Positions 1 to 64,000 of a stretch of DNA of 64,000 nt are shown in pieces. How positions within the stretch are numbered: position 1 is the stretch's first letter; each line of letters begins with the position of its first letter. The stretch comes from Candidatus Wolfebacteria bacterium GW2011_GWA1_44_24. GTDB taxonomy: Bacteria > Patescibacteriota > Minisyncoccia > UBA6257 > UBA9933. The translations under genes were made by a program, and so were the position numbers. The DNA is taken from positions 300,710-364,709 of the forward strand of contig LCIO01000001.1 of assembly GCA_001001115.1 (NCBI GenBank), written 5' to 3'. The notes under the pieces were generated by a model. The model had not been told where the DNA came from. It saw only the letters and a list, made by a program, of their open reading frames with translations, and did no database searches.

Positions 1-1885
1 AATTTTTCAAAATTTTATTCATAAAAGTGTTCCAGATCGGCAAAGCGGCTAAAATACTGCCGGCGTTTTTTTGCATTGGTTCTTGGTGGTTGTTGCCGGC
101 CCAGACGCCGACGGCTAAAAACGGAGTGTAGCCGATGGTCCAGGCGTCGCGATAATCGTTGGTGGTGCCGGTTTTAAGAGCCACTTGATAATCGTCAAAG
201 ACCGTCAGATTAAAACTGTTTTGGTAAAGCGGCCGTCGGGCGTTTTCGTCGGACAGAACATCGTTAAGCAGCTGGACATAATGAGGTTCGACGGCTTGAG
301 TGGCTTGATCAGCCGTTGATTCAATCACATTTCCGGAAGAGTCTTCTATCTTGAGAATTATTTTTTGATTATGTTTAACTCCTTCGGCGGCAAAAGCCGC
401 GTAAGCATTAACCATATCGATTAATTTTACTTCTCCGCCGCCTAAAACCAAGGAAAGCCCGTAACGGGACGGGTCAATAAGGGTGGTGATTCCCAAATCT
501 TTGGCGGTTGAAATAGTATTTTCCAGCCCGGCCAAATAAAGGATTTTAACCGCCGGAATGTTAATCGACTGCGCCAAGGCGTTTCTAAGGGTTATCGGCC
601 CCTTGAATTTTTGGTCAAAATTTTCAGGATGATAGCAGTCTTTTGAGTCGTTTAAAAAATTAACAATTTCCGGACAATCGGGATTATTCGGGACAAATTC
701 CGTCGCTAAGTCAAAAACAATAGTTTCCGGCGAATAGCCTTTTTTAAAGACCGTTAAATAAGCAAAGGGCTTGAAAGCCGAGCCGGGCTGGCGCAGTCCT
801 TGGGCCGCTACATTAAAATTGCCTTCGTTTTTTGAGTCGAAATAATCTTTTGAGCCGATTAAGGCCAGAATTTCGCCGGTTTTCGGATTTTGAGCGACTA
901 AGGCCGCGTTTTTTCCCTGATACAATTTTTCATTGCGTTCCGCGCCTTCTTTGACAACATTCTCGGCGATTTGCTGCATATTCCAATCAAGGGCGGTGGT
1001 AATTTTTAAGCCGTTATTTTTTAGAAAATCTTCGCCATATTTGTCTATCAAATAATCGCGGACCATCATTACGAAGTGAGGAGCCTTGATGGTTCCCAAA
1101 TTTTGTTCGGCGAACTTGAGGGTAAAATTTTTAGCCCGTTCCAATTCTTCTTTGTCGATAAAACCAAGATTGAACATTTGTTCCAAAACATAATTTTTCC
1201 GCTGTTCTAATTCCTGGACATGGGCTCCCCAGGGCGAATAATAAGTCGGCGCTTTGGGAAGGCTGGCCAAAAGCGCGGCTTCAGCCAAAGACAAATCTTT
1301 GGCCGATTTATTAAAATAAACCTGAGAAGCCGCCTCGATGCCGTAAGCGTTCGAGCCGTAAGGGATTTGGTTAAGGTAAAGTTCCAGAATTTCATCTTTG
1401 GAATATCTTTTTTCTATCCAAGAAGACAAAATCAACTCTTTGATTTTTCTTTCAAAAGTGCGCGCCGGACCAAGAAAAGCGTTTTTAGCCAATTGTTGGG
1501 TGATGGTTGAACCCCCCTGGACTACTCGGCCTTTCATTATGTTGACTAAAAAAGCGCGAGTTATCGCCCGCCAGTCAAAAGCCGAATGGCCGTAGAAATT
1601 CTGGTCTTCTATGGCAATCGTCGATTTTTTTGCGTAATCGGGAATCTGGTCAAAAGGAATAATTGTTCTTTTTTCTTGGCCGTAGATTTCATAAAGTAAA
1701 ACTTGGCCCGTGCGGTCGTAAATTTTGCTTGATTGGGCGATTTGGTGGCTTGAAATAAATTGTTTTGGATCGGGCAGTTCTCTGGCAATTTGCGACAATT
1801 TTGCCAATAAAAAAAGCGTTGCTAAAAAAAATATTAAAAGCAAAATGCCAAATATTTTTAACCACCGTCGTTTATTTTGAACCAT
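1..1885 (-). CDS. Class A penicillin-binding protein (GT51 transglycosylase + transpeptidase), C-terminus runs off window
   Basis: Own minus-strand translation; absent from the ORF track because it is truncated by the window edge. Begins MVQNKRRWLKIFGILLLIFFLATLF (TM anchor). GT51 motifs EDQNFYGH and GGSTITQQLAKN. Transpeptidase motifs SAFK (SxxK), SIN (SxN), KTGTT. Confidence 0.9.
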   Translation of the reverse strand, partial: MVQNKRRWLKIFGILLLIFFLATLFLLAKLSQIARELPDPKQFISSHQIAQSSKIYDRTGQVLLYEIYGQEKRTIIPFDQIPDYAKKSTIAIEDQNFYGHSAFDWRAITRAFLVNIMKGRVVQGGSTITQQLAKNAFLGPARTFERKIKELILSSWIEKRYSKDEILELYLNQIPYGSNAYGIEAASQVYFNKSAKDLSLAEAALLASLPKAPTYYSPWGAHVQELEQRKNYVLEQMFNLGFIDKEELERAKNFTLKFAEQNLGTIKAPHFVMMVRDYLIDKYGEDFLKNNGLKITTALDWNMQQIAENVVKEGAERNEKLYQGKNAALVAQNPKTGEILALIGSKDYFDSKNEGNFNVAAQGLRQPGSAFKPFAYLTVFKKGYSPETIVFDLATEFVPNNPDCPEIVNFLNDSKDCYHPENFDQKFKGPITLRNALAQSINIPAVKILYLAGLENTISTAKDLGITTLIDPSRYGLSLVLGGGEVKLIDMVNAYAAFAAEGVKHNQKIILKIEDSSGNVIESTADQATQAVEPHYVQLLNDVLSDENARRPLYQNSFNLTVFDDYQVALKTGTTNDYRDAWTIGYTPFLAVGVWAGNNHQEPMQKNAGSILAALPIWNTFMNKILKN

Positions 1886-1926
1886 AGCCGTTAAGATAAA
1901 AAATTATAACGCAAAATTTGCGATAA

Positions 1927-1960
1927 TAAAAATAGCCCCCGCTTAGCGGAGGCTATTTTT
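1927..1960 (-). terminator. Hairpin terminator after the ruvC / small-ORF operon
   Basis: atagcccccgc / gcggaggctat stem (10 bp, 1 mismatch) with a ~5-nt loop. Flanked by an A-run and a T-run, so it is bidirectional in shape. Lies just past the stop at 1962. Confidence 0.6.
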
Positions 1961-1961
1961 A

Positions 1962-2150
1962 TTATTTCTCCAACTCTTCTTCGTCAAGAGACAACTCGTC
2001 CGTTTCTTTTTCCTCTTCTTCCGGCGAATTGCAATCGGGACAGGAACCGCTTTTCATGTCCGCTCCGCATTCTTCGCAAACTTCTTTCTTTCCTCCCGCA
2101 TCTGAATCTTCGTCATTAAGCTTGACGGTTTTTAATTCGGAAACAGTCAT
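1962..2150 (-). CDS. Small acidic zinc-ribbon protein (hypothetical)
   Basis: 62 aa with CEECG...CPDC (CxxC x2) and an Asp/Glu-rich tail. Sits 4 nt downstream of ruvC on the same strand. Confidence 0.5.
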   Translation of the reverse strand: MTVSELKTVKLNDEDSDAGGKKEVCEECGADMKSGSCPDCNSPEEEEKETDELSLDEEELEK

Positions 2151-2154
2151 TTTC

Positions 2155-2643
2155 TTAAATTAAATTAACGACCTTTGTACGTAAATGATTCGCGGCGCAA
2201 ATGGCGGTGGCCAAAGCGTCCGTGACATCATCGGGTTTGTCAATTTTATCGATTTTCAAAATTTTGGAAACCATTTTACCGACGGATTTTTTGTCGGCCA
2301 GGCCGTAGCCCGTTGCCGCCACCTTTATTTCCGACGGCGAAAATTCCAATACGGGTATTTTGCTTTGGAGAGAAATCAATGTCAAGACCCCCCGGGTTTG
2401 GGCCACCTCCAAGGCGGTTTTCATATTTTTCATAAAAAAAAGCTTTTCTATGGAGATTAAGTCGGGCCTTCGGATTTTAAGCAGCCGGGAAAAAGATTCG
2501 GCGGCTTCAATCAGCCGTTGTCCTTTGTCTTGGCTTTTTATTTTCAAAAGACCGCATTTAATCAGCTTTAAGTTGCCTTTGTTTTTTTCTATTAAACCGA
2601 AACCGATGCGGGTTGAGCCGGGGTCAATGCCAAGAATCAGCAT
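2155..2643 (-). CDS. ruvC: Holliday junction resolvase RuvC
   Basis: MLILGIDPGSTRIGFGLIE N-terminus and a DDVTDALA acidic motif. 162 aa, typical length. Confidence 0.9.
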   Translation of the reverse strand: MLILGIDPGSTRIGFGLIEKNKGNLKLIKCGLLKIKSQDKGQRLIEAAESFSRLLKIRRPDLISIEKLFFMKNMKTALEVAQTRGVLTLISLQSKIPVLEFSPSEIKVAATGYGLADKKSVGKMVSKILKIDKIDKPDDVTDALATAICAANHLRTKVVNLI

Positions 2644-2656
2644 TTTTATAGCTTAT

Positions 2657-2695
2657 AAAAAAACCCCGCGATTCGCAACAGCGCGAATAGCGGGG
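2657..2695 (-). terminator. Rho-independent terminator of the lipoprotein pair
   Basis: On the minus strand: ccccgctattcgc..gcgaatcgcgggg hairpin followed by ttttttat. Lies between the stop at 2721 and the ruvC start. Confidence 0.65.
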
Positions 2696-2720
2696 CAAAG
2701 AGAAAGCGGTTTTATGGATT

Positions 2721-3314
2721 TTAGTAGCCACTCTCGTAAATGTGGAAAATTTGGGCTTCGCCTTCGGGATGGACATAGACGGTGAATTCTTGATTTACCG
2801 TCCAGATGCCGTGAACAGCAGTCGGCTTTTCTATAGCCACCCTTACCAGGTGCTCGCCGACGCCCAAATGAAGGTCAGATGTCGCGCCGTACGGTTCAAG
2901 GATAATTGGCTGCTTGCCTTTATCAATCCAGATTCTTACCTTTCGGTAAGAATCGTTTTTGAAGATTACCAGCGACGGGTCGTCAAACGACGAATCGTAA
3001 ACGGTCTGGTAATCTGCTAAAGGCGGCGGGCCCGGCAACGGCATTGTTCCTGGCGACAGGGCCGGCGGTTTTGCCCGGTAATCGTATTTGTACACGATTA
3101 CCTGCGGCGCTTGCCCGCCGTAATTTCCCCATTCGTCGAAACCGAGAACCGGAATTTTCCAAACAGTGATTCCGGCGCCGGTTTCCGCGTGGACTGGTTC
3201 TTTGGCGGTTTGCCGTAAACCGGCGCAACCGGACATCATCAGGAGCGTCATCAGCAACAATAAACCCGTTAGGAACAACATTAACTTTGCAGGGGCATCG
3301 AATTCGATCTTCAT
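2721..3314 (-). CDS. Predicted lipoprotein, unknown function
   Basis: Start moved to the ATG at 3314, which is preceded by gaaggaggtg. Signal peptide with lipobox LLMMSGC. No family recognised. Confidence 0.6.
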   Translation of the reverse strand: MKIEFDAPAKLMLFLTGLLLLMTLLMMSGCAGLRQTAKEPVHAETGAGITVWKIPVLGFDEWGNYGGQAPQVIVYKYDYRAKPPALSPGTMPLPGPPPLADYQTVYDSSFDDPSLVIFKNDSYRKVRIWIDKGKQPIILEPYGATSDLHLGVGEHLVRVAIEKPTAVHGIWTVNQEFTVYVHPEGEAQIFHIYESGY

Positions 3315-3319
3315 TCTTT

Positions 3320-3877
3320 TCACCTCCTTCTCAGCCATTCTACCGCGTCTTCCATTATGCCCGTGCCACGGATGTCAATCAGCGGCGACTGGTAATGGTT
3401 TTGAGGAATATCTCCGGTGTAAATGCGGAGAATCCAGCCCCAGTGGCGTTTAGTGTATTCGTAGTCGTAGTAATCGGTCGGATTCCTGTTGACGGAAATC
3501 CAATTTGACGGTCTTGGGAGTTCTGCCAAATTTCTTACTTGAGGGTAGAATTGAGAGGGGTAGTAAAAAGGGAGAATTTCTATTCGATATTCTCCGTACT
3601 CCAGTTTGTGTTTATATCCCCTCACTTTGGTTCTTCCGTTGTAAACCAAAGAAGGATTTGCGCCCTTTTCGTTCCAACTCTCAATCAATCGGTCGGCTTG
3701 GTCGTAAAAATCGATTTTCGCCGCCGCGCTGCCCTCGATGATGATTATTCCCAGTCGAGGGTCGGCGTTAAATGCCGGCATCATTTCGCCTTCGTCGCGC
3801 GGCTGAGTAGCGGCGCAGCTACTCATAAACAACAGGAGACCCCCCAAAATCAGAACCTCTAAAAGTATCCTTTTCAT
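3320..3877 (-). CDS. Predicted lipoprotein, unknown function
   Basis: MKRILLEVLILGGLLLFMSSC lipobox. SD aaaggaggcg lies upstream. No family recognised. Confidence 0.6.
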   Translation of the reverse strand: MKRILLEVLILGGLLLFMSSCAATQPRDEGEMMPAFNADPRLGIIIIEGSAAAKIDFYDQADRLIESWNEKGANPSLVYNGRTKVRGYKHKLEYGEYRIEILPFYYPSQFYPQVRNLAELPRPSNWISVNRNPTDYYDYEYTKRHWGWILRIYTGDIPQNHYQSPLIDIRGTGIMEDAVEWLRRR

Positions 3878-4004
3878 TTTTATCGCCTCCTTTTTAGATT
3901 TATCGGTAATTTATGTCAAAGAATCTAATTAAATTATATTAAATTCTCACAATTTTGTCAATCCCGGGGTTGTTTTTCTCGGCGATTTTGCTATGATGCT
4001 GGCT

Positions 4005-4139
4005 ATGTCAATAACTTATCAGCCGAAAAAGCGAAAAAGGAGAAGAACACACGGATTTCTGAAACGGAGCCGGACAACGGCCGGCCGAAAGGTTTTGGCA
4101 AAAAGAAGAAGAAAGGGGAGGAAAAGAATTACGGTTTAA
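4005..4139 (+). CDS. rpmH: 50S ribosomal protein L34
   Basis: Own translation; below the track size cutoff. [44 protein letters not shown]. Directly precedes rnpA. Confidence 0.9.
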
Positions 4140-4142
4140 TTT

Positions 4143-4472
4143 GTGTTAGCCAAAAAATTTCGTTTGCCAATTCAGAATTGGTTTAAAGAAAAGAAGGGGG
4201 CGATTGTTCGCAAAAGCGATTTTTTTGCCGTAAAGACAAGGGAAAGCAATTTGCCTTTCAGCCGCTACGGCGTTGTTGTCAGCCGGAAAGTTTCCGGATT
4301 TGCGGTTCGGCGCAACAAAATCAAAAGAATAATTTTTAATTTTATCCGGCTGGAAAAACTTCAAGAGACTTCAGGCAGAGACGTTTTAATAATTGTTTCG
4401 CCTTTGGCCTCTAAATTAACAAAACAAAAAATCGAAACCGAACTGAAATCGTTGCTAACCGCTAATCGCTAA
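4143..4472 (+). CDS. rnpA: RNase P protein component
   Basis: 109-aa basic protein in the conserved rpmH-rnpA-yidC-jag order. GTG start. Confidence 0.8.
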   Translation: MLAKKFRLPIQNWFKEKKGAIVRKSDFFAVKTRESNLPFSRYGVVVSRKVSGFAVRRNKIKRIIFNFIRLEKLQETSGRDVLIIVSPLASKLTKQKIETELKSLLTANR

Positions 4473-4477
4473 AATAT

Positions 4478-5227
4478 ATGGCCGTTTTTTTCAAAACAAT
4501 TTTATATCAGCCGATTTTCAACGCCCTGGTGTTTTTATATAATTATTTGCCCGGCCAGGATTTAGGCCTGGCCATTATTGCTTTAACGTTTTTGATACGG
4601 TTGGTTTTGCTTCCTTTGTTTTATAAAAGCGCCAAAGACCAGACAATAATGCAGAAACTGGCGCCGAAAATAAAAGCCATCCAGGAAAGCCATAAAGACG
4701 ATAAACAAAAACAAACTTTGGCTTTGCTCGAGCTTTATCGTGAGCACAAAGTCAATCCGTTTTCTCAATTTCTGCTGCTTTTTATTCAATTGCCGATTTT
4801 AATCGCCTTATACCGCGTTTTTTGGCAGGGGATAACCGAGCAAACATTGGCTAACCTGTATTCTTTTGTTTCCAAGCCGGAAATTTTGAGCCATCAGTTT
4901 TTGAGGTTGATTGATTTAGGCAGCCGCAGTTGGATAATCGTCGGTTTGGCGGTTGTCGCCCAATATTTTCAGGGCCGACTTTCTTTGGCAAAAACCGATA
5001 AATTAGCCAAAGATTTAACGGCTATGGAAAGAATGAGCCGGCAGATGGTTTTTGTCGGTCCGCTTATGACAATTTTATTTTTGAGTTATTTGCCGGCCGC
5101 GGTCGGCTTATACTGGTTGACAACCTCGGTTTTTTCAATTATTCAACAGATTATCATTAATAAAAAATTGACAGTCAGCGATGACGCTTTGATTGCCATA
5201 GATAAAAAATTGCACCACCAACAATAA
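4478..5227 (+). CDS. yidC: Membrane protein insertase YidC (short form)
   Basis: LAIIALTFLIRLVLLPL and a polytopic C-terminal region typical of YidC/Oxa1. Synteny supports it. Confidence 0.9.
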   Translation: MAVFFKTILYQPIFNALVFLYNYLPGQDLGLAIIALTFLIRLVLLPLFYKSAKDQTIMQKLAPKIKAIQESHKDDKQKQTLALLELYREHKVNPFSQFLLLFIQLPILIALYRVFWQGITEQTLANLYSFVSKPEILSHQFLRLIDLGSRSWIIVGLAVVAQYFQGRLSLAKTDKLAKDLTAMERMSRQMVFVGPLMTILFLSYLPAAVGLYWLTTSVFSIIQQIIINKKLTVSDDALIAIDKKLHHQQ

Positions 5228-5231
5228 ATTT

Positions 5232-5663
5232 ATGGATAAAATTCAAGAAATTTTAAAAGAAATGATTGAATCGATGGGATTTGAGGATTTTTCCATTAAT
5301 TATGACGCCGAAAAAAGGCGGTTGGCGGCGTTTGTCAACGACGACATTGTCTCGGAAACAATCTTGCCGACCCTTGTCAACAACCTGGATTATTTAATGA
5401 AGCTCGTTGTTCAAAAAAATAATTTGGAGCCGGTTTTTATCGACATCAATAATTATCGCAAAAAGCGGGAGGGTTTGATTTTGGAAATCGCCAAAGCCAC
5501 GGCTCGGAAAGCAACGGCCGAAAAACGAGAAATAGAGCTTCCGGCAATGAACGCTTACGAACGCCGCTTGGCGCATATGGAGCTGTCTTCCCATCCCGAC
5601 GTTAAGACCGAAAGCATCGGCGAAGGCAAAGAAAGGCGCATAATCATCAAGCCGATACTTTAA
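5232..5663 (+). CDS. jag: Jag/SpoIIIJ-associated KH + R3H RNA-binding protein
   Basis: R3H-type motif NAYERRLAHMEL near the C-terminus. Position after yidC. Confidence 0.8.
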   Translation: MDKIQEILKEMIESMGFEDFSINYDAEKRRLAAFVNDDIVSETILPTLVNNLDYLMKLVVQKNNLEPVFIDINNYRKKREGLILEIAKATARKATAEKREIELPAMNAYERRLAHMELSSHPDVKTESIGEGKERRIIIKPIL

Positions 5664-6544
5664 AGCCGCTTTATCATGCTTTGAAAGCCCAGCGTTTCGA
5701 AATAAGCGGTTAATTTTTCTTTGGGCAGGCCTTGGTATTTTAAATCCTCCAAATTGATTTCAAGCGGAGCGTCGCGCCGGATTTCTCCTAAATGTTTTGA
5801 GAGCAGGGCTTGTTCTTTTAATTCGGAAATTTTTTGATAAGATTTTTCTTTTTGCCCTTGTTCCAAAAAATTTTCCAGCGAACCGTATTTTTGAATGAGC
5901 GGCGTCGCGGTTTTCGGGCCGATGCCCGGCACTCCCAAAATGTTGTCCGAGGCGTCGCCGACCAAACCCTTGTAATCGGGGATTTGTTTCGGCGCCAAAC
6001 CGTAGCGTTCTTTAACGCCCTCTTCGTTGTAAATTGCGGTTTCACTGACGCCTTTTTTGATGGTTTCCACCACCACTTTGTCGTTTTCCACCAATTGGAG
6101 AGCGTCCAAGTCGCCGGTTAAAATAATAATTTTAATTTCCGGCAGATTTTTGAATTTTTCCGCCGCGGCGCCGATTAAATCATCGGCTTCAAAACCGGGA
6201 GTTTCAAATGTTTTGATATTAAAGTTTTCCAGCAATTTGCGGGCTTCGATAATTTGGGAAACCAATTCATCCGGCGCTTTGGGCCGGTGAATTTTATATT
6301 CCTTAAAAATTTCTTTTCTGAAGGTTGGTTCCGGCCGGTCGAAAAAGCCGGTGACATAATCCGGCACGCGGCTGTTAATTCCTTCAGCGCCCGTTTTTTT
6401 ATCTGGATGCAGAATTCTAATCAGAATGCTGGCCAAGCCGTAAAGCGCGCCGCTGGGCCGACCGTCTTTGGTGGTAAAAGGCGGCAAAGCGTGAAAGCAT
6501 CGGTGGACTAAGGCATTGGCGTCGATGAGTAAAAGAGTTTTCAT
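5660..6544 (-). CDS. 5'-3' exonuclease (FEN / Pol I N-terminal domain family)
   Basis: MKTLLLIDANALVHRCFHA and GVPGIGPKTA (H3TH). Start set at the ATG at 6544. Confidence 0.85.
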   Translation of the reverse strand: MKTLLLIDANALVHRCFHALPPFTTKDGRPSGALYGLASILIRILHPDKKTGAEGINSRVPDYVTGFFDRPEPTFRKEIFKEYKIHRPKAPDELVSQIIEARKLLENFNIKTFETPGFEADDLIGAAAEKFKNLPEIKIIILTGDLDALQLVENDKVVVETIKKGVSETAIYNEEGVKERYGLAPKQIPDYKGLVGDASDNILGVPGIGPKTATPLIQKYGSLENFLEQGQKEKSYQKISELKEQALLSKHLGEIRRDAPLEINLEDLKYQGLPKEKLTAYFETLGFQSMIKRL

Positions 6545-6577
6545 TGATATTATTATACCATGTCTTACAATTAGCAC

Positions 6578-6997
6578 GTGTGGATGATTTACGCTTTTCT
6601 TTCGGCTTTAAGCGCCGCGCTAGTGGCGATTTTTGCCAAACTGGGTCTTGATCGAGTTGAGCCGATTTTGGCGACCACTGTCCGTTCGCTTATCATGAGC
6701 GGATTTTTAGTTATCGTCAGTTTGCTTTTAAAAAAATTCCAAGGATTCTCCTTAAATTCATTCAGTTCTCGCGACTGGCTTTTGATTTTTTTAGCCGGAA
6801 TCTCAGGCGCCCTTTCCTGGCTTTTTTATTTTTTTGCCTTAAAATTAGGCTTGGCTTCAAAGGTGGCGGCTGTTGACCGCTTAAGCATAATTTTCGTGAT
6901 TGGCTTAGCCGCCTTGTTTTTAGGAGAAGCAATTGGCTGGAAAATAGCCGTTGGAGCGTTTTTGATGGCTCTGGGCGCGGTTTTAATCACTTTATAA
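6578..6997 (+). CDS. Small EamA/DMT-family membrane protein
   Basis: 139 aa with about 4-5 hydrophobic helices and an EamA-like N-terminus, AFLSALSAALVAIFAKLGL. Confidence 0.6.
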   Translation: MWMIYAFLSALSAALVAIFAKLGLDRVEPILATTVRSLIMSGFLVIVSLLLKKFQGFSLNSFSSRDWLLIFLAGISGALSWLFYFFALKLGLASKVAAVDRLSIIFVIGLAALFLGEAIGWKIAVGAFLMALGAVLITL

Positions 6998-7016
6998 ATT
7001 TATTATTATTAAAATA

Positions 7017-7724
7017 ATGGACCAAAACGATAAAAACAACAATTATCTTTTGCCGATTAGCATCATTGTCGCGGCGCTTTTGATCGCCGGCGCTTGGATT
7101 TATACGGCCGGCCTGAAAAATGTCGGCAACGGGAAAACACCCGAGAAGCCGGCTGAAACTTCTCTTAATATCGAAAATGTCGCAGCTGTTAATTCAAACG
7201 ACCATATTCGCGGCAATCTTGAGGCTGAAGTGAAAATCGTGGAATTTTCCGATTTGGAATGCCCGTTTTGCAAATCTTTCCATTCAACGATGAAACAAGT
7301 AATGGAAGGATACGGCGATAAAGTGGCTTGGATATATCGCCATTATCCAATAGACCAACTTCATCCGAAAGCCAGAACTTCGGCTGTCGCTTCCGAGTGC
7401 GCGGCGGAATTGGGCGGCAACGAAAAATTCTGGGCTTATGTTGACCGTTATTTTGAGATTACGCCTTCCAATAATCAAATTGACCTCGCTGAACTTCCGC
7501 AAATCGCCCAGGACATTGGTTTAAACCGCGTTCAATTTGAGAATTGTCTTAACAGTGGCCGACATCAACAGTTAATTGAAGAGCAGATTCAAGACGCTCT
7601 TAATTCCGGCGCCCGCGGCACGCCTTACAGCATTGTTATTTCCAAAGACGGTAAAAAATATCCGATTTCCGGCGCTTATTCTTTTAATGACGTGAATCTT
7701 ATTATCAACGAGGCGCTGAAATGA
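7017..7724 (+). CDS. DsbA-family thiol:disulfide oxidoreductase, membrane anchored
   Basis: N-terminal TM segment and the thioredoxin-fold active site CPFC. Confidence 0.8.
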   Translation: MDQNDKNNNYLLPISIIVAALLIAGAWIYTAGLKNVGNGKTPEKPAETSLNIENVAAVNSNDHIRGNLEAEVKIVEFSDLECPFCKSFHSTMKQVMEGYGDKVAWIYRHYPIDQLHPKARTSAVASECAAELGGNEKFWAYVDRYFEITPSNNQIDLAELPQIAQDIGLNRVQFENCLNSGRHQQLIEEQIQDALNSGARGTPYSIVISKDGKKYPISGAYSFNDVNLIINEALK

Positions 7725-8992
7725 AACTCGGTGGCCTTGAAAAAACCGACCGCAAACTTCACCGCTTTGTTGCGGCGGAAATTAAAAGGCAAAACGAAAC
7801 AATTGATTTAATCGCTTCGGAAAATTTTGTCAGCCCGGAGATTCTGGAAGTCTTGGGCTCGCCTTTAACGAATAAATATTCCGAGGGCTATCCCGGGAAA
7901 AGATATTATCCGGGGAATTTTTATTGCGATGAAATTGAAAAATTAGCTCAAGAGCGGGCGTTGAAGGTTTTTGGATTATCTCCCAAGAAATGGGGCGTCA
8001 ATGTCCAGCCATATTCCGGTTCGCCGGCAAATTTGGCGATTTATCTGGCTTTAATGAATCCCGGCGATATTTTAATGGGGATGAAGTTGGCCAGCGGCGG
8101 CCATTTAACCCACGGTCACAAAGCCAGTTTTTCCGGAAAATTATTTAAAGCGGTTCAGTATAGCGTTGATGAAAAGACCGGATTGATAAATTATAAGGAA
8201 GTTAAAAAGCTGGCAAAAAAACATAGGCCAAAAATAATTGTTTCCGGTTATTCCGCTTATCCGCGAAAAATTGATTTTAAGCGGTTTGGCGCGATTGCCA
8301 AAAAAGTCGGCGCTTGCCATTTGGCGGATATTTCCCATGTCGCCGGATTAGTTGTTGCCGGACTTCATCCGTCTCCTTTCCTTTATGCCGATATTGTCAT
8401 GACTACCACTCATAAAACTTTGCGGGGTCCGAGAGCGGCGGTTATTTTTTCAAAGTCAAATGTTAAATGTCAGATGTCGAATGTTTCAATCAGCGAAGCG
8501 ATTGACAAAGCGGTTTTTCCGGGCATGCAGGGCGGACCGCATAATAATGTCATTGCCGCGATTGCTTTGGCTTTCAATGAAGCGTTAAAGCCGGCTTTCA
8601 AAAAATATCAAAAACAAATTATAAAAAACGCCAAGGAGTTGGCGAGCGTTTTAAAAAATTACGGCTTTGATTTGGTAACTGGCGGTACGGACAATCATTT
8701 AGTTTTAATTAATCTTAAAAATATCGGGCTGAACGGCTTGGATGCGGAAAAGATATTGGAATCAGCCGGCATTATCGTCAACCGCAATTCAATTAGCGGC
8801 GATGTTTTGCCTTTCAAGCCGTCGGGAATTCGTTTGGGAACAGCGGCAATCGCCAGCCGCGGATTTAAAGAGAAAGAAATAAGGCAAATCGCCCGATGGA
8901 TTTACCGGCTGTTGATTGAAAAAGAGAAACCAGTCATAATAAGAAAAGAAGTCATTAAGTTGACAAAATATAAAAAGTATGCTATATATTGA
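7721..8992 (+). CDS. glyA: Serine hydroxymethyltransferase
   Basis: PLP-lysine motif TTTHKTLRGPR. 423 aa. ATGA overlap with the upstream gene. Confidence 0.95.
   Translation: MKLGGLEKTDRKLHRFVAAEIKRQNETIDLIASENFVSPEILEVLGSPLTNKYSEGYPGKRYYPGNFYCDEIEKLAQERALKVFGLSPKKWGVNVQPYSGSPANLAIYLALMNPGDILMGMKLASGGHLTHGHKASFSGKLFKAVQYSVDEKTGLINYKEVKKLAKKHRPKIIVSGYSAYPRKIDFKRFGAIAKKVGACHLADISHVAGLVVAGLHPSPFLYADIVMTTTHKTLRGPRAAVIFSKSNVKCQMSNVSISEAIDKAVFPGMQGGPHNNVIAAIALAFNEALKPAFKKYQKQIIKNAKELASVLKNYGFDLVTGGTDNHLVLINLKNIGLNGLDAEKILESAGIIVNRNSISGDVLPFKPSGIRLGTAAIASRGFKEKEIRQIARWIYRLLIEKEKPVIIRKEVIKLTKYKKYAIY
8455..8482 (+). repeat. Heptamer-periodic tract, GTCAGAT family (gtcaaat gttaaat gtcagat gtcgaat, then gttt)
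   Basis: Read directly. Lies in frame inside glyA and encodes VKCQMSNV. Confidence 0.8.
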
Positions 8993-9050
8993 ATAATTGT
9001 TTCAGCTCTTTAACTTTGTAATAAGCGCGACGACGCGACAAGGAGGACGC

Positions 9051-9200
9051 GTGAAAGTAATCAGCATAATCTTCTTTTTCTTGTTTCTGGTCTTTTGGGC
9101 GTTTACAAAGATAATTTTTCCGATGAACTGGGAAATAGACGAAATGACCCGTTGTGGGAGAAAGATCTTGGAAAAATCAAAAAAGCAAAAAGGAGGATAA
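9051..9200 (+). CDS. Tiny membrane protein (hypothetical)
   Basis: GTG start preceded by aaggagga. One hydrophobic helix, ISIIFFFLFLVFWAF. Confidence 0.35.
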   Translation: MKVISIIFFFLFLVFWAFTKIIFPMNWEIDEMTRCGRKILEKSKKQKGG

Positions 9201-9470
9201 ATGATAAGACGGGAAAGGAGAGTGTTTAACAAGAAGAGGATATTCCGGTCTTTTGTCGTTTTTGCTGCTGTCTTTGTGGTGGTGATGGTGATGGCATTTG
9301 CTATCGCCGTTCTTGCAAAGAACAGCTGGGGGAAGGAAGAAAGGAATGAGTGTCTGAAGTGGCAGAAAGAAGCAAGGGAAATACAGGGGTACTTTCTTGC
9401 CAATTGGCAGGCGGAGCAGTGCGCTCGCTGGGGCGTAAAAATAAACGCGCCGATAAAAGCTGATTTCTAA
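9201..9470 (+). CDS. Small TM-anchored protein (hypothetical)
   Basis: SD aaggagga immediately upstream. One TM helix (FVVFAAVFVVVMVMAFAIAVL) and 2 Cys in the ectodomain. Confidence 0.45.
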   Translation: MIRRERRVFNKKRIFRSFVVFAAVFVVVMVMAFAIAVLAKNSWGKEERNECLKWQKEAREIQGYFLANWQAEQCARWGVKINAPIKADF

Positions 9471-9478
9471 AGAAGGGG

Positions 9479-9688
9479 GTGATTAAAGTGAGCACTCAGA
9501 TAGAGAAAGAGGTGGAGATAAAAACGAACGAAGGGTTCAATCTGGTTTTTCACAAAAAGACAGGCAACGAGATTGGTCTTCATCCCTTTTCCCGCCCCAA
9601 AGACAAACCCGATGCGATTCTCTCCGCCATGGTTGTTGAAGGGGCTCGTCGGAAGGCCGAAAAACTGTTTTTGTATTCAAGGGGGTGA
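9479..9688 (+). CDS. Small hypothetical protein ending at an in-frame TGA
   Basis: SD gaaggggg. The likely true start is the GTG at 9488. Ends ...LYSRG-TGA. Confidence 0.4.
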   Translation: MIKVSTQIEKEVEIKTNEGFNLVFHKKTGNEIGLHPFSRPKDKPDAILSAMVVEGARRKAEKLFLYSRG

Positions 9689-9901
9689 TTTGGAATAACG
9701 ACAACGATAGAGTGGACTCCCCAGGGATTTGTTTGTTCGCATTGCGGTACGTCAAATCTCGATAAGCACGACAAATGCGGCAACTGCGATGAAAATCCGT
9801 ATGAACCACTGTCAAAAGACGCTTTGTTGACGCGAGAAGAGTTATCGACTTTTCGGGCCGTAATTAGGAAAGATAAAGTTATTGTGAGGCTTTCTGATTA
9901 A
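9689..9901 (+). CDS. Zinc-ribbon reading frame with no start codon, in the same frame as 9479..9688 across the TGA
   Basis: 70 stop-free codons: FGITTTIEWTPQGFVCSHCGTSNLDKHDKCGNCDENPYEP... No in-frame ATG/GTG/TTG occurs before or within the Zn-ribbon (CxxC...CxxC); the first in-frame candidate is a TTG at codon 47. Confidence 0.4.
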   Translation, partial: FGITTTIEWTPQGFVCSHCGTSNLDKHDKCGNCDENPYEPLSKDALLTREELSTFRAVIRKDKVIVRLSD

Positions 9902-9919
9902 ATCAGAAAGCCTCTTTTT
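9886..9919 (+). terminator. Rho-independent terminator of the small-ORF cassette
   Basis: Perfect 14-bp inverted repeat gaggctttctgatt / aatcagaaagcctc followed by ttttt. Confidence 0.7.
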
Positions 9920-9927
9920 ATTCTCCT

Positions 9928-11151
9928 TTAATTCATTATTTGCTGATTTAATATTTCTTCGACTATTTTCCCTTCATCCCAAGGAATTTTTTTGCCGCTT
10001 TCCACACACATCGAAGACTCGCTTCCTTTGCCGGTTAAAATCACAATATCATCTTTTTTTGCCAAAGAAAGCGCTTTTTCAATCGCTTCTCTGCGGTCAA
10101 CAATTTCGTATAAATTAGAAATTGAAAATTGAAAATCGGAAATTCCAGACTTTATATCCGATAAAATCTGGTTTGGGTTTTCATCGTACGGGTCTTCGTT
10201 GGTTAAGATAATTTCGTCGCAATATTGAGCGGCGATTTTGCCCATTGCCGGCCTTTTCCACTTGTCTCGGCCACCGCCAGCCGCCCCAAACACGCAAATT
10301 AATCTGCGTTGATTGCCTTGTAAAGTTTTATAAACATTAAGTAAAGAATCCGGCGTATGCGCGTAATCAATGATTATTTGAAAATTTTGCCCTTCTTCAA
10401 TAAACTCCATTCTTCCGGGAATACTTTTAATTTCAGAAAGTGTCTTTTTTGAGACCTCGTTTTCAACTCCGTATATTTCCGCTGTTTTTATGGCCGCCGC
10501 GGCATTGCTTAAATTAAAATTTCCCGCAATCTGAAGTTTCAATCCTTTAACATCTTCCAAAGAATAAGCGATTTTATTTTTTGCCGAAATATTCCAAAAC
10601 TCTTCAAAATATTTATCATCTTTATTGATAATATGGCCATTTTTTACGTTTTTGAAAAATTTTAATTTTGCTTGCTTGTAATTTTCAAAAGAGCCGTGCG
10701 ATTCAATGTGTTCCGGCGCCAAATTGGTGAAAACCGCGCTGTCAAAATTTATAAATTTATGGCGCGATTGAACGACGCCCTGAGAAGTAACTTCTATAAT
10801 CGCAAATCGACAGCCGGCTTTTTGAGCTTTGGCTAAAAATTTTTGGATATGAAACCTCCCGGGCATCGTCATTTTCAATTTATTTATCCAGACCTCATCC
10901 GCTATTTTAAATTGAATTGATGAAAGAGCGGCAATTTTATATCCCGCGGCTTCAAAAATTTTGCTTAAAAAATAAACAGTTGTTGATTTTCCTTTGGTGC
11001 CCGTGACGCCGATAACAATCATTTTTCCGGAAGGAAAACCGTAAATAAAAGCGCCCAAAAAAACCAGAAGAAAATGATAAGGCGGCTGAAGGCGGCGGTA
11101 TAAAAACTTCGGAATAATATATTTTTCTATAAATCTTAAAATTTTTTCCAT
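9928..11151 (-). CDS. Mur ligase family protein (MurE-like) lacking the usual N-terminal domain
   Basis: P-loop GVTGTKGKSTT, DYAHTPDSL and GAAGGGRDKWKRP. Only 407 aa, with a hydrophobic N-terminus. Confidence 0.75.
   Translation of the reverse strand: MEKILRFIEKYIIPKFLYRRLQPPYHFLLVFLGAFIYGFPSGKMIVIGVTGTKGKSTTVYFLSKIFEAAGYKIAALSSIQFKIADEVWINKLKMTMPGRFHIQKFLAKAQKAGCRFAIIEVTSQGVVQSRHKFINFDSAVFTNLAPEHIESHGSFENYKQAKLKFFKNVKNGHIINKDDKYFEEFWNISAKNKIAYSLEDVKGLKLQIAGNFNLSNAAAAIKTAEIYGVENEVSKKTLSEIKSIPGRMEFIEEGQNFQIIIDYAHTPDSLLNVYKTLQGNQRRLICVFGAAGGGRDKWKRPAMGKIAAQYCDEIILTNEDPYDENPNQILSDIKSGISDFQFSISNLYEIVDRREAIEKALSLAKKDDIVILTGKGSESSMCVESGKKIPWDEGKIVEEILNQQIMN
10112..10146. repeat. Heptamer-periodic tract (aaattag aaattga aaattga aaatcgg aaattcc)
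   Basis: Read directly. Lies inside the murE-like CDS, where the protein reads ISDFQFSISNLYE. Confidence 0.75.
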
Positions 11152-11154
11152 AAA

Positions 11155-12405
11155 TCATCGCGCCGCCAAACCGCCGGGCAAATAATCCAGGGGGTCAATG
11201 GTTACGCCGATTGGCACAAGGCCGCAGTTGCAGTTTGGCAGATTTTGAAGTCGAATGCTCGGCTCCCAATAAAGTCCGAGATGGAGATGTCCTCGGCCAA
11301 TGGCGTAGCCGGTGTTGCCCGAATAGCCTATTAATTGTCCTTTTTTGACCAAATCGCCTTTTTTCAAAAGAGAATTATAAGAAAGATGGGCGTAAAGAGT
11401 GGCTAAGTTATTGTTATGTTTTATAAGAACGTATTTTCCATACTGATAGCGGCCGTTGTTGCCGATTGCCGTTATTTCGCCGTCGTCAGCGGAGAAAATC
11501 GCCGTGCCGATGGGCGTTCCGAAATCCATTCCATTGTGGGGTTTGCCTCGATAAAGCCGGGAAATTTCGCCGAATTTCTGAGTAATGCGCGGGTTAAGAA
11601 CGGGCCAAGCCAAAATGCCCGGACGCTTAAGCGGCAGAAGCGCGGGGTCGAAAGAGCGCCGCAATTCATCTTCCGTAAACTCAATTTCATCGCTGATGGC
11701 GCTTTGTTTTTTCTCCAAGTCGCTTAATGTTTGCTGATAAACTTTTTCCTGATTTTTAGTGGTTGTTAAAAGTGATTGTTTGTCTTTTTTAATATCTTCG
11801 GTGATTATTTTTTTGTTTTTAAGATTAAAATTTTCTTCTTCCTTGTCCAGTTTTTTATTCGAGAGTTCGTTAATTTTTTCACCTAACCGGGTTTTCAACG
11901 TTCGCATTTCGGCGATTTTATTCGATAAGTTTCCGCTTAAATCGGTTAATCCTTGGACTTCAAAAACGCTCTCGGCCAGACTTTTATTTTTGAGAAAAAT
12001 AACAAGCGGCGTTTCGCTGCTTTTTTGCTGAAGTTCTTTTAGAAGCTCGCTGACGCCTCTTTTTTGAATGTCGATTTTTTCTCCGATTTCGACAATATCA
12101 TTTTGAGCGGAATCAATTTCCAACCCTGTTTTTTCAATCAAAATTTCGCTGGCGCGGACGCTTAGATTGATTTGGTTGATTTGGGTGTTGATTTTATCAA
12201 CCTCTTTTTTCAGAGTCGCGCCTTTTTCTTTGGTTTCTTCGAGACTTTTTTGAGCTTCCTGGATTTGAGCGTTGATTTTCTGAAGTTCTTGAGTTTTTTG
12301 ACCGATGGATTCCTTTAATTCTTGCGGAGTGGCGGCAGAAACCGCTAAAACAGAAAACAGAAAACAGAAAACAGAAAACAGAAATATTTTATAAAATATC
12401 TTCAT
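11155..12405 (-). CDS. Secreted coiled-coil M23 peptidase (EnvC-like)
   Basis: Signal peptide and a long Gln/Lys/Glu coiled coil. M23 motifs HNGMDFG and HLHLGLY. Confidence 0.85.
   Translation of the reverse strand: MKIFYKIFLFSVFCFLFSVLAVSAATPQELKESIGQKTQELQKINAQIQEAQKSLEETKEKGATLKKEVDKINTQINQINLSVRASEILIEKTGLEIDSAQNDIVEIGEKIDIQKRGVSELLKELQQKSSETPLVIFLKNKSLAESVFEVQGLTDLSGNLSNKIAEMRTLKTRLGEKINELSNKKLDKEEENFNLKNKKIITEDIKKDKQSLLTTTKNQEKVYQQTLSDLEKKQSAISDEIEFTEDELRRSFDPALLPLKRPGILAWPVLNPRITQKFGEISRLYRGKPHNGMDFGTPIGTAIFSADDGEITAIGNNGRYQYGKYVLIKHNNNLATLYAHLSYNSLLKKGDLVKKGQLIGYSGNTGYAIGRGHLHLGLYWEPSIRLQNLPNCNCGLVPIGVTIDPLDYLPGGLAAR
12351..12385. repeat. Heptamer tandem repeat cagaaaa x4 plus cagaaat
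   Basis: Read directly. On the coding strand it reads ttttctg and encodes the signal-peptide core FCFLFSVFCFLFSV. Confidence 0.85.
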
Positions 12406-12411
12406 TAATTA

Positions 12412-12984
12412 TCAAGATAAATTTTTTAATGCCATCCTTAAGCGTTCGTCTATTTTACTGATTTTTGAAGGGATATCTTTCAGCGCGTCTTTAATTTCGC
12501 TTTGCTTATAACCGAGATTTTTAAGGGTTTTTTCTATATCGGCGTCAATATCCATCAAATCAATGATATTTTCATCGACTTGATTTTTGATTTTATCGCG
12601 CAATTCCAGAATAATCCGATGGGCGGTTTTTTTGCCGACGCCGGAAATTTTTGTCAAAATGTCGATGCGGTTTTTGTCGATAGCCGCCAGTAAACCGTCA
12701 ATTCGGCCGGCGCTCAAAATTTTCAGGGCGATTTTCGGTCCGACACTGGGAATAGAATTCAATAATTCAAAAATTTCTAATTCTTTTTCGCTCAGGAAGC
12801 CGTATAATTCAAGGCCGTCTTGGCGGAGATGCGGATAGCAGAACAGCTTGATTTTCGAGCCGATTTTCGGCAGGCGATGGAAGGTTTTCGACGAAACAAA
12901 AATTTTAAAACCAAGGCCGCCAGCCTCCACGACAAGAAACGGGGGTTTTTTGAAGATGAATTTGCCGAAAATAGAATAAAGCAT
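12412..12984 (-). CDS. ruvA: Holliday junction DNA helicase subunit RuvA
   Basis: 190 aa with HhH motifs (IPSVGPKIA, ISGVGKKTA) and typical RuvA architecture. Confidence 0.9.
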   Translation of the reverse strand: MLYSIFGKFIFKKPPFLVVEAGGLGFKIFVSSKTFHRLPKIGSKIKLFCYPHLRQDGLELYGFLSEKELEIFELLNSIPSVGPKIALKILSAGRIDGLLAAIDKNRIDILTKISGVGKKTAHRIILELRDKIKNQVDENIIDLMDIDADIEKTLKNLGYKQSEIKDALKDIPSKISKIDERLRMALKNLS

Positions 12985-13009
12985 GATATAAAGTTTATCC
13001 TAAAAACCA

Positions 13010-13038
13010 TTGACACTCAACCTTCTTTCGTTTAGTTT
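13010..13038 (+). promoter_or_regulatory. Candidate sigma70-type promoter of rpsT (ttgaca, 17 nt spacer, tagttt)
   Basis: The -10 ends 6 nt before the ATG at 13045 and there is no SD, which implies a leaderless transcript. Confidence 0.4.
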
Positions 13039-13044
13039 AATCCT

Positions 13045-13299
13045 ATGCCTATCGTCAAATCAGCCAAAAAAGCCCTGCGCCAGAATATCCGGCGCCGCAA
13101 ACAAAACGTTAAAAGAAAAAACGAATTAAAGTCGGTTATTAAAAATTACAAGAAATTGGTCGTTGATGGGAAAAAAGAAGAAGCAAAAACTTATTTATCG
13201 CAAGTTTATAAGAAGCTGGATAAATCGGCAAAAGCGGATTTAATCAAAAAAAACAAAGCCGCGAGATTGAAATCTCGACTAAGCAGATTGATAAAATAA
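13045..13299 (+). CDS. rpsT: 30S ribosomal protein S20
   Basis: MPIVKSAKKALRQNIRRRKQN, a typical S20 N-terminus. 84 aa. Confidence 0.9.
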   Translation: MPIVKSAKKALRQNIRRRKQNVKRKNELKSVIKNYKKLVVDGKKEEAKTYLSQVYKKLDKSAKADLIKKNKAARLKSRLSRLIK

Positions 13300-13326
13300 A
13301 AAATCCCGCTTAGGCGGGATTTTTTA
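13296..13326. terminator. Bidirectional terminator between rpsT and pnp
   Basis: atcccgc-ttag-gcgggat hairpin flanked by an A-run and a T-run. Confidence 0.7.
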
Positions 13327-15423
13327 TTTGCTTAAAGCTTTTATTGAAAGTCCAATCTTGCCGTTTTCAACTTTAATGACTTTTACTTTGACAATATCGC
13401 CGATTTTAATCACGTCCTCCACTTTTTTAACAAAACCCTCTTTAAGTTCGGAAACATGAACCATTCCGTCTTTTCCGCCCCCCAAATCCACAATGGCGCC
13501 GAATTCCAAAATTTTTATCACCGATCCTTCCAAGATTTCTCCTATTTGGAATTGGCGGGTCAGGGATTTGATGTAGCGAATGGCCGAGATAACCTTTTCT
13601 TCAGCCATGCCGGCCACGAAAACCCGGCCGCTTTCTTCGATGTCAATGGTTTCCACACCTGTGTCTTTGATGATGGCATTGATGACTTTGCCGCCCGGGC
13701 CGATGACTTCGCCGATTTGTTCGGGCTTGATTTCCAAAGTCATGATAACCGGCGCAAAGGAAGAAATTTGGGCGCGGGGCTTGTCAATGGTTTTTTTCAT
13801 AAATTCCAAAATCTCCAGACGGGCTTTTTTAGATTGCATTAAAACTTCCTCGAGTATTTTGGGAGTAACGCCTTCAATTTTAACATCCATTTGAATCGCC
13901 GTAATGCCATCGCTGGTGCCGGCGATTTTACAGTCCATATCGCCGTAGTGGTCCTCTGGTCCTTGGATGTCGGTGAGAATTTTATATCGGCCGTCCGGCA
14001 CGCTCATTAATCCCATTGCAATGCCGGCAGCGGCTTTCTTAATTGGCACGCCGGCGTCCATCAAAGACATTGAAGCGGCTGAAACGCTTGCCATTGAAGA
14101 AGAGCCGTTGGAGGATAAGATTTCCGATACTACCCGGATGGTGTAGGGAAATTCTTCCGAAGAGGGAATCAGCGGCCGAACGGCTTTATCCGCAAGATTG
14201 CCGTGGCCGATTTCCCGCCGGCCCACGCCTCCCATCCGGCCGACTTCGCCGACCGAATAAGGCGGAAAATTATAATGGAGCATAAAGCGGCGCTTGCCGG
14301 AAATTTCCATTGTTTCAATCAATTGTTCGGCGCCGGGAGCCGCCAAAGTGGTGACAGCCAGAGCCTGAGTGTTGCCGCGCGCGAATAAAGCCGAACCGTG
14401 CAGGCGCTTGAATAATCCGATTTCGGCAAAAAGTTCGCGAACCTCGTCCAGTTTTCTGGCGTCGGGCCTTTTTTCGGATTCAATGATATTTTTATGGACG
14501 AGTTTATCAACTTTTTCTTCGAATAATTGGTCTGCCGACTCGAGTCCTTGAACCGATTCTTGGAGCAGATACTGTTTCAAATTTTCCTTAAGTTCGGCAA
14601 TTTGATTTTGACGCTCGGTTTTGTCTTTGACATAAAGCGCTTGCTCCAATTTGTCGTTTAAAAAATCAACGACTTTTTCACGAAGCTCGGCCGGCGGCTC
14701 GATTAAAGCCACTTCGGCTTTTTTTTGGCCGATTTTTTGGACAATTTCTTTTTGAAATTCAATAAGTTTTTTTATTTCTTCGTGCGCCAAAACGAAACTT
14801 TCAACCGCTTCTTTCTCTTCGGCTTCATTGCCGCTAAGTTCAATCATATTGATTTTATTTTCCGTGCCGGCGATAAAGGCGTCAAAAACAATGTTTTTAT
14901 TTTCCGTAAAAAGGCGATTAGTCGGGTTAATAACTGTTTCGCCGTCTTTGATTCTTGCCGTTCTTACGCCGGCAATCGGACCGTTCCAGGGAATATCGGA
15001 AATTAAAAGAGCGGCTGAAGCCGAAAGCAAAGAAATGAAATCCGGGTCGTTTTCTTCGTCGTAAGAAAGGACAGTAACGACAATCTGGATATCGCGGCGC
15101 ATTCTGGAATCAAAAAGCGGCCGGATGCTCCGGTCAATCAGCCGGCCGGAAAGAACCGCGGCTTCCGAAGGCCGACCCTCTCTTCTGATAAATCGCGAAC
15201 CTATGATTTTGCCGGCCGCGTAAAATTTTTCTTCGTAATCGACGACGAGCGGAAGATAATCGATGTCTTTGTCTTTGTTTCCCATTACGGCCGTGACTAA
15301 GACTGAAGTATCGCCGTATTGTCCCAAGACAGCGGCATTGGCTTGCTCGGCCAGTCGAGAAACGGTTAAGGTCAACGGCTGACCCGCAAAATCAATAGAA
15401 AATTGTTGTTTATTAAAATTCAT
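13324..15423 (-). CDS. pnp: Polynucleotide phosphorylase
   Basis: 699 aa. Two RNase PH domains followed by KH and S1 (GAIVDLGGGKDGMVHVSEL). Confidence 0.95.
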   Translation of the reverse strand: MNFNKQQFSIDFAGQPLTLTVSRLAEQANAAVLGQYGDTSVLVTAVMGNKDKDIDYLPLVVDYEEKFYAAGKIIGSRFIRREGRPSEAAVLSGRLIDRSIRPLFDSRMRRDIQIVVTVLSYDEENDPDFISLLSASAALLISDIPWNGPIAGVRTARIKDGETVINPTNRLFTENKNIVFDAFIAGTENKINMIELSGNEAEEKEAVESFVLAHEEIKKLIEFQKEIVQKIGQKKAEVALIEPPAELREKVVDFLNDKLEQALYVKDKTERQNQIAELKENLKQYLLQESVQGLESADQLFEEKVDKLVHKNIIESEKRPDARKLDEVRELFAEIGLFKRLHGSALFARGNTQALAVTTLAAPGAEQLIETMEISGKRRFMLHYNFPPYSVGEVGRMGGVGRREIGHGNLADKAVRPLIPSSEEFPYTIRVVSEILSSNGSSSMASVSAASMSLMDAGVPIKKAAAGIAMGLMSVPDGRYKILTDIQGPEDHYGDMDCKIAGTSDGITAIQMDVKIEGVTPKILEEVLMQSKKARLEILEFMKKTIDKPRAQISSFAPVIMTLEIKPEQIGEVIGPGGKVINAIIKDTGVETIDIEESGRVFVAGMAEEKVISAIRYIKSLTRQFQIGEILEGSVIKILEFGAIVDLGGGKDGMVHVSELKEGFVKKVEDVIKIGDIVKVKVIKVENGKIGLSIKALSK

Positions 15424-15926
15424 CGTTTCAAAATAATTTTGGGCATTGAATCCAGGTCAATGAAAAGATCAGTCGCTTCTTTGAGTTTGGAAGAGGTGCT
15501 CCGGCCAAAAGCCGCCACTTCCACTTGCCGGCCGAGACCCCATTTTAAGTATTCAACCAGCGGAACGAAATCGCCGTCGCCGGTCGCCAGAATAATGACA
15601 TCAAGAAAGCTTGCCATCCGGATAGCGTCAACCGCCATTCCCACATCCCAGTCGGCTTTTTTGACCCCGCCGGCAAAAATTTGCAGGTCTTTGACGCGAA
15701 GTTCAATGCCGGTCTTTTCCAGAACTTCAAAAAAAGCCGCTTCGCCTTCGGCTGATTCGCTTTTCACCACATAACCAATGGCTCTTATCAGTTGCCGGTT
15801 GTCAACAAGAGAGCGGATAAGTTCTTTGTAATTGACCCGGCCGTGATAAAGGTGTTTGGCGCAGTGATAAAGATTTTGGATATCGATAAAAATGCCGACG
15901 CGCTGATTTTTGTGAGACAAATTCAT
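15420..15926 (-). CDS. NYN/LabA-like domain protein
   Basis: VGIFIDIQNLYH and ATGDGDFVPLV motifs. Confidence 0.7.
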   Translation of the reverse strand: MNLSHKNQRVGIFIDIQNLYHCAKHLYHGRVNYKELIRSLVDNRQLIRAIGYVVKSESAEGEAAFFEVLEKTGIELRVKDLQIFAGGVKKADWDVGMAVDAIRMASFLDVIILATGDGDFVPLVEYLKWGLGRQVEVAAFGRSTSSKLKEATDLFIDLDSMPKIILKR

Positions 15927-16195
15927 TACTTTTTAAGCCCCAGTTTTCTGACCAAAGTCGTATAACTTTTCTGGCTGTTTTTTGACAGATAATCAAGAAG
16001 CTTTCTCCTTTTACTGACCATCTTTAATAATCCCCGGCGGGAATGATTGTCTTTGGGATTGGTTTTAAGATGAGCGGTGAGTTCGTTAATTTGTTTGGTG
16101 AGCATCGCAATCTGAACTTCAACCGAACCGGTGTCGGTTTCATGGAGTTTGTATTCTTTAAATATGTTTTGTTTTTGTCGGACGGTTAAAGCCAT
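15926..16195 (-). CDS. rpsO: 30S ribosomal protein S15
   Basis: 89 aa with [12 protein letters not shown] and [14 protein letters not shown]. Confidence 0.9.
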
Positions 16196-16277
16196 AATTG
16201 TTTCAATTTAATTGATTTTGAAATAAAACACAAGTCTTGGGCAGGTTGTCTGTCATTCTTTATTTTGCGACATTTTG

Positions 16278-16286
16278 TGATATATT
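16278..16286 (+). promoter_or_regulatory. Extended -10 (tga tatatt) 6 nt upstream of the xer ATG
   Basis: TGnTATATT-like element with no SD before the ATG at 16293. Confidence 0.35.
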
Positions 16287-16292
16287 TATTTT

Positions 16293-17198
16293 ATGGATAT
16301 CAAAATTTTACTTAAAAATTATCTTGATTATTTGGAAATAGAAAAGAACCGTTCTCCGAAAACCGCGGAAAATTATAAGCGTTATCTGGAGGCGTTTTTG
16401 AATTTTGGGGGGATTAAAACCGAGAAAGGCATTACTTTGGACAAGGTGCGCGATTTTCGTCTCTATTTAGCGCGCAGAAAAACTCCGAGAGGCGAAAATT
16501 ATAAAAAAACCACCCAAAGCTATTATGTCATCGCTTTGCGGAATTTTTTGAAATTCTTAACAAAGAACGATTACGAAGTTTTGTCACCCGACAAAATTGA
16601 ACTGCCGAGAACTCCAAGCCGACAAATTAAAATCATTGAATATCAAGATTTGGAGAGATTACTTGAAGCGCCCAAAGGCAGTGATTTGCGGAGCCTTCGC
16701 GATAAAGCCATTCTGGAAATTTTATTTTCCACCGGCTTGCGGATTTCCGAGCTTTGTTCGTTGAATCGCTATATTGATTTAGCGAGAGGAGAATTGACGG
16801 TTCGCGGCAAAGGCGACAAATTGCGGGCGGTTTTTTTGTCCGAACGGGCAAAAAAAGCGATTGACATTTATCTTAAAAAAAGAAACGACGCTGAAGAAGC
16901 TTTATTTGTCAGTTTGACCAAGTCAAAAAATCCAAAAATCATCGGCCGTATTATTCCGCGAACGATTCAAAGAATAATTGATTTTTACGGCCGCAAGGCC
17001 GGCGTTGCGGAAAAAGTGCATCCTCATATGATTCGCCATTCTTACGCCACCGACCTTTTGATTAACGGCGCGGATTTGCGTTCGGTTCAGGAGCTTCTCG
17101 GCCACGCCAATGTTTCCACCACGCAAATTTACACCCATTTGACTAATAAAGAACTGCGGGAAACCCATCGGGCGTTTCACGGCCGGCGGAGAAGGTAA
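16293..17198 (+). CDS. XerC/XerD-family tyrosine recombinase
   Basis: HMIRHSYATDLL and LGHANVSTTQIYTH catalytic region. 301 aa. Confidence 0.85.
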   Translation: MDIKILLKNYLDYLEIEKNRSPKTAENYKRYLEAFLNFGGIKTEKGITLDKVRDFRLYLARRKTPRGENYKKTTQSYYVIALRNFLKFLTKNDYEVLSPDKIELPRTPSRQIKIIEYQDLERLLEAPKGSDLRSLRDKAILEILFSTGLRISELCSLNRYIDLARGELTVRGKGDKLRAVFLSERAKKAIDIYLKKRNDAEEALFVSLTKSKNPKIIGRIIPRTIQRIIDFYGRKAGVAEKVHPHMIRHSYATDLLINGADLRSVQELLGHANVSTTQIYTHLTNKELRETHRAFHGRRRR

Positions 17199-17258
17199 TT
17201 TTTTTGCTTGGACGCGGGGTTGACACAATGCTCGGCGTCCGTAATCTTAAGATTAAGA

Positions 17259-17630
17259 ATGACTGAACAGCAAAATTCGGAAAATAAAAATCCGATTTCA
17301 TCGCCGCCTTCTTTGGACGTTGAAATCAGGACCATGGAAACGGATATCGAATCGGTTAAAGCCAGCGGCGGCGACCTGACGAATCCGCAGTTCATCCGCT
17401 TGGGAGAATCGCCGATGGAGCCGATTAAATCGCCGGAAGAGCCGAAAACGAATTTGGATATTCCCGGTTACACCGGTCCGGAAAAAGCGATTTTCAGTCC
17501 GGCGCCGACAGTAGATTCCAAAGATAGCCAATCGCCGGCTATAAAAATAATTTTGATGATTATCGCGATTTTCATCGCCGCGGCCGCCATCGGATTTCTA
17601 AGTTATTATCTGGCGTCTAGAATTTTTTAA
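17259..17630 (+). CDS. Tail-anchored hypothetical protein
   Basis: Start set at the ATG at 17259. Pro/Ser-rich, with a C-terminal TM helix, IILMIIAIFIAAAAIGFL. Confidence 0.4.
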   Translation: MTEQQNSENKNPISSPPSLDVEIRTMETDIESVKASGGDLTNPQFIRLGESPMEPIKSPEEPKTNLDIPGYTGPEKAIFSPAPTVDSKDSQSPAIKIILMIIAIFIAAAAIGFLSYYLASRIF

Positions 17631-17632
17631 TC

Positions 17633-17965
17633 ATGCTTAAAAAAAATATTGAACAATTTAATAAAAAGCTTGAAAAAGAAAAGATGGAAATTAGGGAAGA
17701 ATTGGAAAAGCACAAAAAAATGCCCCGGTTCGGTTCCGAAACCACCGATCCCGACCAGGAAACCGACGAATCCGAAGAATACGGCAATCAACTTTCCGTC
17801 GTTCAAACCTACAAAGAACGGCTGGCGGACATTGATTCGGCTTTGAAAAAAATCAAAAACGGCAAATACGGCGTTTGCGAAAAATGCAAAAAGGAAATCT
17901 CCTTAAAACTTCTTAAAATCGATCCGGAATCAAGAATGTGCCAGGAATGCAAAAAGAAGGCGTGA
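17633..17965 (+). CDS. DksA/TraR-family C4 zinc-finger protein
   Basis: GKYGVCEKCKKEI...CQECKKK (CxxC-17-CxxC) after a coiled-coil region. Confidence 0.75.
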   Translation: MLKKNIEQFNKKLEKEKMEIREELEKHKKMPRFGSETTDPDQETDESEEYGNQLSVVQTYKERLADIDSALKKIKNGKYGVCEKCKKEISLKLLKIDPESRMCQECKKKA

Positions 17966-19503
17966 AAAATTTCTCCAAACTTTATTCCGCGGAACTTGAA
18001 GGCATTGACGCCAGATTAATTGAAGTGGAGACCGACATTAATGTCGGTCTCCACTCTTTTAATATCGTCGGTTTGGCGGATAAGGCTTTGAAAGAAGCCA
18101 AAGAAAGAGTCAGTTCCGCTTTGAAAAATTCCGGCGTTAAGCCGCCCACTAAAGAAAACAGGAGAATTACCGTTAATCTGGCGCCGGCCGACATTAAAAA
18201 AGCCGGCTCTCAATATGATCTGGCTATCGCGCTCGGCTATTTACTAGCGACCAAGCAGATAAAAGAATTTGACGCCGCTGACAAAATTTTTGTCGGCGAG
18301 CTTTCGCTGGACGGTTCTCTTCGGCCGATTAACGGCGGTTTGAACATCGCTCAGATGGCGAAAAAGAAGGGGTTTAAGTTTTTATTTTTGCCGAAGAAAA
18401 ACGCTTTCGAGGCCGCGGTTATTTCCGGCATCAACATCGCGCCGGTTTCTCATCTAGAAGAACTTATCAATCATCTGGAAGAAAGAGAATTAATTAGTTT
18501 TCAAAAGCCGATCGATATCAGGAATTTATCGGGCAGAGAAGGAGTATCGGTTGATATTTCGGAGATCAAAGGCCAGGAGAACGCCAAGCGGGCATTGATG
18601 GTCGCGGCCGCCGGCGGCCACAATATTTTAATGTTTGGACCGCCGGGAGCCGGCAAGACAATGCTGGCTCAGGCCCTGGTTTCGATTTTAACTCCGCCGG
18701 AGCCGGAAGAAGCTATTGAAATCACCAGAATTTACAGCGCCGCCGGATTTTTGAAAGAAAAAAATTTCATCAATTTTCGGCCATTTCGGGCGCCTCATCA
18801 CTCGGCTTCGCCTGTTTCCATCATCGGCGGCGGCGTCGAACCGCGGCCCGGAGAAATTTCTTTGGCCCATCGCGGCGTTTTGTTTCTGGACGAAATTCCG
18901 GAATTCCGCCGCGACTTGCTCGAAGCTTTGCGCCAGCCGTTGGAATCCGGCGCGGTTTGCATTTCGCGCGCCAAAGGAGTTATGAATTTTCCCGCGAGAT
19001 TTCTTTTGGCGGCGGCAATGAATCCTTGTCCCTGCGGTTATTCCAGCGACCCGGGAAAAGAGTGTCGTTGTAGCGCCAATGAAGTTTTCCGCTACCAAAA
19101 GAAAATTTCCGGACCGTTAATCGACCGGATTGACATTCAAATCGAAGTGCCGCGGCTTAAAATTGAAGAGTTGAGAAAGCCGAAAAAAGACGATACCGGA
19201 GATGAAATCAGAAACAAAGTGGCGAAAGCCAGAAAAATTCAGGAAGAGCGTTTTGTTAAAACCAAACCGAGAATCCGTTTGAATTCGGAAATGAGCTCGA
19301 AACAAGTTGACGAATTCGTGAATTTTTCAAGCGAAGCGGAAAATTTCTTGAAAAATATTCTTGAGAAGTCTTTTATTTCCGGCCGCGGCTATTATCGGAT
19401 TTTGAAAACCGCCAGAACTATTGCCGATTTGGAAGAAAAGGAAAAAGTCTCGGCTTCGCATTTAGCCGAAGCCTTTCAGTACCGGGTCAGGGAGAAAGAA
19501 TAA
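17938..19503 (+). CDS. comM: Mg-chelatase-like AAA+ protein ComM/YifB
   Basis: Walker A FGPPGAGKT and the cysteine cluster CPCGY...CRC. The start may instead be the GTG at 17962, which gives a GTGA overlap. Confidence 0.85.
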   Translation: MPGMQKEGVKNFSKLYSAELEGIDARLIEVETDINVGLHSFNIVGLADKALKEAKERVSSALKNSGVKPPTKENRRITVNLAPADIKKAGSQYDLAIALGYLLATKQIKEFDAADKIFVGELSLDGSLRPINGGLNIAQMAKKKGFKFLFLPKKNAFEAAVISGINIAPVSHLEELINHLEERELISFQKPIDIRNLSGREGVSVDISEIKGQENAKRALMVAAAGGHNILMFGPPGAGKTMLAQALVSILTPPEPEEAIEITRIYSAAGFLKEKNFINFRPFRAPHHSASPVSIIGGGVEPRPGEISLAHRGVLFLDEIPEFRRDLLEALRQPLESGAVCISRAKGVMNFPARFLLAAAMNPCPCGYSSDPGKECRCSANEVFRYQKKISGPLIDRIDIQIEVPRLKIEELRKPKKDDTGDEIRNKVAKARKIQEERFVKTKPRIRLNSEMSSKQVDEFVNFSSEAENFLKNILEKSFISGRGYYRILKTARTIADLEEKEKVSASHLAEAFQYRVREKE

Positions 19504-20211
19504 TTATTTCGCCAGCGGGTTTTCCGCTCCGATTACTTCGAAATGCAGATGGCAGCCGGTCGGGCCGTGAGTATTGCCGGTATTTCCCATATAGCCGATA
19601 AGTTCTCCTTTTTCGACATAACGGCCGATTAAAGAAACAATTCTTTCAAGATGGGCGTAGCGGGTTTCAGCGCCGTTGGGATGTTCTATCAAAACAAAAA
19701 GTCCGTAACCGTCGTTCCAGCCCGTTGAACCGTCTCCTAAATTTTTATCGGGAACGACTATGCCCTCGGCTGAGGCGTAAATCGGCGTGCCACAGCGATT
19801 AGCGATGTCAACGGCGTTATAATCGTGAAGAATCCTCCAGTTCCAGCCCGAAGCCGGCGGCGAAAAATAACCGGAAGAATCTTTCTTGTTTGGCTTATAA
19901 TCGGTGATACTGGCTTTATTGAGAGCGTCGGAGTTTCCAATAGAAGAATAATCAACTGTTATTCTTTCGGCAAAAGGATTGTCGGCGCTGACAGAGTCGT
20001 TATAATTAGAGGCGCTTATCGGACCGCCAAAAATTTCTCCCCTCAACATGGTTTTAGATTCGGCATTCAATGATGAAAAATCAATTATGGCAAGATTGGC
20101 CGCCGCAACCGCGATGATTAAAAAAAATCGCCAGTAAACAGCGTTTTGTTTGAATGCGTATTGAATTTTGCCTAAAATAATACTAATGAATCCATTATAT
20201 AAGAATCTCAA
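19504..20211 (-). CDS. M23 family peptidase, TM anchored
   Basis: GNTGNTHGPTGCHLHFEV and an N-terminal TM segment. Confidence 0.8.
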   Translation of the reverse strand: MRFLYNGFISIILGKIQYAFKQNAVYWRFFLIIAVAAANLAIIDFSSLNAESKTMLRGEIFGGPISASNYNDSVSADNPFAERITVDYSSIGNSDALNKASITDYKPNKKDSSGYFSPPASGWNWRILHDYNAVDIANRCGTPIYASAEGIVVPDKNLGDGSTGWNDGYGLFVLIEHPNGAETRYAHLERIVSLIGRYVEKGELIGYMGNTGNTHGPTGCHLHFEVIGAENPLAK

Positions 20212-21934
20212 TGAAAAACAAGTCGAAGCTGTGGATTATCAAAACGGCCCTCTTTTGATTGTCGCCGGCGCCGGCAGCGGCAAAACAAAGACTTTGACCA
20301 GCCGGTTGGCGGCGATTTTGAAATTGGGCGTTTCACCGGAAAATATCATTGCCATTACTTTTACCAATAAAGCGGCGGAGGAGATGCAGAACAGAATTAT
20401 GGATAAAAAGCCGCCGTTCATCGGCACTTTTCATTCTTTGGGCGCCAGGATTTTGAAAAAAGAGGCGAACTTCGTTGATCGAAGCCGGAATTTTTCAATT
20501 TTTGACAGCGACGATTCTTTGCGGCTTATCAAAAATATCATCAAGAATTTTAATTTAACTGGAGAAGAGCGGCGGGATATTAATCATTTTAAATTGCGAA
20601 AAGAATTTTCCCGAATTAAAGGCGGATTGGCCGAAATCGAAGACGAAGACGAAATTATCGGGCGGTTTTTCGGCGAATACGAAAATGCCCTGGAAAAGAA
20701 CAATGCCTTTGATTTCGACGATTTAATCGAAAAGCCGGTGAAAATTTTCCGGCAACATCCGGCAATTCTCGAAAAATACCAAAATCAGTTTCAGCATATT
20801 TTAGTCGATGAGTTTCAGGACACCAATGTCAGCCAGTACGCTTTTATCAAACTTTTGTCCCAAAAGCACAAAAATTTAAGCGTGGTCGGCGACGATCAGC
20901 AGTCGATATACCGGTTTCGCGGCTCGGATTTCCGGATTTTTTTGGATTTTGAAAAAGACTGGCCGAAAACGAAAGTTGTTTTGCTGGAGCAGAATTACCG
21001 CTCGAGCGGCAACATTATCAGAGCCGCTTCGGCTTTGATCAGCGGCAATAAATTTCAAAAACCGAAAAATCTTTGGACGGAAAATCCGGACGGCGAATTG
21101 CTCAAGGTAATTGAGCATAGAGACGAAGACGCGGAAGCGGAATGGATAGCGGAAAAAATTTCCGGATCCAAAAAGTCGAATCAATCCATTGCTGTTTTAT
21201 ATCGCACCAATGCCCAATCGCGGGCGCTGGAAACCGTCTTGATTGAACGGGGGATTCCTTACCGGATTTTCGGCGGCGTCAGATTTTATGAGCGTAAAGA
21301 AATCAAAGACATCGTGGCGGCGCTTCGCTGGGGGATAAACCCGAAAGACGCCGTGAGTTTGGAACGGCTGAAAACCAATCTTTTGAAAAAACCGTTTTTG
21401 GAAATTAAAAATGGAATACCCGAAAAAATCAAAAAATTGTCGCCGGCAGAACTCATCGCTTATGTTCTTGAAGCCACGGACTATCTTAATCAATTAAAGA
21501 AAAATTACGCGAATTACCAGGAGCGGACGGAGAACATCAATGAATTGATTTATTTTGCCGGCAATTTCGGCAATCTTCAGGAATTTTTAGAGGCAATTTC
21601 TCTTTTACAGGGAACGGATATCGCGAAAAACAACGAAACAACGGCAAATGTCCATTTGATGACCATCCATTTAGCCAAGGGGTTGGAATTCGACAAGGTT
21701 TTCATCGCCGGCTGCAACGAAGGATTGCTTCCCCACCAGATGTCTTATTCCGGCGAAGCGGAAATCGAAGAAGAGCGGCGGCTGATGTATGTGGCGATGA
21801 CGCGCGCCAAAAAGGAACTTTATCTTAATTTTTATAATCTAGCGTCGAGGTTTTTGTATGAAATTCCGCCGGAATTGGTCGAGTTGTCCGCGGAAAAATC
21901 CTTGGACGACGAAGAGCGGTATATCGAGATGTAA
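20186..21934 (+). CDS. UvrD/PcrA-family DNA helicase (short form)
   Basis: Walker A AGAGSGKTKTLT, DEFQDTN and YRSSGNI motifs. Start set at MNPLYKNLNEKQ. Confidence 0.85.
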   Translation: MNPLYKNLNEKQVEAVDYQNGPLLIVAGAGSGKTKTLTSRLAAILKLGVSPENIIAITFTNKAAEEMQNRIMDKKPPFIGTFHSLGARILKKEANFVDRSRNFSIFDSDDSLRLIKNIIKNFNLTGEERRDINHFKLRKEFSRIKGGLAEIEDEDEIIGRFFGEYENALEKNNAFDFDDLIEKPVKIFRQHPAILEKYQNQFQHILVDEFQDTNVSQYAFIKLLSQKHKNLSVVGDDQQSIYRFRGSDFRIFLDFEKDWPKTKVVLLEQNYRSSGNIIRAASALISGNKFQKPKNLWTENPDGELLKVIEHRDEDAEAEWIAEKISGSKKSNQSIAVLYRTNAQSRALETVLIERGIPYRIFGGVRFYERKEIKDIVAALRWGINPKDAVSLERLKTNLLKKPFLEIKNGIPEKIKKLSPAELIAYVLEATDYLNQLKKNYANYQERTENINELIYFAGNFGNLQEFLEAISLLQGTDIAKNNETTANVHLMTIHLAKGLEFDKVFIAGCNEGLLPHQMSYSGEAEIEEERRLMYVAMTRAKKELYLNFYNLASRFLYEIPPELVELSAEKSLDDEERYIEM

Positions 21935-21936
21935 AT

Positions 21937-22728
21937 ATGTCGAGATATTTGGGACAACATTTTTTAATAGCTAAAAGAAAGATAGGAAAAATCGTTGAAT
22001 CGCTGGAATTGAAAGACAAAGACGTTATTATTGAAATCGGGCCGGGCAAAAGCGCTTTGACGATTCCGCTTTGTGAAAATTGCCGGAAACTCGGTTGTAA
22101 AATTATTGCCGTTGAAAAAGACAAATTGCTCGCCAATAATTTGAAAGAAAAATTCAAAAACGATAAAAATGTTGAAATTATAGAAGGAGATGTTTTAAAA
22201 ATTTTATCAAAAACAATAATTCAATTTAATAATCTTTCAACCGGCAATTATAAAATTGTCGGAAATATACCATATTATATTACTGGATATCTTTTAAGAA
22301 CTTTTGGCGAATTGGAAATTAAACCGTCTTTAATCATTTTAACGATTCAAAAAGAAGTTGCGGAAAGGATAATCGTAAAACCGCCCAAAATGAATTTACT
22401 GGCCGCCAGCGTTCAATTTTGGGCAGAACCGAAAATTATCGGCTATGTTTCAAGAAAAGATTTCAGCCCGCCGCCGAAAGTAGACAGCGCGATTATAGAA
22501 TTAAAAATTAAGAATTATGAATTAAGAATTAAGGATAATTATTACCGAATTATCAAAATTCTCTTTAAACAGCCGAGGAAGACGATATTAAACAATTTAT
22601 TGTCTGGAATCGGGGATAAAAATAAAGAAGAAATTGTTGAAAAATTGAAAAAAGCGGGTATTGATCCGCGGGCAAGGCCGCAAAATTTGAGCATTGAGCA
22701 AATTATCGAATTATCCACTTTATTTTGA
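21937..22728 (+). CDS. rsmA: 16S rRNA dimethyladenosine transferase RsmA/KsgA
   Basis: SAM motif IIEIGPGKSALT, plus NIPYYIT. Confidence 0.9.
   Translation: MSRYLGQHFLIAKRKIGKIVESLELKDKDVIIEIGPGKSALTIPLCENCRKLGCKIIAVEKDKLLANNLKEKFKNDKNVEIIEGDVLKILSKTIIQFNNLSTGNYKIVGNIPYYITGYLLRTFGELEIKPSLIILTIQKEVAERIIVKPPKMNLLAASVQFWAEPKIIGYVSRKDFSPPPKVDSAIIELKIKNYELRIKDNYYRIIKILFKQPRKTILNNLLSGIGDKNKEEIVEKLKKAGIDPRARPQNLSIEQIIELSTLF
22499..22533 (+). repeat. Heptamer-periodic tract (aattaaa aattaag aattatg aattaag aattaag)
   Basis: Read directly. In frame inside rsmA, encoding ELKIKNYELRIKD. Confidence 0.8.
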
Positions 22729-22755
22729 TTATTAACCGCTATATAATAAATACAA

Positions 22756-23577
22756 ATGGCTCGCTTTAAGATTGCGGCAACGGTTTTGGTTTTAGGCGCC
22801 GGCTTAATCGGTTCTTATTTAATTGTCAAAAATTCCGCGTCCCAAGCGGATGTCCGGCAGGAAGCGCTCAAAAAAATCATTTCCGAGGTTGTTTCCGAAA
22901 ATCCGATTAAATGGCTGGAACAAAACGCCGCTTCTTTAACGGGATCGGGGGCGGAGAGCGGCAAAACAGCCCAAGCGTCAAAAGCCATAGCCAATTTCAA
23001 TTCGTTTAATTTGACCGAATTCGTCGCTCAATCGCTTTTCGGCCAGATGAAAAATCTGGACCAAAGCGGCCAGAATCCTTTTGAAAATTTTGACATCGAT
23101 GATCCGCAAAACCAAAAATTGATTCAGGAAGCCATTGCCGGCATTCAGGACCCGTCTTTGATTTTCAGCGCGGCGATTGACGATAAAGATTTGAAAATTT
23201 CAAACGACAATTCAGTTGACGCTAAAAGTCGGTATTTAAACAATTTGGCGGATATTGTTGTTAAAGATGATCCTCTAAAAAAAACTGGTGGAATAGTTGG
23301 CAGTCTGAATTTTTTAGAGCTTAAAGAAGTGGCTGATAACTATCAAGGAATTATTAATGAATTTATCAATGTGTCCGTTCCTTCCGATTGGTCTGAATAT
23401 CATAAACGTTTTATTTCTATCCTAAAAAAACAGGAAATAATTTATAGGGGTATTGTTAATTATCAGGATGATCCGATGAAAGCTGGTTTGTTTATTCAGT
23501 TGGCGCCGGAGATTATCGGGGAAGAAACAACTGTTAGAAAAGAGTTTTTCGAAAATTATTTAGGATTAAATTCTTAA
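22756..23577 (+). CDS. TM-anchored hypothetical; first gene of the T4SS-like block
   Basis: N-terminal TM helix, FKIAATVLVLGAGLIGSYLIV. No family recognised. Confidence 0.5.
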   Translation: MARFKIAATVLVLGAGLIGSYLIVKNSASQADVRQEALKKIISEVVSENPIKWLEQNAASLTGSGAESGKTAQASKAIANFNSFNLTEFVAQSLFGQMKNLDQSGQNPFENFDIDDPQNQKLIQEAIAGIQDPSLIFSAAIDDKDLKISNDNSVDAKSRYLNNLADIVVKDDPLKKTGGIVGSLNFLELKEVADNYQGIINEFINVSVPSDWSEYHKRFISILKKQEIIYRGIVNYQDDPMKAGLFIQLAPEIIGEETTVRKEFFENYLGLNS

Positions 23578-23579
23578 TT

Positions 23580-24995
23580 ATGAAATTTTTTTGGCGAAAA
23601 ACAATAATTTTCTTGATTTTTTTTGCGGTGATTTTTAATGTTAACAGCCATTTTGGATTAAATATGGCGGAGGCGGCGGCACTTCCTGTTATTTGTCTGA
23701 ATTGTTCGCAGGTGGTTGTTCAAGCAGCATGGAAAATATCGGATATTGGCCGTTGGCTTAAGGAAGATTTAATGAAATCTCTTCGCGATGTCATCGCCAA
23801 ACGGATTATAGATTACATTGTTGACCAAACCGTTCAATGGATTCAGGGCGGCGGCAAACCGCAATTTGTCACCGATTGGAAAGGATTTTTAAAGAAAGCA
23901 GGAGATATCGCTTTTGACCAGGTAATTAAAGATGTGGGCTTGGCGCGGCTTTGCGAACCCTTCAGTTTGCAGGTCAGGATTTCCCTTTTGCCGGTTCAAG
24001 GATTCTCTACGAGAATTTCTTGCACTTTGGACAGCGTGGTTAAAAACATCGAGGATTTTTATAAAAATTTTGAAAACGGCGGCTGGATTGCCTATAACGA
24101 GGCCTGGCAGCCGCAAAACAATTATTTCGGCCAGATGCTGATGATTCATGACCAGATATTGACTGAAACTTCCAAAGAAGTGACGGCTCAAGCGAACGAC
24201 GCGCTGGCCGGCAAGGGATTTTTGTCGGTTAAAAAATGTATCGCTTGGCAAACCCCCCTTGATCCGCAAACCGGTCAGCCAAGCGGCGAGAGAAAATGCG
24301 TAAGAGAAGAAATCGTTACTCCGGGCGACACCGTTGGCGTTGCGGTTGGCAATGCCATCACTTCTGATACGCAATGGGCGGCCAATATCCAATCTTGGAC
24401 ATCGGCTTTGGTAAACGCTTTAATTAACCGGCTGATTACAGAAGGTGTCGGGCTGATGGGCGGTTCGGGAACGGGGGGAGGCTCTTCTTATTACCCGCCG
24501 GAATACCAAGATGTCCGTACCGGAGAACAAAAACAACAAGACCAGCAGATGACTGCCGAAGTCCAAAAATTTACCAAAGAATGGCAGTATCTTTATGACG
24601 CCAAAAGCAAATCGCTTTCTTATAGCCAGCAGGAGTTGGTGATTTTGAACAATCTTCGAAGCCGCAACTGTCAGCCGCCGGTTTCGGACGCGGAAATTCA
24701 AAACACCCAGGCGGACATTAACCGATTGCAAACGGAAGTTAACGCTCTTAAAGCCAAAATTGACGAGGCCAACAAATTGATTGCTCAAATCAAAGATGTC
24801 GGCACTTCAACCAGAGAAAGGGCTCTGGCTCAACAGGCCTACAATGCTTTTATAAATAAATACAACACTTCGGAAGTGCAGGAGCAGATTATTTCCGGTT
24901 CGGCGCGGAATGAAGCTGTTGCCGAGACAGAAGCCAAGCGCAATGAGCTTCAAGACGCCCAGGGCCGGATGAATATGTGTTTGGCAATGCCATAG
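23580..24995 (+). CDS. Secreted hypothetical with a C-terminal coiled coil
   Basis: Signal/TM segment, several Cys, a GSGTGGGSS linker, then a Gln/Ala-rich coiled coil. Confidence 0.5.
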   Translation: MKFFWRKTIIFLIFFAVIFNVNSHFGLNMAEAAALPVICLNCSQVVVQAAWKISDIGRWLKEDLMKSLRDVIAKRIIDYIVDQTVQWIQGGGKPQFVTDWKGFLKKAGDIAFDQVIKDVGLARLCEPFSLQVRISLLPVQGFSTRISCTLDSVVKNIEDFYKNFENGGWIAYNEAWQPQNNYFGQMLMIHDQILTETSKEVTAQANDALAGKGFLSVKKCIAWQTPLDPQTGQPSGERKCVREEIVTPGDTVGVAVGNAITSDTQWAANIQSWTSALVNALINRLITEGVGLMGGSGTGGGSSYYPPEYQDVRTGEQKQQDQQMTAEVQKFTKEWQYLYDAKSKSLSYSQQELVILNNLRSRNCQPPVSDAEIQNTQADINRLQTEVNALKAKIDEANKLIAQIKDVGTSTRERALAQQAYNAFINKYNTSEVQEQIISGSARNEAVAETEAKRNELQDAQGRMNMCLAMP

Positions 24996-25008
24996 TCTTA
25001 AATAAAAT

Positions 25009-27009
25009 ATGAAATTTTCCTGGAACAAAAAAATAATTTTAGCGGTTCTGCTGACGGCGGTATTAATAAGCTTATTTGGTAATGCGGCCGATGTGCAGGC
25101 ACAAGAAAAAAATACATCAGCAGATATAACTTCAGATTCTAGTGTTACTTTATTTATTATTGTGAGGGTAGCAGCAGCGGCACTAAGTTTCACTGCTTAT
25201 TTGCTTGATTTTGCCATAAGTCTTGGTAATAAAGTGATGAGTTTAGACGCAGTTATAATTGGCTGGCAAATAATTTTGGGGTTTACCAATCTTGGCTTTG
25301 TGCTGGCAATTATTGTCATCGCTTTTGCCACGATTTTGAGAATAGAAAGGTATGGAATGAAACAAATCCTTTGGAAACTTGTCGTGGCGGCGCTTTTGGT
25401 TAATTTCAGCCTAGTGATTGCCGGGGCGATAATTTCGGTGTCTAATGTTGCTACAAATACTTTTCTTCAAGCAACAACAACGGAAAATTTAAGCAATGCA
25501 TTGGCTAATGCTTTGCAGCCTCAACGGCTTGGGCAGGTTGAACCGAGCTTTGTAGATCAAGTTAAAGGATTGTTGGATTATGCTGTAAGTTTTATGAGTC
25601 CTGGCGCGTGGATCAATTTTCTTATCAGACTTCTCTTTATTCTTGTTTTCACATTTTTAATGGTTTTATCTTTTCTTACTTTATTTGTGATGCTTTTAGT
25701 ACGCGTTTTTGCCTTAATCTTTTTGCTTATTTTGTCACCAATTGTCTGGCTTTTATGGATTTTTCCGTCTACACAAAAATACTGGCAAAAATGGTGGCAA
25801 GAATTTATTCGTTGGAATTTTTTTGCGCCGGCAGTAATGTTTTTTGTTTATTTAACGGTTAAAACGGCATCGTTAATGCAACATAAAGAAGGAAATATCT
25901 ATAGTATTATTTCCAGTAAATCTTGGTTGGGGGGAGTAACTAATTTTTTTATAGATGAAAATGTTTTTAAAAATACAATGGAATCTATTGTATTATTAGC
26001 GTTGCTTTCCGGCGGAATTTATGTGGCCAATAAATTTGGCATTGCCGGCGGCGGTATTGGGGTCAGTTTGGCGGGAAAAGCGGGCAAAGGCGCGGGCGCG
26101 TGGGCGGAGAGGAAAGGAACTAGGGCTGGAACGTGGGCGTTTAGAACCGAAAAAGGGAGAAAAATGGTCGAGGATATTCAATCTGGGAAAGGAGTGGTTG
26201 GCAGAATACCTTTTGTCGGCAAAAGAATCGGCCATGTTTTGAGTCAAGCAGGCGCGATAAGAGGAGAAAGCTTGATTAAGCAAGCTGAAGAACGATATAG
26301 GGGAACGTCCGATAAGCAATTAGCTTTGCGAATGTCAACAATGAGCGCTGATGAAAGAACCATGGCTTTATCGCGGCTGGCAAAAAACAAAAACTTGGAT
26401 ATGATTCCAGAAGGCGCGGCAAAATATATTAAAGATTCTAAAACTCAAAAGATTTTTGAAAGTTACGGACAAAAGAAATCATATAACGATTTAGAAAAGA
26501 CAGCGGGAGTGAATACGTCCATATTGAACGCGGCCGATAAGAATGAAAGAGGAAAAAGAATAAAAGAATTTATAAGAAGCTATTCGGGGCCAGATTACGA
26601 TAAATTGCAAAAAGATATTCTTGGCAAAAAAACTGCCTATGGTTTAAATCAGTCCGAACAAGATGAAATCAATGAATTGACGCGCAACGCAATTTTTGAT
26701 AACCATCCCGGAGCAATATCTAAAATAAGGGCAAAATTAGATGGAGACGATTTGACGAATTTTCAAGAAAAACTTGATGAATATATTGATAAATTTGAAA
26801 ATAACATTGGACTGCCGAGCGATAAAAGAGGCTCAGAAATTTCGATTGAACTTAAAATGGAATGGATTAACGAGCCCGGAAACGCTGTAAGTAGTTATTT
26901 GAAAGATTGGTCAAGCCGCATTTATAATGTTAGAAAAAATTTTGCCGGTAGTTTGTTGGGTGGCGGTTTTGTCGGTGCCGGAGGAGTTGGAAGCCAGCAA
27001 ACTCCTTAA
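25009..27009 (+). CDS. Polytopic membrane protein, VirB6/TrbL-like
   Basis: Signal peptide, at least 6 long hydrophobic helices, and a ~300-aa soluble tail. Position is upstream of VirB3/VirB4-like genes. Confidence 0.55.
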   Translation: MKFSWNKKIILAVLLTAVLISLFGNAADVQAQEKNTSADITSDSSVTLFIIVRVAAAALSFTAYLLDFAISLGNKVMSLDAVIIGWQIILGFTNLGFVLAIIVIAFATILRIERYGMKQILWKLVVAALLVNFSLVIAGAIISVSNVATNTFLQATTTENLSNALANALQPQRLGQVEPSFVDQVKGLLDYAVSFMSPGAWINFLIRLLFILVFTFLMVLSFLTLFVMLLVRVFALIFLLILSPIVWLLWIFPSTQKYWQKWWQEFIRWNFFAPAVMFFVYLTVKTASLMQHKEGNIYSIISSKSWLGGVTNFFIDENVFKNTMESIVLLALLSGGIYVANKFGIAGGGIGVSLAGKAGKGAGAWAERKGTRAGTWAFRTEKGRKMVEDIQSGKGVVGRIPFVGKRIGHVLSQAGAIRGESLIKQAEERYRGTSDKQLALRMSTMSADERTMALSRLAKNKNLDMIPEGAAKYIKDSKTQKIFESYGQKKSYNDLEKTAGVNTSILNAADKNERGKRIKEFIRSYSGPDYDKLQKDILGKKTAYGLNQSEQDEINELTRNAIFDNHPGAISKIRAKLDGDDLTNFQEKLDEYIDKFENNIGLPSDKRGSEISIELKMEWINEPGNAVSSYLKDWSSRIYNVRKNFAGSLLGGGFVGAGGVGSQQTP

Positions 27010-27030
27010 TGGGTAGTATGGAAAATAATT

Positions 27031-27858
27031 ATGCTTAAAATTACTCAACAACAAGCTTTAAAAAGATGGGATACATTGCCTCAAAACCTCAGGGAAGCGA
27101 TATTTTCCGAACTGAACGCCGATATTTTATGGAGGATTTGCAAAGAACAGCATTTATCCGAAGATAAAATTTATAAAATCGCCGCTTTGGCCGGAGACGT
27201 TATTATGGGTTTTATTCATCCGGAAGATTTAGCCAGAGAAATTAAACAGGAACTTGGCATAAATATAGAAATTGCCAATTCTGTCGCTATCGAAATCAAC
27301 CGTAAAATTTTCATGCCGATTAAAAGCGAAATCGATAAAGTTTACGCGCCCGCGGCGCCGGCAGAAGAAATAGAAGTGGTTGATTTAAGACAGCGGGTCG
27401 CGGAACAAAAAATCGAATCCGAAAATCCGCCGATTACTCAAGCTTCGGCTAAAACAATCGAAGTTAAACTACCCGAGACCGGCGAAGCCGAACCAATAAT
27501 TCTTCACAGGGAAGAAGAAACCAGGGCGGTTTTGGGAGCAAAAAAATCTTTAGGCGGTTTGTTTAAATTTTTGGGCAAAGAGGAAAAAAAAGAAGAAATA
27601 AAGCCGGTGGCCGCGCAAGTGGAAATAGGCGGACTGACAGCCGAACCGCTCGCGGTGAGCAAAGTCGAATCGCCGAAAGTAAAAATAGTCCATTACACAG
27701 ATTTTCGGACGCCTATTGAAAAACCGTTATTGCCCGAAATAAAACCAGCCGTTGAAATCCCAAAAATTGAGGAGAAAAAAACTGAACCGGTTAAAATCGA
27801 ACCGGATAAAAAAGAAAATGAGGGAGTAATTGATTTAAGGACATTTACAAAAATGTGA
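27031..27858 (+). CDS. Hypothetical protein with a Pro/Glu/Lys-rich tail
   Basis: Long ORF in the operon. No family recognised. Confidence 0.5.
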   Translation: MLKITQQQALKRWDTLPQNLREAIFSELNADILWRICKEQHLSEDKIYKIAALAGDVIMGFIHPEDLAREIKQELGINIEIANSVAIEINRKIFMPIKSEIDKVYAPAAPAEEIEVVDLRQRVAEQKIESENPPITQASAKTIEVKLPETGEAEPIILHREEETRAVLGAKKSLGGLFKFLGKEEKKEEIKPVAAQVEIGGLTAEPLAVSKVESPKVKIVHYTDFRTPIEKPLLPEIKPAVEIPKIEEKKTEPVKIEPDKKENEGVIDLRTFTKM

Positions 27859-27860
27859 TT

Positions 27861-28373
27861 ATGCAGTTCCAAGTCCCCCAATTTATCGATATTGAAAACA
27901 AAATCGTCGGTCCTTTGACTCTTAGGCAGTTTTTGTATTTTGCCGCGGCCGGTGGTTTGAGTTTTTTGTTTTTTTTCATTTTCGCTTCTTGGCTTTGGCT
28001 GCTGATTTCTTTAATTTTATTTTCTGTTGCCGCGGCTTTCGCTTTTATAAAATATAACGGCCAGCCGCTGGTTAATATCGCTTTCAACGCTTTGATGTTT
28101 TCTTGGAAGCCGCGGCTTTATCTCTGGCAAAGAGAATCTCAAGAACGCGCCGCGGAAATTCCAGAATTGGGAGAAAGAAAAAACTTGGAGGAGTATTTTT
28201 CCCGGATGCCGAGTGTGAGAAAACTTTTTATCAACTTGATGACTTCCAGGGGACCGATTCCCAAACGGGAAAAAACCGGGCCGGCGAGTTGGGGAAGGCA
28301 AAAAGAAAAAACTTCGGCTTTTAGAAAAATGACCGGCGAAAAAGAAATTGTAAGACGCATTGATTATCGGTAA
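27861..28373 (+). CDS. PrgI/VirB3-like two-TM protein
   Basis: QFQVPQFIDIENKIVGPLTLRQFLYF followed by two TM helices, immediately upstream of VirB4. Confidence 0.6.
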   Translation: MQFQVPQFIDIENKIVGPLTLRQFLYFAAAGGLSFLFFFIFASWLWLLISLILFSVAAAFAFIKYNGQPLVNIAFNALMFSWKPRLYLWQRESQERAAEIPELGERKNLEEYFSRMPSVRKLFINLMTSRGPIPKREKTGPASWGRQKEKTSAFRKMTGEKEIVRRIDYR

Positions 28374-28382
28374 AATAAATTT

Positions 28383-29036
28383 ATGCCAAAAGCGCAAAAC
28401 ATAGCCACTCAGCAATTCGTTGACATTGAAGAAATCCGCGACGGCGCCGTGATTTTGAAAAACGGCGGGTTGCGCCGGATTTTAATGGTTTCCGGCGTCA
28501 ATTTCGAACTGAAATCCGAAGAAGAGCAGAACATTATAATTTATTCTTTCCAGAATTTTTTGAATACTCTTGATTTTTCCATCCAATTAGTGGTCCATTC
28601 GCGGAAGACCAACATCAACGATTATCTTGAGAAATTGAACGTTCGTCTCGAGCAGGAAGAAAACGAATTGCTAAAAAATCAGATGTCCGAATATATGGAA
28701 TTTATCAGGGCGTTTGTGGAGACCAATCCGATTATGGCAAAGACTTTTTTCGCCGTTGTGCCTTACGAATCAATCGATATTTCCAAGGCTGGCGGAGATT
28801 TATTAGCCACCCTGAAATTCTGGGAAAAGAAAAAAAACGGGGAAAAAGACGATGGTTTGGAGCAAAAAATAACGCAACTTAACCAAAGAACCGATATTGC
28901 GATAAACGGCCTGAATCAAGTCGGTTTGCGCGCCGTGGCTTTGAACGACGAAGAACTGATAGAATTGTTTTATAACCTTTATAATCCGGAAACGGTCGAG
29001 AAAAAAGAATTGAAAATCGCTCATGGAGAAAATTAA
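28383..29036 (+). CDS. VirB4-like N-terminal domain encoded as a separate ORF
   Basis: FVDIEEIRDGAVILKNGGLRRILMVSGVNFELKSEEEQ resembles the N-terminus of Gram-positive VirB4/TrsE-type ATPases. Overlaps the next ORF by 14 nt in a different frame. Confidence 0.55.
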   Translation: MPKAQNIATQQFVDIEEIRDGAVILKNGGLRRILMVSGVNFELKSEEEQNIIIYSFQNFLNTLDFSIQLVVHSRKTNINDYLEKLNVRLEQEENELLKNQMSEYMEFIRAFVETNPIMAKTFFAVVPYESIDISKAGGDLLATLKFWEKKKNGEKDDGLEQKITQLNQRTDIAINGLNQVGLRAVALNDEELIELFYNLYNPETVEKKELKIAHGEN

Positions 29037-30771
29037 CATCCCTCAACCCTATACGGCTTCCGAGAAAGACATCAAGAATGTCATTTCGCCCGCGGCTTTG
29101 GAAAATAACCCGAGTTTTTTAAAATTGGGAGACAAATTTGTCAAAACGATTTTTCTTTTCACTTATCCGAGGTATCTTTCGGGTGGTTGGTTTAGCCGGA
29201 TTATCAATCTGCCGAATTTGCTGGATATTTCGGTTTTTGTCCATCCGGTTGACACCGCTTTGGCGTTGAAACAGCTCCGCAAAAAAACCGCCCAATTGGA
29301 AGCCCAATTGATTGAACGCGAAGAAAAAGGGTTGGTTCGAGACCCCCAGCTTGAGACCGCTGTCCAGGATATTGAAACTTTGCGGGATACTCTTCAGCAA
29401 GCCCGGGAAAAAATTTTTAATGTCGGAACTTACATCGCCTTTCAAGCCGATACGCTTGAGGAATTGAATAAATTAGAGGAAAGCGTTTATTCTTTGTTCG
29501 AAAGTCAGCTGATTTACGCCAAGCCGGCGCTTTTTCAGCAAATAGAGGGATTTTCCAGCGTTTTGCCTTTGGCGCAGGACAAATTGATGATTAACACCCC
29601 GCTTAACACTTCGCCGGCTTCATCTTTATTCCCCTTTGTTTCAATGGATTTGACCGCTGACGAGGGAATTTTATACGGCATCAATCGGCACAATAACGGC
29701 TTGATTATTTTTGACCGTTTTTCTTTGGAAAACGCCAATTCCGTGGTTTTTGCCAAAGCCGGCGCCGGAAAATCATTTGCCGTCAAATTGGAAATTTTGC
29801 GGTCTTTAATGCTGGGCATCGATGTTTTGATAATTGACCCGGAAAATGAATATGAAAAATTGGCGAACACCGTCGGCGGAAGTTTTTTTAAAATTTCTTT
29901 GAGTTCGGAAAATCAAATTAATCCTTTTGACATTCCGATTATTCCCAAAGGCGAAGAGCCGGCCGATGTTTTCAAGTCTCATATCTTGAATTTAACGGGC
30001 TTGGTAAAGTTGATGTTGGGAAAAATTACGCCCGAAGAAGACGCCATGCTGGACCGGGCGATTACCGAAACTTACGCTTCGCGGGGCATTACTCCGGAAA
30101 CGGAAAATTTTTCCAACATCGCGCCGCCGCTTTTAGGGGACTTGGAAACGGTTTTGGAAAATATGGAAGGAGGCCGGGGATTGGCCGAACGATTGTACAA
30201 ATTCACCAAAGGCACTTATTCCGGTTTCACCAACCGGCCGACCAACGTTGACATCAAAAACCGGCTGATTGTTTTTTCCATTCGCGATTTGGAGGAAGAA
30301 CTCAGGCCGATAGCGGTTTATATCGTGCTGAATTTCGTCTGGAATCTAATCAGGGCTGAATTCAAAAAACGGATAATGGTCATTGATGAAGCGTGGTGGA
30401 TGATGAAATATCCGGATAGCGCCTCTTTCCTTTTCTCTTTGGCAAAACGTTGCCGGAAATATTATCTGGGATTGACCACCATCACCCAGAACGTGGCGGA
30501 TTTTTTGGAATCGCCTTTTGGCCGGCCCATCATCACCAATTCCTCGCTTCAACTTTTGTTAAAGCAGTCGCCGGCGGAAATTGATGTCGTGGCTAAAACT
30601 TTCAATCTTTCCGAAGCCGAGAAACAATTGCTTTTGGAGGCCAATGTGGGCGAGGGTTTGTTTTTCGCCGGCCTGAAACACGCGGCCATCCAAATCGTCC
30701 CGTCTTATTTTGAGAATCAGATTATTACCACCAAACCCGAGGAGATATTGGAACAACAAAAAGAAATTTAA
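29023..30771 (+). CDS. VirB4/TrbE-type T4SS ATPase (C-terminal two thirds)
   Basis: Walker A FAKAGAGKSFAVK and Walker B RIMVIDEAWWMM. 582 aa. Confidence 0.85.
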   Translation: MEKINIPQPYTASEKDIKNVISPAALENNPSFLKLGDKFVKTIFLFTYPRYLSGGWFSRIINLPNLLDISVFVHPVDTALALKQLRKKTAQLEAQLIEREEKGLVRDPQLETAVQDIETLRDTLQQAREKIFNVGTYIAFQADTLEELNKLEESVYSLFESQLIYAKPALFQQIEGFSSVLPLAQDKLMINTPLNTSPASSLFPFVSMDLTADEGILYGINRHNNGLIIFDRFSLENANSVVFAKAGAGKSFAVKLEILRSLMLGIDVLIIDPENEYEKLANTVGGSFFKISLSSENQINPFDIPIIPKGEEPADVFKSHILNLTGLVKLMLGKITPEEDAMLDRAITETYASRGITPETENFSNIAPPLLGDLETVLENMEGGRGLAERLYKFTKGTYSGFTNRPTNVDIKNRLIVFSIRDLEEELRPIAVYIVLNFVWNLIRAEFKKRIMVIDEAWWMMKYPDSASFLFSLAKRCRKYYLGLTTITQNVADFLESPFGRPIITNSSLQLLLKQSPAEIDVVAKTFNLSEAEKQLLLEANVGEGLFFAGLKHAAIQIVPSYFENQIITTKPEEILEQQKEI

Positions 30772-30787
30772 AAATTTCAAAATTAAA

Positions 30788-31120
30788 ATGGACGAACAAA
30801 AAAAAATTTCATTGCCGGAAACGCTGATTTTAACGATGTATATCGGTTTTACCGATTTAATCGGCATTGTTCTTGTTTTTGCCGGCTTGGATGATTTTGG
30901 GATATTAGACGCCATAACCTTTCCGGTAACCCAATTTTATTTTAGAATAAAAGGAGTTAAAGCAACCGCGGATTTAATAGGCAACCTCATTGAACTTATT
31001 CCTTATGTCGGGGCGCTGCCGATCAGGACAATTACTTTATTGATAACGATTTACGCGGCTAACCACCCCGAGAAAATTGGGGCAATGGGAAGCTTAATGT
31101 CGGCGGCAAAAACAAAATGA
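30788..31120 (+). CDS. Small multi-TM membrane protein
   Basis: Start set at the ATG at 30788. Has 3 hydrophobic segments. Confidence 0.5.
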   Translation: MDEQKKISLPETLILTMYIGFTDLIGIVLVFAGLDDFGILDAITFPVTQFYFRIKGVKATADLIGNLIELIPYVGALPIRTITLLITIYAANHPEKIGAMGSLMSAAKTK

Positions 31121-31818
31121 GACTTCACATCCCAAAACTTAAAACCCTCGTTTTTCTATTTTCTGCTTTCTGCTTTCTGCTTTCTGCTTTCGGGGCAAAT
31201 GCTCAAACCGCGCCCCAATTTTTGGTTTCTTGGAAGGCCCAGAGTTACGTGCCTTCTTGGTATCAAGGTAAAATTTTCCCGACCAACGGCAGTCGGATTG
31301 ACGTGAATTTTGAATTAATAGATAACGGGAAAATAGCCGACATTTCAAAAAAAGTCATCCGTTGGTATGTCAATGATGAATTGATGAAAAACGAAAAAAA
31401 CGGTTTGGGCATAAAATCTTTTTCTTTCAATGCCGCCGACTATCCGGGGAAGGAAACGGAAATCAGAATTGCCATGCCCGATTATTGGGACGTGCCGTTG
31501 GACAAAATTTTCATAATCCCGATAGTTTCGCCGGAAGTTGTTATTGACGCGCCTTATCCAAGCCGCCGGATTCCAGCTGATAGAAGCTCTTTTTTAGCCT
31601 ATCCGTTTTTCTTTAACATCGGAAATTCAAACAGTCTTTCTTTCGAGTGGTTTGTGAATGACCAATCGGCAAAAGCCGGAGAAAATCCTTCGGCGCTGAA
31701 TTTGAATATTGATTCAACGGCTCCCAAAGGGTTCGCCATTGATATTAAAGTCGTAGTCAAAAATTTGTTGAATGAAATGGAATTTGCGGGCAAAAACATA
31801 AAAATGGAAATAAAATGA
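31117..31818 (+). CDS. Secreted hypothetical protein
   Basis: Signal peptide LVFLFSAFCFLLSAFGANA. ATGA overlaps on both sides. Confidence 0.5.
   Translation: MRLHIPKLKTLVFLFSAFCFLLSAFGANAQTAPQFLVSWKAQSYVPSWYQGKIFPTNGSRIDVNFELIDNGKIADISKKVIRWYVNDELMKNEKNGLGIKSFSFNAADYPGKETEIRIAMPDYWDVPLDKIFIIPIVSPEVVIDAPYPSRRIPADRSSFLAYPFFFNIGNSNSLSFEWFVNDQSAKAGENPSALNLNIDSTAPKGFAIDIKVVVKNLLNEMEFAGKNIKMEIK
31154..31188 (+). repeat. Heptamer tandem repeat ttctatt plus ttctgct x4
   Basis: Read directly. Encodes the signal-peptide core of the 31117 ORF. Confidence 0.85.
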
Positions 31819-32714
31819 CAAAAAAACTTCCGAAAATTTTAATAGGTTTGTCAATCGCCATATTTCTACTTTCCATTTTTCACTTTTTATTTTTTGATAA
31901 AATATTGGCGGCTGATTTAAATTTTCAGCCAAGTTATCCTTGGGGGGAAGGAGAACAGCCGATAGGAGGCTTGGTCTCTAAATTTTACATTTACGCTTTG
32001 GCGATTGTCGGCGTAGTGGCTTTGGGAGCGATTATTTACGGAGGAATACTTTATACGGTTTCCAGCGGCAGTCCTTCTCAACAGCAAGAAGCCAAGAATT
32101 GGATTACCGGCGCCATTTGGGGAGTGGTTCTTCTGGCGGGCGCGGTTTTGCTTTTAAGGACTATTAATCCGGAATTGGTGAAATTAACGGAGCCGGGTGA
32201 TTTAATCGACAAGAATATAACAATAACATCGCTGACGAAAAACGCCAGCACTTTGCTTTTTATCCAAGAACAAGGGGAAATCGGTTCAAATAAAAAGTTC
32301 AATTCTTTGGAAGCGCTTGATTATTTAAATGGGGTGGCTTCGGTTAAAAATCCTTGCACAGCGCTTTTGATATCCGGCGGTTCTGATTGCGTTCAGCTTA
32401 ACGGTATTAGGCAAACCACTTTGGACGAAATAAAAAATTTAAGTTTAGAAATAGGGTCCTCCAATGTGTTTATTACCGGCGCCACCGAATCCAGAATCCA
32501 TTCTTCCGGTCAATACAGCCACGAGAATGGTTATAAAGTTGATTTAAGATTGGACGATGAATTGACAAATTATATTGAGCAAAAGTTTCAATCAGCCGGC
32601 TATCGGACTGAAAGCAACGGTTCTCAATCGCCGGTTTATATAAATCCTTCGACCGGAAGCGTTTACACCAAAGAAGGAAATCATTGGGACATTTCGGTAA
32701 TTCCCAAAATTTAA
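31815..32714 (+). CDS. T4SS-pilin-like N-terminal domain fused to an M15 (VanY/CwlK)-like zinc peptidase domain
   Basis: Pilin-like hairpin GGILYTVSSGSPSQQQEAKNWITGAIWGVVLL. C-terminal SHENGYKVD (H-x2-G-x3-D) and EGNHW (ExxH). Confidence 0.6.
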   Translation: MTKKLPKILIGLSIAIFLLSIFHFLFFDKILAADLNFQPSYPWGEGEQPIGGLVSKFYIYALAIVGVVALGAIIYGGILYTVSSGSPSQQQEAKNWITGAIWGVVLLAGAVLLLRTINPELVKLTEPGDLIDKNITITSLTKNASTLLFIQEQGEIGSNKKFNSLEALDYLNGVASVKNPCTALLISGGSDCVQLNGIRQTTLDEIKNLSLEIGSSNVFITGATESRIHSSGQYSHENGYKVDLRLDDELTNYIEQKFQSAGYRTESNGSQSPVYINPSTGSVYTKEGNHWDISVIPKI

Positions 32715-32737
32715 TTTATCATAATAGAAAATATTCA

Positions 32738-33859
32738 ATGAAAAGAATTTTTATTATCATTGTCGTTATAATTATTTTTATCGCCGTCGGTTTCGGCGTT
32801 TATTTCGGTTGGAAAAAATCCAAAGAAATTTTAACGCCGCCGATGGCGGAACAAGGATCGCCGCAAGGCGCGGCGTCTCAAACTCCGGAACATCAAAGAT
32901 TGAAAATCCTGAGCGACCAGCCGGTTTTTAATTATTTTATCCGTCAAGGCATAGGTGGTTTAGCCACCTCTTCGGAGATTTTTTATGTCAATTCAAGCGG
33001 CCAAATTCTGAAAGTCAGCGGAGGGGAAGATGAAATAATCAGCGACCGGATAGTCGAAAATTTTCAAGGAATCGAAGCGGATAAAAGCGGCGACAGAATC
33101 ATCGTAAAATACGGGCTTCAAAGCGCGCCTCAGTTCGAAATTTTTGATTTGGGGAAAAAAATTTGGCAGCCGTTGAGCGGAATTTCGGCCGCGACTTTTT
33201 TGCCGGACGGAACAAAAATCGCTTATTTGGAAAATATCAAAAATTCTTCAGTCAGCAATTTAATAACGAAAAGTTTAACCGGCGTCAAACCCGTAATTGC
33301 AAAAATTTTGTCAATAAATCAAAAAGATTTTGACTTGAAGTGGCTGACTTCGAACAAAATTCTTCTGGTTTCTAAACCATCCAGTCAAATAGTCGGAGAA
33401 ATTTGGGAAATAGACATTAACAAGAAAACAATGAGATTGTTCGCCGACGGCTACGGTTTGATGATTAATTGGGCAAAAGACAATAGTTTGGGTTTGAAAT
33501 TCAGCGTAACTCAAAAAGGAGAAAGCGAATTGAATTTGATTGACAGCGCCGGCGTCGCAAAAGCCAGCCTTGGTTTTTCCACTTTGCCGGATAAATGCTT
33601 AATCGGTTTGGCGAAAATTTACTGCGCCATTCCGCAAAATTACAACGCCGTTAAAGCGCCTTTGTTACCCGACGATTATCTGAAAAAAGCGGTTTATTTT
33701 GAAGACAAAATTTATGAAATCGACATCAAAGCGAATTCTTTTTTGGAAATTCCGATTGGAGCGGAAACGGTTATTGACGCGGTTAATCTTTCACTGGCGG
33801 GAAACGCCGTTATTTTCATGAACCGGTACGATAATAAATTGTATAAATTGGATTTATAG
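32738..33859 (+). CDS. TM-anchored protein, possibly a beta-propeller (TolB-like)
   Basis: N-terminal TM helix with a repetitive beta-rich ectodomain. Weak family call. Confidence 0.45.
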   Translation: MKRIFIIIVVIIIFIAVGFGVYFGWKKSKEILTPPMAEQGSPQGAASQTPEHQRLKILSDQPVFNYFIRQGIGGLATSSEIFYVNSSGQILKVSGGEDEIISDRIVENFQGIEADKSGDRIIVKYGLQSAPQFEIFDLGKKIWQPLSGISAATFLPDGTKIAYLENIKNSSVSNLITKSLTGVKPVIAKILSINQKDFDLKWLTSNKILLVSKPSSQIVGEIWEIDINKKTMRLFADGYGLMINWAKDNSLGLKFSVTQKGESELNLIDSAGVAKASLGFSTLPDKCLIGLAKIYCAIPQNYNAVKAPLLPDDYLKKAVYFEDKIYEIDIKANSFLEIPIGAETVIDAVNLSLAGNAVIFMNRYDNKLYKLDL

Positions 33860-33863
33860 GATT

Positions 33864-35177
33864 ATGTTTCAGCGGATTCTCTTATATTCCAAATTGCCCG
33901 AGATGCGGCTTTTTTGGTTTTTTTTGCCGCTGATTTTGGTTATTTTCGGCATTGAGATTTTTTATCTTCCCGTTTTTTTTCTTTGGATAAGCGCAGGTTT
34001 TTTCATTGTTTTGGCGGCAATTATTTTGGTCAACAATCTTCGTTTGGCGCGGTCAAATTTGGAAATCAAAATCGAGCGGAATGAATTGTCGGGAATCATT
34101 TTTGCTCTTCGCGACGGCATTATCGCTTACGATTCGGATTTCAAAATTCTGCTTTTTAACAAAGCCGCGGAATCGATTTTCAACTTAGCGGCGGCAAATG
34201 TTCTGGGTCGCCGTCTTTCGCCGGAACAAATCAGGGAACCGCATTTCAATTTGTTGATTTACGTCCTTTTTCCGTCGCTGGCGCCGGTTGTTATAAAACG
34301 TTCGGAAGTCGGCGCCGAGCCCCAGATAATCGACCTTTCTTTTGACGAGCCGAGAAAAGAACTGCGGGTGATTACCAATAAAATCATCGACCCCAACGGC
34401 GCGCTTTTGGGATTCGTCAAGGTGGTCAGTGACCGCACCCGAGAAAAAGAGATGTTGCGTTCAAAAAACGAATTTATCGCTACCGCCGCCCACCAGTTGC
34501 GCACGCCCTTGACCGGCATCAATTGGGCCCTTGAAACGTTGGTTGCCGAGTCGCTTCCCGAAAATCAGAAACAGATAGTGAAATCGGGATTACAAACATC
34601 CGCTTTTTTGTTAAAAATCGTCAATGATTTGCTTGATGTTTCAAAAATCGAGGAAGGCCGGTTCGGTTATGATTTTGAAAAAACGAATTTCATCGATTTC
34701 GCTGAGAAAATTATTCTGGAAGCTGAAAAGATAGCCGATGAAATCGGCGTTAAAATTTATTTTCAAAAGCCAGTCGAGCCGGTTGAAATCAATATCGATT
34801 CCCAGAAATTAGGCATTGCTCTGTACAATCTTTTGGATAACGCCATCCGTTATAATGTCAAAAACGGCGAAGTGATTGTTAGCGTCGAAAAACTTCGAGA
34901 CAAGCCCTATATTCAGGTAAGCGTCAAAGACACGGGCATCGGCATCCCGCGAGAAGATATTGAAAATATATTCGTCAAATTCTTCCGGGCTGATAACGCC
35001 GTGAAATCGGCTCCTAACGGCAGCGGTTTGGGGCTTTATATCGTTAGGAATATTATCAAGCGTCACGGCGGAGAAATTCGGGTTGAATCGGAATTGAACC
35101 GTGGCAGCGTTTTTTATTTTACTCTGCCGATTGACCCGGAACTGATTCCGCCTAAAGAAACGGCGTATGACGAGTGA
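33864..35177 (+). CDS. Sensor histidine kinase (2 TM, PAS-like, HisKA, HATPase_c)
   Basis: H-box AAHQLRTPLT, N-box LDNAIRYN, G-box GSGLGLYIV. Confidence 0.85.
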   Translation: MFQRILLYSKLPEMRLFWFFLPLILVIFGIEIFYLPVFFLWISAGFFIVLAAIILVNNLRLARSNLEIKIERNELSGIIFALRDGIIAYDSDFKILLFNKAAESIFNLAAANVLGRRLSPEQIREPHFNLLIYVLFPSLAPVVIKRSEVGAEPQIIDLSFDEPRKELRVITNKIIDPNGALLGFVKVVSDRTREKEMLRSKNEFIATAAHQLRTPLTGINWALETLVAESLPENQKQIVKSGLQTSAFLLKIVNDLLDVSKIEEGRFGYDFEKTNFIDFAEKIILEAEKIADEIGVKIYFQKPVEPVEINIDSQKLGIALYNLLDNAIRYNVKNGEVIVSVEKLRDKPYIQVSVKDTGIGIPREDIENIFVKFFRADNAVKSAPNGSGLGLYIVRNIIKRHGGEIRVESELNRGSVFYFTLPIDPELIPPKETAYDE

Positions 35178-35179
35178 TT

Positions 35180-36085
35180 ATGCCCGAACTTCCTGAGGTC
35201 CAGACTATCGTAAACGATTTGAATAAAAAAATTTTGGGCCGAAAGATTGTTGGTGTCTGGCTTAATACCCTGAAAATCATCAAAAAGCCGAAAGCCGCTG
35301 ATTTGGAAAAGCAAATCAAGGGATTAAGAATTAAAGCCGTTAAACGCCGCGGGAAAAACATCCTTATTTATTTAGAAAAATGCCAGATGTTAAATGTCGG
35401 ATGTCAGACGTTTTTATTACTGATTCATCAAAAGTTAACCGGACATCTTTTAATGGGGAAGTGGAAAATTGAGAAGGGGCGGGTTAAAAGTTTATTAAAA
35501 GGACCGTTGGAAGAAAAAGTCAATAATTATATTCATTTAATTTTTTATCTGGACAACGGCTGGCAAATGGCTTTGTCGGATTTACGGAAATTCGCCAAAG
35601 TGCTGTTCGGCTTGAAAGAAGAAATTGAGAAATTGCCGGATTTGGCGGAAATCGGGCCGGAGCCGTTGGATAAATCTTTCAATTTTTTAATATTTCAATC
35701 AGCAATTTCCAATAAAAAAGGCAGGATTAAACAGGTTTTGATGGACCAGAAAGTAATTGCCGGCATCGGCAATATTTATTCGGATGAAATTTTGTGGCAG
35801 GCAAAGATTCATCCCTTTATTCCGGCTAACAAGCTAAAAATTAATCAGTTAAAAGCTTTGTATTCAGCGATGCGGCAGATTCTGAAAAAGGCCTTAAAAT
35901 TAAGAGGAACTTCAATCAGCGATTTTCGGGACGCCTTTGGCAAGCCCGGGAGATACGCGGAAATCAGAAAAATTTATCAACGCGAAGGCGAAAAATGCCC
36001 GCGTTGCAAAACAATCGTCAAGAGAGTTAAAATGGGAGGAAGATCGGCGCATTTTTGTCCAAGATGCCAAAGAAATCTAAGGTAA
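35180..36085 (+). CDS. mutM: Formamidopyrimidine-DNA glycosylase
   Basis: MPELPEV N-terminus with the catalytic Pro2. C-terminal zinc finger CPRC...CPRC. Confidence 0.9.
   Translation: MPELPEVQTIVNDLNKKILGRKIVGVWLNTLKIIKKPKAADLEKQIKGLRIKAVKRRGKNILIYLEKCQMLNVGCQTFLLLIHQKLTGHLLMGKWKIEKGRVKSLLKGPLEEKVNNYIHLIFYLDNGWQMALSDLRKFAKVLFGLKEEIEKLPDLAEIGPEPLDKSFNFLIFQSAISNKKGRIKQVLMDQKVIAGIGNIYSDEILWQAKIHPFIPANKLKINQLKALYSAMRQILKKALKLRGTSISDFRDAFGKPGRYAEIRKIYQREGEKCPRCKTIVKRVKMGGRSAHFCPRCQRNLR
35382..35409 (+). repeat. Heptamer-periodic tract, GTCAGAT family (gccagat gttaaat gtcggat gtcagac, then gttttta)
   Basis: Read directly. In frame inside mutM, encoding CQMLNVGCQTF. Confidence 0.8.
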
Positions 36086-37710
36086 AATATATTTTTGTCG
36101 TCGGCGGCGTGATGAGCGGCGTGGGCAAGGGAGTGACAACCGCTTCCATCGGGAAAATTTTGCAAGCCCGCGGTTTTGAAGTGACGGCCATGAAAATCGA
36201 CCCCTATGTCAATATCGACGCCGGCACCATGAATCCGACAGAGCACGGGGAAGTTTTTGTTTTGGACGACGGAATGGAATGCGACCAAGATATGGGAAAT
36301 TATGAACGATTTTTGGACCGCGATTTGACAGCCGACAATTATATGACCACCGGCAGCGTTTATCTTTCGGTGATTAACAAAGAAAGAAATCTTGAATATC
36401 ACGGTTCTTGCGTGGAAGTAGTGCCCCATATTCCACTTGAGGTTATCGGAAAAATCGACAAGGCGGCTTCTAAAAATAAAGCCGAAATAGTCATCACGGA
36501 AATCGGCGGAACAGTCGGCGAATACCAGAACATTTTATTTTTGGAAGCCATCCGAATATTGAAACTCAAAAAACCCGACGATGTTCTTTTGGTTCTGGTA
36601 AGTTATTTGCCTCAACAAGGAGAGGGCGGGGAACTTAAAACCAAGCCCACTCAGTACGCGGTTCGTACTTTAAATTCCGCCGGCATTCAGCCGGATATCA
36701 TTATCGCTCGGGCCGGCGTCCGTTTGGACAAGAAAAGAAAAGATAAAATCGGTTTTAATTGCAATGTTCGCGAGCAAGACGTAATTTCCGCTCCGGATGT
36801 CGAAAGCATTTACGAGGTGCCGCTGAATTTCGAGAAAGACAATCTCAGCCAGAATATTTTAGAGAAATTAAATCTTAAATCCCGCGGGAAAAATTTGAGA
36901 GAATGGCAGCGATTGGCGGGAATAATCAGGAAAGCGAAAAAACCGGTTAAAATCGGCATTGTGGGCAAGTATTTCGGCGCCGGAGAATTTATCCTGTCCG
37001 ATTCTTACATTTCGGTGATTGAGGCCATTAAACACGCAGCTTGCGCTTTAAAAGTCAGGCCAATCATCCAGTGGCTCAATGCCGAAGAATTTGAAGGGGC
37101 CAAAAGCGCTTCGGCTTTGAAAAAATTGTCGGATTACCATGGCGTTATCATTCCCGGCGGTTTCGGCAGTCGGGGAATCAAAGGAAAATTGGCGGTGATT
37201 AAGTATTTGCGTTCAAATAAAATTCCGTTTTTGGGGCTTTGTTACGGAATGCAATTGGCGGTAATAGAATTCAGCCGCTCGGTAGCCGGCCTTAAGAACG
37301 CCAACACCACGGAAATCGAGCCAAACACTCCTCATCCGGTAATCGATATTTTGCCGGAGCAGAAAAAAAATCTGACGGAAAAGAATTACGGCGGCACGAT
37401 GAGATTGGGGGCTTGTCCGGCGGCGTTGAAAAAAAATACCATCGCGGCAAGCGCCTACAAAAATTTTTTGATTTCCGAACGGCACCGCCATCGTTACGAA
37501 GTTAATCCGAAATATATTGAAAAATTGGAAAAGAAAGGATTGGTTTTCTCCGGTTTTTCGCCAAACCGGCAGTTAATGGAAATTATTGAACTGCCCAAGG
37601 AAAAGCATCCGTTTTTTGTCGCCACCCAATTTCATCCGGAATTCAAATCAAAGCCGTTGAAGCCGCATCCGTTATTCAGAGAATTTATGGGAGCGGCCGT
37701 TAAAAAATGA
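36055..37710 (+). CDS. pyrG: CTP synthase
   Basis: 551 aa with a GATase Cys motif (GLCYGMQL) and the C-terminal motif QFHPEF. Confidence 0.95.
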   Translation: MSKMPKKSKVKYIFVVGGVMSGVGKGVTTASIGKILQARGFEVTAMKIDPYVNIDAGTMNPTEHGEVFVLDDGMECDQDMGNYERFLDRDLTADNYMTTGSVYLSVINKERNLEYHGSCVEVVPHIPLEVIGKIDKAASKNKAEIVITEIGGTVGEYQNILFLEAIRILKLKKPDDVLLVLVSYLPQQGEGGELKTKPTQYAVRTLNSAGIQPDIIIARAGVRLDKKRKDKIGFNCNVREQDVISAPDVESIYEVPLNFEKDNLSQNILEKLNLKSRGKNLREWQRLAGIIRKAKKPVKIGIVGKYFGAGEFILSDSYISVIEAIKHAACALKVRPIIQWLNAEEFEGAKSASALKKLSDYHGVIIPGGFGSRGIKGKLAVIKYLRSNKIPFLGLCYGMQLAVIEFSRSVAGLKNANTTEIEPNTPHPVIDILPEQKKNLTEKNYGGTMRLGACPAALKKNTIAASAYKNFLISERHRHRYEVNPKYIEKLEKKGLVFSGFSPNRQLMEIIELPKEKHPFFVATQFHPEFKSKPLKPHPLFREFMGAAVKK

Positions 37711-38537
37711 TAATTTTTCTTTACGGCCCCGATTCTTATCGTCGACGGAAAAAACTGAATGAAATGGTCAGCCGGTACAAAACCAAACACTTAAGCTGGG
37801 AAAATTTTGATTTCGGTAAGTCCGAAACTGAAAAGGAATTTTCGCGATGCCGGGAGTTTTTCGCCAGCCGTTCGCTTTTTGAAAAAGAAAAATTGGGAAT
37901 TTTGGAAGATATTTTTGCCGTTCCTTCGGAAATTTTTGAGGGGATTTCCGGGGATTTGAAAAATTTTTTAAAATCCAATCTTGAAGATAAAAATTTCATA
38001 CTACTGATTTCCGGCGGGAAAACGCCGCCAAAAAGTTTCAGCTTTCTTCTGGAGAAACCGGTTTTATTTCAGGAATTTGGAAATCTCGAAGGCGACCGAT
38101 TGGTTTTTTTTATCAGAAAAGAAGCCAGGGCGCGAGGATTGGAATTGGATTCGCGAGCGGTTAATTTTTTGGCGGAGATTTTCCGAGAAGATATCTGGGG
38201 ATTGATAAACGAATTGGAAAAACTTTCACTTTTGAACTCAAAAAAAATTGATGCCACCCGCTTAAATGAGTTAATTGATTATTATCGGCCGTTGGCTCGG
38301 CCGAAATTTTTTAACCAGCTCAACGGCTTATTCAGTCATTCATTGAGCCGGAGATTGGTTGATTTGGAAATTTTATTCGGCCATCAGGAAGAGCCGGTAA
38401 AAATTTTTAATATTCTGGCCACTTCTTATCTCAACACGGTTTTTTCGCTTCAAAAGCTGGCTGATTACGACGCGGCGATAAAATCTGGCAAGTTGGATTA
38501 CGAAGAAGCATTAGTTGATTTGGCGTTAGAAGGATAA
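37707..38537 (+). CDS. Probable DNA polymerase III delta subunit (HolA-like)
   Basis: Length, the N-terminus IIFLYGPDSY, and position next to gyrB. Weak similarity call from memory. Confidence 0.45.
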   Translation: MIIFLYGPDSYRRRKKLNEMVSRYKTKHLSWENFDFGKSETEKEFSRCREFFASRSLFEKEKLGILEDIFAVPSEIFEGISGDLKNFLKSNLEDKNFILLISGGKTPPKSFSFLLEKPVLFQEFGNLEGDRLVFFIRKEARARGLELDSRAVNFLAEIFREDIWGLINELEKLSLLNSKKIDATRLNELIDYYRPLARPKFFNQLNGLFSHSLSRRLVDLEILFGHQEEPVKIFNILATSYLNTVFSLQKLADYDAAIKSGKLDYEEALVDLALEG

Positions 38538-38548
38538 AAATGGCTTCT

Positions 38549-38576
38549 TTGTCGGGGGATTTTATGTTATTATAAT
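38549..38576 (+). promoter_or_regulatory. Candidate gyrB promoter (ttgtcg, 16 nt spacer, tataat)
   Basis: Hexamers read directly, about 30 nt upstream of the ATG at 38606. Confidence 0.3.
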
Positions 38577-38605
38577 GATGCTCTTTCGAGCGTTTTCTTT
38601 TAATT

Positions 38606-40540
38606 ATGGCGCAAAAAGACATAAAAAAAACCGAAAATAACGTTTCTTACGAAGCCAAGGATATTTATGTTTTGGAAGGATTGGAGCCGGTCAGAAAGCG
38701 GCCGGGAATGTATATCGGTTCCACCGGCGTTGACGGCCTGCATCATTTGATTTGGGAAGTGATTGACAATTCGCTTGACGAAGCGATGGCCGGCTATGCT
38801 AAAAACATCAAAATTGAATTATTGAAAGGCAACAGGGTGGCGGTTACCGACGACGGCCGCGGCATTCCGGTTGATATCCATCCACAGACAAAAGTTTCTG
38901 CTTTGGAAACCGTGATGTGCACGCTTCATGCCGGCGGAAAATTCGGCGGCGAATCTTACAAAATTTCCGGCGGCTTGCACGGCGTGGGCGTTTCGGTCGT
39001 CAATGCTTTGTCAAAATGGATGAGGGTTGAAGTTTGCCGCGGCAATAATTTATATTCTCAAGAATATGAGCGGGGAAAACCGAAATATAAGGTTAAGAAA
39101 GAAGGAAAATGCGAAAGGAACGGAACCAAAGTGATTTTTGACGCTGACCAGGAAATTTTTTCCGAAATCGAGTTTGACTTGAAAAGAATCATTGACCATT
39201 TAAGGCAACAGGCGTTTTTAACCCCAAAAGCCAAAATTGAAATTATTGACGAACGGGAAAAATCGCCCTCTTATTACGGTTTTTATTTTGAAGGAGGCCT
39301 TTTGTCTTTTATCGATTATCTTAACCGTTTCCGCCAGCCGATTCAAAGAACGCCTTTTTACGTCCGCAAAGATTATGAAGACATCGAGGTGGAAACGGCT
39401 TTTATTTATAATCAAGAAATCGAAACCGATGAATTAAGTTTTGCCAACAACATATATACTCCGGACGGCGGCATGCATTTGACCGGTTTTCGTTCGGCTT
39501 TAACCCGTACTTTGAACGATTGGGCCCGGACCAACAATTATCTTAAAGCTTCGGATGAGAATTTGTCCGGCGAAGATGTGCGGGAAGGATTAACGGCGAT
39601 TATTTCGGTAAAATTGAGAGAGCCGCAGTTTGAGGGCCAAACCAAAGCTCGTTTGGGAACGCCGGCCGCCAGAACCGCCGTTGAAGCGGTGGTGGCCGAA
39701 TTTTTGAAAGAATTTCTGGAAAAAAATTCAACAGACGCCCGGGCAATAGTTGAAAAATGCTTTTTGGCGCAAAAAGCCAGAAAAGCCGCCAAGGCGGCAA
39801 AAGAAACGGTTTTGCGTAAAGGCGTATTGGAAGGGATGACTTTGCCGGGGAAATTGGCTGATTGTTCTTCCCGCAACCCCGAAGAATCGGAATTGTTTAT
39901 AGTGGAAGGCGACAGCGCCGGCGGCTCGGCCAAATCCGGCCGCGACCGCCGTATTCAAGCAATTCTTCCTTTGAAAGGTAAAATTTTGAACGTTGAAAAA
40001 GCCCGCATTGACAAAATGCTGGCCAATAATGAAATCAAATCGCTGGTCATCGCTTTGGGAACCGCCATCAGGGATAATTTTGACATTAATAAACTGCGCT
40101 ACCACAAGATTATTATTATGACCGACGCGGATACTGACGGCTCTCATATTCGAACTTTGCTTTTAACGCTTTTTTTTCGCCATTTTTTGCCGGTGATAGA
40201 AAACGGTCATCTTTATATCGCTCAGCCGCCTCTTTATAGAATTCAAAAAGGCAAAGAAATGGAATATGCTTACAGAGATAATGAAAAAGAAAAAATTATT
40301 AAATCTTTTGGCGGACCTCAAGGCGTGAACATTCAAAGATATAAAGGATTGGGAGAAATGAACCCCGAGCAATTGTGGGAAACGACTTTGAATCCTGGAG
40401 AACGAACATTGAAATTAGTGGCCGTTGAAAATGCTCAAAAGGCCAGCGAATTGTTCGATATTTTGATGGGCGAAGCGGTTGAGCCGCGAAAAGCGTTCAT
40501 CCAAAATCGGGCGGCATTTGTCAAAAACCTTGACATCTAA
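38606..40540 (+). CDS. gyrB: DNA gyrase subunit B
   Basis: GLHHLIWEVIDNSLDEA, the Toprim motif EGDSAGG, and PLKGKILNVE. Confidence 0.95.
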   Translation: MAQKDIKKTENNVSYEAKDIYVLEGLEPVRKRPGMYIGSTGVDGLHHLIWEVIDNSLDEAMAGYAKNIKIELLKGNRVAVTDDGRGIPVDIHPQTKVSALETVMCTLHAGGKFGGESYKISGGLHGVGVSVVNALSKWMRVEVCRGNNLYSQEYERGKPKYKVKKEGKCERNGTKVIFDADQEIFSEIEFDLKRIIDHLRQQAFLTPKAKIEIIDEREKSPSYYGFYFEGGLLSFIDYLNRFRQPIQRTPFYVRKDYEDIEVETAFIYNQEIETDELSFANNIYTPDGGMHLTGFRSALTRTLNDWARTNNYLKASDENLSGEDVREGLTAIISVKLREPQFEGQTKARLGTPAARTAVEAVVAEFLKEFLEKNSTDARAIVEKCFLAQKARKAAKAAKETVLRKGVLEGMTLPGKLADCSSRNPEESELFIVEGDSAGGSAKSGRDRRIQAILPLKGKILNVEKARIDKMLANNEIKSLVIALGTAIRDNFDINKLRYHKIIIMTDADTDGSHIRTLLLTLFFRHFLPVIENGHLYIAQPPLYRIQKGKEMEYAYRDNEKEKIIKSFGGPQGVNIQRYKGLGEMNPEQLWETTLNPGERTLKLVAVENAQKASELFDILMGEAVEPRKAFIQNRAAFVKNLDI

Positions 40541-40586
40541 TCGGAAAATTCATAGAGTTTCCAGAGAGTCGTGAATCAATAAAAGC

Positions 40587-40772
40587 ATGTTTTCTAAATT
40601 TATTTCCTATATTCAGGAATCGCGTCAGGAACTCAAAAGAGTCAATTGGCCGTCAAGAAACGAGACCATCAACTTAACTTTGGTGGTTATTGGAATGTCC
40701 GTCGGCATAGCGGCCTTTTTGGGACTTTCCGATTTTTTGTTTAGATATTTATTCGGGAAATTTTTAATATAA
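40587..40772 (+). CDS. secE: Preprotein translocase subunit SecE
   Basis: 61 aa with ELKRVNWPSRNE followed by a single TM helix. Precedes nusG. Confidence 0.8.
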   Translation: MFSKFISYIQESRQELKRVNWPSRNETINLTLVVIGMSVGIAAFLGLSDFLFRYLFGKFLI

Positions 40773-40775
40773 CAA

Positions 40776-41357
40776 ATGGCGCAGATTAAATCGGAAAATA
40801 AATCAAAATTGCCGGAGGACGCCAAGGCGGGCGGACGGCATTGGTACGCGGTGCACACTTATTCCGGCTATGAAGACGCGGTGGCGAGATACCTGAAACA
40901 GCGGGTGGATTCTTTGGAAATGCACGATAAAATTTTCAATATCATCGTTCCGAAAGAAAGGAAAATTAAAATCAAAAATGGTCGGCGAAAAGAAACGGAA
41001 GAGAAAATTTATCCCGGCTATGTTTTAGTTGATATGCTTATGAGCGAAGATTCCTGGTATGTTGTCCGGAATACTCCGCGGGTAACCGGTTTTGTCGGCG
41101 CCGACACCACCGAGCCGACTCCATTGTCAAAAGAAGAAGTGGACGCGATTATGACGAGAATGACCGGCGAAGAGCCGGAATTCAAAATGGAATATCAAGT
41201 CGGCGAAACGGTGAAAATCACAGACGGGCCGTTCAAAGATTACGAAGGGAAAATCAGCGCCATTGAAGAGGAATACGGCAAAATCAAAGTTATGGTACCG
41301 ATATTCGGGAGAGAGACGGCGGTGGAATTGGATTCGTTGCAAGTGCAAAAAATATAA
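40776..41357 (+). CDS. nusG: Transcription antiterminator NusG
   Basis: [14 protein letters not shown] domain and a C-terminal KOW ([18 protein letters not shown]). Confidence 0.9.
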
Positions 41358-41374
41358 TAATAAACCAAGATTTT

Positions 41375-41800
41375 ATGGCTAAGCCAATTAAAACAATTTT
41401 AAAACTTCAAATTTCAGCCGGAGCGGCCAATCCGGCGCCGCCGATCGGTCCGGCCCTGGGTCAGCACGGCGTCAATATCGCCCAATTTTGCCAGCAGTTT
41501 AATGAAGCTACCAAAACAATGGCCGGAGACATAATTCCGGCGGAAATTACGATTTATGAAGACAGAACTTTTGAGTTTAAGCTTAAAACGCCACCGGCTT
41601 CAGATTTGTTGAAAAAAGCCGCGTTAGTTGCCAAAGGTTCTGGCAATCCGCTGAAAGATAAAATAGGCAAAGTGACGAAAGCTCAGGTTCGGGAAATCGC
41701 CGAGAAAAAAATGGCGGATTTGAACGCCAACGACATTGAAACGGCGATGAAAATTATAGAAGGCACGGCAAGAAGCATGGGGATTGAGATAGAGAAATAA
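41375..41800 (+). CDS. rplK: 50S ribosomal protein L11
   Basis: [26 protein letters not shown]. Confidence 0.95.
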
Positions 41801-41834
41801 CGGAAACTTAAAAATTTAATAAGGAGGATAATGT

Positions 41835-42062
41835 ATGTTGGATCAACGATTGGATCAACGAGAAGATTTCTATTTATATACCGGGATTTTACCCGGGATG
41901 ATGGTTCCTCCAAAAGTAATTTATTTGAGACGGAAAGAAGTTTGTCCTCGGAAGAATTGTGAGTTTGGAAAAGATTGCAAGGGGCTTGAGCATGGCAGAG
42001 TTACTAAAATGGAGTGTAATTTATGGGAATTAATCAGGATGTATGGAGGAGGTGAAAAATGA
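41835..42062 (+). CDS. Small Cys-rich hypothetical protein
   Basis: SD aaggagg 7 nt upstream. 75 aa with 4 Cys. The N-terminus contains a 12-bp tandem duplication. Confidence 0.4.
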   Translation: MLDQRLDQREDFYLYTGILPGMMVPPKVIYLRRKEVCPRKNCEFGKDCKGLEHGRVTKMECNLWELIRMYGGGEK

Positions 42063-42226
42063 ATAAAAGATTGAAAGGATTACAAAAAAAAGACAAAGAC
42101 AAGTGGGTTATGTCTCCTGAATTGAAAAAAGCCGCAAAGTCTTTTCTTAAAAATAATAAAGATGTCTTAGACAAAGCGGTTCTGAACTTGAAAAATCGTC
42201 CTAATGTCGATGATTACAACGACTAA
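42059..42226 (+). CDS. Small Lys-rich hypothetical protein (55 aa)
   Basis: Own translation: MNKRLKGLQKKDKDKWVMSPELKK... SD ggaggaggtg and an ATGA overlap. Confidence 0.35.
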   Translation: MNKRLKGLQKKDKDKWVMSPELKKAAKSFLKNNKDVLDKAVLNLKNRPNVDDYND

Positions 42227-42244
42227 ATGAGATGAATAATTTAA

Positions 42245-42268
42245 GGGTGGCGAAAGCCGCCCTTTTTT
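42245..42268 (+). terminator. Rho-independent terminator
   Basis: gggtggc-gaaa-gccgccc stem-loop followed by tttttt. Confidence 0.65.
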
Positions 42269-42282
42269 ATTAGAATTATGAT

Positions 42283-43719
42283 ATGTATCAACCCGTTATC
42301 GGTTTAGAAATTCACGTGGAATTAAAAACCAAAACAAAGATGTTTTGCGGCTGTTTAAACGACCCCGATGAAAAGCATCCGAATATCAATGTTTGCCCGA
42401 TTTGTCTGGCTCATCCCGGCACTTTGCCGACCATTAATAAAAAAGCCGTGGAAGCGGTTTTGAAATTGGGTTTGGCTTTAAATTCTCAAATTCCGGAAGT
42501 AAGTAAATTTGACCGTAAAAATTATTTTTATCCAGACTTGCCGAAAGGTTATCAAATTTCTCAGTATGACCAGCCGTTGGTTTTAGAGGGTGAATTAAAC
42601 AACATTAGATTGAGGAGAATACATTTGGAAGAAGACACGGCCAGTTTAATTCACGGCGAAAAGGGAGAAAGTTTGGTTGATTTTAATCGTGCCGGCATTC
42701 CTTTAATGGAATTGGTGACAGAGCCGGTGATAAAAAGCGGCGAGCAAGCGGTTGAATTTGCCAAAGAGCTTCAATTGATTTTACGGTATTTGGAAATTTC
42801 CGACGCGGATATGGAGCGCGGACAAATGCGGATAGAAGCGAATATTTCGGTCAGCAAAAATTCCGAGTTGGGGACAAAGGTGGAAGTAAAAAATCTCAAT
42901 TCTTTCCGTTCCGTCAAAGAGGCGATTGATTACGAAATCAAGCGGCAGGAACAAGCGCTGGAAAAAGGCGGGAAAATAAAACATGAAACGCGCGGCTGGG
43001 ATGAAAACGGCCGTAAAACCGAGCATCAGCGCGCCAAAGAAGAAGCCCACGACTATCGCTATTTTCCCGAACCGGATTTGCCGCCGATGGATTTTTCAAA
43101 ATCGGATTTTGTAGATTTTAAAGAATTGGAAATTTCCATTCCGGAATTGCCGGCGCAAAAGCGCGAAAGATTCATTAAAGAATTTTCCTTAAAATCGGAG
43201 CAGGCGGAAATTTTAATCGAGGATAAAAATCTAGCTCAATATTTCGAAGATTCGGTTTCAGAATTATTAACGGAAATTCCAGGCAACGACAAAAATAAAA
43301 ATATCCAGTTGCTTTTCAATTACCTTGCCAGCGATATCAAAGGAATGGCTAATGAGGCGGGAATAACGATGAAAGATTTGAAAATTACGCCGGAAAATTT
43401 CGCCGACCTGGTGACTTTGATAATTAAGGGCGAAATTTCCAGCCGTCTTGCCAAAGACATATTAAAAGAAATGAATTCCACCGGCCTTGACCCGCGGCAG
43501 ATTATCAAAGAAAAAGGATTAAGCCAGATTTCCGACGAGGAAGTCATTCAAAAAGCGATAAAAGAAGCGGTTGAAGAAAATCCGGTTGCCGCGGGGGATT
43601 ATAAAAAAGGCAAACAAAACGCTTTGCAGTTTTTAATCGGTCAGACGATGAAAAAACTCAAAGGCCAAGCCAATCCCGGCATATTGCGAAAGCTTTTTGA
43701 GGATTATCTATCCAGATGA
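42283..43719 (+). CDS. gatB: Asp/Glu-tRNA amidotransferase subunit B
   Basis: IGLEIHVELKTKTKMFC and the typical C-terminal YqeY-like domain. 478 aa. Confidence 0.95.
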   Translation: MYQPVIGLEIHVELKTKTKMFCGCLNDPDEKHPNINVCPICLAHPGTLPTINKKAVEAVLKLGLALNSQIPEVSKFDRKNYFYPDLPKGYQISQYDQPLVLEGELNNIRLRRIHLEEDTASLIHGEKGESLVDFNRAGIPLMELVTEPVIKSGEQAVEFAKELQLILRYLEISDADMERGQMRIEANISVSKNSELGTKVEVKNLNSFRSVKEAIDYEIKRQEQALEKGGKIKHETRGWDENGRKTEHQRAKEEAHDYRYFPEPDLPPMDFSKSDFVDFKELEISIPELPAQKRERFIKEFSLKSEQAEILIEDKNLAQYFEDSVSELLTEIPGNDKNKNIQLLFNYLASDIKGMANEAGITMKDLKITPENFADLVTLIIKGEISSRLAKDILKEMNSTGLDPRQIIKEKGLSQISDEEVIQKAIKEAVEENPVAAGDYKKGKQNALQFLIGQTMKKLKGQANPGILRKLFEDYLSR

Positions 43720-44578
43720 TTTTTTTGTCTTTTTTGAACCAGGTTATCTGGCGTTTGGCGTATCTCCAGGTGTTTTTTTTAATTAAAGCCGTTGTTTCAT
43801 CGAGCGAGACTTTCCCCTGAAGATAGTTAATGATTTCTCTGTAGCCAATGGCGTCAAAAGCCGGAATGTCGAAAGGATATTTTTTAATTAAATTTTTAAC
43901 TTCTTTTATTAAGCCGTTTTTGAGTATTTTATCCGCTCGCTTATTGATTTTTTCGCGCAGCTTTTCTTTTGGCAGAGAGATGCCGATTTTCAGACAATTA
44001 AACAATTTTTTGCCTGATTTTCTTTGTTGAGAAAACGGTTTTTCGGTTTTTAAGGTTATTTCCAGCGCCCGGACGATTCTTCTGGGATTTTTTGAATCAA
44101 TAATATAGGCCGCTTCGGGGTCAAGTTCAATCAGTTTTTGATAAAGATAATCAAGTCCTTTTGATTTTAATTCTTTTTCCAGTTTTTCCCGGAGTTGAAA
44201 ATCGGGTTTTACTTCGGGGATTTCAAGATTATCCGCGATAGTTTTGATGTAAAGGCCCGTGCCGCCGACCAAGACAGGAATTTTATTTTTGGCCAAAACC
44301 ATTTTAATCGCTTTCAGGCAGTCTTTTTTATATTGGGCAACGGTATAATTTTCATCGGGATTTTTGATGTCAATAAGGTGATGAGGGATTTTTCTTATTT
44401 CCGTTTTCGCCGGTTTGGCGGTGCCGATGTCCATACCGCGGTAAATTTGCCGCGAGTCCGCGGAAATTATCTCGCTGTTGAATTTTCCGGCTATTTTTAT
44501 CGCTAAATCGGATTTTCCCGAAGCAGTCGGCCCGACAATAACGATGATTTTTGGTTTTCTTGGGCGGGGGGTTGACAT
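43658..44578 (-). CDS. miaA: tRNA dimethylallyltransferase
   Basis: P-loop VGPTASGKS and DSRQIYRGMDIGTAKP. Confidence 0.9.
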   Translation of the reverse strand: MSTPRPRKPKIIVIVGPTASGKSDLAIKIAGKFNSEIISADSRQIYRGMDIGTAKPAKTEIRKIPHHLIDIKNPDENYTVAQYKKDCLKAIKMVLAKNKIPVLVGGTGLYIKTIADNLEIPEVKPDFQLREKLEKELKSKGLDYLYQKLIELDPEAAYIIDSKNPRRIVRALEITLKTEKPFSQQRKSGKKLFNCLKIGISLPKEKLREKINKRADKILKNGLIKEVKNLIKKYPFDIPAFDAIGYREIINYLQGKVSLDETTALIKKNTWRYAKRQITWFKKDKKIIWIDNPQKAFAICRDWLGL

Positions 44579-44600
44579 AATAATTTTAATATGCTATCTT
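44572..44600 (+). promoter_or_regulatory. Candidate promoter of the 44636 cassette (ttgaca, 17 nt spacer, tatctt)
   Basis: Hexamers read directly. The -35 overlaps the miaA start codon on the other strand. Confidence 0.4.
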
Positions 44601-44635
44601 ATTTTTAGCACTAAATCAAATCAAAGGAGGAAAAT

Positions 44636-44926
44636 ATGGGGATAGAGATGGTTGTAATTGGAACAATCAGACGGGTTTTAACATTCGCATTGTTTGTCAA
44701 TCTGAATGGTAAAAAGCATAAAGAGGAGAAGAGGTTTCTCATAGTTGATAAGGACAGAGCCGTCATCGGCGCATACGAGCCCGGGCTCGGCACCATGTCC
44801 ATCGAACAGCTCGAGCTGGAGAAAAAGGGGGACTATGTGACCTCCTTGCCCCACAGCAAAATCGGTGCGTCTATGGATATCGGAAAGGATTACTATCTGG
44901 TTATGCGCCGCGCCGCCCAATCCTAA
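44636..44926 (+). CDS. Hypothetical protein (96 aa)
   Basis: SD aaaggagg 5 nt upstream. No family recognised. Confidence 0.4.
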   Translation: MGIEMVVIGTIRRVLTFALFVNLNGKKHKEEKRFLIVDKDRAVIGAYEPGLGTMSIEQLELEKKGDYVTSLPHSKIGASMDIGKDYYLVMRRAAQS

Positions 44927-44939
44927 AAGGAGGTGAAAG

Positions 44940-45029
44940 ATGGCAAATGTTGTCTCTTGCGGGACTCTTAAAATCAAAAGACGTCCGAGAAGGCAGAAAA
45001 AGCCTCATCCCCGCAAAAAAAAGAGTTGA
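44940..45029 (+). CDS. 29-aa Arg/Lys-rich peptide (hypothetical)
   Basis: Own translation: MANVVSCGTLKIKRRPRRQKKPHPRKKKS. SD aaaggaggtg 5 nt upstream. Confidence 0.3.
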   Translation: MANVVSCGTLKIKRRPRRQKKPHPRKKKS

Positions 45030-45075
45030 TAAAGTCCAATAAAATCTGATAAGGATATAAAGTAATTTGTAAGTT

Positions 45076-45109
45076 CGCCCAAGGGAGCATATCTCTTGGG
45101 CGTTTTTTT
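45076..45109 (+). terminator. Rho-independent terminator
   Basis: cgcccaag...cttgggcg hairpin followed by ttttttt. The T-run overlaps the thrS stop codon. Confidence 0.65.
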
Positions 45110-46877
45110 ATTTTTTATCTTTAATTTCTTTTTTAATCTGCTCCAGAAATTTTTCTAAATTCATAACATTTTGTTCTCTCTTTCTGGAACGGACAGCTAC
45201 GGTGTTTGTTTGAACTTCTTTTTCGCCAATGATCAGAATATAAGGAATTTTTTGAAGTTCGGATTCGCGGATGCGTTTGCCCAAAGTTTCGTTGCTTGGC
45301 GCAAGTTCGGCTGAAACGCCGTTATTTTTTAATTCCGTTAAAATTTTTTGAGCGTAATTGTCTTGTTTTTCGCTTATTGCAAGAATTTTCACTTGGATCG
45401 GCGCCAGCCAAAGCGGCAGATTGCCGCAGGTTTTCTCGATGAGAAAAGCAAAAAATCGGTCAAATGAACCGAAAATCGCGCGATGGATAATAATAGCCGG
45501 TTTTTCTTTCCCGTCTTTGCCGATGTAATTCAGATTGAATTTTGGCGCGGAATAATAATCAACCTGAATGGTGGCGATAGTGTCTTCTTTTCCCCAGATG
45601 TCTTTTATCTGGATGTCGATTTTCGGGCCGTAAAACGAGGCTTCGCCGACGGCTTCGATGAATTTATGTCCGGCATTTTTCAACGCTTTTTCCAAAACCA
45701 ACGCGCCTCTTTGCCACATTTTTTTATTTTTGACATCGCCGAATTTTTCTTTGTTTTTGAAATCCGGCAATGAAAGGCGATACCAATAATCATTGATATT
45801 GAAATCGTCAAAAACTCTTTTATGGAGCTTCAAGATAGAAACAATTTCATTTTCCAGATTTTCTTCATATGTGTAAACATGGGCGTCATTTTGAGTAAAT
45901 CCGCGCACCCGAATTAAGCCCGACAAGACGCCGGAGCGTTCATGGCGATAAACGGTGCCGAATTCCGCCAGCCGCAGGGGCAGTTCCCTATAACTTCTTT
46001 TGTGATGTTTGTAAATTGAGTGATGGTGCGGACAATTCATCGGCTTGAGATAATATTTTTCATTGTCAATCGCAATCGGCGCGTACATATCTTCTTTGTA
46101 ATGAGCCAAATGCCCGGATTTTTTATATAAATCTTCTTTGGCAATGTGCGAAGTCAGAATGTGCAAGTAGCCGTTTTGTTCTTCCAAATCATAAATGTAG
46201 TTTTCCAATTTTCGCCTTATGGAATATCCTTTTGGCAGCCACAAGGGAAGACCCTTGCCGATTTCTTCGTCAATCATAAAAAATTCCAAACGTTCGCCGA
46301 GATTCCGATGGTCGCAACGCTCGGCCTCCGAAAGTTTTTTTTCATACTCCGCCAATTCATTTCTGGTTTCAAAAGCCGCGCCGTAGATTCTGGTAAGCAT
46401 CGGATTTTTTTCGCTGCCGCGCCAGTAAGCGCCGGCGAGTTTTGTCAATTTGAAGGCATTGGGGTCGATTTCGGAAGTTGATTTAATGTGAGGTCCAACG
46501 CATAAATCCGAGAATTTAGCGGTTTTATAAACGGTTAATGGTTTTTTGCCGGTTTTTTGGAGTTCTTTAGCGAGTTCTAATTTATACGGTTGGTTTTTAA
46601 AAAGTTTTTTTACCGCAACAGTGGAAATAATTTCTTTTTTGAATTGCAGATTTTGCTTGATTAACTCGCGCATTCGATTTTCCAATTTCGGCAGATCTTC
46701 GGGCGATAAGGAAATATCGCCGAAATCATAATAAAAGCCGTTTTCAATAACCGGACCGATGCCGAGTTTGGCTTTGGGGAATTTTTCCAAAACCGCCATT
46801 GCCAGCAAGTGAGCAAGCGAATGGCGGATTTTTTCCAAATGTTTTTCGTTTCGCATGTTTATTTTTAATAATAGCAT
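45108..46877 (-). CDS. thrS: Threonyl-tRNA synthetase (no TGS domain)
   Basis: HSLAHLLAMAV editing-domain motif and the class II core. An alternative start is the ATG at 46856. Confidence 0.95.
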   Translation of the reverse strand: MLLLKINMRNEKHLEKIRHSLAHLLAMAVLEKFPKAKLGIGPVIENGFYYDFGDISLSPEDLPKLENRMRELIKQNLQFKKEIISTVAVKKLFKNQPYKLELAKELQKTGKKPLTVYKTAKFSDLCVGPHIKSTSEIDPNAFKLTKLAGAYWRGSEKNPMLTRIYGAAFETRNELAEYEKKLSEAERCDHRNLGERLEFFMIDEEIGKGLPLWLPKGYSIRRKLENYIYDLEEQNGYLHILTSHIAKEDLYKKSGHLAHYKEDMYAPIAIDNEKYYLKPMNCPHHHSIYKHHKRSYRELPLRLAEFGTVYRHERSGVLSGLIRVRGFTQNDAHVYTYEENLENEIVSILKLHKRVFDDFNINDYWYRLSLPDFKNKEKFGDVKNKKMWQRGALVLEKALKNAGHKFIEAVGEASFYGPKIDIQIKDIWGKEDTIATIQVDYYSAPKFNLNYIGKDGKEKPAIIIHRAIFGSFDRFFAFLIEKTCGNLPLWLAPIQVKILAISEKQDNYAQKILTELKNNGVSAELAPSNETLGKRIRESELQKIPYILIIGEKEVQTNTVAVRSRKREQNVMNLEKFLEQIKKEIKDKK

Positions 46878-46904
46878 AATTTTTGAAAATTGCGAATTGA
46901 GGGG

Positions 46905-46933
46905 TTGATTGTTTGGGATATTTATTGTATACT
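46905..46933 (+). promoter_or_regulatory. Candidate promoter of the 47013 cassette (ttgatt, 17 nt spacer, tatact)
   Basis: Hexamers read directly. Confidence 0.4.
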
Positions 46934-47012
46934 AATTTCAGTAATTTTTGGATTAAAATTAAAATAAGAATGTTGGAGAGAATACAAAAACCTTAAATTA
47001 AAGGAGGTTGCC

Positions 47013-47432
47013 ATGGGAAGACATATTCGTTTTTTTGAGGATATTTCAGATTTAATGAGAGCAGGGGCAGAGGTTGAGGTAGGAGAAATTTTCCCCGAAG
47101 AGATTGAAGACGAAGAAAGAATTGGGGGCAAAAGAAATTTTATCTCCATCGAAGAAATCCCCGATGAGAATTCAGACCCCCTCGACATTTTGTTGAGGAT
47201 GGAAGAGGCGCGCTCATATTTTTTGATTCCAAATAAACAGATTCCAGAGAAACAGGCCCCGGAGAAATACAAGTTATTTTCCCGAGAAAACCTGAAGCCG
47301 TTTTTTCTTGAAAAAGATGAAAAGCCGGATTTCGCTCCGGAAGACATTTTTTCTTCGTCGGTGGGAGTAAGAGCCGAAAGGAAAGCCTTGAATCACAAAA
47401 AAAGACTCAAGGGGAAAGGGAGAAAAAGATAA
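47013..47432 (+). CDS. Acidic hypothetical protein with a basic tail
   Basis: SD aaaggagg upstream. 139 aa, Glu/Asp-rich, ending KKRLKGKGRKR. Confidence 0.4.
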   Translation: MGRHIRFFEDISDLMRAGAEVEVGEIFPEEIEDEERIGGKRNFISIEEIPDENSDPLDILLRMEEARSYFLIPNKQIPEKQAPEKYKLFSRENLKPFFLEKDEKPDFAPEDIFSSSVGVRAERKALNHKKRLKGKGRKR

Positions 47433-47455
47433 TTCGTAGTATAAAATTGTTGTAG

Positions 47456-47483
47456 TGGGGGCGATATATTCGTCCCCATTTTT
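47456..47483 (+). terminator. Rho-independent terminator
   Basis: 9-bp stem tgggggcga / tcgtcccca (one G-U pair), 5-nt loop, then ttttt. Overlaps the dnaE stop. Confidence 0.6.
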
Positions 47484-50400
47484 ATAACTCCATCGCGCTT
47501 TGAACAATGAGTTTCGGCTCGTCGTCTTTCCACGACAATCGTCCTTCAACAATTAAAATTTTATTTTCCTGCCACAAGGCGGGATTTTTTGAAAAAGTAT
47601 CGGAAAAAATCAATACTTCCATATTGTCGTTTGAATCTTCGATTTTGGCGAAAATCATCGGCTGGCCGTTTTTAGTGACAATTTTCTGGATTTTAGTAAT
47701 CACGCCGGCGATACGATAAACGCCGCCAATCTCTTTTTTGCCGCTCATCAATCCGAAAAGTTTCGGGTCTTTCATGGTTTTAATTTCTTTAATCGGCTTG
47801 ATTTTTTTTATTTTAAGGACATCAATATATTCTTTCATGGGATGGTCGGAAATATACAAGCCGACCAGTTCTTTTTCCCAAAGCAGTTTTTCTTTGTTGG
47901 AAGCCGCCGGAGCGGGTTTTAATTTTAAAGAAGCAATGGCATAATCCGAGCCGAAAAGGCTGTTTTGGGAAGAAATAGCCGCTTTTCTGGCATTCTGGCT
48001 GAAAGCCAGAATTTCTTCAATATTGGACAAGAGCGCGCCCCTTTCAATATCCAGCGAATCAAAAACTCCGGCTTTAATCGAACTTTCCAGGGATTTTTTG
48101 TTTAAATCTTTGTGGCGCGCCCGGTTCAGAAAATCAGCGAAATTTTGAAAAGAGCCGTTTCTGATTCTTTCTTCGATAATCGCTTCCACGACGGCGGCGC
48201 CGACATTTTTAATCGCTAAAAGTCCGAAGCGGATATTTTTTTCTTCCGGCGCGAAATTGACGAAACTTTTGTTGATATCCGGCGGCAGAACTTGAACGCC
48301 GATTTTTTTAGCTTCATCAATTAGAAATGAAATTCTTTCCACATCGCCGCTTTCGGCGTTAAATAAAGATGTCATGAATTCAACGGGATAATGGGCTTTA
48401 AGATAAGCGGTTTGATAGCTGATTAAGGCGTAGCAGACGGCATGACTTCTGTTAAATCCGTATCGGGCGAAAGGCGGAAACAATTCCCAGATGGCTTCGG
48501 CGGTTTTTTGCTCAATGCCGTTTTTCAGCATTCCATTTATCAGTTTTTCTTTTTGGGCGTCCAGGAGGGATTTTATTTTCTTGCCGATAGCTTTGCGCAG
48601 AGTGTCGGCTTCGGACAGGGTAAAGCCGGCCAAATCCCGGGCGATTCGCATCATTTGTTCCTGATAAACGCCGATGCCGTAAGTTTTTTCAAAAATCGGC
48701 TCAAGTTTTGGATGAAGATGGGAAATTTTTTCAAGACCGTGTTTTCTTTTAACGTATTTCGGAATAAGTTCCATCGGGCCGGGCCGGTAAAGGGCGACCA
48801 TCGCGACAATATCTTCAAATTCCGTCGGCTTCAATTCTTTCAGCCATCGCCGCATGCCGTCGGATTCAAACTGAAAGACCGAAACCGTCTCGCCTTTTTG
48901 GAATAACTCAAAAGTTTTTTTGTTATCAAGCGGAATTTTGGCAATGTCGACTTCCTCGTTTTTCATTTCTTTAATAAGCCGGACGGTTTCTTCGATAATG
49001 GTTAGATTTTTCAATCCCAAAAAATCCATTTTTAAAAGGCCCAAATCTTCAACACTTTCCATTTCAAATTGAGTGATGATAATGTTTTGATTTTGGGGCG
49101 CGTATTGAAGCGGCGTGTAATTTGTCAGCGGTTCCTTGGAAATGACGATGCCGCAAGCGTGAACCGAAGCGTGGCGAGCCACGCCCTCAAGGTGTTTTGC
49201 CGCGTCGATGATTTTTTGGGCGTCGTGATTGCTACTGTACAGAGCGTTTAATTCTTTGATGTTTTCCATCGCTTCGGTCAGATTTTGATTAAAAGGAATC
49301 AGTTTGGCTATTTGGTCGCCCAGGGCGTAGGGGAAATCCATAGCGCGAGTGGCGTCTCTAATAGCGGCCCGGGCCGCCATTGTTCCGAAGGTGATGATTT
49401 GCGCCACTTTGTTTTCGCCATATTTTTGCCGGACATAGGCGAAAATTTCGTCCCGCCGGCTGTCGGCAAAATCAATGTCAATATCCGGCATCGCGATTCT
49501 TTCCGGATTCAAAAATCTTTCGAAAAGCAAGTCGTATTTTAACGGGTCAACGCCGGTGATTCCCAAAACATAAGAAACTAAACTGCCGGCTGCCGAGCCG
49601 CGGCCGGGTCCGACCGCAATACCGCGTTCTTTGGCCCAATTGACGATATCTTGGACAATCAAAAAATAATCGGCAAAATTGGTTTTTTCAATGACATCAA
49701 GTTCGTGTTTCAGGCGTTCTTTCAATTTTTCGTCCGGATTCGGAAATTTTTCCGGAAGTTTTTCCGCTATCAATTTTTCCAAATACTGGTTGGCGTTGAC
49801 GGATTTTTCAAGAGGGAAAGACGGCAAAAGAATTTGTCCGAGTTTAATATTGACATTGCAGCGTTCGGCGATTTTTGCCGTGTTTTCAACGGCTTCGGGG
49901 AAATCTTCGAATAATTTCGTTGCTTCTTCGGCTGAAAACATTGAAAAATCGTCGATTTTGAGCGTCAGCCGGTCGTCATCGCTTAATTTATTGCCGGTTT
50001 GCACCGCCAGTAAAATATCCTGATATTGGGCGTCTTCGGGCCTGATATAATGGATGTCTTGAGTGGCGACAAGGGGGATGCCGGTTTGGCGGGAAATTTT
50101 TGTTATTTCTTTTTTGACTTTGACGACTTCCGGGATATTGGGGTGTTCGCCGATTTCAAGAAAAAAATTTCCATTGCCGAAAATTTCGGAATATTCTTTG
50201 ACGACTTTTTCGGCTTCCTCAAAATTTTCCCGCAAAATAAGCTGGGGAATTTCTCCTCTGGGACAGCCGCTTAAAGCGATAAGCCCCTCGCGATGTTGTT
50301 TTAAGAGTTCTTTGTCTACCCGCGGTTTGTAATAGAATCCTTCCAGATTGGCTTTGGTGACCAATTGAATCAGATTTTGCCAGCCGGCGTTGTTTTCCGC

Positions 50401-50676
50401 CAAAAGTGTCAAATGAAAATATTTGTCGTTGTTTTTGCCGGCTTCTTTGTCGAATCGGCTGGCCGGCGCCACATAAATTTCCGTTCCTAAAATTGGCTTA
50501 ATTCCTTCTTTAAGCGCTTTTTTATAAAATTCAATTGCGCCGTAAAGATTGCCGTGGTCCGTTAGAGCCAGAGCTTCCATTTTCAGTTCTTTGGCGCGGC
50601 CGATAAGGTCGTCAATTTTAGCCAAGCCGTCTAACAGAGAATAATGGCTATGAGTATGGAGGTGAACGAATTTCAT
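47482..50676 (-). CDS. dnaE: DNA polymerase III alpha subunit
   Basis: PHP N-terminus FVHLHTHSHYSLLDG. 1064 aa. Confidence 0.95.
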   Translation of the reverse strand: MKFVHLHTHSHYSLLDGLAKIDDLIGRAKELKMEALALTDHGNLYGAIEFYKKALKEGIKPILGTEIYVAPASRFDKEAGKNNDKYFHLTLLAENNAGWQNLIQLVTKANLEGFYYKPRVDKELLKQHREGLIALSGCPRGEIPQLILRENFEEAEKVVKEYSEIFGNGNFFLEIGEHPNIPEVVKVKKEITKISRQTGIPLVATQDIHYIRPEDAQYQDILLAVQTGNKLSDDDRLTLKIDDFSMFSAEEATKLFEDFPEAVENTAKIAERCNVNIKLGQILLPSFPLEKSVNANQYLEKLIAEKLPEKFPNPDEKLKERLKHELDVIEKTNFADYFLIVQDIVNWAKERGIAVGPGRGSAAGSLVSYVLGITGVDPLKYDLLFERFLNPERIAMPDIDIDFADSRRDEIFAYVRQKYGENKVAQIITFGTMAARAAIRDATRAMDFPYALGDQIAKLIPFNQNLTEAMENIKELNALYSSNHDAQKIIDAAKHLEGVARHASVHACGIVISKEPLTNYTPLQYAPQNQNIIITQFEMESVEDLGLLKMDFLGLKNLTIIEETVRLIKEMKNEEVDIAKIPLDNKKTFELFQKGETVSVFQFESDGMRRWLKELKPTEFEDIVAMVALYRPGPMELIPKYVKRKHGLEKISHLHPKLEPIFEKTYGIGVYQEQMMRIARDLAGFTLSEADTLRKAIGKKIKSLLDAQKEKLINGMLKNGIEQKTAEAIWELFPPFARYGFNRSHAVCYALISYQTAYLKAHYPVEFMTSLFNAESGDVERISFLIDEAKKIGVQVLPPDINKSFVNFAPEEKNIRFGLLAIKNVGAAVVEAIIEERIRNGSFQNFADFLNRARHKDLNKKSLESSIKAGVFDSLDIERGALLSNIEEILAFSQNARKAAISSQNSLFGSDYAIASLKLKPAPAASNKEKLLWEKELVGLYISDHPMKEYIDVLKIKKIKPIKEIKTMKDPKLFGLMSGKKEIGGVYRIAGVITKIQKIVTKNGQPMIFAKIEDSNDNMEVLIFSDTFSKNPALWQENKILIVEGRLSWKDDEPKLIVQSAMEL

Positions 50677-50753
50677 AATTCATATATTACTATAAAGTTA
50701 AAGAGGATTAAAACAAATAGGGAACTTGAGAAAACGCCGATAATCTTATAGAA

Positions 50754-51728
50754 TTGAATATGTCAAAAGTTTTCATTACGCGAAAAATTCCGGAAGCTGG
50801 CGCAAAATTATTAAAAGAGAAGGGTTGCGAAGTCGATATCAGCGCTAAAGACGGGGTTTTGACCAAAGAAGAATTGATGTTCGCGCTTCGCGGCAAAAAA
50901 TACGATGCCGTGCTTTGCCTTTTAACCGATAAAATCGACGGAGATGTTTTTGAATCCGCCGGGTCGCAGTGTAAAATTTTTGCAAATTTTGCCGTTGGTT
51001 TTGACAATATTGATTTGGCGACTGCCAAAGAAAAAGGAATATTGATAACGAATACGCCGGGGGTGCTGACGGAAACCGTGGCAGAACATACTTTTGCCTT
51101 AGTGCTGGCCATAGCTCATCGAATCGCCGAATCCGACCGTTTTACCCGTAACGGGAAATATGTGGGTTGGCAGCCGATGCTTTTTTTGGGGACAGACGTT
51201 TCCAGAAAAACGTTGGGAATTGTCGGTTTGGGGAGAATCGGTTCGCGGGTGGCTTATCACGCGGGCAAGGGATTCGAAATGAAGATTTTATATTATGACC
51301 CGAAGCCTAATCCGGCTTTTGAAAAAGAATTCGGAGCGCGATTCGTTGATTTAGAAACTCTTCTTAAGGAATCTGATTTTATTTCCATTCACGTGCCGCT
51401 CTTGCCGGAGACCCGCCATTTAATCGGAGAAAATCAATTAAAAATGATGAAAAAAAACGCTTATCTGATAAATACTTCCCGCGGCCCGATTATAGACGAA
51501 AAAGCTTTGGTTCAAGCGCTGAAAGAAAATTGGATTCGCGGCGCGGCTTTGGATGTTTATGAAAACGAGCCGGCTTTAGCGCCCGGTTTGGCGGAATTGG
51601 ACAACGTTATTTTAACTTCCCATATTGCTTCGGCCACCGAAGAAACGCGGGCAAAAATGTCCGAATTGGCGGCAACGAATATCATTGAAGCGCTTGAAGG
51701 CAGAATGCCGCCGAATTTGGTCAAATAA
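50754..51728 (+). CDS. D-isomer-specific 2-hydroxyacid dehydrogenase (glyoxylate/hydroxypyruvate reductase-like)
   Basis: NAD motif GIVGLGRIGSRVA and a catalytic region LTSHIAS. Confidence 0.85.
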   Translation: MNMSKVFITRKIPEAGAKLLKEKGCEVDISAKDGVLTKEELMFALRGKKYDAVLCLLTDKIDGDVFESAGSQCKIFANFAVGFDNIDLATAKEKGILITNTPGVLTETVAEHTFALVLAIAHRIAESDRFTRNGKYVGWQPMLFLGTDVSRKTLGIVGLGRIGSRVAYHAGKGFEMKILYYDPKPNPAFEKEFGARFVDLETLLKESDFISIHVPLLPETRHLIGENQLKMMKKNAYLINTSRGPIIDEKALVQALKENWIRGAALDVYENEPALAPGLAELDNVILTSHIASATEETRAKMSELAATNIIEALEGRMPPNLVK

Positions 51729-51729
51729 C

Positions 51730-52104
51730 ATGGTTTTTATCTACATCTTTAATCGTTTTCTTTATCGCATTAAGGAATTTTTCCGTCATTGGTACGTTAA
51801 AAGTTTTTTTATTTACACCCATTTCGTTATTTCTTTGCTGGAAAAAATTGACCGTTATTTCGCTTTCAAAATAACTTTGCGCCATCTTTTTGTCCCCCTG
51901 TATCTTGACAGGAGCGTTATCGGTTATATCTTGGGCTTTATTTTCAGGCTGGGAAGGTTGATTTTTGGAGGGACGGTTTATTTGTTGATTATTCCGGCGG
52001 CCGTATTTTTTTATCTTGTTTGGCTGGGAATACCGTTTTATGTCGGCTATCGGATAATTTTTGATTATGTTGGACTTGGACCTCAAAAATTTATCTTTTT
52101 CTGA
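51730..52104 (+). CDS. Small membrane protein (hypothetical)
   Basis: Start set at the ATG at 51730. Two or three hydrophobic helices. Overlaps the start of the Clp-family gene. Confidence 0.4.
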   Translation: MVFIYIFNRFLYRIKEFFRHWYVKSFFIYTHFVISLLEKIDRYFAFKITLRHLFVPLYLDRSVIGYILGFIFRLGRLIFGGTVYLLIIPAAVFFYLVWLGIPFYVGYRIIFDYVGLGPQKFIFF

Positions 52105-54619
52105 GCCGCGGCTTCAATTTAGCGCTGTTTCGCGTTTTTTGATACGGCTGGTTTGTTATTCTTTTTACGCGGTTTTGGCGGTTTCAGCCGTCACTTTTCT
52201 GCTTTCCGATATCGAGCGGCTTTTTTGGTCGGGAATTTTAATTTCTCTTTTTTTAGCCGATCGTTTGAGACATCGCGGCGAGGCCGAAAGGTCAACCGTT
52301 GAATTATTGCGGCATTTGCCGAGATTAAACCGCCGCAAGGAAAATATTTTCAGCGCCGAAATCCGCAACACCGCTTATTATCTGATGCCATCAAGTCTTT
52401 CCGTGTTGGAAAGAGCCCAGGATAAAACCTTGATTCTCGGCGGAGATTTTTATCTCTATCTGGTGAAATTTTTAATTCAATTGCCAGAAGTAAAAAAGGG
52501 ATTATTGCGGATGGATGTCCAAATAGACGATTTTGGGCAAAAAATTGAAGAGTTTATCGAGTCCGGAGAAAACAGAAAAATAAAAATTTCCAAGGAAGAT
52601 TGTTTGAAAAATATAGAAATAATCGTCAAGTCGGCTTTTTTGTCGGCCCTCGACTCGAAAAATTCTTTTATCGAACCGGTTAATTTATTTGCGGCGTTTG
52701 AAAACGCCGGTAGCCTGATCGTTAACAGGCTTTTTAATATATTCGATATCAATCCGGCTGATTTGGAATACGCCATTATTTTCAGCCGTTATGGAAGTTT
52801 TTGGAGCCGATTGCCGAAAACTCTCGGCGGATTTATTTCTCAACCGCGCCGATTAAGGCATCGGGTGATGAATCGCGCCTGGACTAGCCGTCCAACGCCG
52901 ACACTCGACGCTTTTGGCGTTGATTACACCGATTTGGCGCGTTCAAGAGAAATCGGTTTTTTAATCGGTCATCAGCAGGAATATGATCGGTTGGTTGATG
53001 TTTTGTCGCGGCCAACCAAACCTAACGCTTTGCTGGTCGGCGAACCGGGCAGCGGCAAAGAAGCTGTTGTCAAGTCATTGGCTTTCGCCCTGATTAAAGA
53101 CGAAGTGCCGGAAGCGATTTTTGACAAACGTCTGGTGTCTTTGGAAATCGGCCGTTTGGTTTCCGGCGCGAAAACCGAAGAAATTTCGAGCCGTTTGAAT
53201 AAAATTGTTGAAGAAATAATTATCAGCGACAATGTCATTCTTTATATTCCCGATATCCATAATCTGGCTAAAACTTCCAGTGAAGGAGTGATGAGCGCGG
53301 CTGATATTCTGATGCCGATTGTCAGCAATGACGCTTTTCCGCTTATCGGTGCCGCTTATTCGAGGGAGTTTAAGCAATTTATCGAGCCGTTAAGCGATTT
53401 TTCAAATGCTTTTGAAATCATCCGAATTGAAGAAATTTCCGAAGCTGAAGCCGTAAAAATATTGACTTACGAGAGTTTAATTTTGGAAAAGCAATATAAA
53501 CTGACCATTAGTTTCGGCGCCATAAAACAAGCGGCGTTATTGGCTCATAAATATTTCCGGCAGAAATTATTGCCCTCAAGCGCCGAGGACTTGCTCAAAG
53601 AATCATTGGCTTACGCGAGTCAGCGCGGAGACAAACTGCTTCAAGCAGATGATGTTATTGCGGTGGCGGAGAGGAAAATCAACGTGCCGCTTCACGCGCC
53701 GGGAAAAGGAGAGGCGGAGAAATTGCTCAATCTTGAGGATTCAATCCATCAATTTTTAATAGACCAGGAAACGGCGGTTTCGGCAGTAGCTCGGGCTTTA
53801 AGGGAATATCGCAGCGGTTTGTCCCGTAAGGGAGGGCCGATCGCCGCGTTTTTGTTCGTGGGGCCGACCGGCGTCGGCAAGACCGAATTGTCAAAAATTC
53901 TAGCGAAAATCCAGTTCGGCTCCGAAGCCGCGATGGTTCGTTTTGATATGTCCGAATATCAAACTCGGGAAAGCATTTCAAGATTTATCGGCTCAAGCGA
54001 CGCTCAAATCGCCGGCGCTCTAACAGAAGCGATTATTCAAAAGCCTTATAGTTTGATTTTGCTTGATGAGTTTGAAAAAGCCCATCCGGATATTTTGAAT
54101 TTGTTTTTGCAGGTTTTTGACGACGGCCGCTTGACCGACAGTTTGAACAGAACGGTTGATTTCACCAATACAATTATCATCGCCACCTCCAATGCCCATT
54201 CCAATTTCATTAAAGAACAAATTGAAGCCGGAGAGAAAATCGAAAAAATCGGGGAAGAATTAAAGAAAAAACTCACCGAATATTTTAAGCCGGAGTTGCT
54301 GAACCGCTTTTCCCAGATTGTGGTTTTCAAAAATCTTTCAGCAGTCGACATTGAAGCCATCGCGCGACTCCAATTAAAATCTTTGGCAAAAATTCTTGAA
54401 GAAACAAATGGCATCGGCTTGGATTTTGACGAAGCAACGGTAAAAAAAATCGCGGAACTCGGCTATGATCCGGTTTTCGGCGCCCGGCCTTTGCGCGGCG
54501 TGATTTCGGAAAAATTGAGGAGTCCTTTGGCGGAAAAAATTTTAAGAAGAGAAATTGTCAAAGGCAACAGCGTCAGAATTGTTTTGGAAGACGAGGGGAT
54601 AAAGTTTATAGTCGGTTGA
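52061..54619 (+). CDS. Clp/Hsp100-family double AAA+ ATPase with an N-terminal membrane segment
   Basis: D1 has GEPGSGKE and ILYIPDIH, both atypical. D2 has GPTGVGKTE and LILLDEFEKAH. N-terminal hydrophobic helices. Confidence 0.8.
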   Translation: MIMLDLDLKNLSFSEPRLQFSAVSRFLIRLVCYSFYAVLAVSAVTFLLSDIERLFWSGILISLFLADRLRHRGEAERSTVELLRHLPRLNRRKENIFSAEIRNTAYYLMPSSLSVLERAQDKTLILGGDFYLYLVKFLIQLPEVKKGLLRMDVQIDDFGQKIEEFIESGENRKIKISKEDCLKNIEIIVKSAFLSALDSKNSFIEPVNLFAAFENAGSLIVNRLFNIFDINPADLEYAIIFSRYGSFWSRLPKTLGGFISQPRRLRHRVMNRAWTSRPTPTLDAFGVDYTDLARSREIGFLIGHQQEYDRLVDVLSRPTKPNALLVGEPGSGKEAVVKSLAFALIKDEVPEAIFDKRLVSLEIGRLVSGAKTEEISSRLNKIVEEIIISDNVILYIPDIHNLAKTSSEGVMSAADILMPIVSNDAFPLIGAAYSREFKQFIEPLSDFSNAFEIIRIEEISEAEAVKILTYESLILEKQYKLTISFGAIKQAALLAHKYFRQKLLPSSAEDLLKESLAYASQRGDKLLQADDVIAVAERKINVPLHAPGKGEAEKLLNLEDSIHQFLIDQETAVSAVARALREYRSGLSRKGGPIAAFLFVGPTGVGKTELSKILAKIQFGSEAAMVRFDMSEYQTRESISRFIGSSDAQIAGALTEAIIQKPYSLILLDEFEKAHPDILNLFLQVFDDGRLTDSLNRTVDFTNTIIIATSNAHSNFIKEQIEAGEKIEKIGEELKKKLTEYFKPELLNRFSQIVVFKNLSAVDIEAIARLQLKSLAKILEETNGIGLDFDEATVKKIAELGYDPVFGARPLRGVISEKLRSPLAEKILRREIVKGNSVRIVLEDEGIKFIVG

Positions 54620-54718
54620 AAATATTGATTTCTCGCCGCATTTGTGATAATCTGATTTGAATCAAAAGGCATTTAATTGTTTTTTTGTTTTTTTAATAAA
54701 TTAAAAAGGAGGAAATAA

Positions 54719-55123
54719 ATGGAGGGGGCGAAAAAAACAGATAAGAGAGTGCTCATAGTTGATGATGAAGAAAGCCTTAGGGTAGGGCTTTCTTATCTCA
54801 TTAAGGAGAATATCGGCGGCTATGAAGTATTAATTGCCGACAGCGCCGAAAAAGCGATTGAGATTTTATTCTCAGGGGAGAAGATAGACATACTCCTGAC
54901 TGATTTCAGGTTTCGACTGAAGGGGAAAAACGGCATTGAATTAATCTGCTATACCAAAATTCAGTACCCCTTCATTATCAGGGCGATTTTGATGTCCGAC
55001 TTTATCAACGAAATAGACGAAAGAATCGCTAAAGAAGCAGGAGTCGATGATATTCTTCGCAAGCCCTTTTCACTCGATGTATTGGAAGGAGCTTTAAGGG
55101 GACTGTTGCCTGCCAATTTATGA
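54719..55123 (+). CDS. Stand-alone response-regulator receiver (CheY-like)
   Basis: VLIVDDEE, ILLTDF and RKPF motifs. SD aaaggagga upstream. Confidence 0.75.
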   Translation: MEGAKKTDKRVLIVDDEESLRVGLSYLIKENIGGYEVLIADSAEKAIEILFSGEKIDILLTDFRFRLKGKNGIELICYTKIQYPFIIRAILMSDFINEIDERIAKEAGVDDILRKPFSLDVLEGALRGLLPANL

Positions 55124-55142
55124 AGTTTACGAAACTGATTTT

Positions 55143-55174
55143 GGCGCCATTTTTAATTAGAATGGTGCCTTTTT
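55143..55174 (+). terminator. Rho-independent terminator
   Basis: ggcgccat / atggtgcc stem (one G-U pair), 11-nt loop, then ttttt. Confidence 0.55.
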
Positions 55175-55211
55175 ATTTTATTCAATTAAAAATATAATTA
55201 TCTAAAAGAGT

Positions 55212-56963
55212 ATGCTTAACCAGGAAATAGCCAAAATTTTTTATCAGATCGCTCAATATCTTGAAATTGAGGGCGTTGCTTTCAAGCCGCAGGCGTATGA
55301 GAAGGTGGCAATGAATTTGGAAATATTAAGCGAGAATATTTCCGACATTTATAGAAAAGGCGGACTTGGGGCGTTGGAACAGATTCCCGGCATCGGCAAA
55401 AGTATAGCGGAAAAAATCGAGGAATATATGAAAACCGGAAAAATCAAAGAATACGAGAAATTAAAAAAGAAAATTCCGGTTAATATCGAAGAATTAACGG
55501 CGGTTGAGGGAATCGGTCCCAAGAAAATCAAAATTTTATATCAGAAATTAAAGATTAAAAATCTGAAAGACCTGGAAAAAGCCGCCAAAGCCCGTAAAAT
55601 CGCGCCCCTATTCGGTTTCGGCGAAAAAACCGAAAAAAATATTTTGGAAGGCATAGAATTTTTGAAGCGAAGCAGGGGGAGATTTTTGCTTGGAGAGATT
55701 TTGCCGACAGTGGAAGAAATAATCAGGAAACTGGAAAAATTAAAAGAAGTGAAAATAATTTCGCCGGCCGGTTCGGTCAGAAGAATGAAAGAAACCGTCG
55801 GCGATGTTGATATTTTGGCGATTGTCGAAAATCCCGAAAGAATTATGGATTATTTCGTTTCTTTGCCGGAAGTTGTAAAAATTTGGAGTAAAGGACCGAC
55901 AAAAGCGTCAGTAAGGATGTCTCGGGGGTTTGATATTGATTTGCGGGTTTTGCCGGAAAAAAGTTTTGGTTCGGCGCTTCAATATTTCACCGGTTCAAAA
56001 GAACATAACATCGCGTTGCGGAAAATAGCCATTGATAAGGGATTGAAATTGTCCGAATACGGCCTTTTCAAGCGGACATCCGCCGGCTGGCGGATGATTG
56101 CCGGCGAAACAGAAGAAGAAATTTACGAAAAATTAGGGCTTAAATTGATTCCGCCGGAGATGCGGGAAAATTCCGGAGAAATTGAAGCGGCTTTGGCGGG
56201 AAAATTGCCGAGAATAATCGGTTATGGCGATATTTTAGGGGATTTGCACGTTCATTCGGATTGGAACGGCGGCAAGAATTCAATCGAAGAATTGGCCAAA
56301 GTGGCGATGGCAATGGGCTATCAATATATCGGCATTTCCGACCACACAAAATTTCTGGCAATTGAACACGGGCTTGATGAAAAAAAATTGGAAAAGCGGA
56401 ATAAAGAAATAGACAGGTTGAATGTCAAATTTAAAAGTCAGTTGTCAGGGGTCAGGGGTCAAATGTTTAGTATTTTAAAGGGTTGCGAAGCCAATATAAT
56501 GGCCGACGGCTCGATTGATATAAAAGACAAGGCTTTGGCAAAATTGGATTATGTAATTGCCGGCGTTCATTCGCAGATGAAAATGCCCAAAGAAAAAATG
56601 ACCGAAAGAATCATTAAGGCAATGGGAAATCCTCATGTTGATATAATTTCCCATCCGACCGGTCGGCTTATCGGCAGGCGCGACGAATATGAAATTGATT
56701 TTGACAAGATTTTGAAAGTTGCCGGAGAAACCGGCACGGTTTTGGAAATCAACGCTAATCCGCATAGATTGGATTTGAAAGATGTTAATATCAGGAAAGC
56801 CAAAAAAGCTGGCGTAAAATTGGTTATCAATAGCGATGCCCACCATAAAGACCAATTGAATCTTATGGAGTATGGCGTTAATCAAGCTTGCCGCGGCTGG
56901 GCCGAGAAAAATGATATTGTTAATTGCTGGCCGGCGAAGAAGATGTTAAAAATGTTAAAATAA
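55212..56963 (+). CDS. Family X DNA polymerase with a C-terminal PHP domain
   Basis: HhH GIGKSIAEKI, catalytic GSVRRMKETVGDVDIL, and PHP LHVHSDW. Confidence 0.9.
   Translation: MLNQEIAKIFYQIAQYLEIEGVAFKPQAYEKVAMNLEILSENISDIYRKGGLGALEQIPGIGKSIAEKIEEYMKTGKIKEYEKLKKKIPVNIEELTAVEGIGPKKIKILYQKLKIKNLKDLEKAAKARKIAPLFGFGEKTEKNILEGIEFLKRSRGRFLLGEILPTVEEIIRKLEKLKEVKIISPAGSVRRMKETVGDVDILAIVENPERIMDYFVSLPEVVKIWSKGPTKASVRMSRGFDIDLRVLPEKSFGSALQYFTGSKEHNIALRKIAIDKGLKLSEYGLFKRTSAGWRMIAGETEEEIYEKLGLKLIPPEMRENSGEIEAALAGKLPRIIGYGDILGDLHVHSDWNGGKNSIEELAKVAMAMGYQYIGISDHTKFLAIEHGLDEKKLEKRNKEIDRLNVKFKSQLSGVRGQMFSILKGCEANIMADGSIDIKDKALAKLDYVIAGVHSQMKMPKEKMTERIIKAMGNPHVDIISHPTGRLIGRRDEYEIDFDKILKVAGETGTVLEINANPHRLDLKDVNIRKAKKAGVKLVINSDAHHKDQLNLMEYGVNQACRGWAEKNDIVNCWPAKKMLKMLK
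56437..56464 (+). repeat. Heptamer-periodic tract, GTCAGAT family (gtcagtt gtcaggg gtcaggg gtcaaat, then gtttagt)
   Basis: Read directly. In frame inside polX, encoding SQLSGVRGQMF. An extra gtcaaat unit lies at 56424-56430. Confidence 0.8.
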
Positions 56964-56967
56964 AATT

Positions 56968-57414
56968 ATGCCAAAAGAAATATCCGCCGGTATAATAATT
57001 TATCACAAAACAAGAGAGGGAATAAAATTTTTACTGCTTTATCACGGCGGCAGTTATTGGAATTTCCCCAAAGGAAAAATCGAAAAAGAAGAAAAAAGTT
57101 TTCAGGCCGCTTTAAGGGAAATTAGGGAAGAAACGGGATTGGGGCAGGGAGACCTTAAATTCAAAAGCAATTTTAAGGTTTACGAAAAATTCACTTTTTG
57201 GCGCCGCATTGTAAATAAAAATGTTAAGGTTTTTAAAATTGTGATTTTTTATTTAGCCGAGACAAAGAATCCGATAATTAAGATTTCCAAAGAACACAAC
57301 GGTTATGGCTGGTTTACTCATCGGGAAGCAATTAAGATTTTAGAAAAATACAAAGACAGCCAGAAGGTTCTAACACAAGCATGCGATTTCCTTCGAAAAG
57401 GAAGACCTATTTGA
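56968..57414 (+). CDS. NUDIX hydrolase
   Basis: Nudix box GKIEKEEKSFQAALREIREETGL. Confidence 0.85.
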   Translation: MPKEISAGIIIYHKTREGIKFLLLYHGGSYWNFPKGKIEKEEKSFQAALREIREETGLGQGDLKFKSNFKVYEKFTFWRRIVNKNVKVFKIVIFYLAETKNPIIKISKEHNGYGWFTHREAIKILEKYKDSQKVLTQACDFLRKGRPI

Positions 57415-57751
57415 TTTTTTCAATTACTTTTCCAAAAACTTTTGGTTCGGTTTTAGCCAAGTCAGCTAAAATTTTTCTGTCCAGAATTATATTTTGTTTT
57501 TTCAGGCCGGCGATAAGCCTGCTGTAAGTTAAGCCGGCATTTCTTGCGCCGGCGTTAATTTGAACATTCCAGAGCGCCCGGTAATCCCGTTTTTTTTCTT
57601 TTCGGCCCCGAAAAGCGTGCGTCCAAGCGTGAAGTAGGGCTTCTTTAGCCGCCCGTTCTTTGGACTTTCTTCCCCAGCGGAAACCCTTGGTGTATTTCAG
57701 GATTTTTCTTCTTTTTTTGGTTGCGATTTTGCCGCGTTTAACCCTGGTCAT
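57407..57751 (-). CDS. rplT: 50S ribosomal protein L20
   Basis: MTRVKRGKIATKKRRKILK. Confidence 0.95.
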   Translation of the reverse strand: MTRVKRGKIATKKRRKILKYTKGFRWGRKSKERAAKEALLHAWTHAFRGRKEKKRDYRALWNVQINAGARNAGLTYSRLIAGLKKQNIILDRKILADLAKTEPKVFGKVIEKIK

Positions 57752-57753
57752 AA

Positions 57754-57927
57754 TTATAAATATTTTTTTACAATTTTTTTGCTTAAATCGTCAATTCCGC
57801 GTATTTTTTTTCTGCGGTTAAGCTGCGCGCCTCTTTTTTTGGCGCGAAAATGGTCTTGACCCATTGCTCTCCTTATAACTTTCCCGGTTTTGGTTATTCT
57901 AATGCGATTGGAAACAGATTTTTTCAT
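57754..57927 (-). CDS. rpmI: 50S ribosomal protein L35
   Basis: Own translation; below the track cutoff. MKKSVSNRIRITKTGKVIRRAMGQDHFRAKK... ATGA overlap with the infC stop. Confidence 0.85.
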   Translation of the reverse strand: MKKSVSNRIRITKTGKVIRRAMGQDHFRAKKRGAQLNRRKKIRGIDDLSKKIVKKYL

Positions 57928-58430
57928 TTCTTGGTGATTTGTGTTATTAATCCTCTTCCGCCGAATCGCGGCTCCATGGTGATTTTACATTCCGTAGGAA
58001 TCATTTTTAAAAATTCGTTTAATTTTTGGAAAGCCCATGTTCGGTTGTATTTTTCTCGTCCCCTCAAAGTCAGCATAATTTCCACTTTATTGCCCTCGGC
58101 TAAAAATTCCTCTATTTTTCTGACCTTGGTTTCTAAGTCATTTTTGGCTTCCCGGGCGCTTATCTGAACTTGCTTTAATTCGCTTATCTTCTGCGACGCT
58201 TTTTGTTTCTTTAATTCTTTTTCTCTCTGGTAGCGGAATTTGTCAAAACTGATTATTTTGGCGACTGGCGGCTTAGCGGTCGGCACGACCTCAATCAAGT
58301 CCAATGTTTTATCCTGCGCCAATTTTAATGCCGCCTCAAGCGGCATAATCCCCAGATTCTTTCCTTCCTCGTCCAACACTCTCAGTTCGGGTGATTTTAT
58401 TTGATTGTTTATTTTATATTGCTGAATAAT
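57924..58430 (-). CDS. infC: Translation initiation factor IF-3, probable non-AUG (ATT) start
   Basis: NNQIKSPELRVLDEEGKNLGIM matches the IF-3 N-terminus. That region lies upstream of the track's GTG start and has only ATT/ATA/ATC codons. The exact start is uncertain. Confidence 0.8.
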   Translation of the reverse strand: MIQQYKINNQIKSPELRVLDEEGKNLGIMPLEAALKLAQDKTLDLIEVVPTAKPPVAKIISFDKFRYQREKELKKQKASQKISELKQVQISAREAKNDLETKVRKIEEFLAEGNKVEIMLTLRGREKYNRTWAFQKLNEFLKMIPTECKITMEPRFGGRGLITQITKK

Positions 58431-58443
58431 ATCTTTGATTTAG

Positions 58444-58755
58444 TGGAAGCGAGCGGAATTGAACCGCTGTCCAAAGATTATCGGAAAAAATTTCTACAGG
58501 CTTATCCGCCTTTGGCGGAGATTTTTGCTCCTTATTTGTCTCCGGATATCGGAGCGTTTTTCCAGAGTTTGCCCAATTATTACACCGGTTGTCCCTTATT
58601 AGGCGTCAGGGGCCGATGGCTTCGGCGATTTATGCAAACGCCGGAGCAAAAGCCAAATTTTTGTTGGCAGTTATTTTGTTTTGATTGGATTAATGAGACA
58701 ATCGGCTCAGCCTGCGGTTTTATCGGAAAAATCTTTGTCGAAGCCTAGCGCTCCC
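58444..58755 (-). ncRNA. ssrA: tmRNA (ssrA)
   Basis: 5' GGGAGCG pairs with 3' CGCUUCC-A, including a G3:U wobble. T-arm AGCGG-UUCAAUU-CCGCU. Tag frame GCC AAC AAA AAU UUG GCU UUU GCU CCG GCG UUU GCA UAA encodes ANKNLAFAPAFA (58668..58630). CCA is not encoded. Confidence 0.85.
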
Positions 58756-59182
58756 GTTGTATTTCCCTTCCAATTTCTCTTTTTCTGATCAATTCTCTTT
58801 TGTCTGCTTTTTTTCGGCTTTTTCCCAAACAGATTTCTATCTTTATTTTCGAGTTTTTAGTATAAATCTTTAAAGGCATCAAAGTCAAGCCTTTTTCATG
58901 GATGCGGCCAATAAGGTTTTTAATTTCCGATTTTTTGAGAAGCAGTCGGCGGTTTCGTTTTGAATTATAATCAAGCGGCGCGTTTTTTGGCTGATAGGGC
59001 GGAATATCGGCGTTTATCAGCCAAGCTTCGTTGTTTCGGATAATGGCATAAGAACCGACAAGATTTATTCTTCCGGATTTTATGGACTTAACTTCAAACC
59101 CTTTCAATTCCAAGCCCGCTTCATAAGTTTCAAGGATTTCGTAGTCGAATCTCGCTTTTTTATTTTCCGCGATTATTGGCAT
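58745..59182 (-). CDS. smpB: SsrA-binding protein SmpB
   Basis: NKKARFDYEILETYEAGLELKGFEVKS. Confidence 0.9.
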   Translation of the reverse strand: MPIIAENKKARFDYEILETYEAGLELKGFEVKSIKSGRINLVGSYAIIRNNEAWLINADIPPYQPKNAPLDYNSKRNRRLLLKKSEIKNLIGRIHEKGLTLMPLKIYTKNSKIKIEICLGKSRKKADKRELIRKREIGREIQRER

Positions 59183-59217
59183 AAATTAAGTATAACTTAT
59201 CCAGAAATTTTAGAAAT

Positions 59218-59242
59218 AAAAAAGGGGCGTTAGTTTCGCCCC
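59218..59242 (-). terminator. Rho-independent terminator of the peptidase gene
   Basis: On the minus strand: ggggcg-aaactaa-cgcccc followed by tttttt. Confidence 0.6.
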
Positions 59243-59258
59243 TATGGAATAAGATGAT

Positions 59259-59837
59259 TTATGTACTACCCAAAAGCCTCCAGAAATCTCCCATTTCTCG
59301 ATCTTGTCTCAGGCATTTTATAAGCCTTGTGTCCAAATAAAAATGGAGGGAGTTTTGTATTTTTTTTATCCATTCCGAATATTCTTCCTTCTTATCATAG
59401 ACGTCCCTTCCAAGATCCAAAAAATGAATCCGCATATCTCTCAAATTAGCAACACTATTGCCAAGACTGGCAAAAAGCATTGTTATGGCAAAGACATCGC
59501 AAAGGAGTTCCCTCATATAGCCGCAATAGGGCACATAGAGGGGTTGTCTTAGCAGCACAAAATGATGTCCTAATTCATGAAATGTCAAGAAATCCAACCA
59601 CATTTGACAATTCGAAACTGGGAGGATCACGACCCTCTTGCAGGGGGGTTTTTCTCCCCTCTCGCTTAATCTTAAATAAGCTGTCGTCTCTTTCTGCTTA
59701 AAATCTGTTATTATCTGAATGTTGCAAATTTCGCAAAGGTTTTTGGCCGACCTTCCTTTAAATTCATCATAAATGTCCAAAAGAACTTTTAAGATTTTCT
59801 TTCTGTGGTGTATTCTTTCGTCAAATATCGTTGCCAT
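59259..59837 (-). CDS. HExxH zinc metallopeptidase, ImmA/IrrE (M78)-like
   Basis: FHELGHHFVLL motif. 192 aa with several Cys. The family call is from the motif only. Confidence 0.5.
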   Translation of the reverse strand: MATIFDERIHHRKKILKVLLDIYDEFKGRSAKNLCEICNIQIITDFKQKETTAYLRLSERGEKPPCKRVVILPVSNCQMWLDFLTFHELGHHFVLLRQPLYVPYCGYMRELLCDVFAITMLFASLGNSVANLRDMRIHFLDLGRDVYDKKEEYSEWIKKIQNSLHFYLDTRLIKCLRQDREMGDFWRLLGST

Positions 59838-59847
59838 TTTTCTTTTT

Positions 59848-59914
59848 CTCCCTATTAAGTTTTAATTTTAATCTTTTTAAATTATAATAAAGTTAAATGA
59901 TTAAATCAAGAATT
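59848..59914. repeat. 67-bp direct repeat, copy 1 (decayed copy of the argS promoter and first codons)
   Basis: 63/67 identical to 60731-60797. Contains tataat and atgattaaatcaag, which reads MIKSRIIF-stop. Confidence 0.85.
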
Positions 59915-60016
59915 ATATTTTAAGTATCAAGCATTAAGCATTATAAAAATAAAAAAGGCCTACTCAACATATAAATGTTTTTCGGCCATATTTTTTTAGG
60001 ATTTTCCCCAAGATTT

Positions 60017-60415
60017 TTATTTTTTTCTCGGATTTTTTCCGTTTTTTTCTGACCTTCCATCACAATCGGGACATGTTTCGTTTTTGAGATATTTATTTCT
60101 CGTAGGCGCAGCGCACATTTTACACCGCACTGCAAGCTCATTTATGAGTAAGGCTACGTCATCGACGCAGGGATCGCCTCCAAAGCGAGATTCTGCATAC
60201 TTGGAGAAAGGGCGATACTGAAAAAGCATTCGCGCTTCTTCTTTTGTCATGGGTTGTATTACAACGCCGACTCCTCCCTTTATTTCGTAAAATTTAACCA
60301 CCTTTTCTTCCTCGTATCGTTGTCTGGCATAGTCGATCAATCCTTTGTCAACTGAAAAAAGTTTTATGTGTTTTGGGTCAATAGCTGGGTTCATCTTGCC
60401 GCATTCTTCGCACAT
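60017..60415 (-). CDS. Hypothetical protein with N- and C-terminal zinc ribbons
   Basis: MCEECG... and CKMC...CPDC. SD aaggaggg upstream. Confidence 0.45.
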   Translation of the reverse strand: MCEECGKMNPAIDPKHIKLFSVDKGLIDYARQRYEEEKVVKFYEIKGGVGVVIQPMTKEEARMLFQYRPFSKYAESRFGGDPCVDDVALLINELAVRCKMCAAPTRNKYLKNETCPDCDGRSEKNGKNPRKK

Positions 60416-60502
60416 TTTTCCCTCCTTATTTGATAATTCTTTTTGATGTATTCGTAAAGAATGCCGTCTTTTTTTCTGGAGATTTTTACTAACCCCCTTC
60501 TT

Positions 60503-60721
60503 TCACAGTAAGAGAAGAAATCCTGTATTTTGTATTCTAAGCTCCTTTCTTAATTTCTTAAAGAAGAATTCATTAAGCCCGACTGGTTTTGAAAAACGAG
60601 ATAAGGTTGTTAAAAGCAATTCCCGTGTCCTTATCACGTTTTTTATAAAACCCTTTGGGGGACCAAAAACATCATAATAAACGTGAGCGATTTCCTTATT
60701 AGTAAGATTTTTCTCTCTCAT
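60503..60721 (-). CDS. Small hypothetical protein, possibly a disrupted winged-helix regulator
   Basis: SD aaggagggg upstream. Ends at a TGA, but both the 0 frame and the +1 frame stay open to 60415. Confidence 0.4.
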   Translation of the reverse strand: MREKNLTNKEIAHVYYDVFGPPKGFIKNVIRTRELLLTTLSRFSKPVGLNEFFFKKLRKELRIQNTGFLLLL

Positions 60722-60730
60722 TATCTACCC

Positions 60731-60797
60731 CTCCTTATTAAGTTTTAATTTCAATCTTTTTAAATTATAATAAAGTTAAATGATTAAGTCAATAATT
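60731..60797. repeat. 67-bp direct repeat, copy 2 (functional argS promoter and start)
   Basis: See copy 1; offset 883 bp. tataat at 60766-60771 and the ATG at 60780. Confidence 0.85.
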
Positions 60798-62384
60798 GAA
60801 AATTATCTTAAAAAAGCGATTAAAGAGAATATTGAGATAGAAGTTTTTGTTTCAGAAGGGGAGCAATTCGGACATTATTCGACGAATGTCGCTTTGAAAT
60901 TGGCGAAAATCAAAAAAGAAAATCCGATGGAAATTGCCGTAAAAATCGCGTCAGATGTCAGACATCGGATGTCAGATGTTTTTAATAAAGTAGAAGTCGC
61001 GCCGCCGGGTTTTATAAATTTTTGGCTCAAGCCGGAAGTTTTTCAAAACGAATTAAAAGAAGTTTTAAAGAAAAAAGAGAAGTACGGCAAATCGCAAATT
61101 GCAAAGCGTAAAGCGTGTAAAATTCAAATTGAATTTATTTCGGCTAATCCCACTGGTCCCTTGACTCTTGCCAATGGCAGGGGAGGTTTTTTAGGTGATG
61201 CTTTAGCTAATATTTTAGAATTTTGCGGATATAAAATTGAGCGGGAATATTATGTAAACGACACCGGCAATCAGATTTTAACGCTGGGAAAATCAATCTT
61301 GGCGGCCGGCGGATCCGTTCCATTCGAAGAAAAATTTTATAAAGGAGAGTATGTAAAAAAATGGGCAAAGAAAAATTCAGCGATAGTGAAAAAATACAAA
61401 GATAATCCATTAAAAGTGGGGAAATTGGCGGCTAAAGATTTTTTGACCGGAATTAAAAAAGTTCTTCAAAAAGAGGCAAAAATTAGTTTTGACCGCTGGA
61501 CTTCGGAAAATAAACACATTCACAAAAGAAGTTATATCAAAAAAACGCTGAATATCTTTAAAAAATCCGGTTTGGTTTATGAAAAAGACGGCGCTGTTTG
61601 GCTTAAAACTACGAAATTCGGAGATGATAAAGACCGCGTCCTGATTACCGGCGATAATTTTCCGACTTATTTTTTGGCCGATTCCGGCCATTATTTGGAA
61701 ACCAAAGAGCGGGGTTTTAGCGGGAAAATTGCTATTTGGGGACCGGACCATTTTGGCTATATCAGGCGCATTCAAACGGCGGCGGAAATTATGGGTTTTG
61801 AAAATTCCGAAATTATCATTACTCAGGCAGTTCGGTTGATGAGTCAAGGCAAGGAAGTTAAAATGTCCAAAAGGACCGGCGAATTTGTGACTTTTGAAGA
61901 ATTGATTAAAAAAGTCGGCGTTGACGCGACGCGGTTTTTCTTTTTAATGCATTCGCCGGATTCTCATATGGATTTTAACCTTGATTTGGCAAAAGAAAGG
62001 TCTTTGAAAAATCCGGTCTATTATGTTCAATACGCGGCAGTAAGATGTCAAAGTATTTTAAAAAAATCAAAAATCAAAGGCCAAAAACCAAAGGCTAAAT
62101 ATAATTTATTAAATACGCCGGAAGATATAAATTTAATTAGATTACTGGCGCGGTTTTCGGAAGTTGTTGAAGAAGCCGCTGGAAAATTAAACCCGCAGAT
62201 TTTGGCGCGTTATTCTTTGGATTTGGCGCGGCAGTTTCATAATTTTTATGAGAAAGAGCGAATAATCGGCGAAAATATTGATAAAAATTTATCATTGGCG
62301 CGTTTGGAACTGATAAAAGCTGTCCAGGCAGCTTTTAAAAATTTATTCGGACTTTTGGGTATTTCTATGCCGAAGAAGATGTAG
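60780..62384 (+). CDS. argS: Arginyl-tRNA synthetase
   Basis: SANPTGPL, KMSKRTG, and a C-terminal DALR-type anticodon-binding region. 534 aa. Confidence 0.9.
   Translation: MIKSIIENYLKKAIKENIEIEVFVSEGEQFGHYSTNVALKLAKIKKENPMEIAVKIASDVRHRMSDVFNKVEVAPPGFINFWLKPEVFQNELKEVLKKKEKYGKSQIAKRKACKIQIEFISANPTGPLTLANGRGGFLGDALANILEFCGYKIEREYYVNDTGNQILTLGKSILAAGGSVPFEEKFYKGEYVKKWAKKNSAIVKKYKDNPLKVGKLAAKDFLTGIKKVLQKEAKISFDRWTSENKHIHKRSYIKKTLNIFKKSGLVYEKDGAVWLKTTKFGDDKDRVLITGDNFPTYFLADSGHYLETKERGFSGKIAIWGPDHFGYIRRIQTAAEIMGFENSEIIITQAVRLMSQGKEVKMSKRTGEFVTFEELIKKVGVDATRFFFLMHSPDSHMDFNLDLAKERSLKNPVYYVQYAAVRCQSILKKSKIKGQKPKAKYNLLNTPEDINLIRLLARFSEVVEEAAGKLNPQILARYSLDLARQFHNFYEKERIIGENIDKNLSLARLELIKAVQAAFKNLFGLLGISMPKKM
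60950..60977 (+). repeat. Heptamer-periodic tract, GTCAGAT family (gtcagat gtcagac atcggat gtcagat, then gttttta)
   Basis: Read directly. In frame inside argS, encoding SDVRHRMSDVF. Also contains the nested palindromes gatgtc-a-gacatc-g-gatgtc. Confidence 0.8.
62062..62096 (+). repeat. Heptamer-periodic tract (aaaaatc aaaaatc aaaggcc aaaaacc aaaggct)
   Basis: Read directly. In frame inside argS, encoding KSKIKGQKPKAK. Confidence 0.7.
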
Positions 62385-62494
62385 AATTGCTGGCCTTGAT
62401 TTTTTTAGGTTAAATATATACTCTTTTACGGAGTAAAAGAGCTAAAGTGAATTTTTATATGTTCTTCTAAAATTTAATAAAGGAGAGATAAAAC

Positions 62495-64000
62495 ATGAAG
62501 AAAAAAATCGGTAATGGATTAAAGCCGTTGGAAATGCTTGACCTGAGTAAATGTCAGACAGTCAGCGATATCGTCGATGGTATGTCGCGTTGCGCGTTTG
62601 GCGCGCGGATGTTGGGCGAAGTGGCAACGAAGCTGACAGATTGGTGCAGGGAGAGGGAACACCCGTTCATTATCTTTGACGGGAAAAGAGACACCTCGTT
62701 ATATAGATACCTTATTAAGGAGATGATGGGTTGCGGATTCCATAAGATCATCACTTCTCAAGAGTATAATGAGAGGTATAATGATCGTCGGTATTATGAT
62801 TACGGCGAGAGATGTGATATTCATCCGGCGCTGGTTGTCGGAATGTATTCTGAAAAACATGCCGACATGCTTTATGCGCGGCATAACGGCACCACGGTCT
62901 ACATCAATCAGTTTGACTTGGCAAAGCCGGGGCAAGTCAAGGACGGTTATTTCCCGGATGCGGTTTTTTCGGACCCGAGATTTATTATCCCGCTTCTGTG
63001 TTTCACTATCAGAGAGCGTTTGACGGGGAAAAAAGGGTCTGTAGCGGAGTTGATCGCGGTTTTACGGCAAGAGCAATTCGGTGGCTTGGCTGATCAAGTG
63101 GTTCATGGCGCTGATACTATGCTTGCCATGATGCAGGATCCGAAATGCTTTAGGTTTTTGACGCTTTCCGGCGCTATGACCATCGCGCAAATGTCGCTGG
63201 TGATTTGTGAAATGATTGAGCGGGGTATCGCTCAATCAATCACGGCTACGGGCGCGTTGATGGCGCATGGACTGATGCCAGGATTGGGGCTGAAACATTA
63301 CAAATACAATCCAGCAGATAACGATTTGAAATTGGCAAAGGCGGGGCTTAATCGAGTTACGGATACGTTGGAGCCGGAAACAAACTTTGACCACCTTGAT
63401 GAAGTTATGAATAAGGTATTGAATCAAATTTCCGGGGAGAAACCGATAAACCCGAGCGAGCTTCATAAAGGAATAGGACGGTATTTGAAAAAAACCTATC
63501 CTCAACAGCGCGCAATCATGAAGTCAGCTTTTGAGCATAAAGTTCCGGTTTTTGTTCCAGCATTTGTCGATTCAGAGCTGGGAAATGATGTGTTTGTCTC
63601 CAATATCGAGCGAAGGATAGTTGGAAAGTCTCCTATTGTTATGGATATGGAGATAGACTCGATGAAGTTGATGGATATCATGGCGGAGGCGGAACATCCG
63701 GCTATCATCTCAATCGGCGGCGGCGTTCCTCGCAACAATGTGCAAAATGTCGCGCCGCTTATGGAGATTTATAACAATCGCCTCGGGTCATTGTTTAAAA
63801 AACACCCCGAGCTGAAACGGCCAGTAAAGAAATTTCGTTACGGCTGTCGCATTTGTCCCGATAAGCCGCACATCGGCCATTTGTCGGGATGCACTTACCA
63901 GGAAAATATGTCTTGGCGCAAGATGGACCCAAACGGAATGTTTGCGGAAATTCAGGCTGACGCCACCATCGTTTGGCCATTCCTGATTAAATACATCATG
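62495..64000 (+). CDS. Deoxyhypusine synthase-like protein with a long N-terminal extension, C-terminus off window
   Basis: Own translation; not in the track. LTLSGAMTIAQMS, ITATGALMAHG, SIGGGVPRNN and ENMSWRKM resemble DHS-family motifs. SD aggagag 8 nt upstream. Confidence 0.75.
   Translation, partial: MKKKIGNGLKPLEMLDLSKCQTVSDIVDGMSRCAFGARMLGEVATKLTDWCREREHPFIIFDGKRDTSLYRYLIKEMMGCGFHKIITSQEYNERYNDRRYYDYGERCDIHPALVVGMYSEKHADMLYARHNGTTVYINQFDLAKPGQVKDGYFPDAVFSDPRFIIPLLCFTIRERLTGKKGSVAELIAVLRQEQFGGLADQVVHGADTMLAMMQDPKCFRFLTLSGAMTIAQMSLVICEMIERGIAQSITATGALMAHGLMPGLGLKHYKYNPADNDLKLAKAGLNRVTDTLEPETNFDHLDEVMNKVLNQISGEKPINPSELHKGIGRYLKKTYPQQRAIMKSAFEHKVPVFVPAFVDSELGNDVFVSNIERRIVGKSPIVMDMEIDSMKLMDIMAEAEHPAIISIGGGVPRNNVQNVAPLMEIYNNRLGSLFKKHPELKRPVKKFRYGCRICPDKPHIGHLSGCTYQENMSWRKMDPNGMFAEIQADATIVWPFLIKYIM

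Follow-up and report, generated by a model that had tools for sequence, protein, structure and literature searches.

The window analysed here is a 64,000-nt stretch of DNA from Candidatus Wolfebacteria bacterium GW2011_GWA1_44_24, which contains short arrays of 7-bp units inside conserved genes. The nine tracts of the original prediction are all present at their coordinates, keep a 7-bp register, and lie in frame in the genes named; the peptides quoted for them agree with the ORF translations. Three or more head-to-tail 7-bp copies were confirmed for these nine tracts and one more by Tandem Repeats Finder (TRF) and lag-7 comparison. The host genes are supported by Pfam (SHMT, Mur ligase, Peptidase_M23, RrnaAD, Fpg, PolX and PHP, ArgRS) and mostly encode housekeeping enzymes. 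The arrays are as follows.

8450..8484, + strand: glyA, degenerate heptamer array GTCAAAT GTTAAAT GTCAGAT GTCGAAT (aa 245-254)
10112..10146, - strand: MurE-like Mur ligase, array of sense TCAATTT-type units in the C-terminal domain (aa 336-347)
12347..12385, - strand: M23 peptidase, AAAACAG x5.4 (sense TTTTCTG), encoding the signal-peptide core FLFSVFCFLFSV
22492..22533, + strand: rsmA/ksgA, AATTAAG x5.9 (aa 188-199)
31152..31191, + strand: secreted ORF, TTTCTGC x4.6, encoding the signal-peptide core FLFSAFCFLLSA
35378..35409, + strand: mutM/fpg, degenerate GTCAGAT-type array, the weakest of the tracts (aa 70-79)
56437..56464, + strand: polX, GTCAGTT GTCAGGG GTCAGGG GTCAAAT (aa 409-418)
59920..59943, no strand assigned: intergenic, short and weak period-7 array TTAAGCA x3.4, absent from the original prediction
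60950..60979, + strand: argS, GTCAGAT-type array in the N-terminal domain (aa 57-66)
61087..61116, + strand: argS, third array of this gene, GCAAATC x4.3, also newly found (aa 102-112)
62062..62099, + strand: argS, weak array AAAAATC / CAAAAACCAAAGGC (aa 428-439)

TRF reported period 7 at 8450-8484 (5.1 copies, 79% matches), 10119-10144, 22492-22533, 56444-56461, 60950-60979 (4.3 copies, 73% matches), and 62062-62078. Perfect period-7 repeats were reported at 12347-12384 (5.4 copies) and 31160-31191 (4.6 copies); the M23 peptidase array (12347..12385) and the secreted-ORF array (31152..31191) had 100% matches, with scores of 76 and 64, respectively. The units had been described as imperfect, which is correct except for these two tracts. 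The mutM tract was reported with period 14 (35378-35404), and matches (GTCAGAT)x3 with 4 mismatches. The rsmA tract is the only one in the window that TRF also reads as two copies of 21 bp; one of its units is AATTATG, precisely where the frame would otherwise give TAA. A GTCAGAT unit family is common to four tracts (glyA, mutM, polX, and argS 60950), and GTTT follows each of them. The intergenic array is flanked by the ORFs 59259-59837 and 60017-60415.

The period-7 excess claimed for the window is real and far above chance. Four-unit (28-nt) windows with at least 76% lag self-match were counted, using codon-block shuffles as controls. Nine such windows were found at lag 7, compared with 0.1 in the shuffles, and none at lags 8-12 in the 64-kb window. 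A local-score caller found 10 period-7 tracts in the window, with 0.4 expected, and 0-6 tracts for periods 4-15. Period 7 is the sole over-represented tandem period of the window. In their best 28-nt window, eight tracts have 15-21 of 21 lag-7 self-matches (16/21 for glyA and for argS 62062), and the third argS array has 17/21. The mutM tract has 13/21, which is not significant alone.

Period-7 arrays were also found at 8-19 per 100 kb in 1.4 Mb of contigs from the Patescibacteria (CPR), which are ultra-small groundwater bacteria, compared with about 0.9 per 100 kb in other bacteria and DPANN archaea; period 7 is the only period enriched in these contigs. Patescibacteria loci around glyA contain 52 period-7 arrays in 646 kb, with at most 14 arrays for each other period; the comparison loci contain 4 (other bacteria, 436 kb) and 1 (DPANN, 116 kb). 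An independent sample around the Mur ligase gave 117 period-7 arrays in 624 kb, and at most 20 for each other period. The strict arrays number 171 in the 1.4 Mb. These results show that a subset of the Patescibacteria, including this Wolfebacteria genome, has an array density 10-20 times that of other prokaryotes, and that period-7 arrays far outnumber those of other periods there. Base composition fails as an explanation, since many AT-rich CPR loci and AT-rich non-CPR loci have no arrays, whereas CPR loci at 51% and 59% GC have 6 and 7, respectively.

About 80% of the arrays in the 1.4 Mb lie inside ORFs and are translated in frame. The density outside ORFs is about 1.5 times higher than inside (17.5 vs 11.3 per 100 kb), and many arrays outside long ORFs have stops in all six frames. 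The sense strand of the coding arrays consists of 45% A, 25% T, 22% C, and 8% G; K, N, S, and Q are over-represented in their peptides, which have a 7-residue period because 7 and 3 have no common factor. Signal peptides contain T-rich units, and Lys-rich loops contain A-rich ones. The arrays grade from perfect to decayed.

The tracts had been proposed as insertions in loops. The tracts of glyA, mutM, and polX are insertions, but those of rsmA, argS 62062, and argS 60950 are not. Compared with solved homologues, the glyA tract adds 9 aa to a universal 7-aa loop; in the structure model, it is a coil between the strand 240-245 and the helix 257-264. The mutM tract, an insertion of about 8 aa, faces an 8-aa gap in solved Fpg structures, and the polX tract, also about 8 aa, faces an 8-residue gap in T. 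thermophilus PolX. The rsmA site is longer by 3 aa in the B. subtilis KsgA. In argS, the 62062 tract is no insertion relative to the C. jejuni ArgRS and lies in a predicted linker (430-440), where homologues have one or two heptamer modules. The tract at 60950 falls within a predicted helix (49-63) and the turn that follows, with no net length change; this array is also present in a 71%-identical homologue, and other homologues have other heptamer-type peptides there. The array at 61087-61116 falls in a predicted coil (102-113), an array hotspot in homologues, which are 3 or 4 aa longer than array-less forms. In two cases, the encoded peptide is the hydrophobic core of a signal peptide. In glyA, folD, a Mur ligase, and argS, many lineages carry arrays at the same positions, with differing units; the orthologous glyA array is retained in the relative L007.

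Unit slippage was expected to shift the reading frame, and one such case was observed. In contig L003 (99.4% identical), one AAATTGA unit is missing at positions 10119-10125 of the window, uncompensated, and the Mur ligase is truncated. The window and five further contigs all have these 7 bp. Among aligned population contigs totaling about 115 kb, this frameshift was the only length variant found. In about 10 population contigs per array, the two perfect arrays (M23 peptidase and secreted ORF) did not vary in length; one point variant (A->V) is the sole variant of the secreted-ORF array. Dozens of orthologues carry arrays of other units at the Mur ligase site; there, the conserved Gly-Ile or Ser-Gln codons are overlapped by the first unit, which varies together with the remaining units. 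The glyA arrays begin on native Ser/Ala-Lys/Arg codons.

These tracts are probably (at a rough probability of 0.6) heptanucleotide microsatellites that arise by template misalignment in a 7-nt register and are filtered by selection. The one-unit deletion of L003, the units overlapping conserved codons, and the context-matched units suggest a local misalignment origin. The arrays would be written by template misalignment in a preferred 7-nt register, either by slipped-strand mispairing or by reiterated copying of a local 7-mer, in replication or repair. This writing would be largely sequence-independent, so that arrays could arise anywhere in the genome. Those surviving in genes would be the ones in which the frame is restored and no TAA, TAG, or TGA occurs in any of the three sense-strand phases. 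Their positions would be ones that tolerate 8-11 added or replaced residues: surface loops, linkers, helix ends, and signal-peptide cores. The units would then be continually homogenized by transient misalignment of one unit (concerted evolution), and the arrays would have no function of their own. The sense-strand composition, the stops in arrays outside long ORFs, and the ~1.5-fold density difference are consistent with such a selection filter.

The size of the arrays is more difficult to account for. Array length has its mode at 30-33 bp (about 4.5 units), inside ORFs as well as outside. Perfect arrays peak at 4.5 units (n=24), with few at 4.0 (n=4) and 5.0 (n=2); arrays of 3.5-4.0 units and of ≥5 units are fewer than those of ~4.5, and almost all arrays are <40 bp. 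This copy-number distribution departs from that of stepwise gain and loss. The arrays have sharp edges, and the flanks of strong ones have little or no residual periodicity. Several arrays take the place of native sequence and leave its length nearly or fully unchanged, and in two places (L009 7566-7628 and L014 15176-15244) two different modules adjoin each other. The glyA loop lengths among homologues are bimodal, 7 aa or 15-18 aa with almost none between; the gain is +8 to +11 aa, mostly +10 aa, which is about 30 bp and not 21 bp. Stepwise slippage alone would be expected to give smoothly decreasing copy numbers and in-frame 21-bp gains. The sharp 4.5-unit peak, the glyA bimodality, the nearly aperiodic flanks, the replacement with little or no length change, the GTCARAT reuse in the Wolfebacteria clade (see below), and the absence of length variants at the two perfect arrays do not fit this expectation. 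The fixed module size, the +30 bp glyA gain, and the length-neutral overwriting are not explained by simple slippage.

The quantized size in and outside ORFs, the glyA loop without intermediates, the adjoining modules, the sharp edges, and the overwriting at unchanged length would rather favor discrete ~30-bp modules with 7-bp periodicity, each a sharp-edged patch written or pasted in one event. Such modules might be made by reiterative microhomology-primed synthesis in break or gap repair; or by short-patch copying from an array elsewhere in the genome, which would make them a miniature dispersed repeat family. The otherwise rare GTCARAT unit, reused at several unrelated sites in the Wolfebacteria clade, also points in this direction. 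Besides the four window sites, GTCARAT arrays occupy argS sites 2 and 3 in relatives and a second locus in L007, always in sense orientation. Start and end phase are common to the four window arrays; only 2 of 258 arrays elsewhere contain this unit, one of them in the close relative L007. However, the variants common to the GTCAGAT arrays are all transitions, which could easily recur by chance. Within one genome, most sites have units of their own, and unit similarity is not significantly higher within contigs than between contigs (permutation p = 0.12). The units also suit the surrounding sequence and extend over conserved codons at the flanks, and the sole polymorphism observed changes the array by one unit. 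Neither terminal repeats nor target duplications, inverted ends, or associated genes were found at the arrays. An origin in single pasting or writing events is considered unlikely, though not negligible.

The arrays might instead be kept for a function, as contingency switches, periodic mRNA or DNA binding sites, or adaptive protein loops. At orthologous sites, arrays reappear in different lineages with roughly constant length and drifting units, a frameshifted Mur ligase allele segregates, and large clades conserve some inserted peptides, such as the glyA loop INKKSKIAKKQKIDLES. The Beggiatoaceae TAACTGA heptamers have been proposed to be regulatory (PMC4679880). However, the unit is conserved neither within a genome nor across orthologous sites, which makes a sequence-specific reader implausible. 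On/off switching would be costly in housekeeping enzymes; contingency loci are SSRs in surface or variable-function genes, with frequent on/off frameshift alleles within populations. The hosts here mostly encode housekeeping enzymes, and one frameshift allele was seen. Non-coding DNA holds arrays at similar density, the perfect arrays show no length polymorphism, and the glyA insertion is missing in about half of the homologues, having been gained or lost at least 17 times on the tree. Maintenance for a function is improbable. Finally, an accident of an AT-rich, Lys-rich coding genome has practically no probability left: some tracts are weak singly (mutM, and the A-rich, low-complexity 62062 tract), but it is refuted by the shuffle and cross-lineage controls, with 9-13 observed vs 0.1-0.8 in codon-block- or dinucleotide-preserving shuffles, neighboring periods not enriched, arrays missing from AT-rich non-CPR and DPANN loci, and perfect arrays of 30-38 bp that cannot arise in this way.

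The repeats had been thought not to belong to a described class, which is incorrect insofar as heptanucleotide SSRs are already known to be over-represented in bacteria (PMC4692102, PMC4679880). As recounted in PMC4692102, Mrázek, Guo & Shah (2007) found heptamers over-represented among long SSRs (5-11 bp units) in many bacteria, and three tandem heptanucleotides are attributed to Calothrix PCC 7601. Xanthomonas GGGAATC and Nostoc GGGGAYT arrays were described by Rehm et al. (2015); the modal Xanthomonas array has four units, and the polymerase active-site footprint was proposed to favor slippage of 7-bp units (PMC4692102). The heptamer excess in Xanthomonas, Nostoc, and Beggiatoaceae is described as largely or mostly intergenic (PMC4692102, PMC4679880). 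The Xanthomonas and Nostoc SSRs resemble the present arrays in their tandem 7-bp units, the specific excess of period 7, the mode of about four units, the length and sequence differences between relatives, and polymerase slippage as proposed cause. They have one dominant G-rich unit per lineage, an intergenic excess, and large genomes; whereas the Patescibacteria arrays have many G-poor units, are ~80% translated in ORFs including essential enzymes, occur in roughly 1-Mb genomes, and recur at orthologous protein sites.

The STRR class, to which the Calothrix tandem heptanucleotides of Mazel et al. (1990) belong, has few fixed units (CCCCAGT, TTGGTCA, CAACAGT), is mostly non-coding, and often forms long arrays. 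Like the present arrays, STRRs are tandem heptanucleotides dispersed in many copies through the genome. However, the Patescibacteria arrays are not STRRs: their units are diverse, with no STRR unit seen, ~80% lie in ORFs, and they are capped near 4.5 units, almost all <40 bp. The Rickettsia palindromic elements (RPEs) are in-frame insertions in conserved genes, 100-150 bp long and palindromic, with one consensus. They are similar in that short DNA is tolerated in frame in housekeeping genes, with the extra peptide at permissive surface positions; whereas the Patescibacteria arrays are about 30 bp, direct tandem, and mostly differ from site to site. Elements of RPE or MITE type would be many copies of one consensus with defined ends, inserted at unrelated sites. 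The units here differ at most sites, but the rare GTCARAT unit and its phase are common to the four window arrays and to arrays in relatives.

TAACTGA direct repeats occur in Beggiatoaceae, cyanobacteria, and Bacteroidetes, and a role in translational regulation was proposed for them (MacGregor 2015; PMC4679880). They are also heptamer direct repeats, with 2-6 copies per set and hundreds of sets per genome; but they have a single conserved unit with stops (TAA, TGA) just upstream of start codons, whereas the Patescibacteria arrays have diverse stop-free units inside coding sequence. The Borg tandem repeats create amino-acid repeats, and inside ORFs their unit length is always divisible by three (Schoelmerich et al. 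2023; PMC9879509). Both are fast-evolving, lineage-specific tandem DNA adding new, often disordered peptide segments. The present arrays are not such codon-multiple repeats, since the unit is 7 bp and every single-unit step is a frameshift.

No account of in-frame heptamer abundance inside essential genes of Patescibacteria was found in the literature. The occurrence of period-7 arrays by the hundred, mostly translated within essential genes, points to an unusual DNA-copying bias in this Patescibacteria lineage.

All nine heptamer tracts of the original prediction were found in the window, with the 7-bp register confirmed. Tandem Repeats Finder assigned period 7 to eight of them and period 14 to the mutM tract. 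All nine are in frame within long ORFs, as had been claimed, and the peptides quoted were correct on translation. The units had also been described as imperfect, which is not true of the AAAACAG and TTTCTGC arrays. A tenth array, absent from the prediction, lies inside argS, and there are two weak arrays.

Period-7 arrays in the window, with host family (Pfam) and length or structural setting
8455, glyA, serine hydroxymethyltransferase; +9 aa, coil between strand 240-245 and helix 257-264 (model, mean pLDDT 83)
10112, MurE-like Mur ligase; +3-9 aa against array-less orthologues, array span ~11 aa
12351, M23 peptidase; perfect array AAAACAG x5.4 at 12347-12384 (Tandem Repeats Finder)
22499, rsmA, RsmA/KsgA; 3 residues shorter than B. 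subtilis KsgA
31154, eighth host, a secreted protein without family; perfect array TTTCTGC x4.6 at 31160-31191 (Tandem Repeats Finder)
35382, mutM, Fpg/MutM; ~8 residues longer than solved homologues
56437, polX, PolX-PHP polymerase; ~8 residues longer than solved homologues
60950, argS, arginyl-tRNA synthetase; no length change, predicted helix 49-63
61087-61116, argS, the tenth array; +3 to +4 aa, predicted coil 102-113
62062, argS; same length as C. jejuni ArgRS, predicted linker 430-440
59920-59943, weak array, intergenic
4454-4472, weak array

The period-7 tracts are real and significant. The local-score caller found 10 in the window against 0.4 in codon-block shuffles, and periods 4-15 gave 0-6. 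With a four-unit window and at least 76% self-match, lag 7 gave nine against 0.1 expected, and lags 8-12 gave none. Both counts exceed those of shuffled sequence. The lag-7 matches were 15-21 of 21 positions in eight of the nine tracts and 13 of 21 in the mutM tract; the latter is credible mainly because its unit family, GTCAGAT, is common to the glyA, polX, and first argS tracts. A composition artefact was ruled out by the shuffles and by the cross-lineage controls.

The tracts had been interpreted as insertions in loops, which is partly right: glyA, mutM, and polX are longer at the tract, and rsmA and argS (at 62062 and 60950) are not. Tract-by-tract length comparison shows that the arrays often replace native sequence rather than just add to it. 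Two other features of the window were recorded, the first of which resembles a secretion system of type IV or a pilus-like apparatus:
29023-33859, gene cluster with a TraG/DUF87-type P-loop ATPase, small ORFs, the secreted ORF bearing the TTTCTGC array, and a T4SS_pilin-domain protein
58443-58755, minus strand, tmRNA gene with tag peptide ANKNLAFAPAFA

The window tracts are one case of a lineage-wide phenomenon. The protein encoded by glyA has the same sequence as its counterpart in Candidatus Wolfebacteria bacterium GW2011_GWA2_42_10 (LCCF01000004.1; Rifle groundwater, CPR/Patescibacteria). The loci surrounding glyA and the Mur ligase were scanned across lineages.

Period-7 arrays in scanned loci
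Patescibacteria, loci surrounding glyA: 646 kb, 52 arrays, 8.05 per 100 kb
Other bacteria, same scan as the glyA loci: 436 kb, 4 arrays, 0.92 per 100 kb
DPANN archaea, same scan as the glyA loci: 116 kb, 1 array, 0.86 per 100 kb
Patescibacteria, loci surrounding the Mur ligase: 624 kb, 117 arrays, 18.8 per 100 kb

Any other period gave at most 14 arrays in the Patescibacteria glyA loci and at most 20 in the Mur-ligase loci. The distribution is patchy. Loci labelled Wolfe-, Jorgensen-, Colwell-, and Sungbacteria are rich in arrays, as are related Patescibacteria loci; among the loci scanned, arrays are absent from most of the Saccharibacteria and from the Peregrinibacteria and Peribacteria. Array density does not track GC content: six and seven arrays occur in CPR loci with 51% and 59% GC, and the AT-rich gammaproteobacterial and DPANN loci scanned carry none. 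Of the 1.40 Mb of Patescibacteria sequence, 86% lies in ORFs of at least 100 aa, which contain 137 of the 171 arrays, so that the density per 100 kb is 11.3 within ORFs and 17.5 outside. Two collection scans gave no relatives closer than 63-64% protein identity among the matches listed.

Arrays recur at the same protein sites. In glyA, the PLP-lysine motif is followed by a strand and then by a loop, and the tract lies in this loop. Among 84 glyA genes from the scanned loci, nearly all those of non-CPR bacteria and DPANN archaea have a short loop, and the long-loop exceptions carry other extensions, not of the heptamer type. Seven Patescibacteria lineages have heptamer arrays at exactly this loop, with differing units: GTCAAAT, AAACTCA (perfect), AAGCAAC, CGAATCG, GCCAATC, GATTAAA, and a double module of adjoining AAATCCC and AAATTCA arrays (63 bp). 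Of 120 Patescibacteria homologues, 44 have a 7-aa loop and 65 a loop of 15-18 aa; intermediate lengths are almost absent, and the loop state changes at least 17 times on a neighbour-joining tree. These loop lengths indicate a typical gain of about 30 bp, not 21 bp. The cleanest case, in a compared contig (L008), reads TTTTCAAG (AAACTCA)x4 AAACT-AT-CAATCGCC; against a presumed native TTTTCAAG AAACTCA ATCGCC, the gain would be four units plus 2 nt. A large Patescibacteria clade of this enzyme (within homologues P0024-P0116) shares a conserved 10-residue loop insertion, of the INKKSKIAKKQKIDLES type, which looks like an old heptamer array now under purifying selection.

Further recurrent sites were found in other enzymes. 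FolD has two array sites, and heptamer-type peptides occur in ArgS homologues at all three sites. Dozens of Mur-ligase orthologues have arrays at the C-terminal site, with units AATTTCC, AATTACG, AATCACA, and AATTATG in one clade and CAAATTC, CAAATCC, CAAATTT, CAATTAC, and AAAGCTC in another. Conserved Gly-Ile or Ser-Gln codons fall partly within the first unit, which varies in step with the remaining units. Judging from the aligned units, this site is under concerted evolution. A hairpin that would pair the left flank with the array unit (CGGATTT/AAATCCG) was taken as coincidence because it fits one unit type only. A second small-insertion polymorphism was seen in Patescibacteria contigs, consisting of GC-rich, hairpin-forming palindromic segments of 21-48 bp (L091 ~1756 vs L093; L109 ~2049 vs L130; L123 ~331 vs L155; L141 ~5245 vs L161; L090 ~1973 vs L091). 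One palindromic insertion, CTGCCTGCCGGACAGGCAGGT, adds 7 aa at the array-bearing Mur-ligase site.

The arrays have a uniform anatomy. The modal length is 30-33 bp both within ORFs (64 of 137) and outside (15 of 34). Among perfect arrays, about 4.5 units is the commonest size (n=24), against n=4 at 4.0 and n=2 at 5.0 units; the partial last unit of 2-5 nt much exceeds the length expected from chance extension. The edges are sharp, since the 7-21 nt flanking strong arrays fit the phased unit no better than distant controls; allowing phase shifts gives a weak signal on the upstream side only. The sense strand of coding arrays has 45% A, 25% T, 22% C, and 8% G, and encodes K, N, S, Q, L, I, and T. 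Such a composition is what an A-rich coding strand can have if all three phases are to be free of stops. Of random heptamer arrays with these base frequencies, about 59% have no stop on a given strand, and many arrays outside long ORFs have stops in every frame. T-rich arrays occur in N-terminal signal peptides (window 12347 and 31152, L025 9195, among others), and A-rich arrays in Lys-rich loops. Two adjacent extragenic pairs were noted on other contigs (L021 10974-11000 / 11025-11052; L014 15176-15207 / 15215-15244). The units of the L021 pair (TAGCTTG, AAGCTAA) are approximate reverse complements, so that a hairpin could form; Xanthomonas, too, is described as having such convergent pairs.

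Aligned population contigs (~115 kb) showed about five independent indel events, a count that leaves out two compensating 2-bp shifts and an 8-base N run. Unit loss had been predicted to frameshift the host gene, and one of these events was such a case. Contig L003 derives from another sample and shares 99.4% identity with the window; its positions 4297-4330 (window 10112-10146) have lost exactly one AAATTGA unit (window 10119-10125), with no compensating change nearby. The flanks are otherwise identical, so the Mur ligase is frameshifted, about 70 codons ahead of its usual stop, and the gene call ends early. No tract length variants were found in Wolfebacteria population protein clusters at 90% identity, and in about ten contigs each the two perfect arrays were constant in length. 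Arrays of the GTCAGAT type are old, since that of glyA is recognisable in a 70%-identical relative (L007) and that of argS is retained in a 71%-identical homologue. Another contig (L183) has a 15-bp in-frame deletion at window 33965-33979 (TCTTCCCGTTTTTTT), with T runs on either side, in a PAS/histidine-kinase gene.

The arrays most likely arose by template misalignment followed by selection (probability about 0.6). Misalignment in a 7-nt register would write the arrays, and selection would then act on them. The main rival is a one-step mechanism that writes patches or copies them between loci. It would account for the sharp borders of the arrays, for their constant module size, and for the overwriting of native sequence without change in length. 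It would also account for the usual glyA gain of about 30 bp, where stepwise in-frame slippage predicts 21 bp (three units), and for the reuse of GTCARAT across unrelated loci. This rare unit occurs at four unrelated window sites; L007 has it at a second locus, and related genomes have it at other argS sites. Elsewhere it was found in only 2 of 258 arrays, one of them in L007, in a comparison whose loose array caller blurs consensus units. A genome-specific unit preference is apparent only for this family in the Wolfebacteria clade, and is not significant in general (permutation p = 0.12). The one-step mechanism is considered unlikely. A related proposal is tentative: a branch of the Patescibacteria might possess a distinctive DNA-synthesis or repair activity that leaves patches with sharp edges, about 30 bp long and periodic at 7 bp, adding about 10 codons or overwriting length-neutrally, recurring at the same permissive sites in essential genes, and sometimes reusing a preferred unit across loci. 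If true, such patch-writing would amount to a mutational signature of a new kind, or to templated insertion in miniature, unlike ordinary microsatellite slippage, and would be a steady supply of new loop and signal-peptide sequence for reduced genomes. Refreshed cores of larger decayed arrays were rejected, as the flanks have no clear in-phase residual periodicity. That the 4.5-unit mode reflects one native unit with three more added (+21 bp) is contradicted by the same mode outside ORFs and by the glyA gain of +24 to +33 bp, mostly +30.

Two enzymes encoded in the window are of interest for any flap- or gap-associated model of repeat formation:
5660-6577, minus strand, stand-alone 5'-3' exonuclease, a FEN-like Pol I domain without polymerase
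55212-56963, PolX-PHP polymerase

The tandem heptanucleotides of Calothrix belong to the STRR class and are non-coding. Three have been reported in this cyanobacterium (cited in PMC4692102). Heptamer repeats are reported to be over-represented among bacterial simple sequence repeats, with a proposed link to the DNA segment within the polymerase active site (Mrázek et al. 2007, cited in PMC4692102). The GGGAATC arrays of Xanthomonas and GGGGAYT arrays of Nostoc have a mode of four units and a reported intergenic over-representation (PMC4692102), and TAACTGA repeats in Beggiatoaceae lie upstream of start codons (PMC4679880). Heptanucleotide microsatellites are therefore already known, contrary to the original prediction, which was partly right overall. 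In Borg elements, ORF-internal tandem repeats always have units divisible by three (PMC9879509), the opposite of the in-frame 7-bp arrays described here. No prior description of heptamer arrays in CPR/Patescibacteria was found in the literature searched on CPR and repeats. As far as can be told, their density in Patescibacteria, their translation in essential genes at recurrent sites, the ~30-bp module, and the length-neutral overwriting are undescribed.

Many of the lineage-specific insertions that appear when CPR proteins are aligned are accounted for by the arrays. Alignments, phylogenies, and structure predictions can be misled by them, and they are usable as strain-level markers. The 7-nt register and the ~30-bp product are quantitative signatures. 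As they can be compared with the replisome and repair genes present in different CPR lineages, the old polymerase-footprint idea for heptamer slippage becomes directly testable. A unit that is not a multiple of three is expected to be the least tolerated in genes; here such a unit dominates among the tandem repeats, and the majority of its copies in this lineage are translated within essential enzymes. These reduced-genome bacteria therefore hold both a standing frameshift risk and a source of new peptide segments.

What the first reader, a model, noticed from the sequence alone, without database searches (positions are those of the whole stretch)
8455..60977. GTCAGAT-family tracts share flanks and orientation, suggesting a common inserted element
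Four tracts use variants of GTCAGAT: glyA 8455, mutM 35382, polX 56437 and argS 60950.

All four are followed by GTTT: gtttcaa, gttttta, gtttagt, gttttta. Three follow a run of 3-5 A (tcaaa, gaaaaat, ttaaaa); in argS (aaaaatcgc) the A-run is separated from the tract by tcgc.

All four lie in the sense orientation of their host gene, but they are read in different frames.

GTCAGAT repeats are stop-free in all three forward frames. The reverse complement ATCTGAC contains TGA, which would explain the orientation bias if insertions are selected for staying open.

The argS copy also forms nested palindromes, gatgtc-a-gacatc-g-gatgtc.

Shared ends argue for insertion of one sequence type rather than four independent slippage events.
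Basis: seen in the sequence. Interest (0 to 1): 0.55.

Follow-up and report, generated by a model that had tools for sequence, protein, structure and literature searches.

The report
Seven-base repeats inside essential genes
The four GTCAGAT tracts are real, but they are not copies of one inserted element: they belong to a genome-wide crop of short 7-base tandem repeats that this candidate-phylum bacterium (Wolfebacteria) and its relatives carry, translated and in frame, in the most variable loops of housekeeping proteins.

Summary
Four tracts of four GTCAGAT-like heptamers followed by GT lie in frame in glyA, mutM, polX and argS of Candidatus Wolfebacteria GW2011_GWA2_42_10.

Compared with the closest orthologues, glyA has gained 27 nt, mutM 30 nt and polX 15 nt. 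The argS tract occupies a segment of unchanged length.

The "shared ends" are host codons: Lys AAA/AAG upstream, and a conserved Phe TTT or Ser TCA downstream. There is no target duplication. The orientation bias follows from TGA in the complement.

The tracts are part of something larger. Period-7 arrays occur 9 times in 43 kb of window ORFs, against 0.07 expected. They are 10-25 times denser in Wolfebacteria-like DNA than in non-CPR controls, and about 88% lie inside ORFs. Units vary: GTCARAN, TCAAAAA, GAATTAA, CTACAAA, AATCTCA, and CTGTTTT in signal peptides.

The same protein site carries unrelated units in different species, at constant length. Arrays sit in the most variable protein segments and do not vary between strains.

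The best explanation is lineage-specific heptanucleotide slippage or templated conversion, filtered by selection. A copy-paste mini-element is not excluded. I found no description of this in the literature I could search.

The parts
8455..8484 (+). glyA (SHMT) heptamer array: GTCAAAT GTTAAAT GTCAGAT GTCGAAT GT. It encodes SNVKCQMSNV.
   Evidence: It is +27 nt against the syntenic orthologues L111 and L113 and an 8-aa gap against Thermus SHMT. In the AF2 model the segment is coil between strand 240-245 and helix 257-269.
35375..35411 (+). mutM (Fpg) heptamer array: (GAAAAAT) GCCAGAT GTTAAAT GTCGGAT GTCAGAC GT. It encodes EKCQMLNVGCQT.
   Evidence: 36 nt replace GGCGAT, the 2-residue beta-hairpin turn of the closest representative, L144. 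It is about +9 aa against Lactococcus Fpg.
56417..56466 (+). polX heptamer array, longer than reported: GTTGAAT GTCAAAT TTAAAA GTCAGTT GTCAGGG GTCAGGG GTCAAAT GT. It encodes LNVKFKSQLSGVRGQM.
   Evidence: It is +5 aa against the L087 orthologue, which carries an AATTTAA array (NLKFKIKNLKF) at the same site.
60950..60979 (+). argS site 1 heptamer array: GTCAGAT GTCAGAC ATCGGAT GTCAGAT GT. It encodes SDVRHRMSDV.
   Evidence: The segment length is unchanged in 16 orthologues, and other species carry other units here. It is the most variable 11-aa window of ArgRS.
61084..61119 (+). argS site 2 array with a different unit (GCAAATC/TCGCAAA type). It encodes GKSQIAKRKAC.
   Evidence: The same site carries GTCAAAT/GTCAAAG arrays in L087 and L090, TCGCAAA x4 in L098 and AATTCAA x5 in L097.
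62062..62100 (+). argS site 3 array (AAAAATC / ATCAAAG type). It encodes KSKIKGQKPK.
   Evidence: The orthologous site carries GTCAAAG x3 in L087 and GTCAAAT/G arrays in L095 and L096.
10109..10149 (-). Array of TTTTCAA-type units (sense) in a Mur ligase gene. It encodes SGISDFQFSISNL.
12340..12393 (-). Perfect CTGTTTT x5.4 array (sense). It forms the hydrophobic core of the signal peptide of an M23 peptidase (MKIFYKIFLFSVFCFLFSVLAV).
   Evidence: TRF score 76, 100% matches.
22491..22538 (+). GAATTAA-type array in ksgA/rsmA (RrnaAD). It encodes IIELKIKNYELRIKD. The in-frame TAA of the unit is broken by a GAATTAT copy.
   Evidence: The same unit, with the same TAT fix, fills argS site 1 in L090.
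31148..31193 (+). TTTCTGC x4.6 array. It forms the hydrophobic core of a signal peptide (VFLFSAFCFLLSAF) in a protein with no Pfam match.
   Evidence: 100% matches.
59913..59947 (.). Intergenic period-7 array (TTAAGTA/TTAAGCA units) upstream of the argS region.
   Evidence: A similar intergenic array lies at L095 8909-8936.

Best explanation
The four tracts are independent members of a lineage-wide class of short heptanucleotide tandem arrays (4-7 units) in Wolfebacteria and neighbouring Parcubacteria.

What I infer about the mechanism:
- A DNA-level process working in a 7-nt register creates and homogenises the arrays. Candidates are replication slippage or transient misalignment with templated copying. 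It acts without regard to coding.
- Arrays may grow from local seed sequences.
- Selection then keeps only arrays that preserve the reading frame, contain no in-frame stop, and fall where the protein tolerates any sequence.
- Because sense strands here are A-rich, and a T can be followed by few bases without making a stop, NTCARAN units such as GTCAGAT dominate.
- Because TCA gives TGA on the other strand, those arrays survive only in the sense orientation.
- The apparent common flanks are a partial fifth unit (GT) abutting host Lys and Phe/Ser codons at loop boundaries.

What is shown directly:
- The periodicity excess and its restriction to this lineage.
- That the arrays are translated and sit in permissive places: surface loops, beta-hairpin turns, the hypervariable segments of ArgRS, and the hydrophobic cores of signal peptides.
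- Filled versus empty orthologous sites.
- Different units at the same protein site in different species.
- Stop-breaking variant copies.
- Stability between strains.

What is inferred: the slippage or conversion mechanism, the seeding from local sequence, and why the step is 7 nt.
For: Period 7 is unique in the window.
- 9 arrays (at least 16 of 21 lag-7 matches) lie in 43.4 kb of window ORFs, against 0.07 under codon shuffling (maximum 1 in 200). Periods 5, 6, 8, 10 and 11 give 0-1.

The excess is lineage-restricted.
- 9 arrays in the 64 kb window.
- 20 arrays per 65 kb in L087, L089 and L090.
- 9 arrays per 152 kb in other CPR loci.
- 16 arrays per 1,252 kb in non-CPR loci.

Arrays are mostly coding and use many units.
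- 57 arrays lie in 231 kb of Wolfebacteria-like DNA, 50 of them inside ORFs.

The same protein site carries different units in different species.
- argS site 1 is 11 codons in every orthologue. It carries TCAGATG (window, L087, L089), GAATTAA (L090), AATCTCA (L092 and L098, 25-26 of 26 lag-7 matches) and GCTTGTC (L101). It has no periodicity in L093, L095, L100 and L102.
- 0 of 79 distant ArgRS loci are periodic at that site.
- The same pattern holds at argS sites 2 and 3, at polX and at three ileS sites.

There is a hint of local seeding.
- L092 keeps the same right end, TCAGATGTTTTT (SDVF), but its array is AATCTCA, which resembles the native AAAATC on the left.

The process is blind to coding.
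- 18 of 50 consensus units contain a stop. Each of these arrays lies in an uninterrupted reading frame. In the cases read codon by codon, a variant copy removes the stop at exactly that codon: GAATTAT, GAATTTA, ATTTAAA.
- Perfect lag-7 identity includes synonymous positions.

Arrays sit in permissive sites.
- ArgRS arrays lie at entropy percentiles 100, 97.7 and 97.9.
- The SHMT tract is coil in a model with pLDDT 93.7.
- The mutM tract sits in a hairpin turn.

Flanks and orientation are explained by host sequence.
- Flanks are host codons.
- 24 of 24 NTCARAN arrays are in the sense orientation.

There is a precedent. Heptanucleotide repeats were reported as the most abundant class of 5-11-nt simple repeats in prokaryotes, with polymerase slippage proposed as the cause (Mrazek et al. 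2007, as summarised in PMC4679880).
Against: - Single-unit slippage in an essential gene shifts the frame. Arrays must therefore arise in 3-unit steps, by compensated events, or by conversion without a change in length. None of these was observed directly.
- The net gains (27, 30, 15 and 21 nt) are not simple multiples of 7.
- GTCARAN units are roughly 30-fold commoner than random stop-free sense heptamers predict (20% against 0.6%). My composition-and-selection argument for this has not been quantified.
- L093 ileS and L087 argS are non-orthologous genes in different species, yet they share 30 of 32 nt (TCAGATGTCAGACGTCGG..GTCAGATGTTTT) in the same frame. This looks like copying.
- The empty mutM site of L144 shows no obvious local seed.
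- No strain-level length variation was seen, so ongoing slippage is not demonstrated.
Confidence: 0.6

Rival explanations
1. Copy-paste origin, which is the first reader's idea in a broader form. Arrays of about 30 nt would be copied from array to array or from a master copy, either by a very small mobile element or by ectopic templated repair or gene conversion anchored on microhomology. The copy would land in, or overwrite, permissive sites.
For: - There is presence/absence polymorphism at orthologous sites (glyA, mutM).
- GTCARAN arrays have a recurrent size of exactly four units.
- The GTCARAN family is strongly over-represented.
- L093 ileS and L087 argS share 30 of 32 nt, including the variant units GTCAGAC and GTCGGNN, in the same frame.
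- The window mutM and argS tracts share TCGGATGTCAGAYGTTTTTA.
- CTACAAA arrays occur in unrelated genes of L087 and L090.
- The same GAATTAA...GAATTAT array occurs in the window ksgA and in L090 argS.
Against: - There are no conserved termini, because the flanks are host codons.
- There is no target duplication.
- There is no consistent hairpin.
- Net length changes differ: 27, 30, 15, 21 and 0 nt.
- Unrelated units replace one another at a single site without a change in length.
- The variants GTCGGAT and GTCAGAC arise independently in Mariprofundus and in IMG/VR arrays. Shared variants are therefore weak evidence of common descent.
- Units are shared no more within a genome than between genomes (0.042 against 0.026; 421 of 2000 permutations reach the observed value).
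- A different stop-fix (TTA) is used in another GAATTAA array.
Confidence: 0.22
2. The arrays are functional nucleic-acid elements selected for 7-nt periodicity as such. They could be binding platforms for a single-strand-binding or cold-shock-type protein (about one monomer per heptamer), or signals that pace translation at domain boundaries.
For: - Periodicity is maintained, sometimes perfectly, while the unit sequence is free to change at a given site.
- The argS array is 94% identical between the window and L087, against 74% gene-wide. This is in the top 2% of sliding windows.
- CspB is reported to bind heptamer repeats, one protein per heptamer (PMC4679880).
Against: - Many orthologues lack any periodicity at the same sites.
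- Other orthologous array pairs are no better conserved than the gene average (76% and 73%).
- Units and contexts are very heterogeneous (loops, signal peptides, intergenic DNA).
- There is no common structure.
Confidence: 0.08
3. The arrays are phase-variable contingency loci: simple repeats that switch genes on and off by changes in copy number.
For: Heptanucleotide repeats do act in this way in Haemophilus hmw promoters (literature listed).
Against: - The hosts are single-copy housekeeping genes (argS, ileS, glyA, mutM, polX).
- Arrays are short and degenerate.
- Members of the clusters at 90% identity or more differ elsewhere in the protein but never in the tract.
- The identical ArgRS sequence was recovered on 16 contigs from independent samples.
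Confidence: 0.03
4. The cause is selection at the protein level for a 7-residue repeat peptide, for example a linker or an amphipathic motif. The DNA periodicity would then be a by-product.
For: - The peptides are hydrophilic and rich in K, S, Q and N in loops, and hydrophobic in signal peptides.
- Lag-7 peptide repeats are enriched in ArgRS homologues: 14 of 120, against 0-3 at other lags.
Against: - The period is 7 nucleotides, not 21. Synonymous positions are periodic too, up to 26 of 26 matches.
- Units containing stops are used and patched.
- Arrays also occur in intergenic DNA.
Confidence: 0.03

Closest known systems
Heptanucleotide long simple sequence repeats of prokaryotes (Mrazek, Guo & Shah 2007, as summarised in PMC4679880) and cyanobacterial STRR heptamer repeats (STRR from my own knowledge)
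   Same: Both are head-to-tail 7-nt units with many different units per genome. Their distribution is sporadic and lineage-specific, and slippage in a 7-nt register has been proposed as the cause. GTCAGAT arrays themselves occur elsewhere: (GTCAGAT)8(GTCGGAT)7 in Mariprofundus, and arrays in IMG/VR contigs.
   Different: The known repeats are long, mostly intergenic and often polymorphic, and units whose length is not a multiple of 3 were reported to avoid coding regions. Here the arrays are short (4-7 units) and about 88% lie inside ORFs. They include essential genes, are in frame and translated, and are stable between strains.
TAACTGA heptamer direct repeats of Beggiatoaceae, cyanobacteria and Bacteroidetes (MacGregor 2015, PMC4679880)
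   Same: Both are tandem heptamers with 2-6 copies per set and hundreds of sets per genome. Orientation is constrained by stop codons. The unit is related (the reverse complement TCAGTTA resembles the polX unit GTCAGTT). The origin of both is unexplained.
   Different: TAACTGA is a single dominant unit that contains stops in the forward orientation. It lies mainly in 5' intergenic regions, and a regulatory role has been proposed. Here there are many units, and they lie within coding sequence.
In-frame mini-insertions in conserved genes: Rickettsia palindromic elements and cyanobacterial small dispersed repeats (from my own knowledge)
   Same: Both are short repeated sequences found inside housekeeping genes at permissive sites, translated, and present or absent between orthologues.
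   Different: Those elements have a defined consensus, palindromic structure or terminal repeats, and a fixed length. The arrays here have no conserved termini, no hairpin, variable net length and internal 7-nt periodicity.
Tandem repeats of Borg elements that create disordered protein regions (PMC9879509; title and abstract seen, remaining comparison points from my own knowledge)
   Same: Both are DNA-level tandem repeats that arise independently and add new peptide segments to proteins. Local origin and A-rich units are a further resemblance from my own knowledge.
   Different: As I recall, Borg repeat units inside ORFs are multiples of 3 nt, longer, perfect and fast-evolving. Here the unit is 7 nt, so only the total array length preserves the frame.

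Membership tests
Prokaryotic heptanucleotide simple sequence repeats (LSSR / STRR type) | Head-to-tail copies of a 7-nt unit | tested here: met
   TRF gives period 7 for 8450, 56444 and 60950, and 100% matches for 12347 and 31160.
Prokaryotic heptanucleotide simple sequence repeats (LSSR / STRR type) | More frequent or longer than composition predicts | tested here: met
   9 arrays observed against 0.07 expected under codon shuffling. 15 matches against 1.63 for the GTCAGAT pattern.
Prokaryotic heptanucleotide simple sequence repeats (LSSR / STRR type) | Units whose length is not a multiple of 3 lie mainly outside coding regions | tested here: not met
   50 of 57 arrays lie in ORFs of at least 80 aa. 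Coding density of L087 is about 92%, from the gene table.
Prokaryotic heptanucleotide simple sequence repeats (LSSR / STRR type) | Copy-number polymorphism between close strains | tested here: not met
   Members of the clusters at 90% identity or more for ArgRS, SHMT and PolX show no difference in the tracts. The sample is small (2-3 variants each).
Miniature mobile elements (MITE, RPE, SDR-like) | Conserved element termini or terminal inverted repeats | tested here: not met
   The flanks are host Lys and Phe/Ser codons that are also present in orthologues without the tract. Sister arrays and arrays from other phyla have other flanks.
Miniature mobile elements (MITE, RPE, SDR-like) | Target-site duplication at filled versus empty sites | tested here: not met
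   None is seen at glyA (window against L111 and L113) or at mutM (window against L144).
Miniature mobile elements (MITE, RPE, SDR-like) | Presence/absence at orthologous sites and near-identical copies at unrelated sites | tested here: inconclusive
   Presence/absence is shown. One pair, L093 ileS and L087 argS, is 30 of 32 nt identical. However, the same variants recur independently, and there is no within-genome excess of shared units.
Miniature mobile elements (MITE, RPE, SDR-like) | Stable hairpin or palindromic structure | tested here: not met
   RNA fold z-scores are +1.8, -0.8, +1.4, -1.65, 0.0 and +0.8 for six arrays.
Phase-variable contingency loci | The repeat changes length at high frequency and switches expression of surface or variable genes | tested here: not met
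   The hosts are housekeeping genes. Tracts are invariant between strains and across 16 contigs.
Borg-type amino-acid tandem repeats | Repeat unit inside ORFs is divisible by 3 | tested here: not met
   The unit is 7 nt. The frame is kept only by the total length of the array.

The most novel reading that the evidence does not exclude
Wolfebacteria and related Parcubacteria have a previously undescribed molecular drive. It repeatedly rewrites permissive segments of genes, essential ones included, into heptanucleotide arrays, often without changing segment length. It would work by conversion in a 7-nt register or by implanting cassettes of about 30 nt. The result is that orthologous loops carry unrelated, internally homogenised 7-mer arrays in different species. 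This would be either a new mutational process tied to the unusual replication and repair machinery of CPR bacteria, or the smallest known class of copy-paste sequence.
Probability: 0.3. Interest if true: 0.8.

Novelty: new variant of a known kind. Interest (0 to 1): 0.6.

Why it matters
Tandem repeats whose unit is not a multiple of three are expected to be excluded from coding sequence. Here they are as common inside genes as outside. They sit in aminoacyl-tRNA synthetases, SHMT and DNA-repair enzymes, and they even build the hydrophobic cores of signal peptides.

This shows that a DNA-level process can manufacture new peptide segments in the streamlined genomes of CPR bacteria. It also offers a way to study the unexplained preference for 7-nt repeats in prokaryotes: dozens of filled, empty and differently filled orthologous sites are available for comparison.

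There are practical consequences:
- The arrays mark permissive insertion sites in conserved enzymes.
- They can mislead alignment, phylogeny and repeat or mobile-element annotation in CPR genomes.

Tried and rejected
- **One genome-contig scan was largely wasted.** The ArgRS alignment gave patterns that were too permissive, so almost only distant, non-CPR ArgRS loci came back. I reused them as negative controls.
- **The metagenome scan with ArgRS gave only 19 loci.**
- **Search with a profile of translated GTCARAN repeats.** It found only long arrays called as short spurious ORFs in other phyla. It was useful for showing that GTCAGAT arrays exist elsewhere with unrelated flanks, but it could not detect the short arrays in CPR proteins.
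- **Is GTCAGAT intrinsically favoured across bacteria?** Nine IMG/VR loci carry at least three perfect units. Three scrambled heptamers of the same composition gave 6, 1 and 12 loci. Rejected.
- **A hairpin or palindrome role for the argS tract.** Rejected (the L087 orthologue differs).
- **Hyperconservation of tracts at the DNA level.** It holds for one orthologue pair only.
- **Genome-specific unit families, which would indicate a master copy.** Not significant.
- **Literature searches linking heptamer repeats with Patescibacteria or Parcubacteria, or with coding heptapeptide repeats.** Nothing relevant was found. Mrazek 2007 itself is not held.
- **Contingency-locus and protein-selection readings.** Rejected (see the rival explanations).

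Full report
**1. The observation**

The window comes from Candidatus Wolfebacteria bacterium GW2011_GWA2_42_10 (LCCF01000004.1, a Rifle groundwater CPR genome). The ArgRS it encodes is found unchanged on 16 contigs from independent samples.

Each consists of four GTCAGAT-like heptamers followed by GTTT, on the + strand, in frame in + strand genes. Pfam confirms the genes as SHMT, Fpg/MutM, PolX and ArgRS.

Two GTCAGAT units with up to 3 mismatches match 15 times, against 1.63 expected by shuffling.

Small corrections:
- Only two codon phases are used.
- The real glyA and mutM tracts are open in just two forward frames.
- The mutM and argS tracts each retain one open reverse frame.
- The polX array extends upstream to 56417.

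**2. The tracts are part of a much larger phenomenon**

Tandem Repeats Finder and a lag-autocorrelation scan show that period 7 is the only short period with strong arrays in the window. Other units include:
- a perfect CTGTTTT x5.4 array (12340-12393, - strand gene);
- TTTCTGC x4.6 (31148-31193);
- GAATTAA-type (22491-22538);
- TTTTCAA-type (10109-10149);
- two further arrays inside argS itself (61084-61119 and 62062-62100).

In 43.4 kb of 32 large ORFs there are 9 arrays with at least 16 of 21 lag-7 matches. Codon shuffling predicts 0.07, with a maximum of 1 in 200 shuffles. Periods 5, 6, 8, 10 and 11 give 0-1.

The excess is restricted to this lineage:

| Sequence set | Arrays | Length |
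|---|---|---|
| Window | 9 | 64 kb |
| Three Wolfebacteria relatives (L087, L089, L090) | 20 | 65 kb |
| Other CPR loci | 9 | 152 kb |
| Non-CPR loci | 16 | 1,252 kb |

In 231 kb of Wolfebacteria-like DNA I found 57 arrays, 50 of them inside ORFs. That is about the coding density of these genomes (about 92% in L087, from the gene table).

**3. What the arrays do to the proteins**

They are translated. The host ORFs run through them in frame.

Eighteen of 50 consensus units contain a stop codon, yet each of these arrays lies in an uninterrupted reading frame. In the cases read codon by codon, a variant copy removes the stop at exactly the codon where it would fall:
- GAATTAA becomes GAATTAT or GAATTTA;
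- ATTGAAA becomes ATTTAAA.

They lie where the protein tolerates anything:
- The three ArgRS arrays occupy the three most variable segments of the family, at entropy percentiles 100, 97.7 and 97.9.
- The SHMT tract is a coil between strand 240-245 and helix 257-269 in a confident model (pLDDT 93.7). It falls in a gap relative to Thermus SHMT.
- The MutM tract expands a 2-residue beta-hairpin turn.
- T-rich units form the hydrophobic cores of two signal peptides.

**4. Insertion or not?**

- **glyA.** The syntenic orthologues L111 and L113 read TTT TCA AAA (ACA|AAA) TCA/ACA ATT AGY. The window has 27 extra nt between them. About half of 120 SHMT homologues have no insert. The rest carry 9-10-aa inserts with 7-aa periodicity from several different units.
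- **mutM.** 36 nt replace GGCGAT of the closest representative (L144), a net +30 nt.
- **polX.** The window is +15 nt against L087, which has its own AATTTAA array at the same place.
- **argS.** There is no length change at all. The 11-codon segment is the same length in 16 orthologues and in Pyrococcus ArgRS.

Neither filled-versus-empty comparison shows a target duplication.

**5. Same site, different unit**

ArgRS site 1 carries:
- TCAGATG in the window, L087 and L089;
- GAATTAA in L090;
- AATCTCA in L092 and L098 (25-26 of 26 lag-7 matches);
- GCTTGTC in L101;
- ACTGACA-like units in L099 and L105;
- no periodicity in L093, L095, L100, L102, L008 and L009.

None of 79 distant ArgRS loci is periodic at this site. 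The same pattern holds at ArgRS sites 2 and 3, at the PolX site, and at three IleRS sites. One of the IleRS sites differs by exactly 7 aa, which is 3 units.

L092 retains the same right-hand sequence, TCAGATGTTTTT (SDVF), as the window. Its array, however, is AATCTCA, which resembles the native AAAATC on the left. This suggests that different local seeds spread in different lineages.

**6. The 'shared flanks' and the orientation bias**

The TTT after the tract is host sequence:
- In ArgRS it is a Phe codon conserved in homologues without any tract.
- In PolX it is conserved in L087.
- In MutM it sits at the Tyr/Phe position of the empty site.
- In glyA the third T belongs to the native TCA codon.

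The upstream A-runs are Lys codons; in glyA, polX and argS they are also present in the orthologues compared. Given a partial unit GT, P(TT) is 0.20, and P(AAA within 7 nt upstream) is 0.20. The coincidence is therefore real but modest. My inferred explanation is that arrays fill loops bounded by Lys-rich and Phe/Leu-initiated structural elements.

Sister arrays end in GTTC, GCTC, ATTA or GGAT. GTCAGAT arrays in Mariprofundus, in a JGI contig and in nine IMG/VR contigs have unrelated flanks.

All 24 NTCARAN arrays are in the sense orientation. This follows from TCA giving TGA on the opposite strand.

The argS palindrome is not significant and is not conserved.

**7. Mechanism**

Protein-level selection cannot produce nucleotide periodicity that includes synonymous sites.

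Contingency-locus behaviour is contradicted by the housekeeping hosts and by the absence of any tract variation among strain-level variants.

The best-supported reading is a lineage-specific DNA-level process in a 7-nt register, either slippage or transient misalignment with templated copying. It would create and homogenise arrays, and selection would keep only arrays that are frame-preserving, stop-free and located at permissive sites.

Heptanucleotide repeats are already known as the commonest 5-11-nt simple repeats in prokaryotes, and a polymerase footprint of 7 nt has been suggested as the reason (Mrazek 2007, via PMC4679880).

What remains unexplained:
- how arrays arise in essential genes without frameshifted intermediates;
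- why NTCARAN units are about 30-fold over-represented;
- why L093 ileS and L087 argS share 30 of 32 nt in the same frame.

These points keep a copy-paste or ectopic-templating model alive. Three observations count against it:
- the same variants (GTCGGAT, GTCAGAC) arise independently in other phyla;
- units are not shared more within genomes than between them;
- GTCAGAT is not globally favoured over scrambled controls.

**8. Comparison with what is known, and novelty**

The closest known things are:
- prokaryotic heptanucleotide simple repeats and cyanobacterial STRR;
- the intergenic TAACTGA heptamer repeats;
- in-frame mini-insertions such as Rickettsia palindromic elements;
- Borg tandem repeats.

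The arrays here differ from all of these. They are short, overwhelmingly intragenic, in frame in essential genes and stable between strains. They replace one another at orthologous sites.

Searches of the held literature found nothing linking heptamer repeats to Patescibacteria or Parcubacteria.

I classify this as a new variant of a known kind.

Noticed in passing
window 12340-12393 (- strand) and 31148-31193 (+ strand): Two perfect heptamer arrays (CTGTTTT x5.4 and TTTCTGC x4.6, one base apart as units) encode the hydrophobic cores of N-terminal signal peptides. One is in an M23 peptidase and the other in a protein with no Pfam match. A DNA repeat is in effect building the signal peptide.
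   Followed up: partly
window 22491-22538; L090 10195-10242: The same GAATTAA array, with the same stop-breaking GAATTAT copy, occurs in two places. It gives the peptide ELKIKNYELRI in ksgA/rsmA of the window and ELRIKNYELRI in ArgRS site 1 of another species. A third GAATTAA array (L090 18504) uses a different fix, TTA.
   Followed up: partly
L093 8192-8223 versus L087 10171-10202: Arrays 30 of 32 nt identical (TCAGATGTCAGACGTCGG..GTCAGATGTTTT, peptide SDVRRR[VT]SDV) lie in non-orthologous genes (ileS and argS) of two species. The reciprocal sites are array-free. This is the strongest hint of copying between loci.
   Followed up: partly
L114 3053-3157 (Mariprofundus sp. EBB-1, RCFQ01000001.1): An intergenic (GTCAGAT)8(GTCGGAT)7 array lies directly after a Wzz/tyrosine-kinase gene in a capsule locus and is called as a 74-aa hypothetical protein. 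Similar long GTCAGAT, GTCAAAA and GTCAAAG arrays are called as small ORFs in Proteobacteria, Cyanobacteria and Bacteroidetes.
   Followed up: partly
L115 3180-3205: A second heptamer array (CCGCCAT x4) lies about 110 nt downstream of a (GTCAGAT)9 array in a high-GC metagenomic contig.
   Followed up: no
window 56100-56125 (polX, residues about 297-303): The window PolX has a further 4-aa insertion (FKRTSAGWRMIAG against FK----GSKMIAG in L087). It is unrelated to the heptamer array.
   Followed up: no
ArgRS homologues P0006, P0014, P0024, P0037, P0039, P0059 (N-terminal 60 residues): Additional lineage-specific inserts occur at other ArgRS positions. Several have 7-aa periodicity (NYAEQTRNYAD, LINTDFKLINTNFK, TNEQQPANNEQRLK). 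GMRKPEQSSMRKAHAN is only roughly periodic, at 7-8 aa.
   Followed up: no
window 59913-59947; L095 8909-8936: Similar intergenic period-7 arrays (TTAAGTA/TCAAGCA units) lie a few hundred to about 850 nt upstream of argS in two species. They could be a conserved regulatory or promoter-proximal feature.
   Followed up: no
L090 4664-5449: A gene with bAvd / 23S_rRNA_IVP domains, an accessory protein of diversity-generating retroelements, lies 5 kb upstream of argS in a relative. It contains a heptamer array of its own (AAATCCT, L090 5016-5057).
   Followed up: no
SHMT homologues P0138, P0142, P0150, P0196, P0208: Much longer inserts (20-35 aa) occur at the same SHMT loop. Some look like compound arrays (SQIRNPKSQINSKLKIQNSKL).
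   Followed up: no

Follow-up and report, generated by a model that had tools for sequence, protein, structure and literature searches.

Does the TGA codon at positions 9686-9688 interrupt one gene or separate two? The question arises at positions 9479-9901 of the 64-kb stretch of DNA analyzed here (hereafter, the window), where a small ORF and a stretch encoding a zinc ribbon lie on the forward strand in a single reading frame. As the earlier note had described, this TGA is the only stop within the frame, and it is followed by 70 sense codons and the TAA at 9899-9901; the peptide sequence given for the ribbon is also exact. The ribbon was correctly recognized as such, albeit with a spacing of 10 rather than 11 residues between the two cysteine pairs (Cys residues 16, 19, 30, and 33; CxxC-x10-CxxC). 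There is indeed no canonical start codon (ATG, GTG, or TTG) before or within the ribbon; the first is the TTG at codon 46 (9824), after both CxxC motifs, being codon 47 only when the TGA is counted. The upstream ORF does end at the TGA. Its start, previously placed at 9479, is more likely the GTG at 9488, because the GTG at 9479 lies inside the ORF's own Shine-Dalgarno (SD) sequence. The ORF of 66 aa starting from this GTG (9488-9688, forward strand) is termed ORF66 below.

The anomaly is local and does not reflect a genome-wide reassignment of TGA. The three TGA stops cited previously in support of this view (7722-7724, 17963-17965, and 35175-35177) are real, and 20 of the 55 long ORFs in the window end in TGA. 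As the proteins terminated in this manner are of the expected lengths, we rejected a code in which UGA is a sense codon (translation tables 4 and 25). The in-frame juxtaposition of ORF66 and the ribbon is unremarkable by itself: the window contains 59 in-frame stops with a long open stretch on either side, and neighbouring genes have a one-in-three chance of sharing a frame. The homology of the stretch after the TGA goes beyond chance, with an E-value of 1.3e-15 against 1.8 billion proteins and a score of 97.6 bits against a family HMM built without it.

The ribbon gene (9695-9901, forward strand, counted from the start proposed below) would encode a stand-alone zinc-ribbon protein of 68 aa (ITTTIEWTPQGFVCSHCG...RLSD) followed by TAA. 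Its zinc-binding core (9734-9787, forward strand) comprises C-x2-C (9734-9745), x3-N-x6, and C-x2-C (9776-9787). The coding score of the ribbon is +9.0, as against -35 in the other frames. A word-index protein search with the ribbon yielded no match, and the family was recovered only by an exhaustive HMMER search of 1.84 billion representatives, which detected 27 homologues with a best E-value of 1.3e-15. Nearly all of the homologues are of 58-73 aa, and the match begins at residues 2-12. The members share a W-x-P-x-G lead-in, an N-P-D turn, and a C-terminal L-T-x-E-Q-[LF]-x-x-[LF]-R-A helix, often followed by a basic tail, and the four cysteines are invariant in the alignment of 24 sequences (A2). 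When the family HMM was built without the sequence from the window, the latter scored 97.6 bits with an E-value of 1.4e-32 (a single-sequence test). No sign of decay was found in the ribbon, which retains the four cysteines together with the W-P-G, N, LT-EE, and FRA motifs. Tandem units occur in the family, namely two ribbons within the 130 aa of P0004 and an extra N-terminal half ribbon in P0003. None of the homologues recovered is fused to an ORF66-like domain.

We further scanned metagenome contigs independently of gene calling, with the reduced alignment A3 as the query. The scan recovered 24 ribbon loci confirmed by tblastn, approximately 14 of them distinct, and the window's own contigs were not among the results. 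In every one of these loci, a canonical start codon is positioned 2-14 codons before the conserved Trp. The start is mostly ATG, with GTG in L097 and L099 and TTG in L112. No relative of the ribbon was found in a scan of viral contigs. All of the homologues recovered are thus independent small genes with proper starts and SD sequences of their own, which is the very observation that the earlier note had named as refuting its reading, and the notion that the ribbon is part of one gene with ORF66 is not supported. Judged by these sequence comparisons, the stretch downstream of the TGA is a real, conserved, and separate small zinc-ribbon gene of Parcubacteria/Patescibacteria, rather than a readthrough extension of ORF66.

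The family is not represented by an established domain model. No Pfam or NCBIfam model reached its threshold, and only weak, generic matches to DZR, Zn_Ribbon_1 (PF13240), DUF7573, and L40e-like models were found, the best Pfam match being DUF7573 (PF24458; 19.6-19.7 bits against a cut-off of 30.2) and DZR (PF12773) scoring 15.5 bits against 27.3. The AlphaFold model of the protein has a mean pLDDT of 75, rising to approximately 84 over the zinc core, and comprises a zinc knuckle and ribbon with a helix at residues 47-58. In a Foldseek search against the PDB, the nearest structures were NZF and RanBP2-type fingers, none of which was significant (E > 0.4). The spacing C-x2-C-x3-N-x6-C-x2-C fits the RanBP2-type consensus. 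Thus, the protein resembles RanBP2/NZF-type zinc ribbons in its cysteine spacing and in its top, non-significant structural neighbours, and, among the generic bacterial zinc-ribbon families (DZR, Zn_Ribbon_1, zf-RanBP, and archaeal L40e), it has weak sequence matches to the DZR, Zn_Ribbon_1, and L40e models. The family is set apart from the RanBP2/NZF and generic zinc-ribbon families by a W-x-P-x-G lead-in of its own, an LTxEQ helix at the C-terminus, and a basic tail. Such tails, present in many members, may point to nucleic-acid binding.

The genomic context of the ribbon gene is shared with its closest relative, P0003 (62% identity), which is a syntenic orthologue at the same locus between glyA and a convergent MurE-type gene. 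The order at the P0003 locus is DsbA-like, glyA, and ribbon, then the convergent Mur ligase, M23 peptidase, and RuvA, followed by S20 and PNPase. The gene order in the window matches that of the P0003 locus, and ORF89 is placed between glyA and the ribbon gene in the window. ORF89 (9201-9470, forward strand) encodes a small membrane-anchored protein with two conserved cysteines, of which Candidatus Wolfebacteria bacterium GW2011_GWA2_42_10 (groundwater; Parcubacteria/Patescibacteria) has an identical counterpart annotated as hypothetical. A word-index protein search with ORF89 yielded same-species matches only. An ORF89-like gene was nevertheless found directly upstream of the ribbon gene in L097, L099, L106, and L114, and, on the evidence of these loci, ORF89 appears as a conserved upstream partner of the ribbon gene. 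ORF66, of which the coding score (+18.6) is typical of real genes, behaves differently: the word-index search found same-species matches and no homologue outside the species, and ORF66 is missing from all related ribbon loci examined. Gene content at the locus is fluid, as L114 has ORF89, the near-identical L091 and L116 lack it, and ORF66 is confined to this species. Among 80 GTDB genomes, in which glyA is 46-67% identical to that of the window, no homologue of the ribbon, ORF66, or ORF89 was found near glyA; the glyA identity to the nearest species representatives is only 64-67%.

A sequencing error as the source of the TGA is unlikely and was rejected. The 770 bp around the TGA are 100% identical in eight independent groundwater assemblies from different samples and assemblers, and two further haplotype/scaffold variants agree in keeping both the TGA and the ATA discussed below, the second haplotype differing by one SNP. 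Altogether, the sequence is common to at least nine independent groundwater assemblies, and the neighbouring glyA protein is present on 24 contigs. The sole divergent locus, L006, is on a scaffold with an N-gap. Gene finders called ORF66 and ORF89 in all of the assemblies, and no gene was called at the ribbon in 10 assemblies.

If the ribbon gene is separate, how is its translation initiated? ORF66 and the ribbon gene are each immediately preceded by a copy of a 21-nt direct repeat (9464-9484 and 9670-9690, forward strand). The two copies are identical at 17 of the 21 positions and perfectly so over the last 12, with a spacing of 206; the two starts are 207 nt (69 codons) apart. The last 12 nt, AAGGGGGTGATT, constitute the extended SD of ORF66 in the first copy (9473-9484) and the putative extended SD of the ribbon gene in the second (9679-9690). 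The TGA stop of ORF66 (9686-9688, forward strand), which is followed by T and is the same in the independent assemblies, is embedded in the latter. The GTG start of ORF66 lies 8 nt after GGGGG, and the motif GGRGGTGAT occurs in the window only at the two repeat sites. When a canonical 3' tail of 16S rRNA is assumed, the SD duplexes amount to -19.9 kcal/mol for ORF66 and -17.9 kcal/mol for the ribbon gene, against approximately -12 kcal/mol for other SD-led genes. Of the 21 AAGGRGG sites, 14 stand ahead of a canonical start of an ORF with 45 codons or more, in comparison with 17% for permuted motifs. The genome is SD-poor, with most genes having AT-rich leaders without SD, and no rRNA gene is encoded in the 64-kb window. 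Only 48% of the 16S genes of Parcubacteria have been found to carry an anti-SD motif (PMC9297842).

The homologous loci bear strong and often extended SD sequences at the same place, which are similar to AAGGAGGTGAT, such as AAAGGAGGTGATtccATG in L102, AAGGAGGTGAattATG in L093, AAGGGGGtttattATG in L096, and AAAGGAGGTGGTGGGTAAGTG in L097. The spacer in the family, counted from the core GGAGG, ranges from 4 to 10 nt. A stop codon upstream often lies inside or beside the SD, and stop and start are closely apposed in TAAGTG (L097), TAATTG (L112), and TGAattATG (L093). The arrangement in the window, in which the UGA of ORF66 falls within the SD of the next gene, thus resembles translational coupling in operons (the GGAGGTGAnnnnATG arrangement), and the homologous ribbon loci likewise have a TGA or TAA within the SD or just ahead of it. 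Unlike in such coupling, the second gene in the window lacks an ATG, GTG, or TTG start.

The candidate start is the in-frame ATA at 9695-9697 (forward strand), 9 nt after the GGGGG core. This is the only near-cognate codon at an SD-compatible spacing. Initiation from it would produce (M)TTTIEW..., placing the conserved Trp at residue 7, while this residue is found at residues 3-15 in the homologues, of which MPTKEIKW and MTTHQLRW are comparable N-termini. From codon frequencies, we estimate that an in-frame near-cognate codon would occur at an SD-compatible spacing by chance in roughly 10-20% of cases. We lean, with modest confidence, toward the reading that the ribbon gene is translated from AUA 9695 via the extended SD, possibly in coupling to termination at the UGA. 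The ribosome-binding site would be the unusually long SD AAGGGGGUGAUU, of 11-12 nt, inside which the UGA of ORF66 happens to fall, and ribosomes would initiate at the near-cognate AUA, 9 nt past the core GGGGG, with the long SD:anti-SD helix making up for the weakness of the codon. Ribosomes that finish ORF66 at the UGA, 6 nt upstream of the AUA, may assist by translational coupling. The expected outcome would be the ribbon protein at a reduced but real level. We infer the use of the AUA, the presence of a canonical anti-SD in this organism, and the contribution of coupling. The claim that the ribbon could be made only by reading through or recoding the TGA is not supported, as it overlooked near-cognate initiation at the ATA behind an extended SD.

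Initiation at near-cognate codons has precedents, including the AUU starts of infC and pcnB in Escherichia coli. Staphylococcus aureus initiates infC, ccpN, and citZ at AUA and cvfC1 at AUU, in each case behind an extended SD, and the non-canonical starts tested gave about 10-30% of the expression from AUG (PMC13009471). The product of cvfC1 is a putative zinc-finger protein of 61 aa (PMC13009471). In E. coli, AUA supports 1-2% of the expression from AUG (10.1101/063800). The ribbon gene resembles the four S. aureus genes in its candidate near-cognate start, long SD complementarity, suitable spacing, and the attenuated translation to be expected, and resembles cvfC1 in addition by its small product of zinc-finger type (68 aa here). 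Unlike the putative ATA start in the window, which is confined to one species among the homologues found, the S. aureus starts are conserved among relatives and were mapped experimentally. The ribbon gene also differs from them in that the host is an SD-poor Parcubacterium and the SD additionally holds the stop codon of the upstream ORF.

The main rival to AUA initiation is a recent loss of the start codon, since an ATG-to-ATA mutation of recent date would look identical to a functional AUA start. A canonical start, most simply an ATG at 9695, would have changed to ATA and left a silenced young pseudogene that has suffered no further damage. An ATA start was not seen in any ribbon homologue: the starts at the approximately 14 distinct loci are canonical, the closest relative being 62% identical. 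The ATA is thus a derived and exceptional state, because all of the homologues have canonical starts. G-to-A is the expected direction of mutation in an AT-rich genome, and the fluid gene content of the locus, with ORF89 variable and ORF66 species-specific, is also compatible with the loss of a gene. On the other hand, the 68 codons show no second lesion and keep each residue that is conserved in the family, the extended SD retains its full sequence, and all assemblies sampled, including two haplotypes, are fixed for the ATA. Absolute silencing is unlikely, because, by the published values, an AUA preceded by an extended SD retains 1-30% of the output of AUG, so that the ribbon protein is probably still made. 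We regard the start loss as possible but rather unlikely. The suggestion of a recently inactivated gene can thus be retained only in the form of a start-codon loss from ATG to ATA, and not in that of a continuous gene interrupted by the TGA. Less probable still, and in our view improbable, is that the ribbon is translated by reinitiation or by initiation elsewhere without a defined near-cognate start (e.g., ACG 9698 or ATA 9707), or that the frame is untranslated and has survived by chance. The UGA stop is only 6 nt from the proposed start, and the proximity of stop and start is common in the family (L097, L112, and L093), both of which would suit reinitiation. A start at ATA 9707 would give an N-terminus equal in length to those of some homologues (MKW in L096), but this codon, the only other near-cognate one in frame, is 21 nt from the SD core and outside the 4-10 nt of the family. 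An untranslated frame conflicts with the strong homology, the intact motifs, and the conserved synteny.

Readthrough or recoding, in which a fraction of ribosomes would decode UGA 9686 as Trp, Gly, Cys, Arg, or Sec and produce an ORF66-ribbon fusion of 136 aa, is very improbable. The common frame and the lack of a canonical ribbon start accord with it, as do the existing two-unit members of the family (P0004, and P0003 with its half ribbon): ORF66 resembles the ribbon weakly and collinearly, and the fusion would look like a tandem two-unit protein. The recoding reading is nevertheless unsupported, because the homologues stand alone with starts and SDs of their own and without fusion to an ORF66-like domain. 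The earlier note had advised looking for homologues with a sense codon (Trp, Gly, Arg, or Cys) at the position of the TGA; there were none, and the homologues proved to be stand-alone genes instead. A stable or SECIS-like structure is also absent downstream, as the folding energy of 9670-9760 is -19.9 kcal/mol against a mean of -20.6 kcal/mol for shuffled sequences (z = 0.22), and an Rfam search returned no SECIS match at E <= 10. The UGA is not near the Cys ligands, and UGA-U is a context of efficient termination in E. coli. In the window, TGA serves as a regular stop, including in ATGA overlaps such as the one that joins the DsbA-like gene and glyA. Neither the shared frame, expected by chance in one of three cases, nor the arrangement itself, of which the window holds 59 examples, calls for recoding, and the TGA lies within a sequence whose function as an SD explains its conservation. 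The locus thus resembles UGA recoding and the codes 4 and 25 of some Patescibacteria in having an in-frame UGA between coding stretches of a CPR (Candidate Phyla Radiation) genome, and differs from recoding systems in that it has no SECIS-like fold, no fused homologue, and no Cys/Sec position, and that TGA is a regular terminator. We also considered a prfB-like frameshift at AGG GGG UGA and rejected it, as a shift to +1 runs into a stop after 3 codons and a shift to -1 after approximately 26, neither of which reaches the ribbon. The 64-kb window contains no tRNA gene and one tmRNA.

AUA initiation behind the extended SD, our preferred reading, bears on how such loci are annotated. A conserved small protein without ATG, GTG, or TTG is missed by standard gene callers, and the ribbon gene is left unannotated in every assembly of this Ca. 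Wolfebacteria genome. Likewise, an in-frame stop followed by a conserved domain that seems to lack a start can pass for recoding. Most likely, the locus represents a type of initiation already known, namely a non-AUG start with an extended SD, in a little-studied lineage. If the AUA is indeed used, the combination of a weak start codon and an extended SD would reach beyond Firmicutes to an SD-poor member of CPR, in which translation initiation is barely characterized. The analysis also defines an uncharacterized family of small zinc-ribbon proteins encoded near cell-envelope and core genes in Parcubacteria.

The direct repeat preceding both genes may be related to a similarity between their products. 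ORF66 and the ribbon are weakly similar in collinear segments (MSTQIE/(M)TTTIE, EGF/QGF, NLVFHKKTGN/NLDKHDKCGN, and DAILS/DALLT). BLASTP between the two gave an E-value of 0.02, and shuffling gave p of 0.006-0.1 depending on the gap costs and p of 0.12 at the DNA level. The score of ORF66 against the family HMM was equalled or exceeded by 206 of 2000 shuffled sequences (p of about 0.1), and hhalign between ORF66 and the ribbon family returned a probability of 0.2%. With BLASTP and shuffle tests that are marginal and this hhalign value, ORF66 is not established as a paralogue of the ribbon. An old tandem duplication, after which the upstream copy lost its cysteines, is possible in light of the repeat and the collinear segments. 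It is scarcely probable that the two are diverged duplicates with the UGA in the shared SD acting as a switch, at which most ribosomes would terminate, a few would reinitiate at the AUA, and a minority would read through to yield a two-unit fusion like P0004. Such a UGA switch, if real, would amount to a device for programmed recoding or coupling in a bacterium of the CPR.

The terminator that had been placed after the ribbon was confirmed as a hairpin of 13-14 bp at 9886-9914 followed by a T-run. The whole intrinsic terminator (9886-9924, forward strand) consists of a perfect, GC-containing hairpin of 14 bp, which overlaps the TAA of the ribbon gene, and the T-run, and lies between the convergent ribbon and Mur-ligase genes. 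In L116, a comparable hairpin is found directly 3' of the stop codon of the orthologue.

Unit duplication is recurrent within the ribbon family, judging from the arrangement of cysteine clusters in its members. P0004, a homologue of 130 aa, possesses a second ribbon unit, and three other homologues bear an additional cysteine cluster at the N-terminus, namely CPCG...EEC in P0003 (the closest homologue; L116 1685-1960) and CPACGC...CGC in both P0019 and P0025. In the window, a 21-nt direct repeat was found at 9464-9484 and 9670-9690, of which the two copies are identical at 17 of the 21 positions with a spacing of 206, the final 12 nt (AAGGGGGTGATT) being perfectly shared. One copy lies directly 5' of the start of ORF66, the species-specific small ORF upstream of the ribbon gene, and the other directly 5' of the start of the ribbon gene itself. 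As the sequences of ORF66 and the ribbon protein additionally bear a weak collinear similarity to one another, these features hint that the pair may have arisen by an old tandem duplication or, alternatively, by an insertion with a duplicated junction.

Three near-identical homologous loci, L091, L116, and L114, share a 437-aa glyA and a 91-aa ribbon gene. Between the two genes, L114 possesses a membrane protein of 79 aa similar to ORF89, the protein encoded upstream of ORF66, while no such gene is present in L091 or L116. Thus, the gene content of the glyA-ribbon locus differs among strains. In one public scaffold (L006; ANAN16-1 scaffold_75086), a part of the ribbon gene is exchanged at positions 2768-2887 for a stretch of Ns together with sequence that is unrelated to the gene, which is a scaffolding artefact rather than a variant.

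ORF89 (window 9201-9470) and its homologues in L097 and L114 are single-pass membrane proteins, in which two cysteines (C-L-K/Q-x-Q-K ... Q/T-C) and a G-V-x-I-[ND]-A-P end are conserved. A gene for a DsbA-like thiol-disulfide oxidoreductase lies close to the genes for these proteins. The ATG of ORF89 overlaps the TAA (TAAATG) of an uncalled hydrophobic ORF of 49 aa (MKVISIIFFFLFLVFWAF...; window 9051-9200, + strand) with an AAGGAGG Shine-Dalgarno (SD) sequence and a GTG start, but it is uncertain whether this ORF is a real gene, as its codon-usage score is poor.

No tRNA gene was found in the 64 kb of the window, and the sole structured RNA family detected there was tmRNA (58441-58755, - strand; 136.5 bits in Rfam), of which the tag peptide is ANKNLAFAPAFA. 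The leaders of most genes in the window are AT-rich and lack an SD sequence, while strong AAGGAGG sites occur in the run of small ORFs 3' of glyA (9040-9901) and at a few other small genes (e.g., 41835, 42059, 44636, and 54719, as well as 60415 and 60721 on the - strand). Thus, only a fraction of the genes in the window, for the most part small ones, appear to use an SD sequence.
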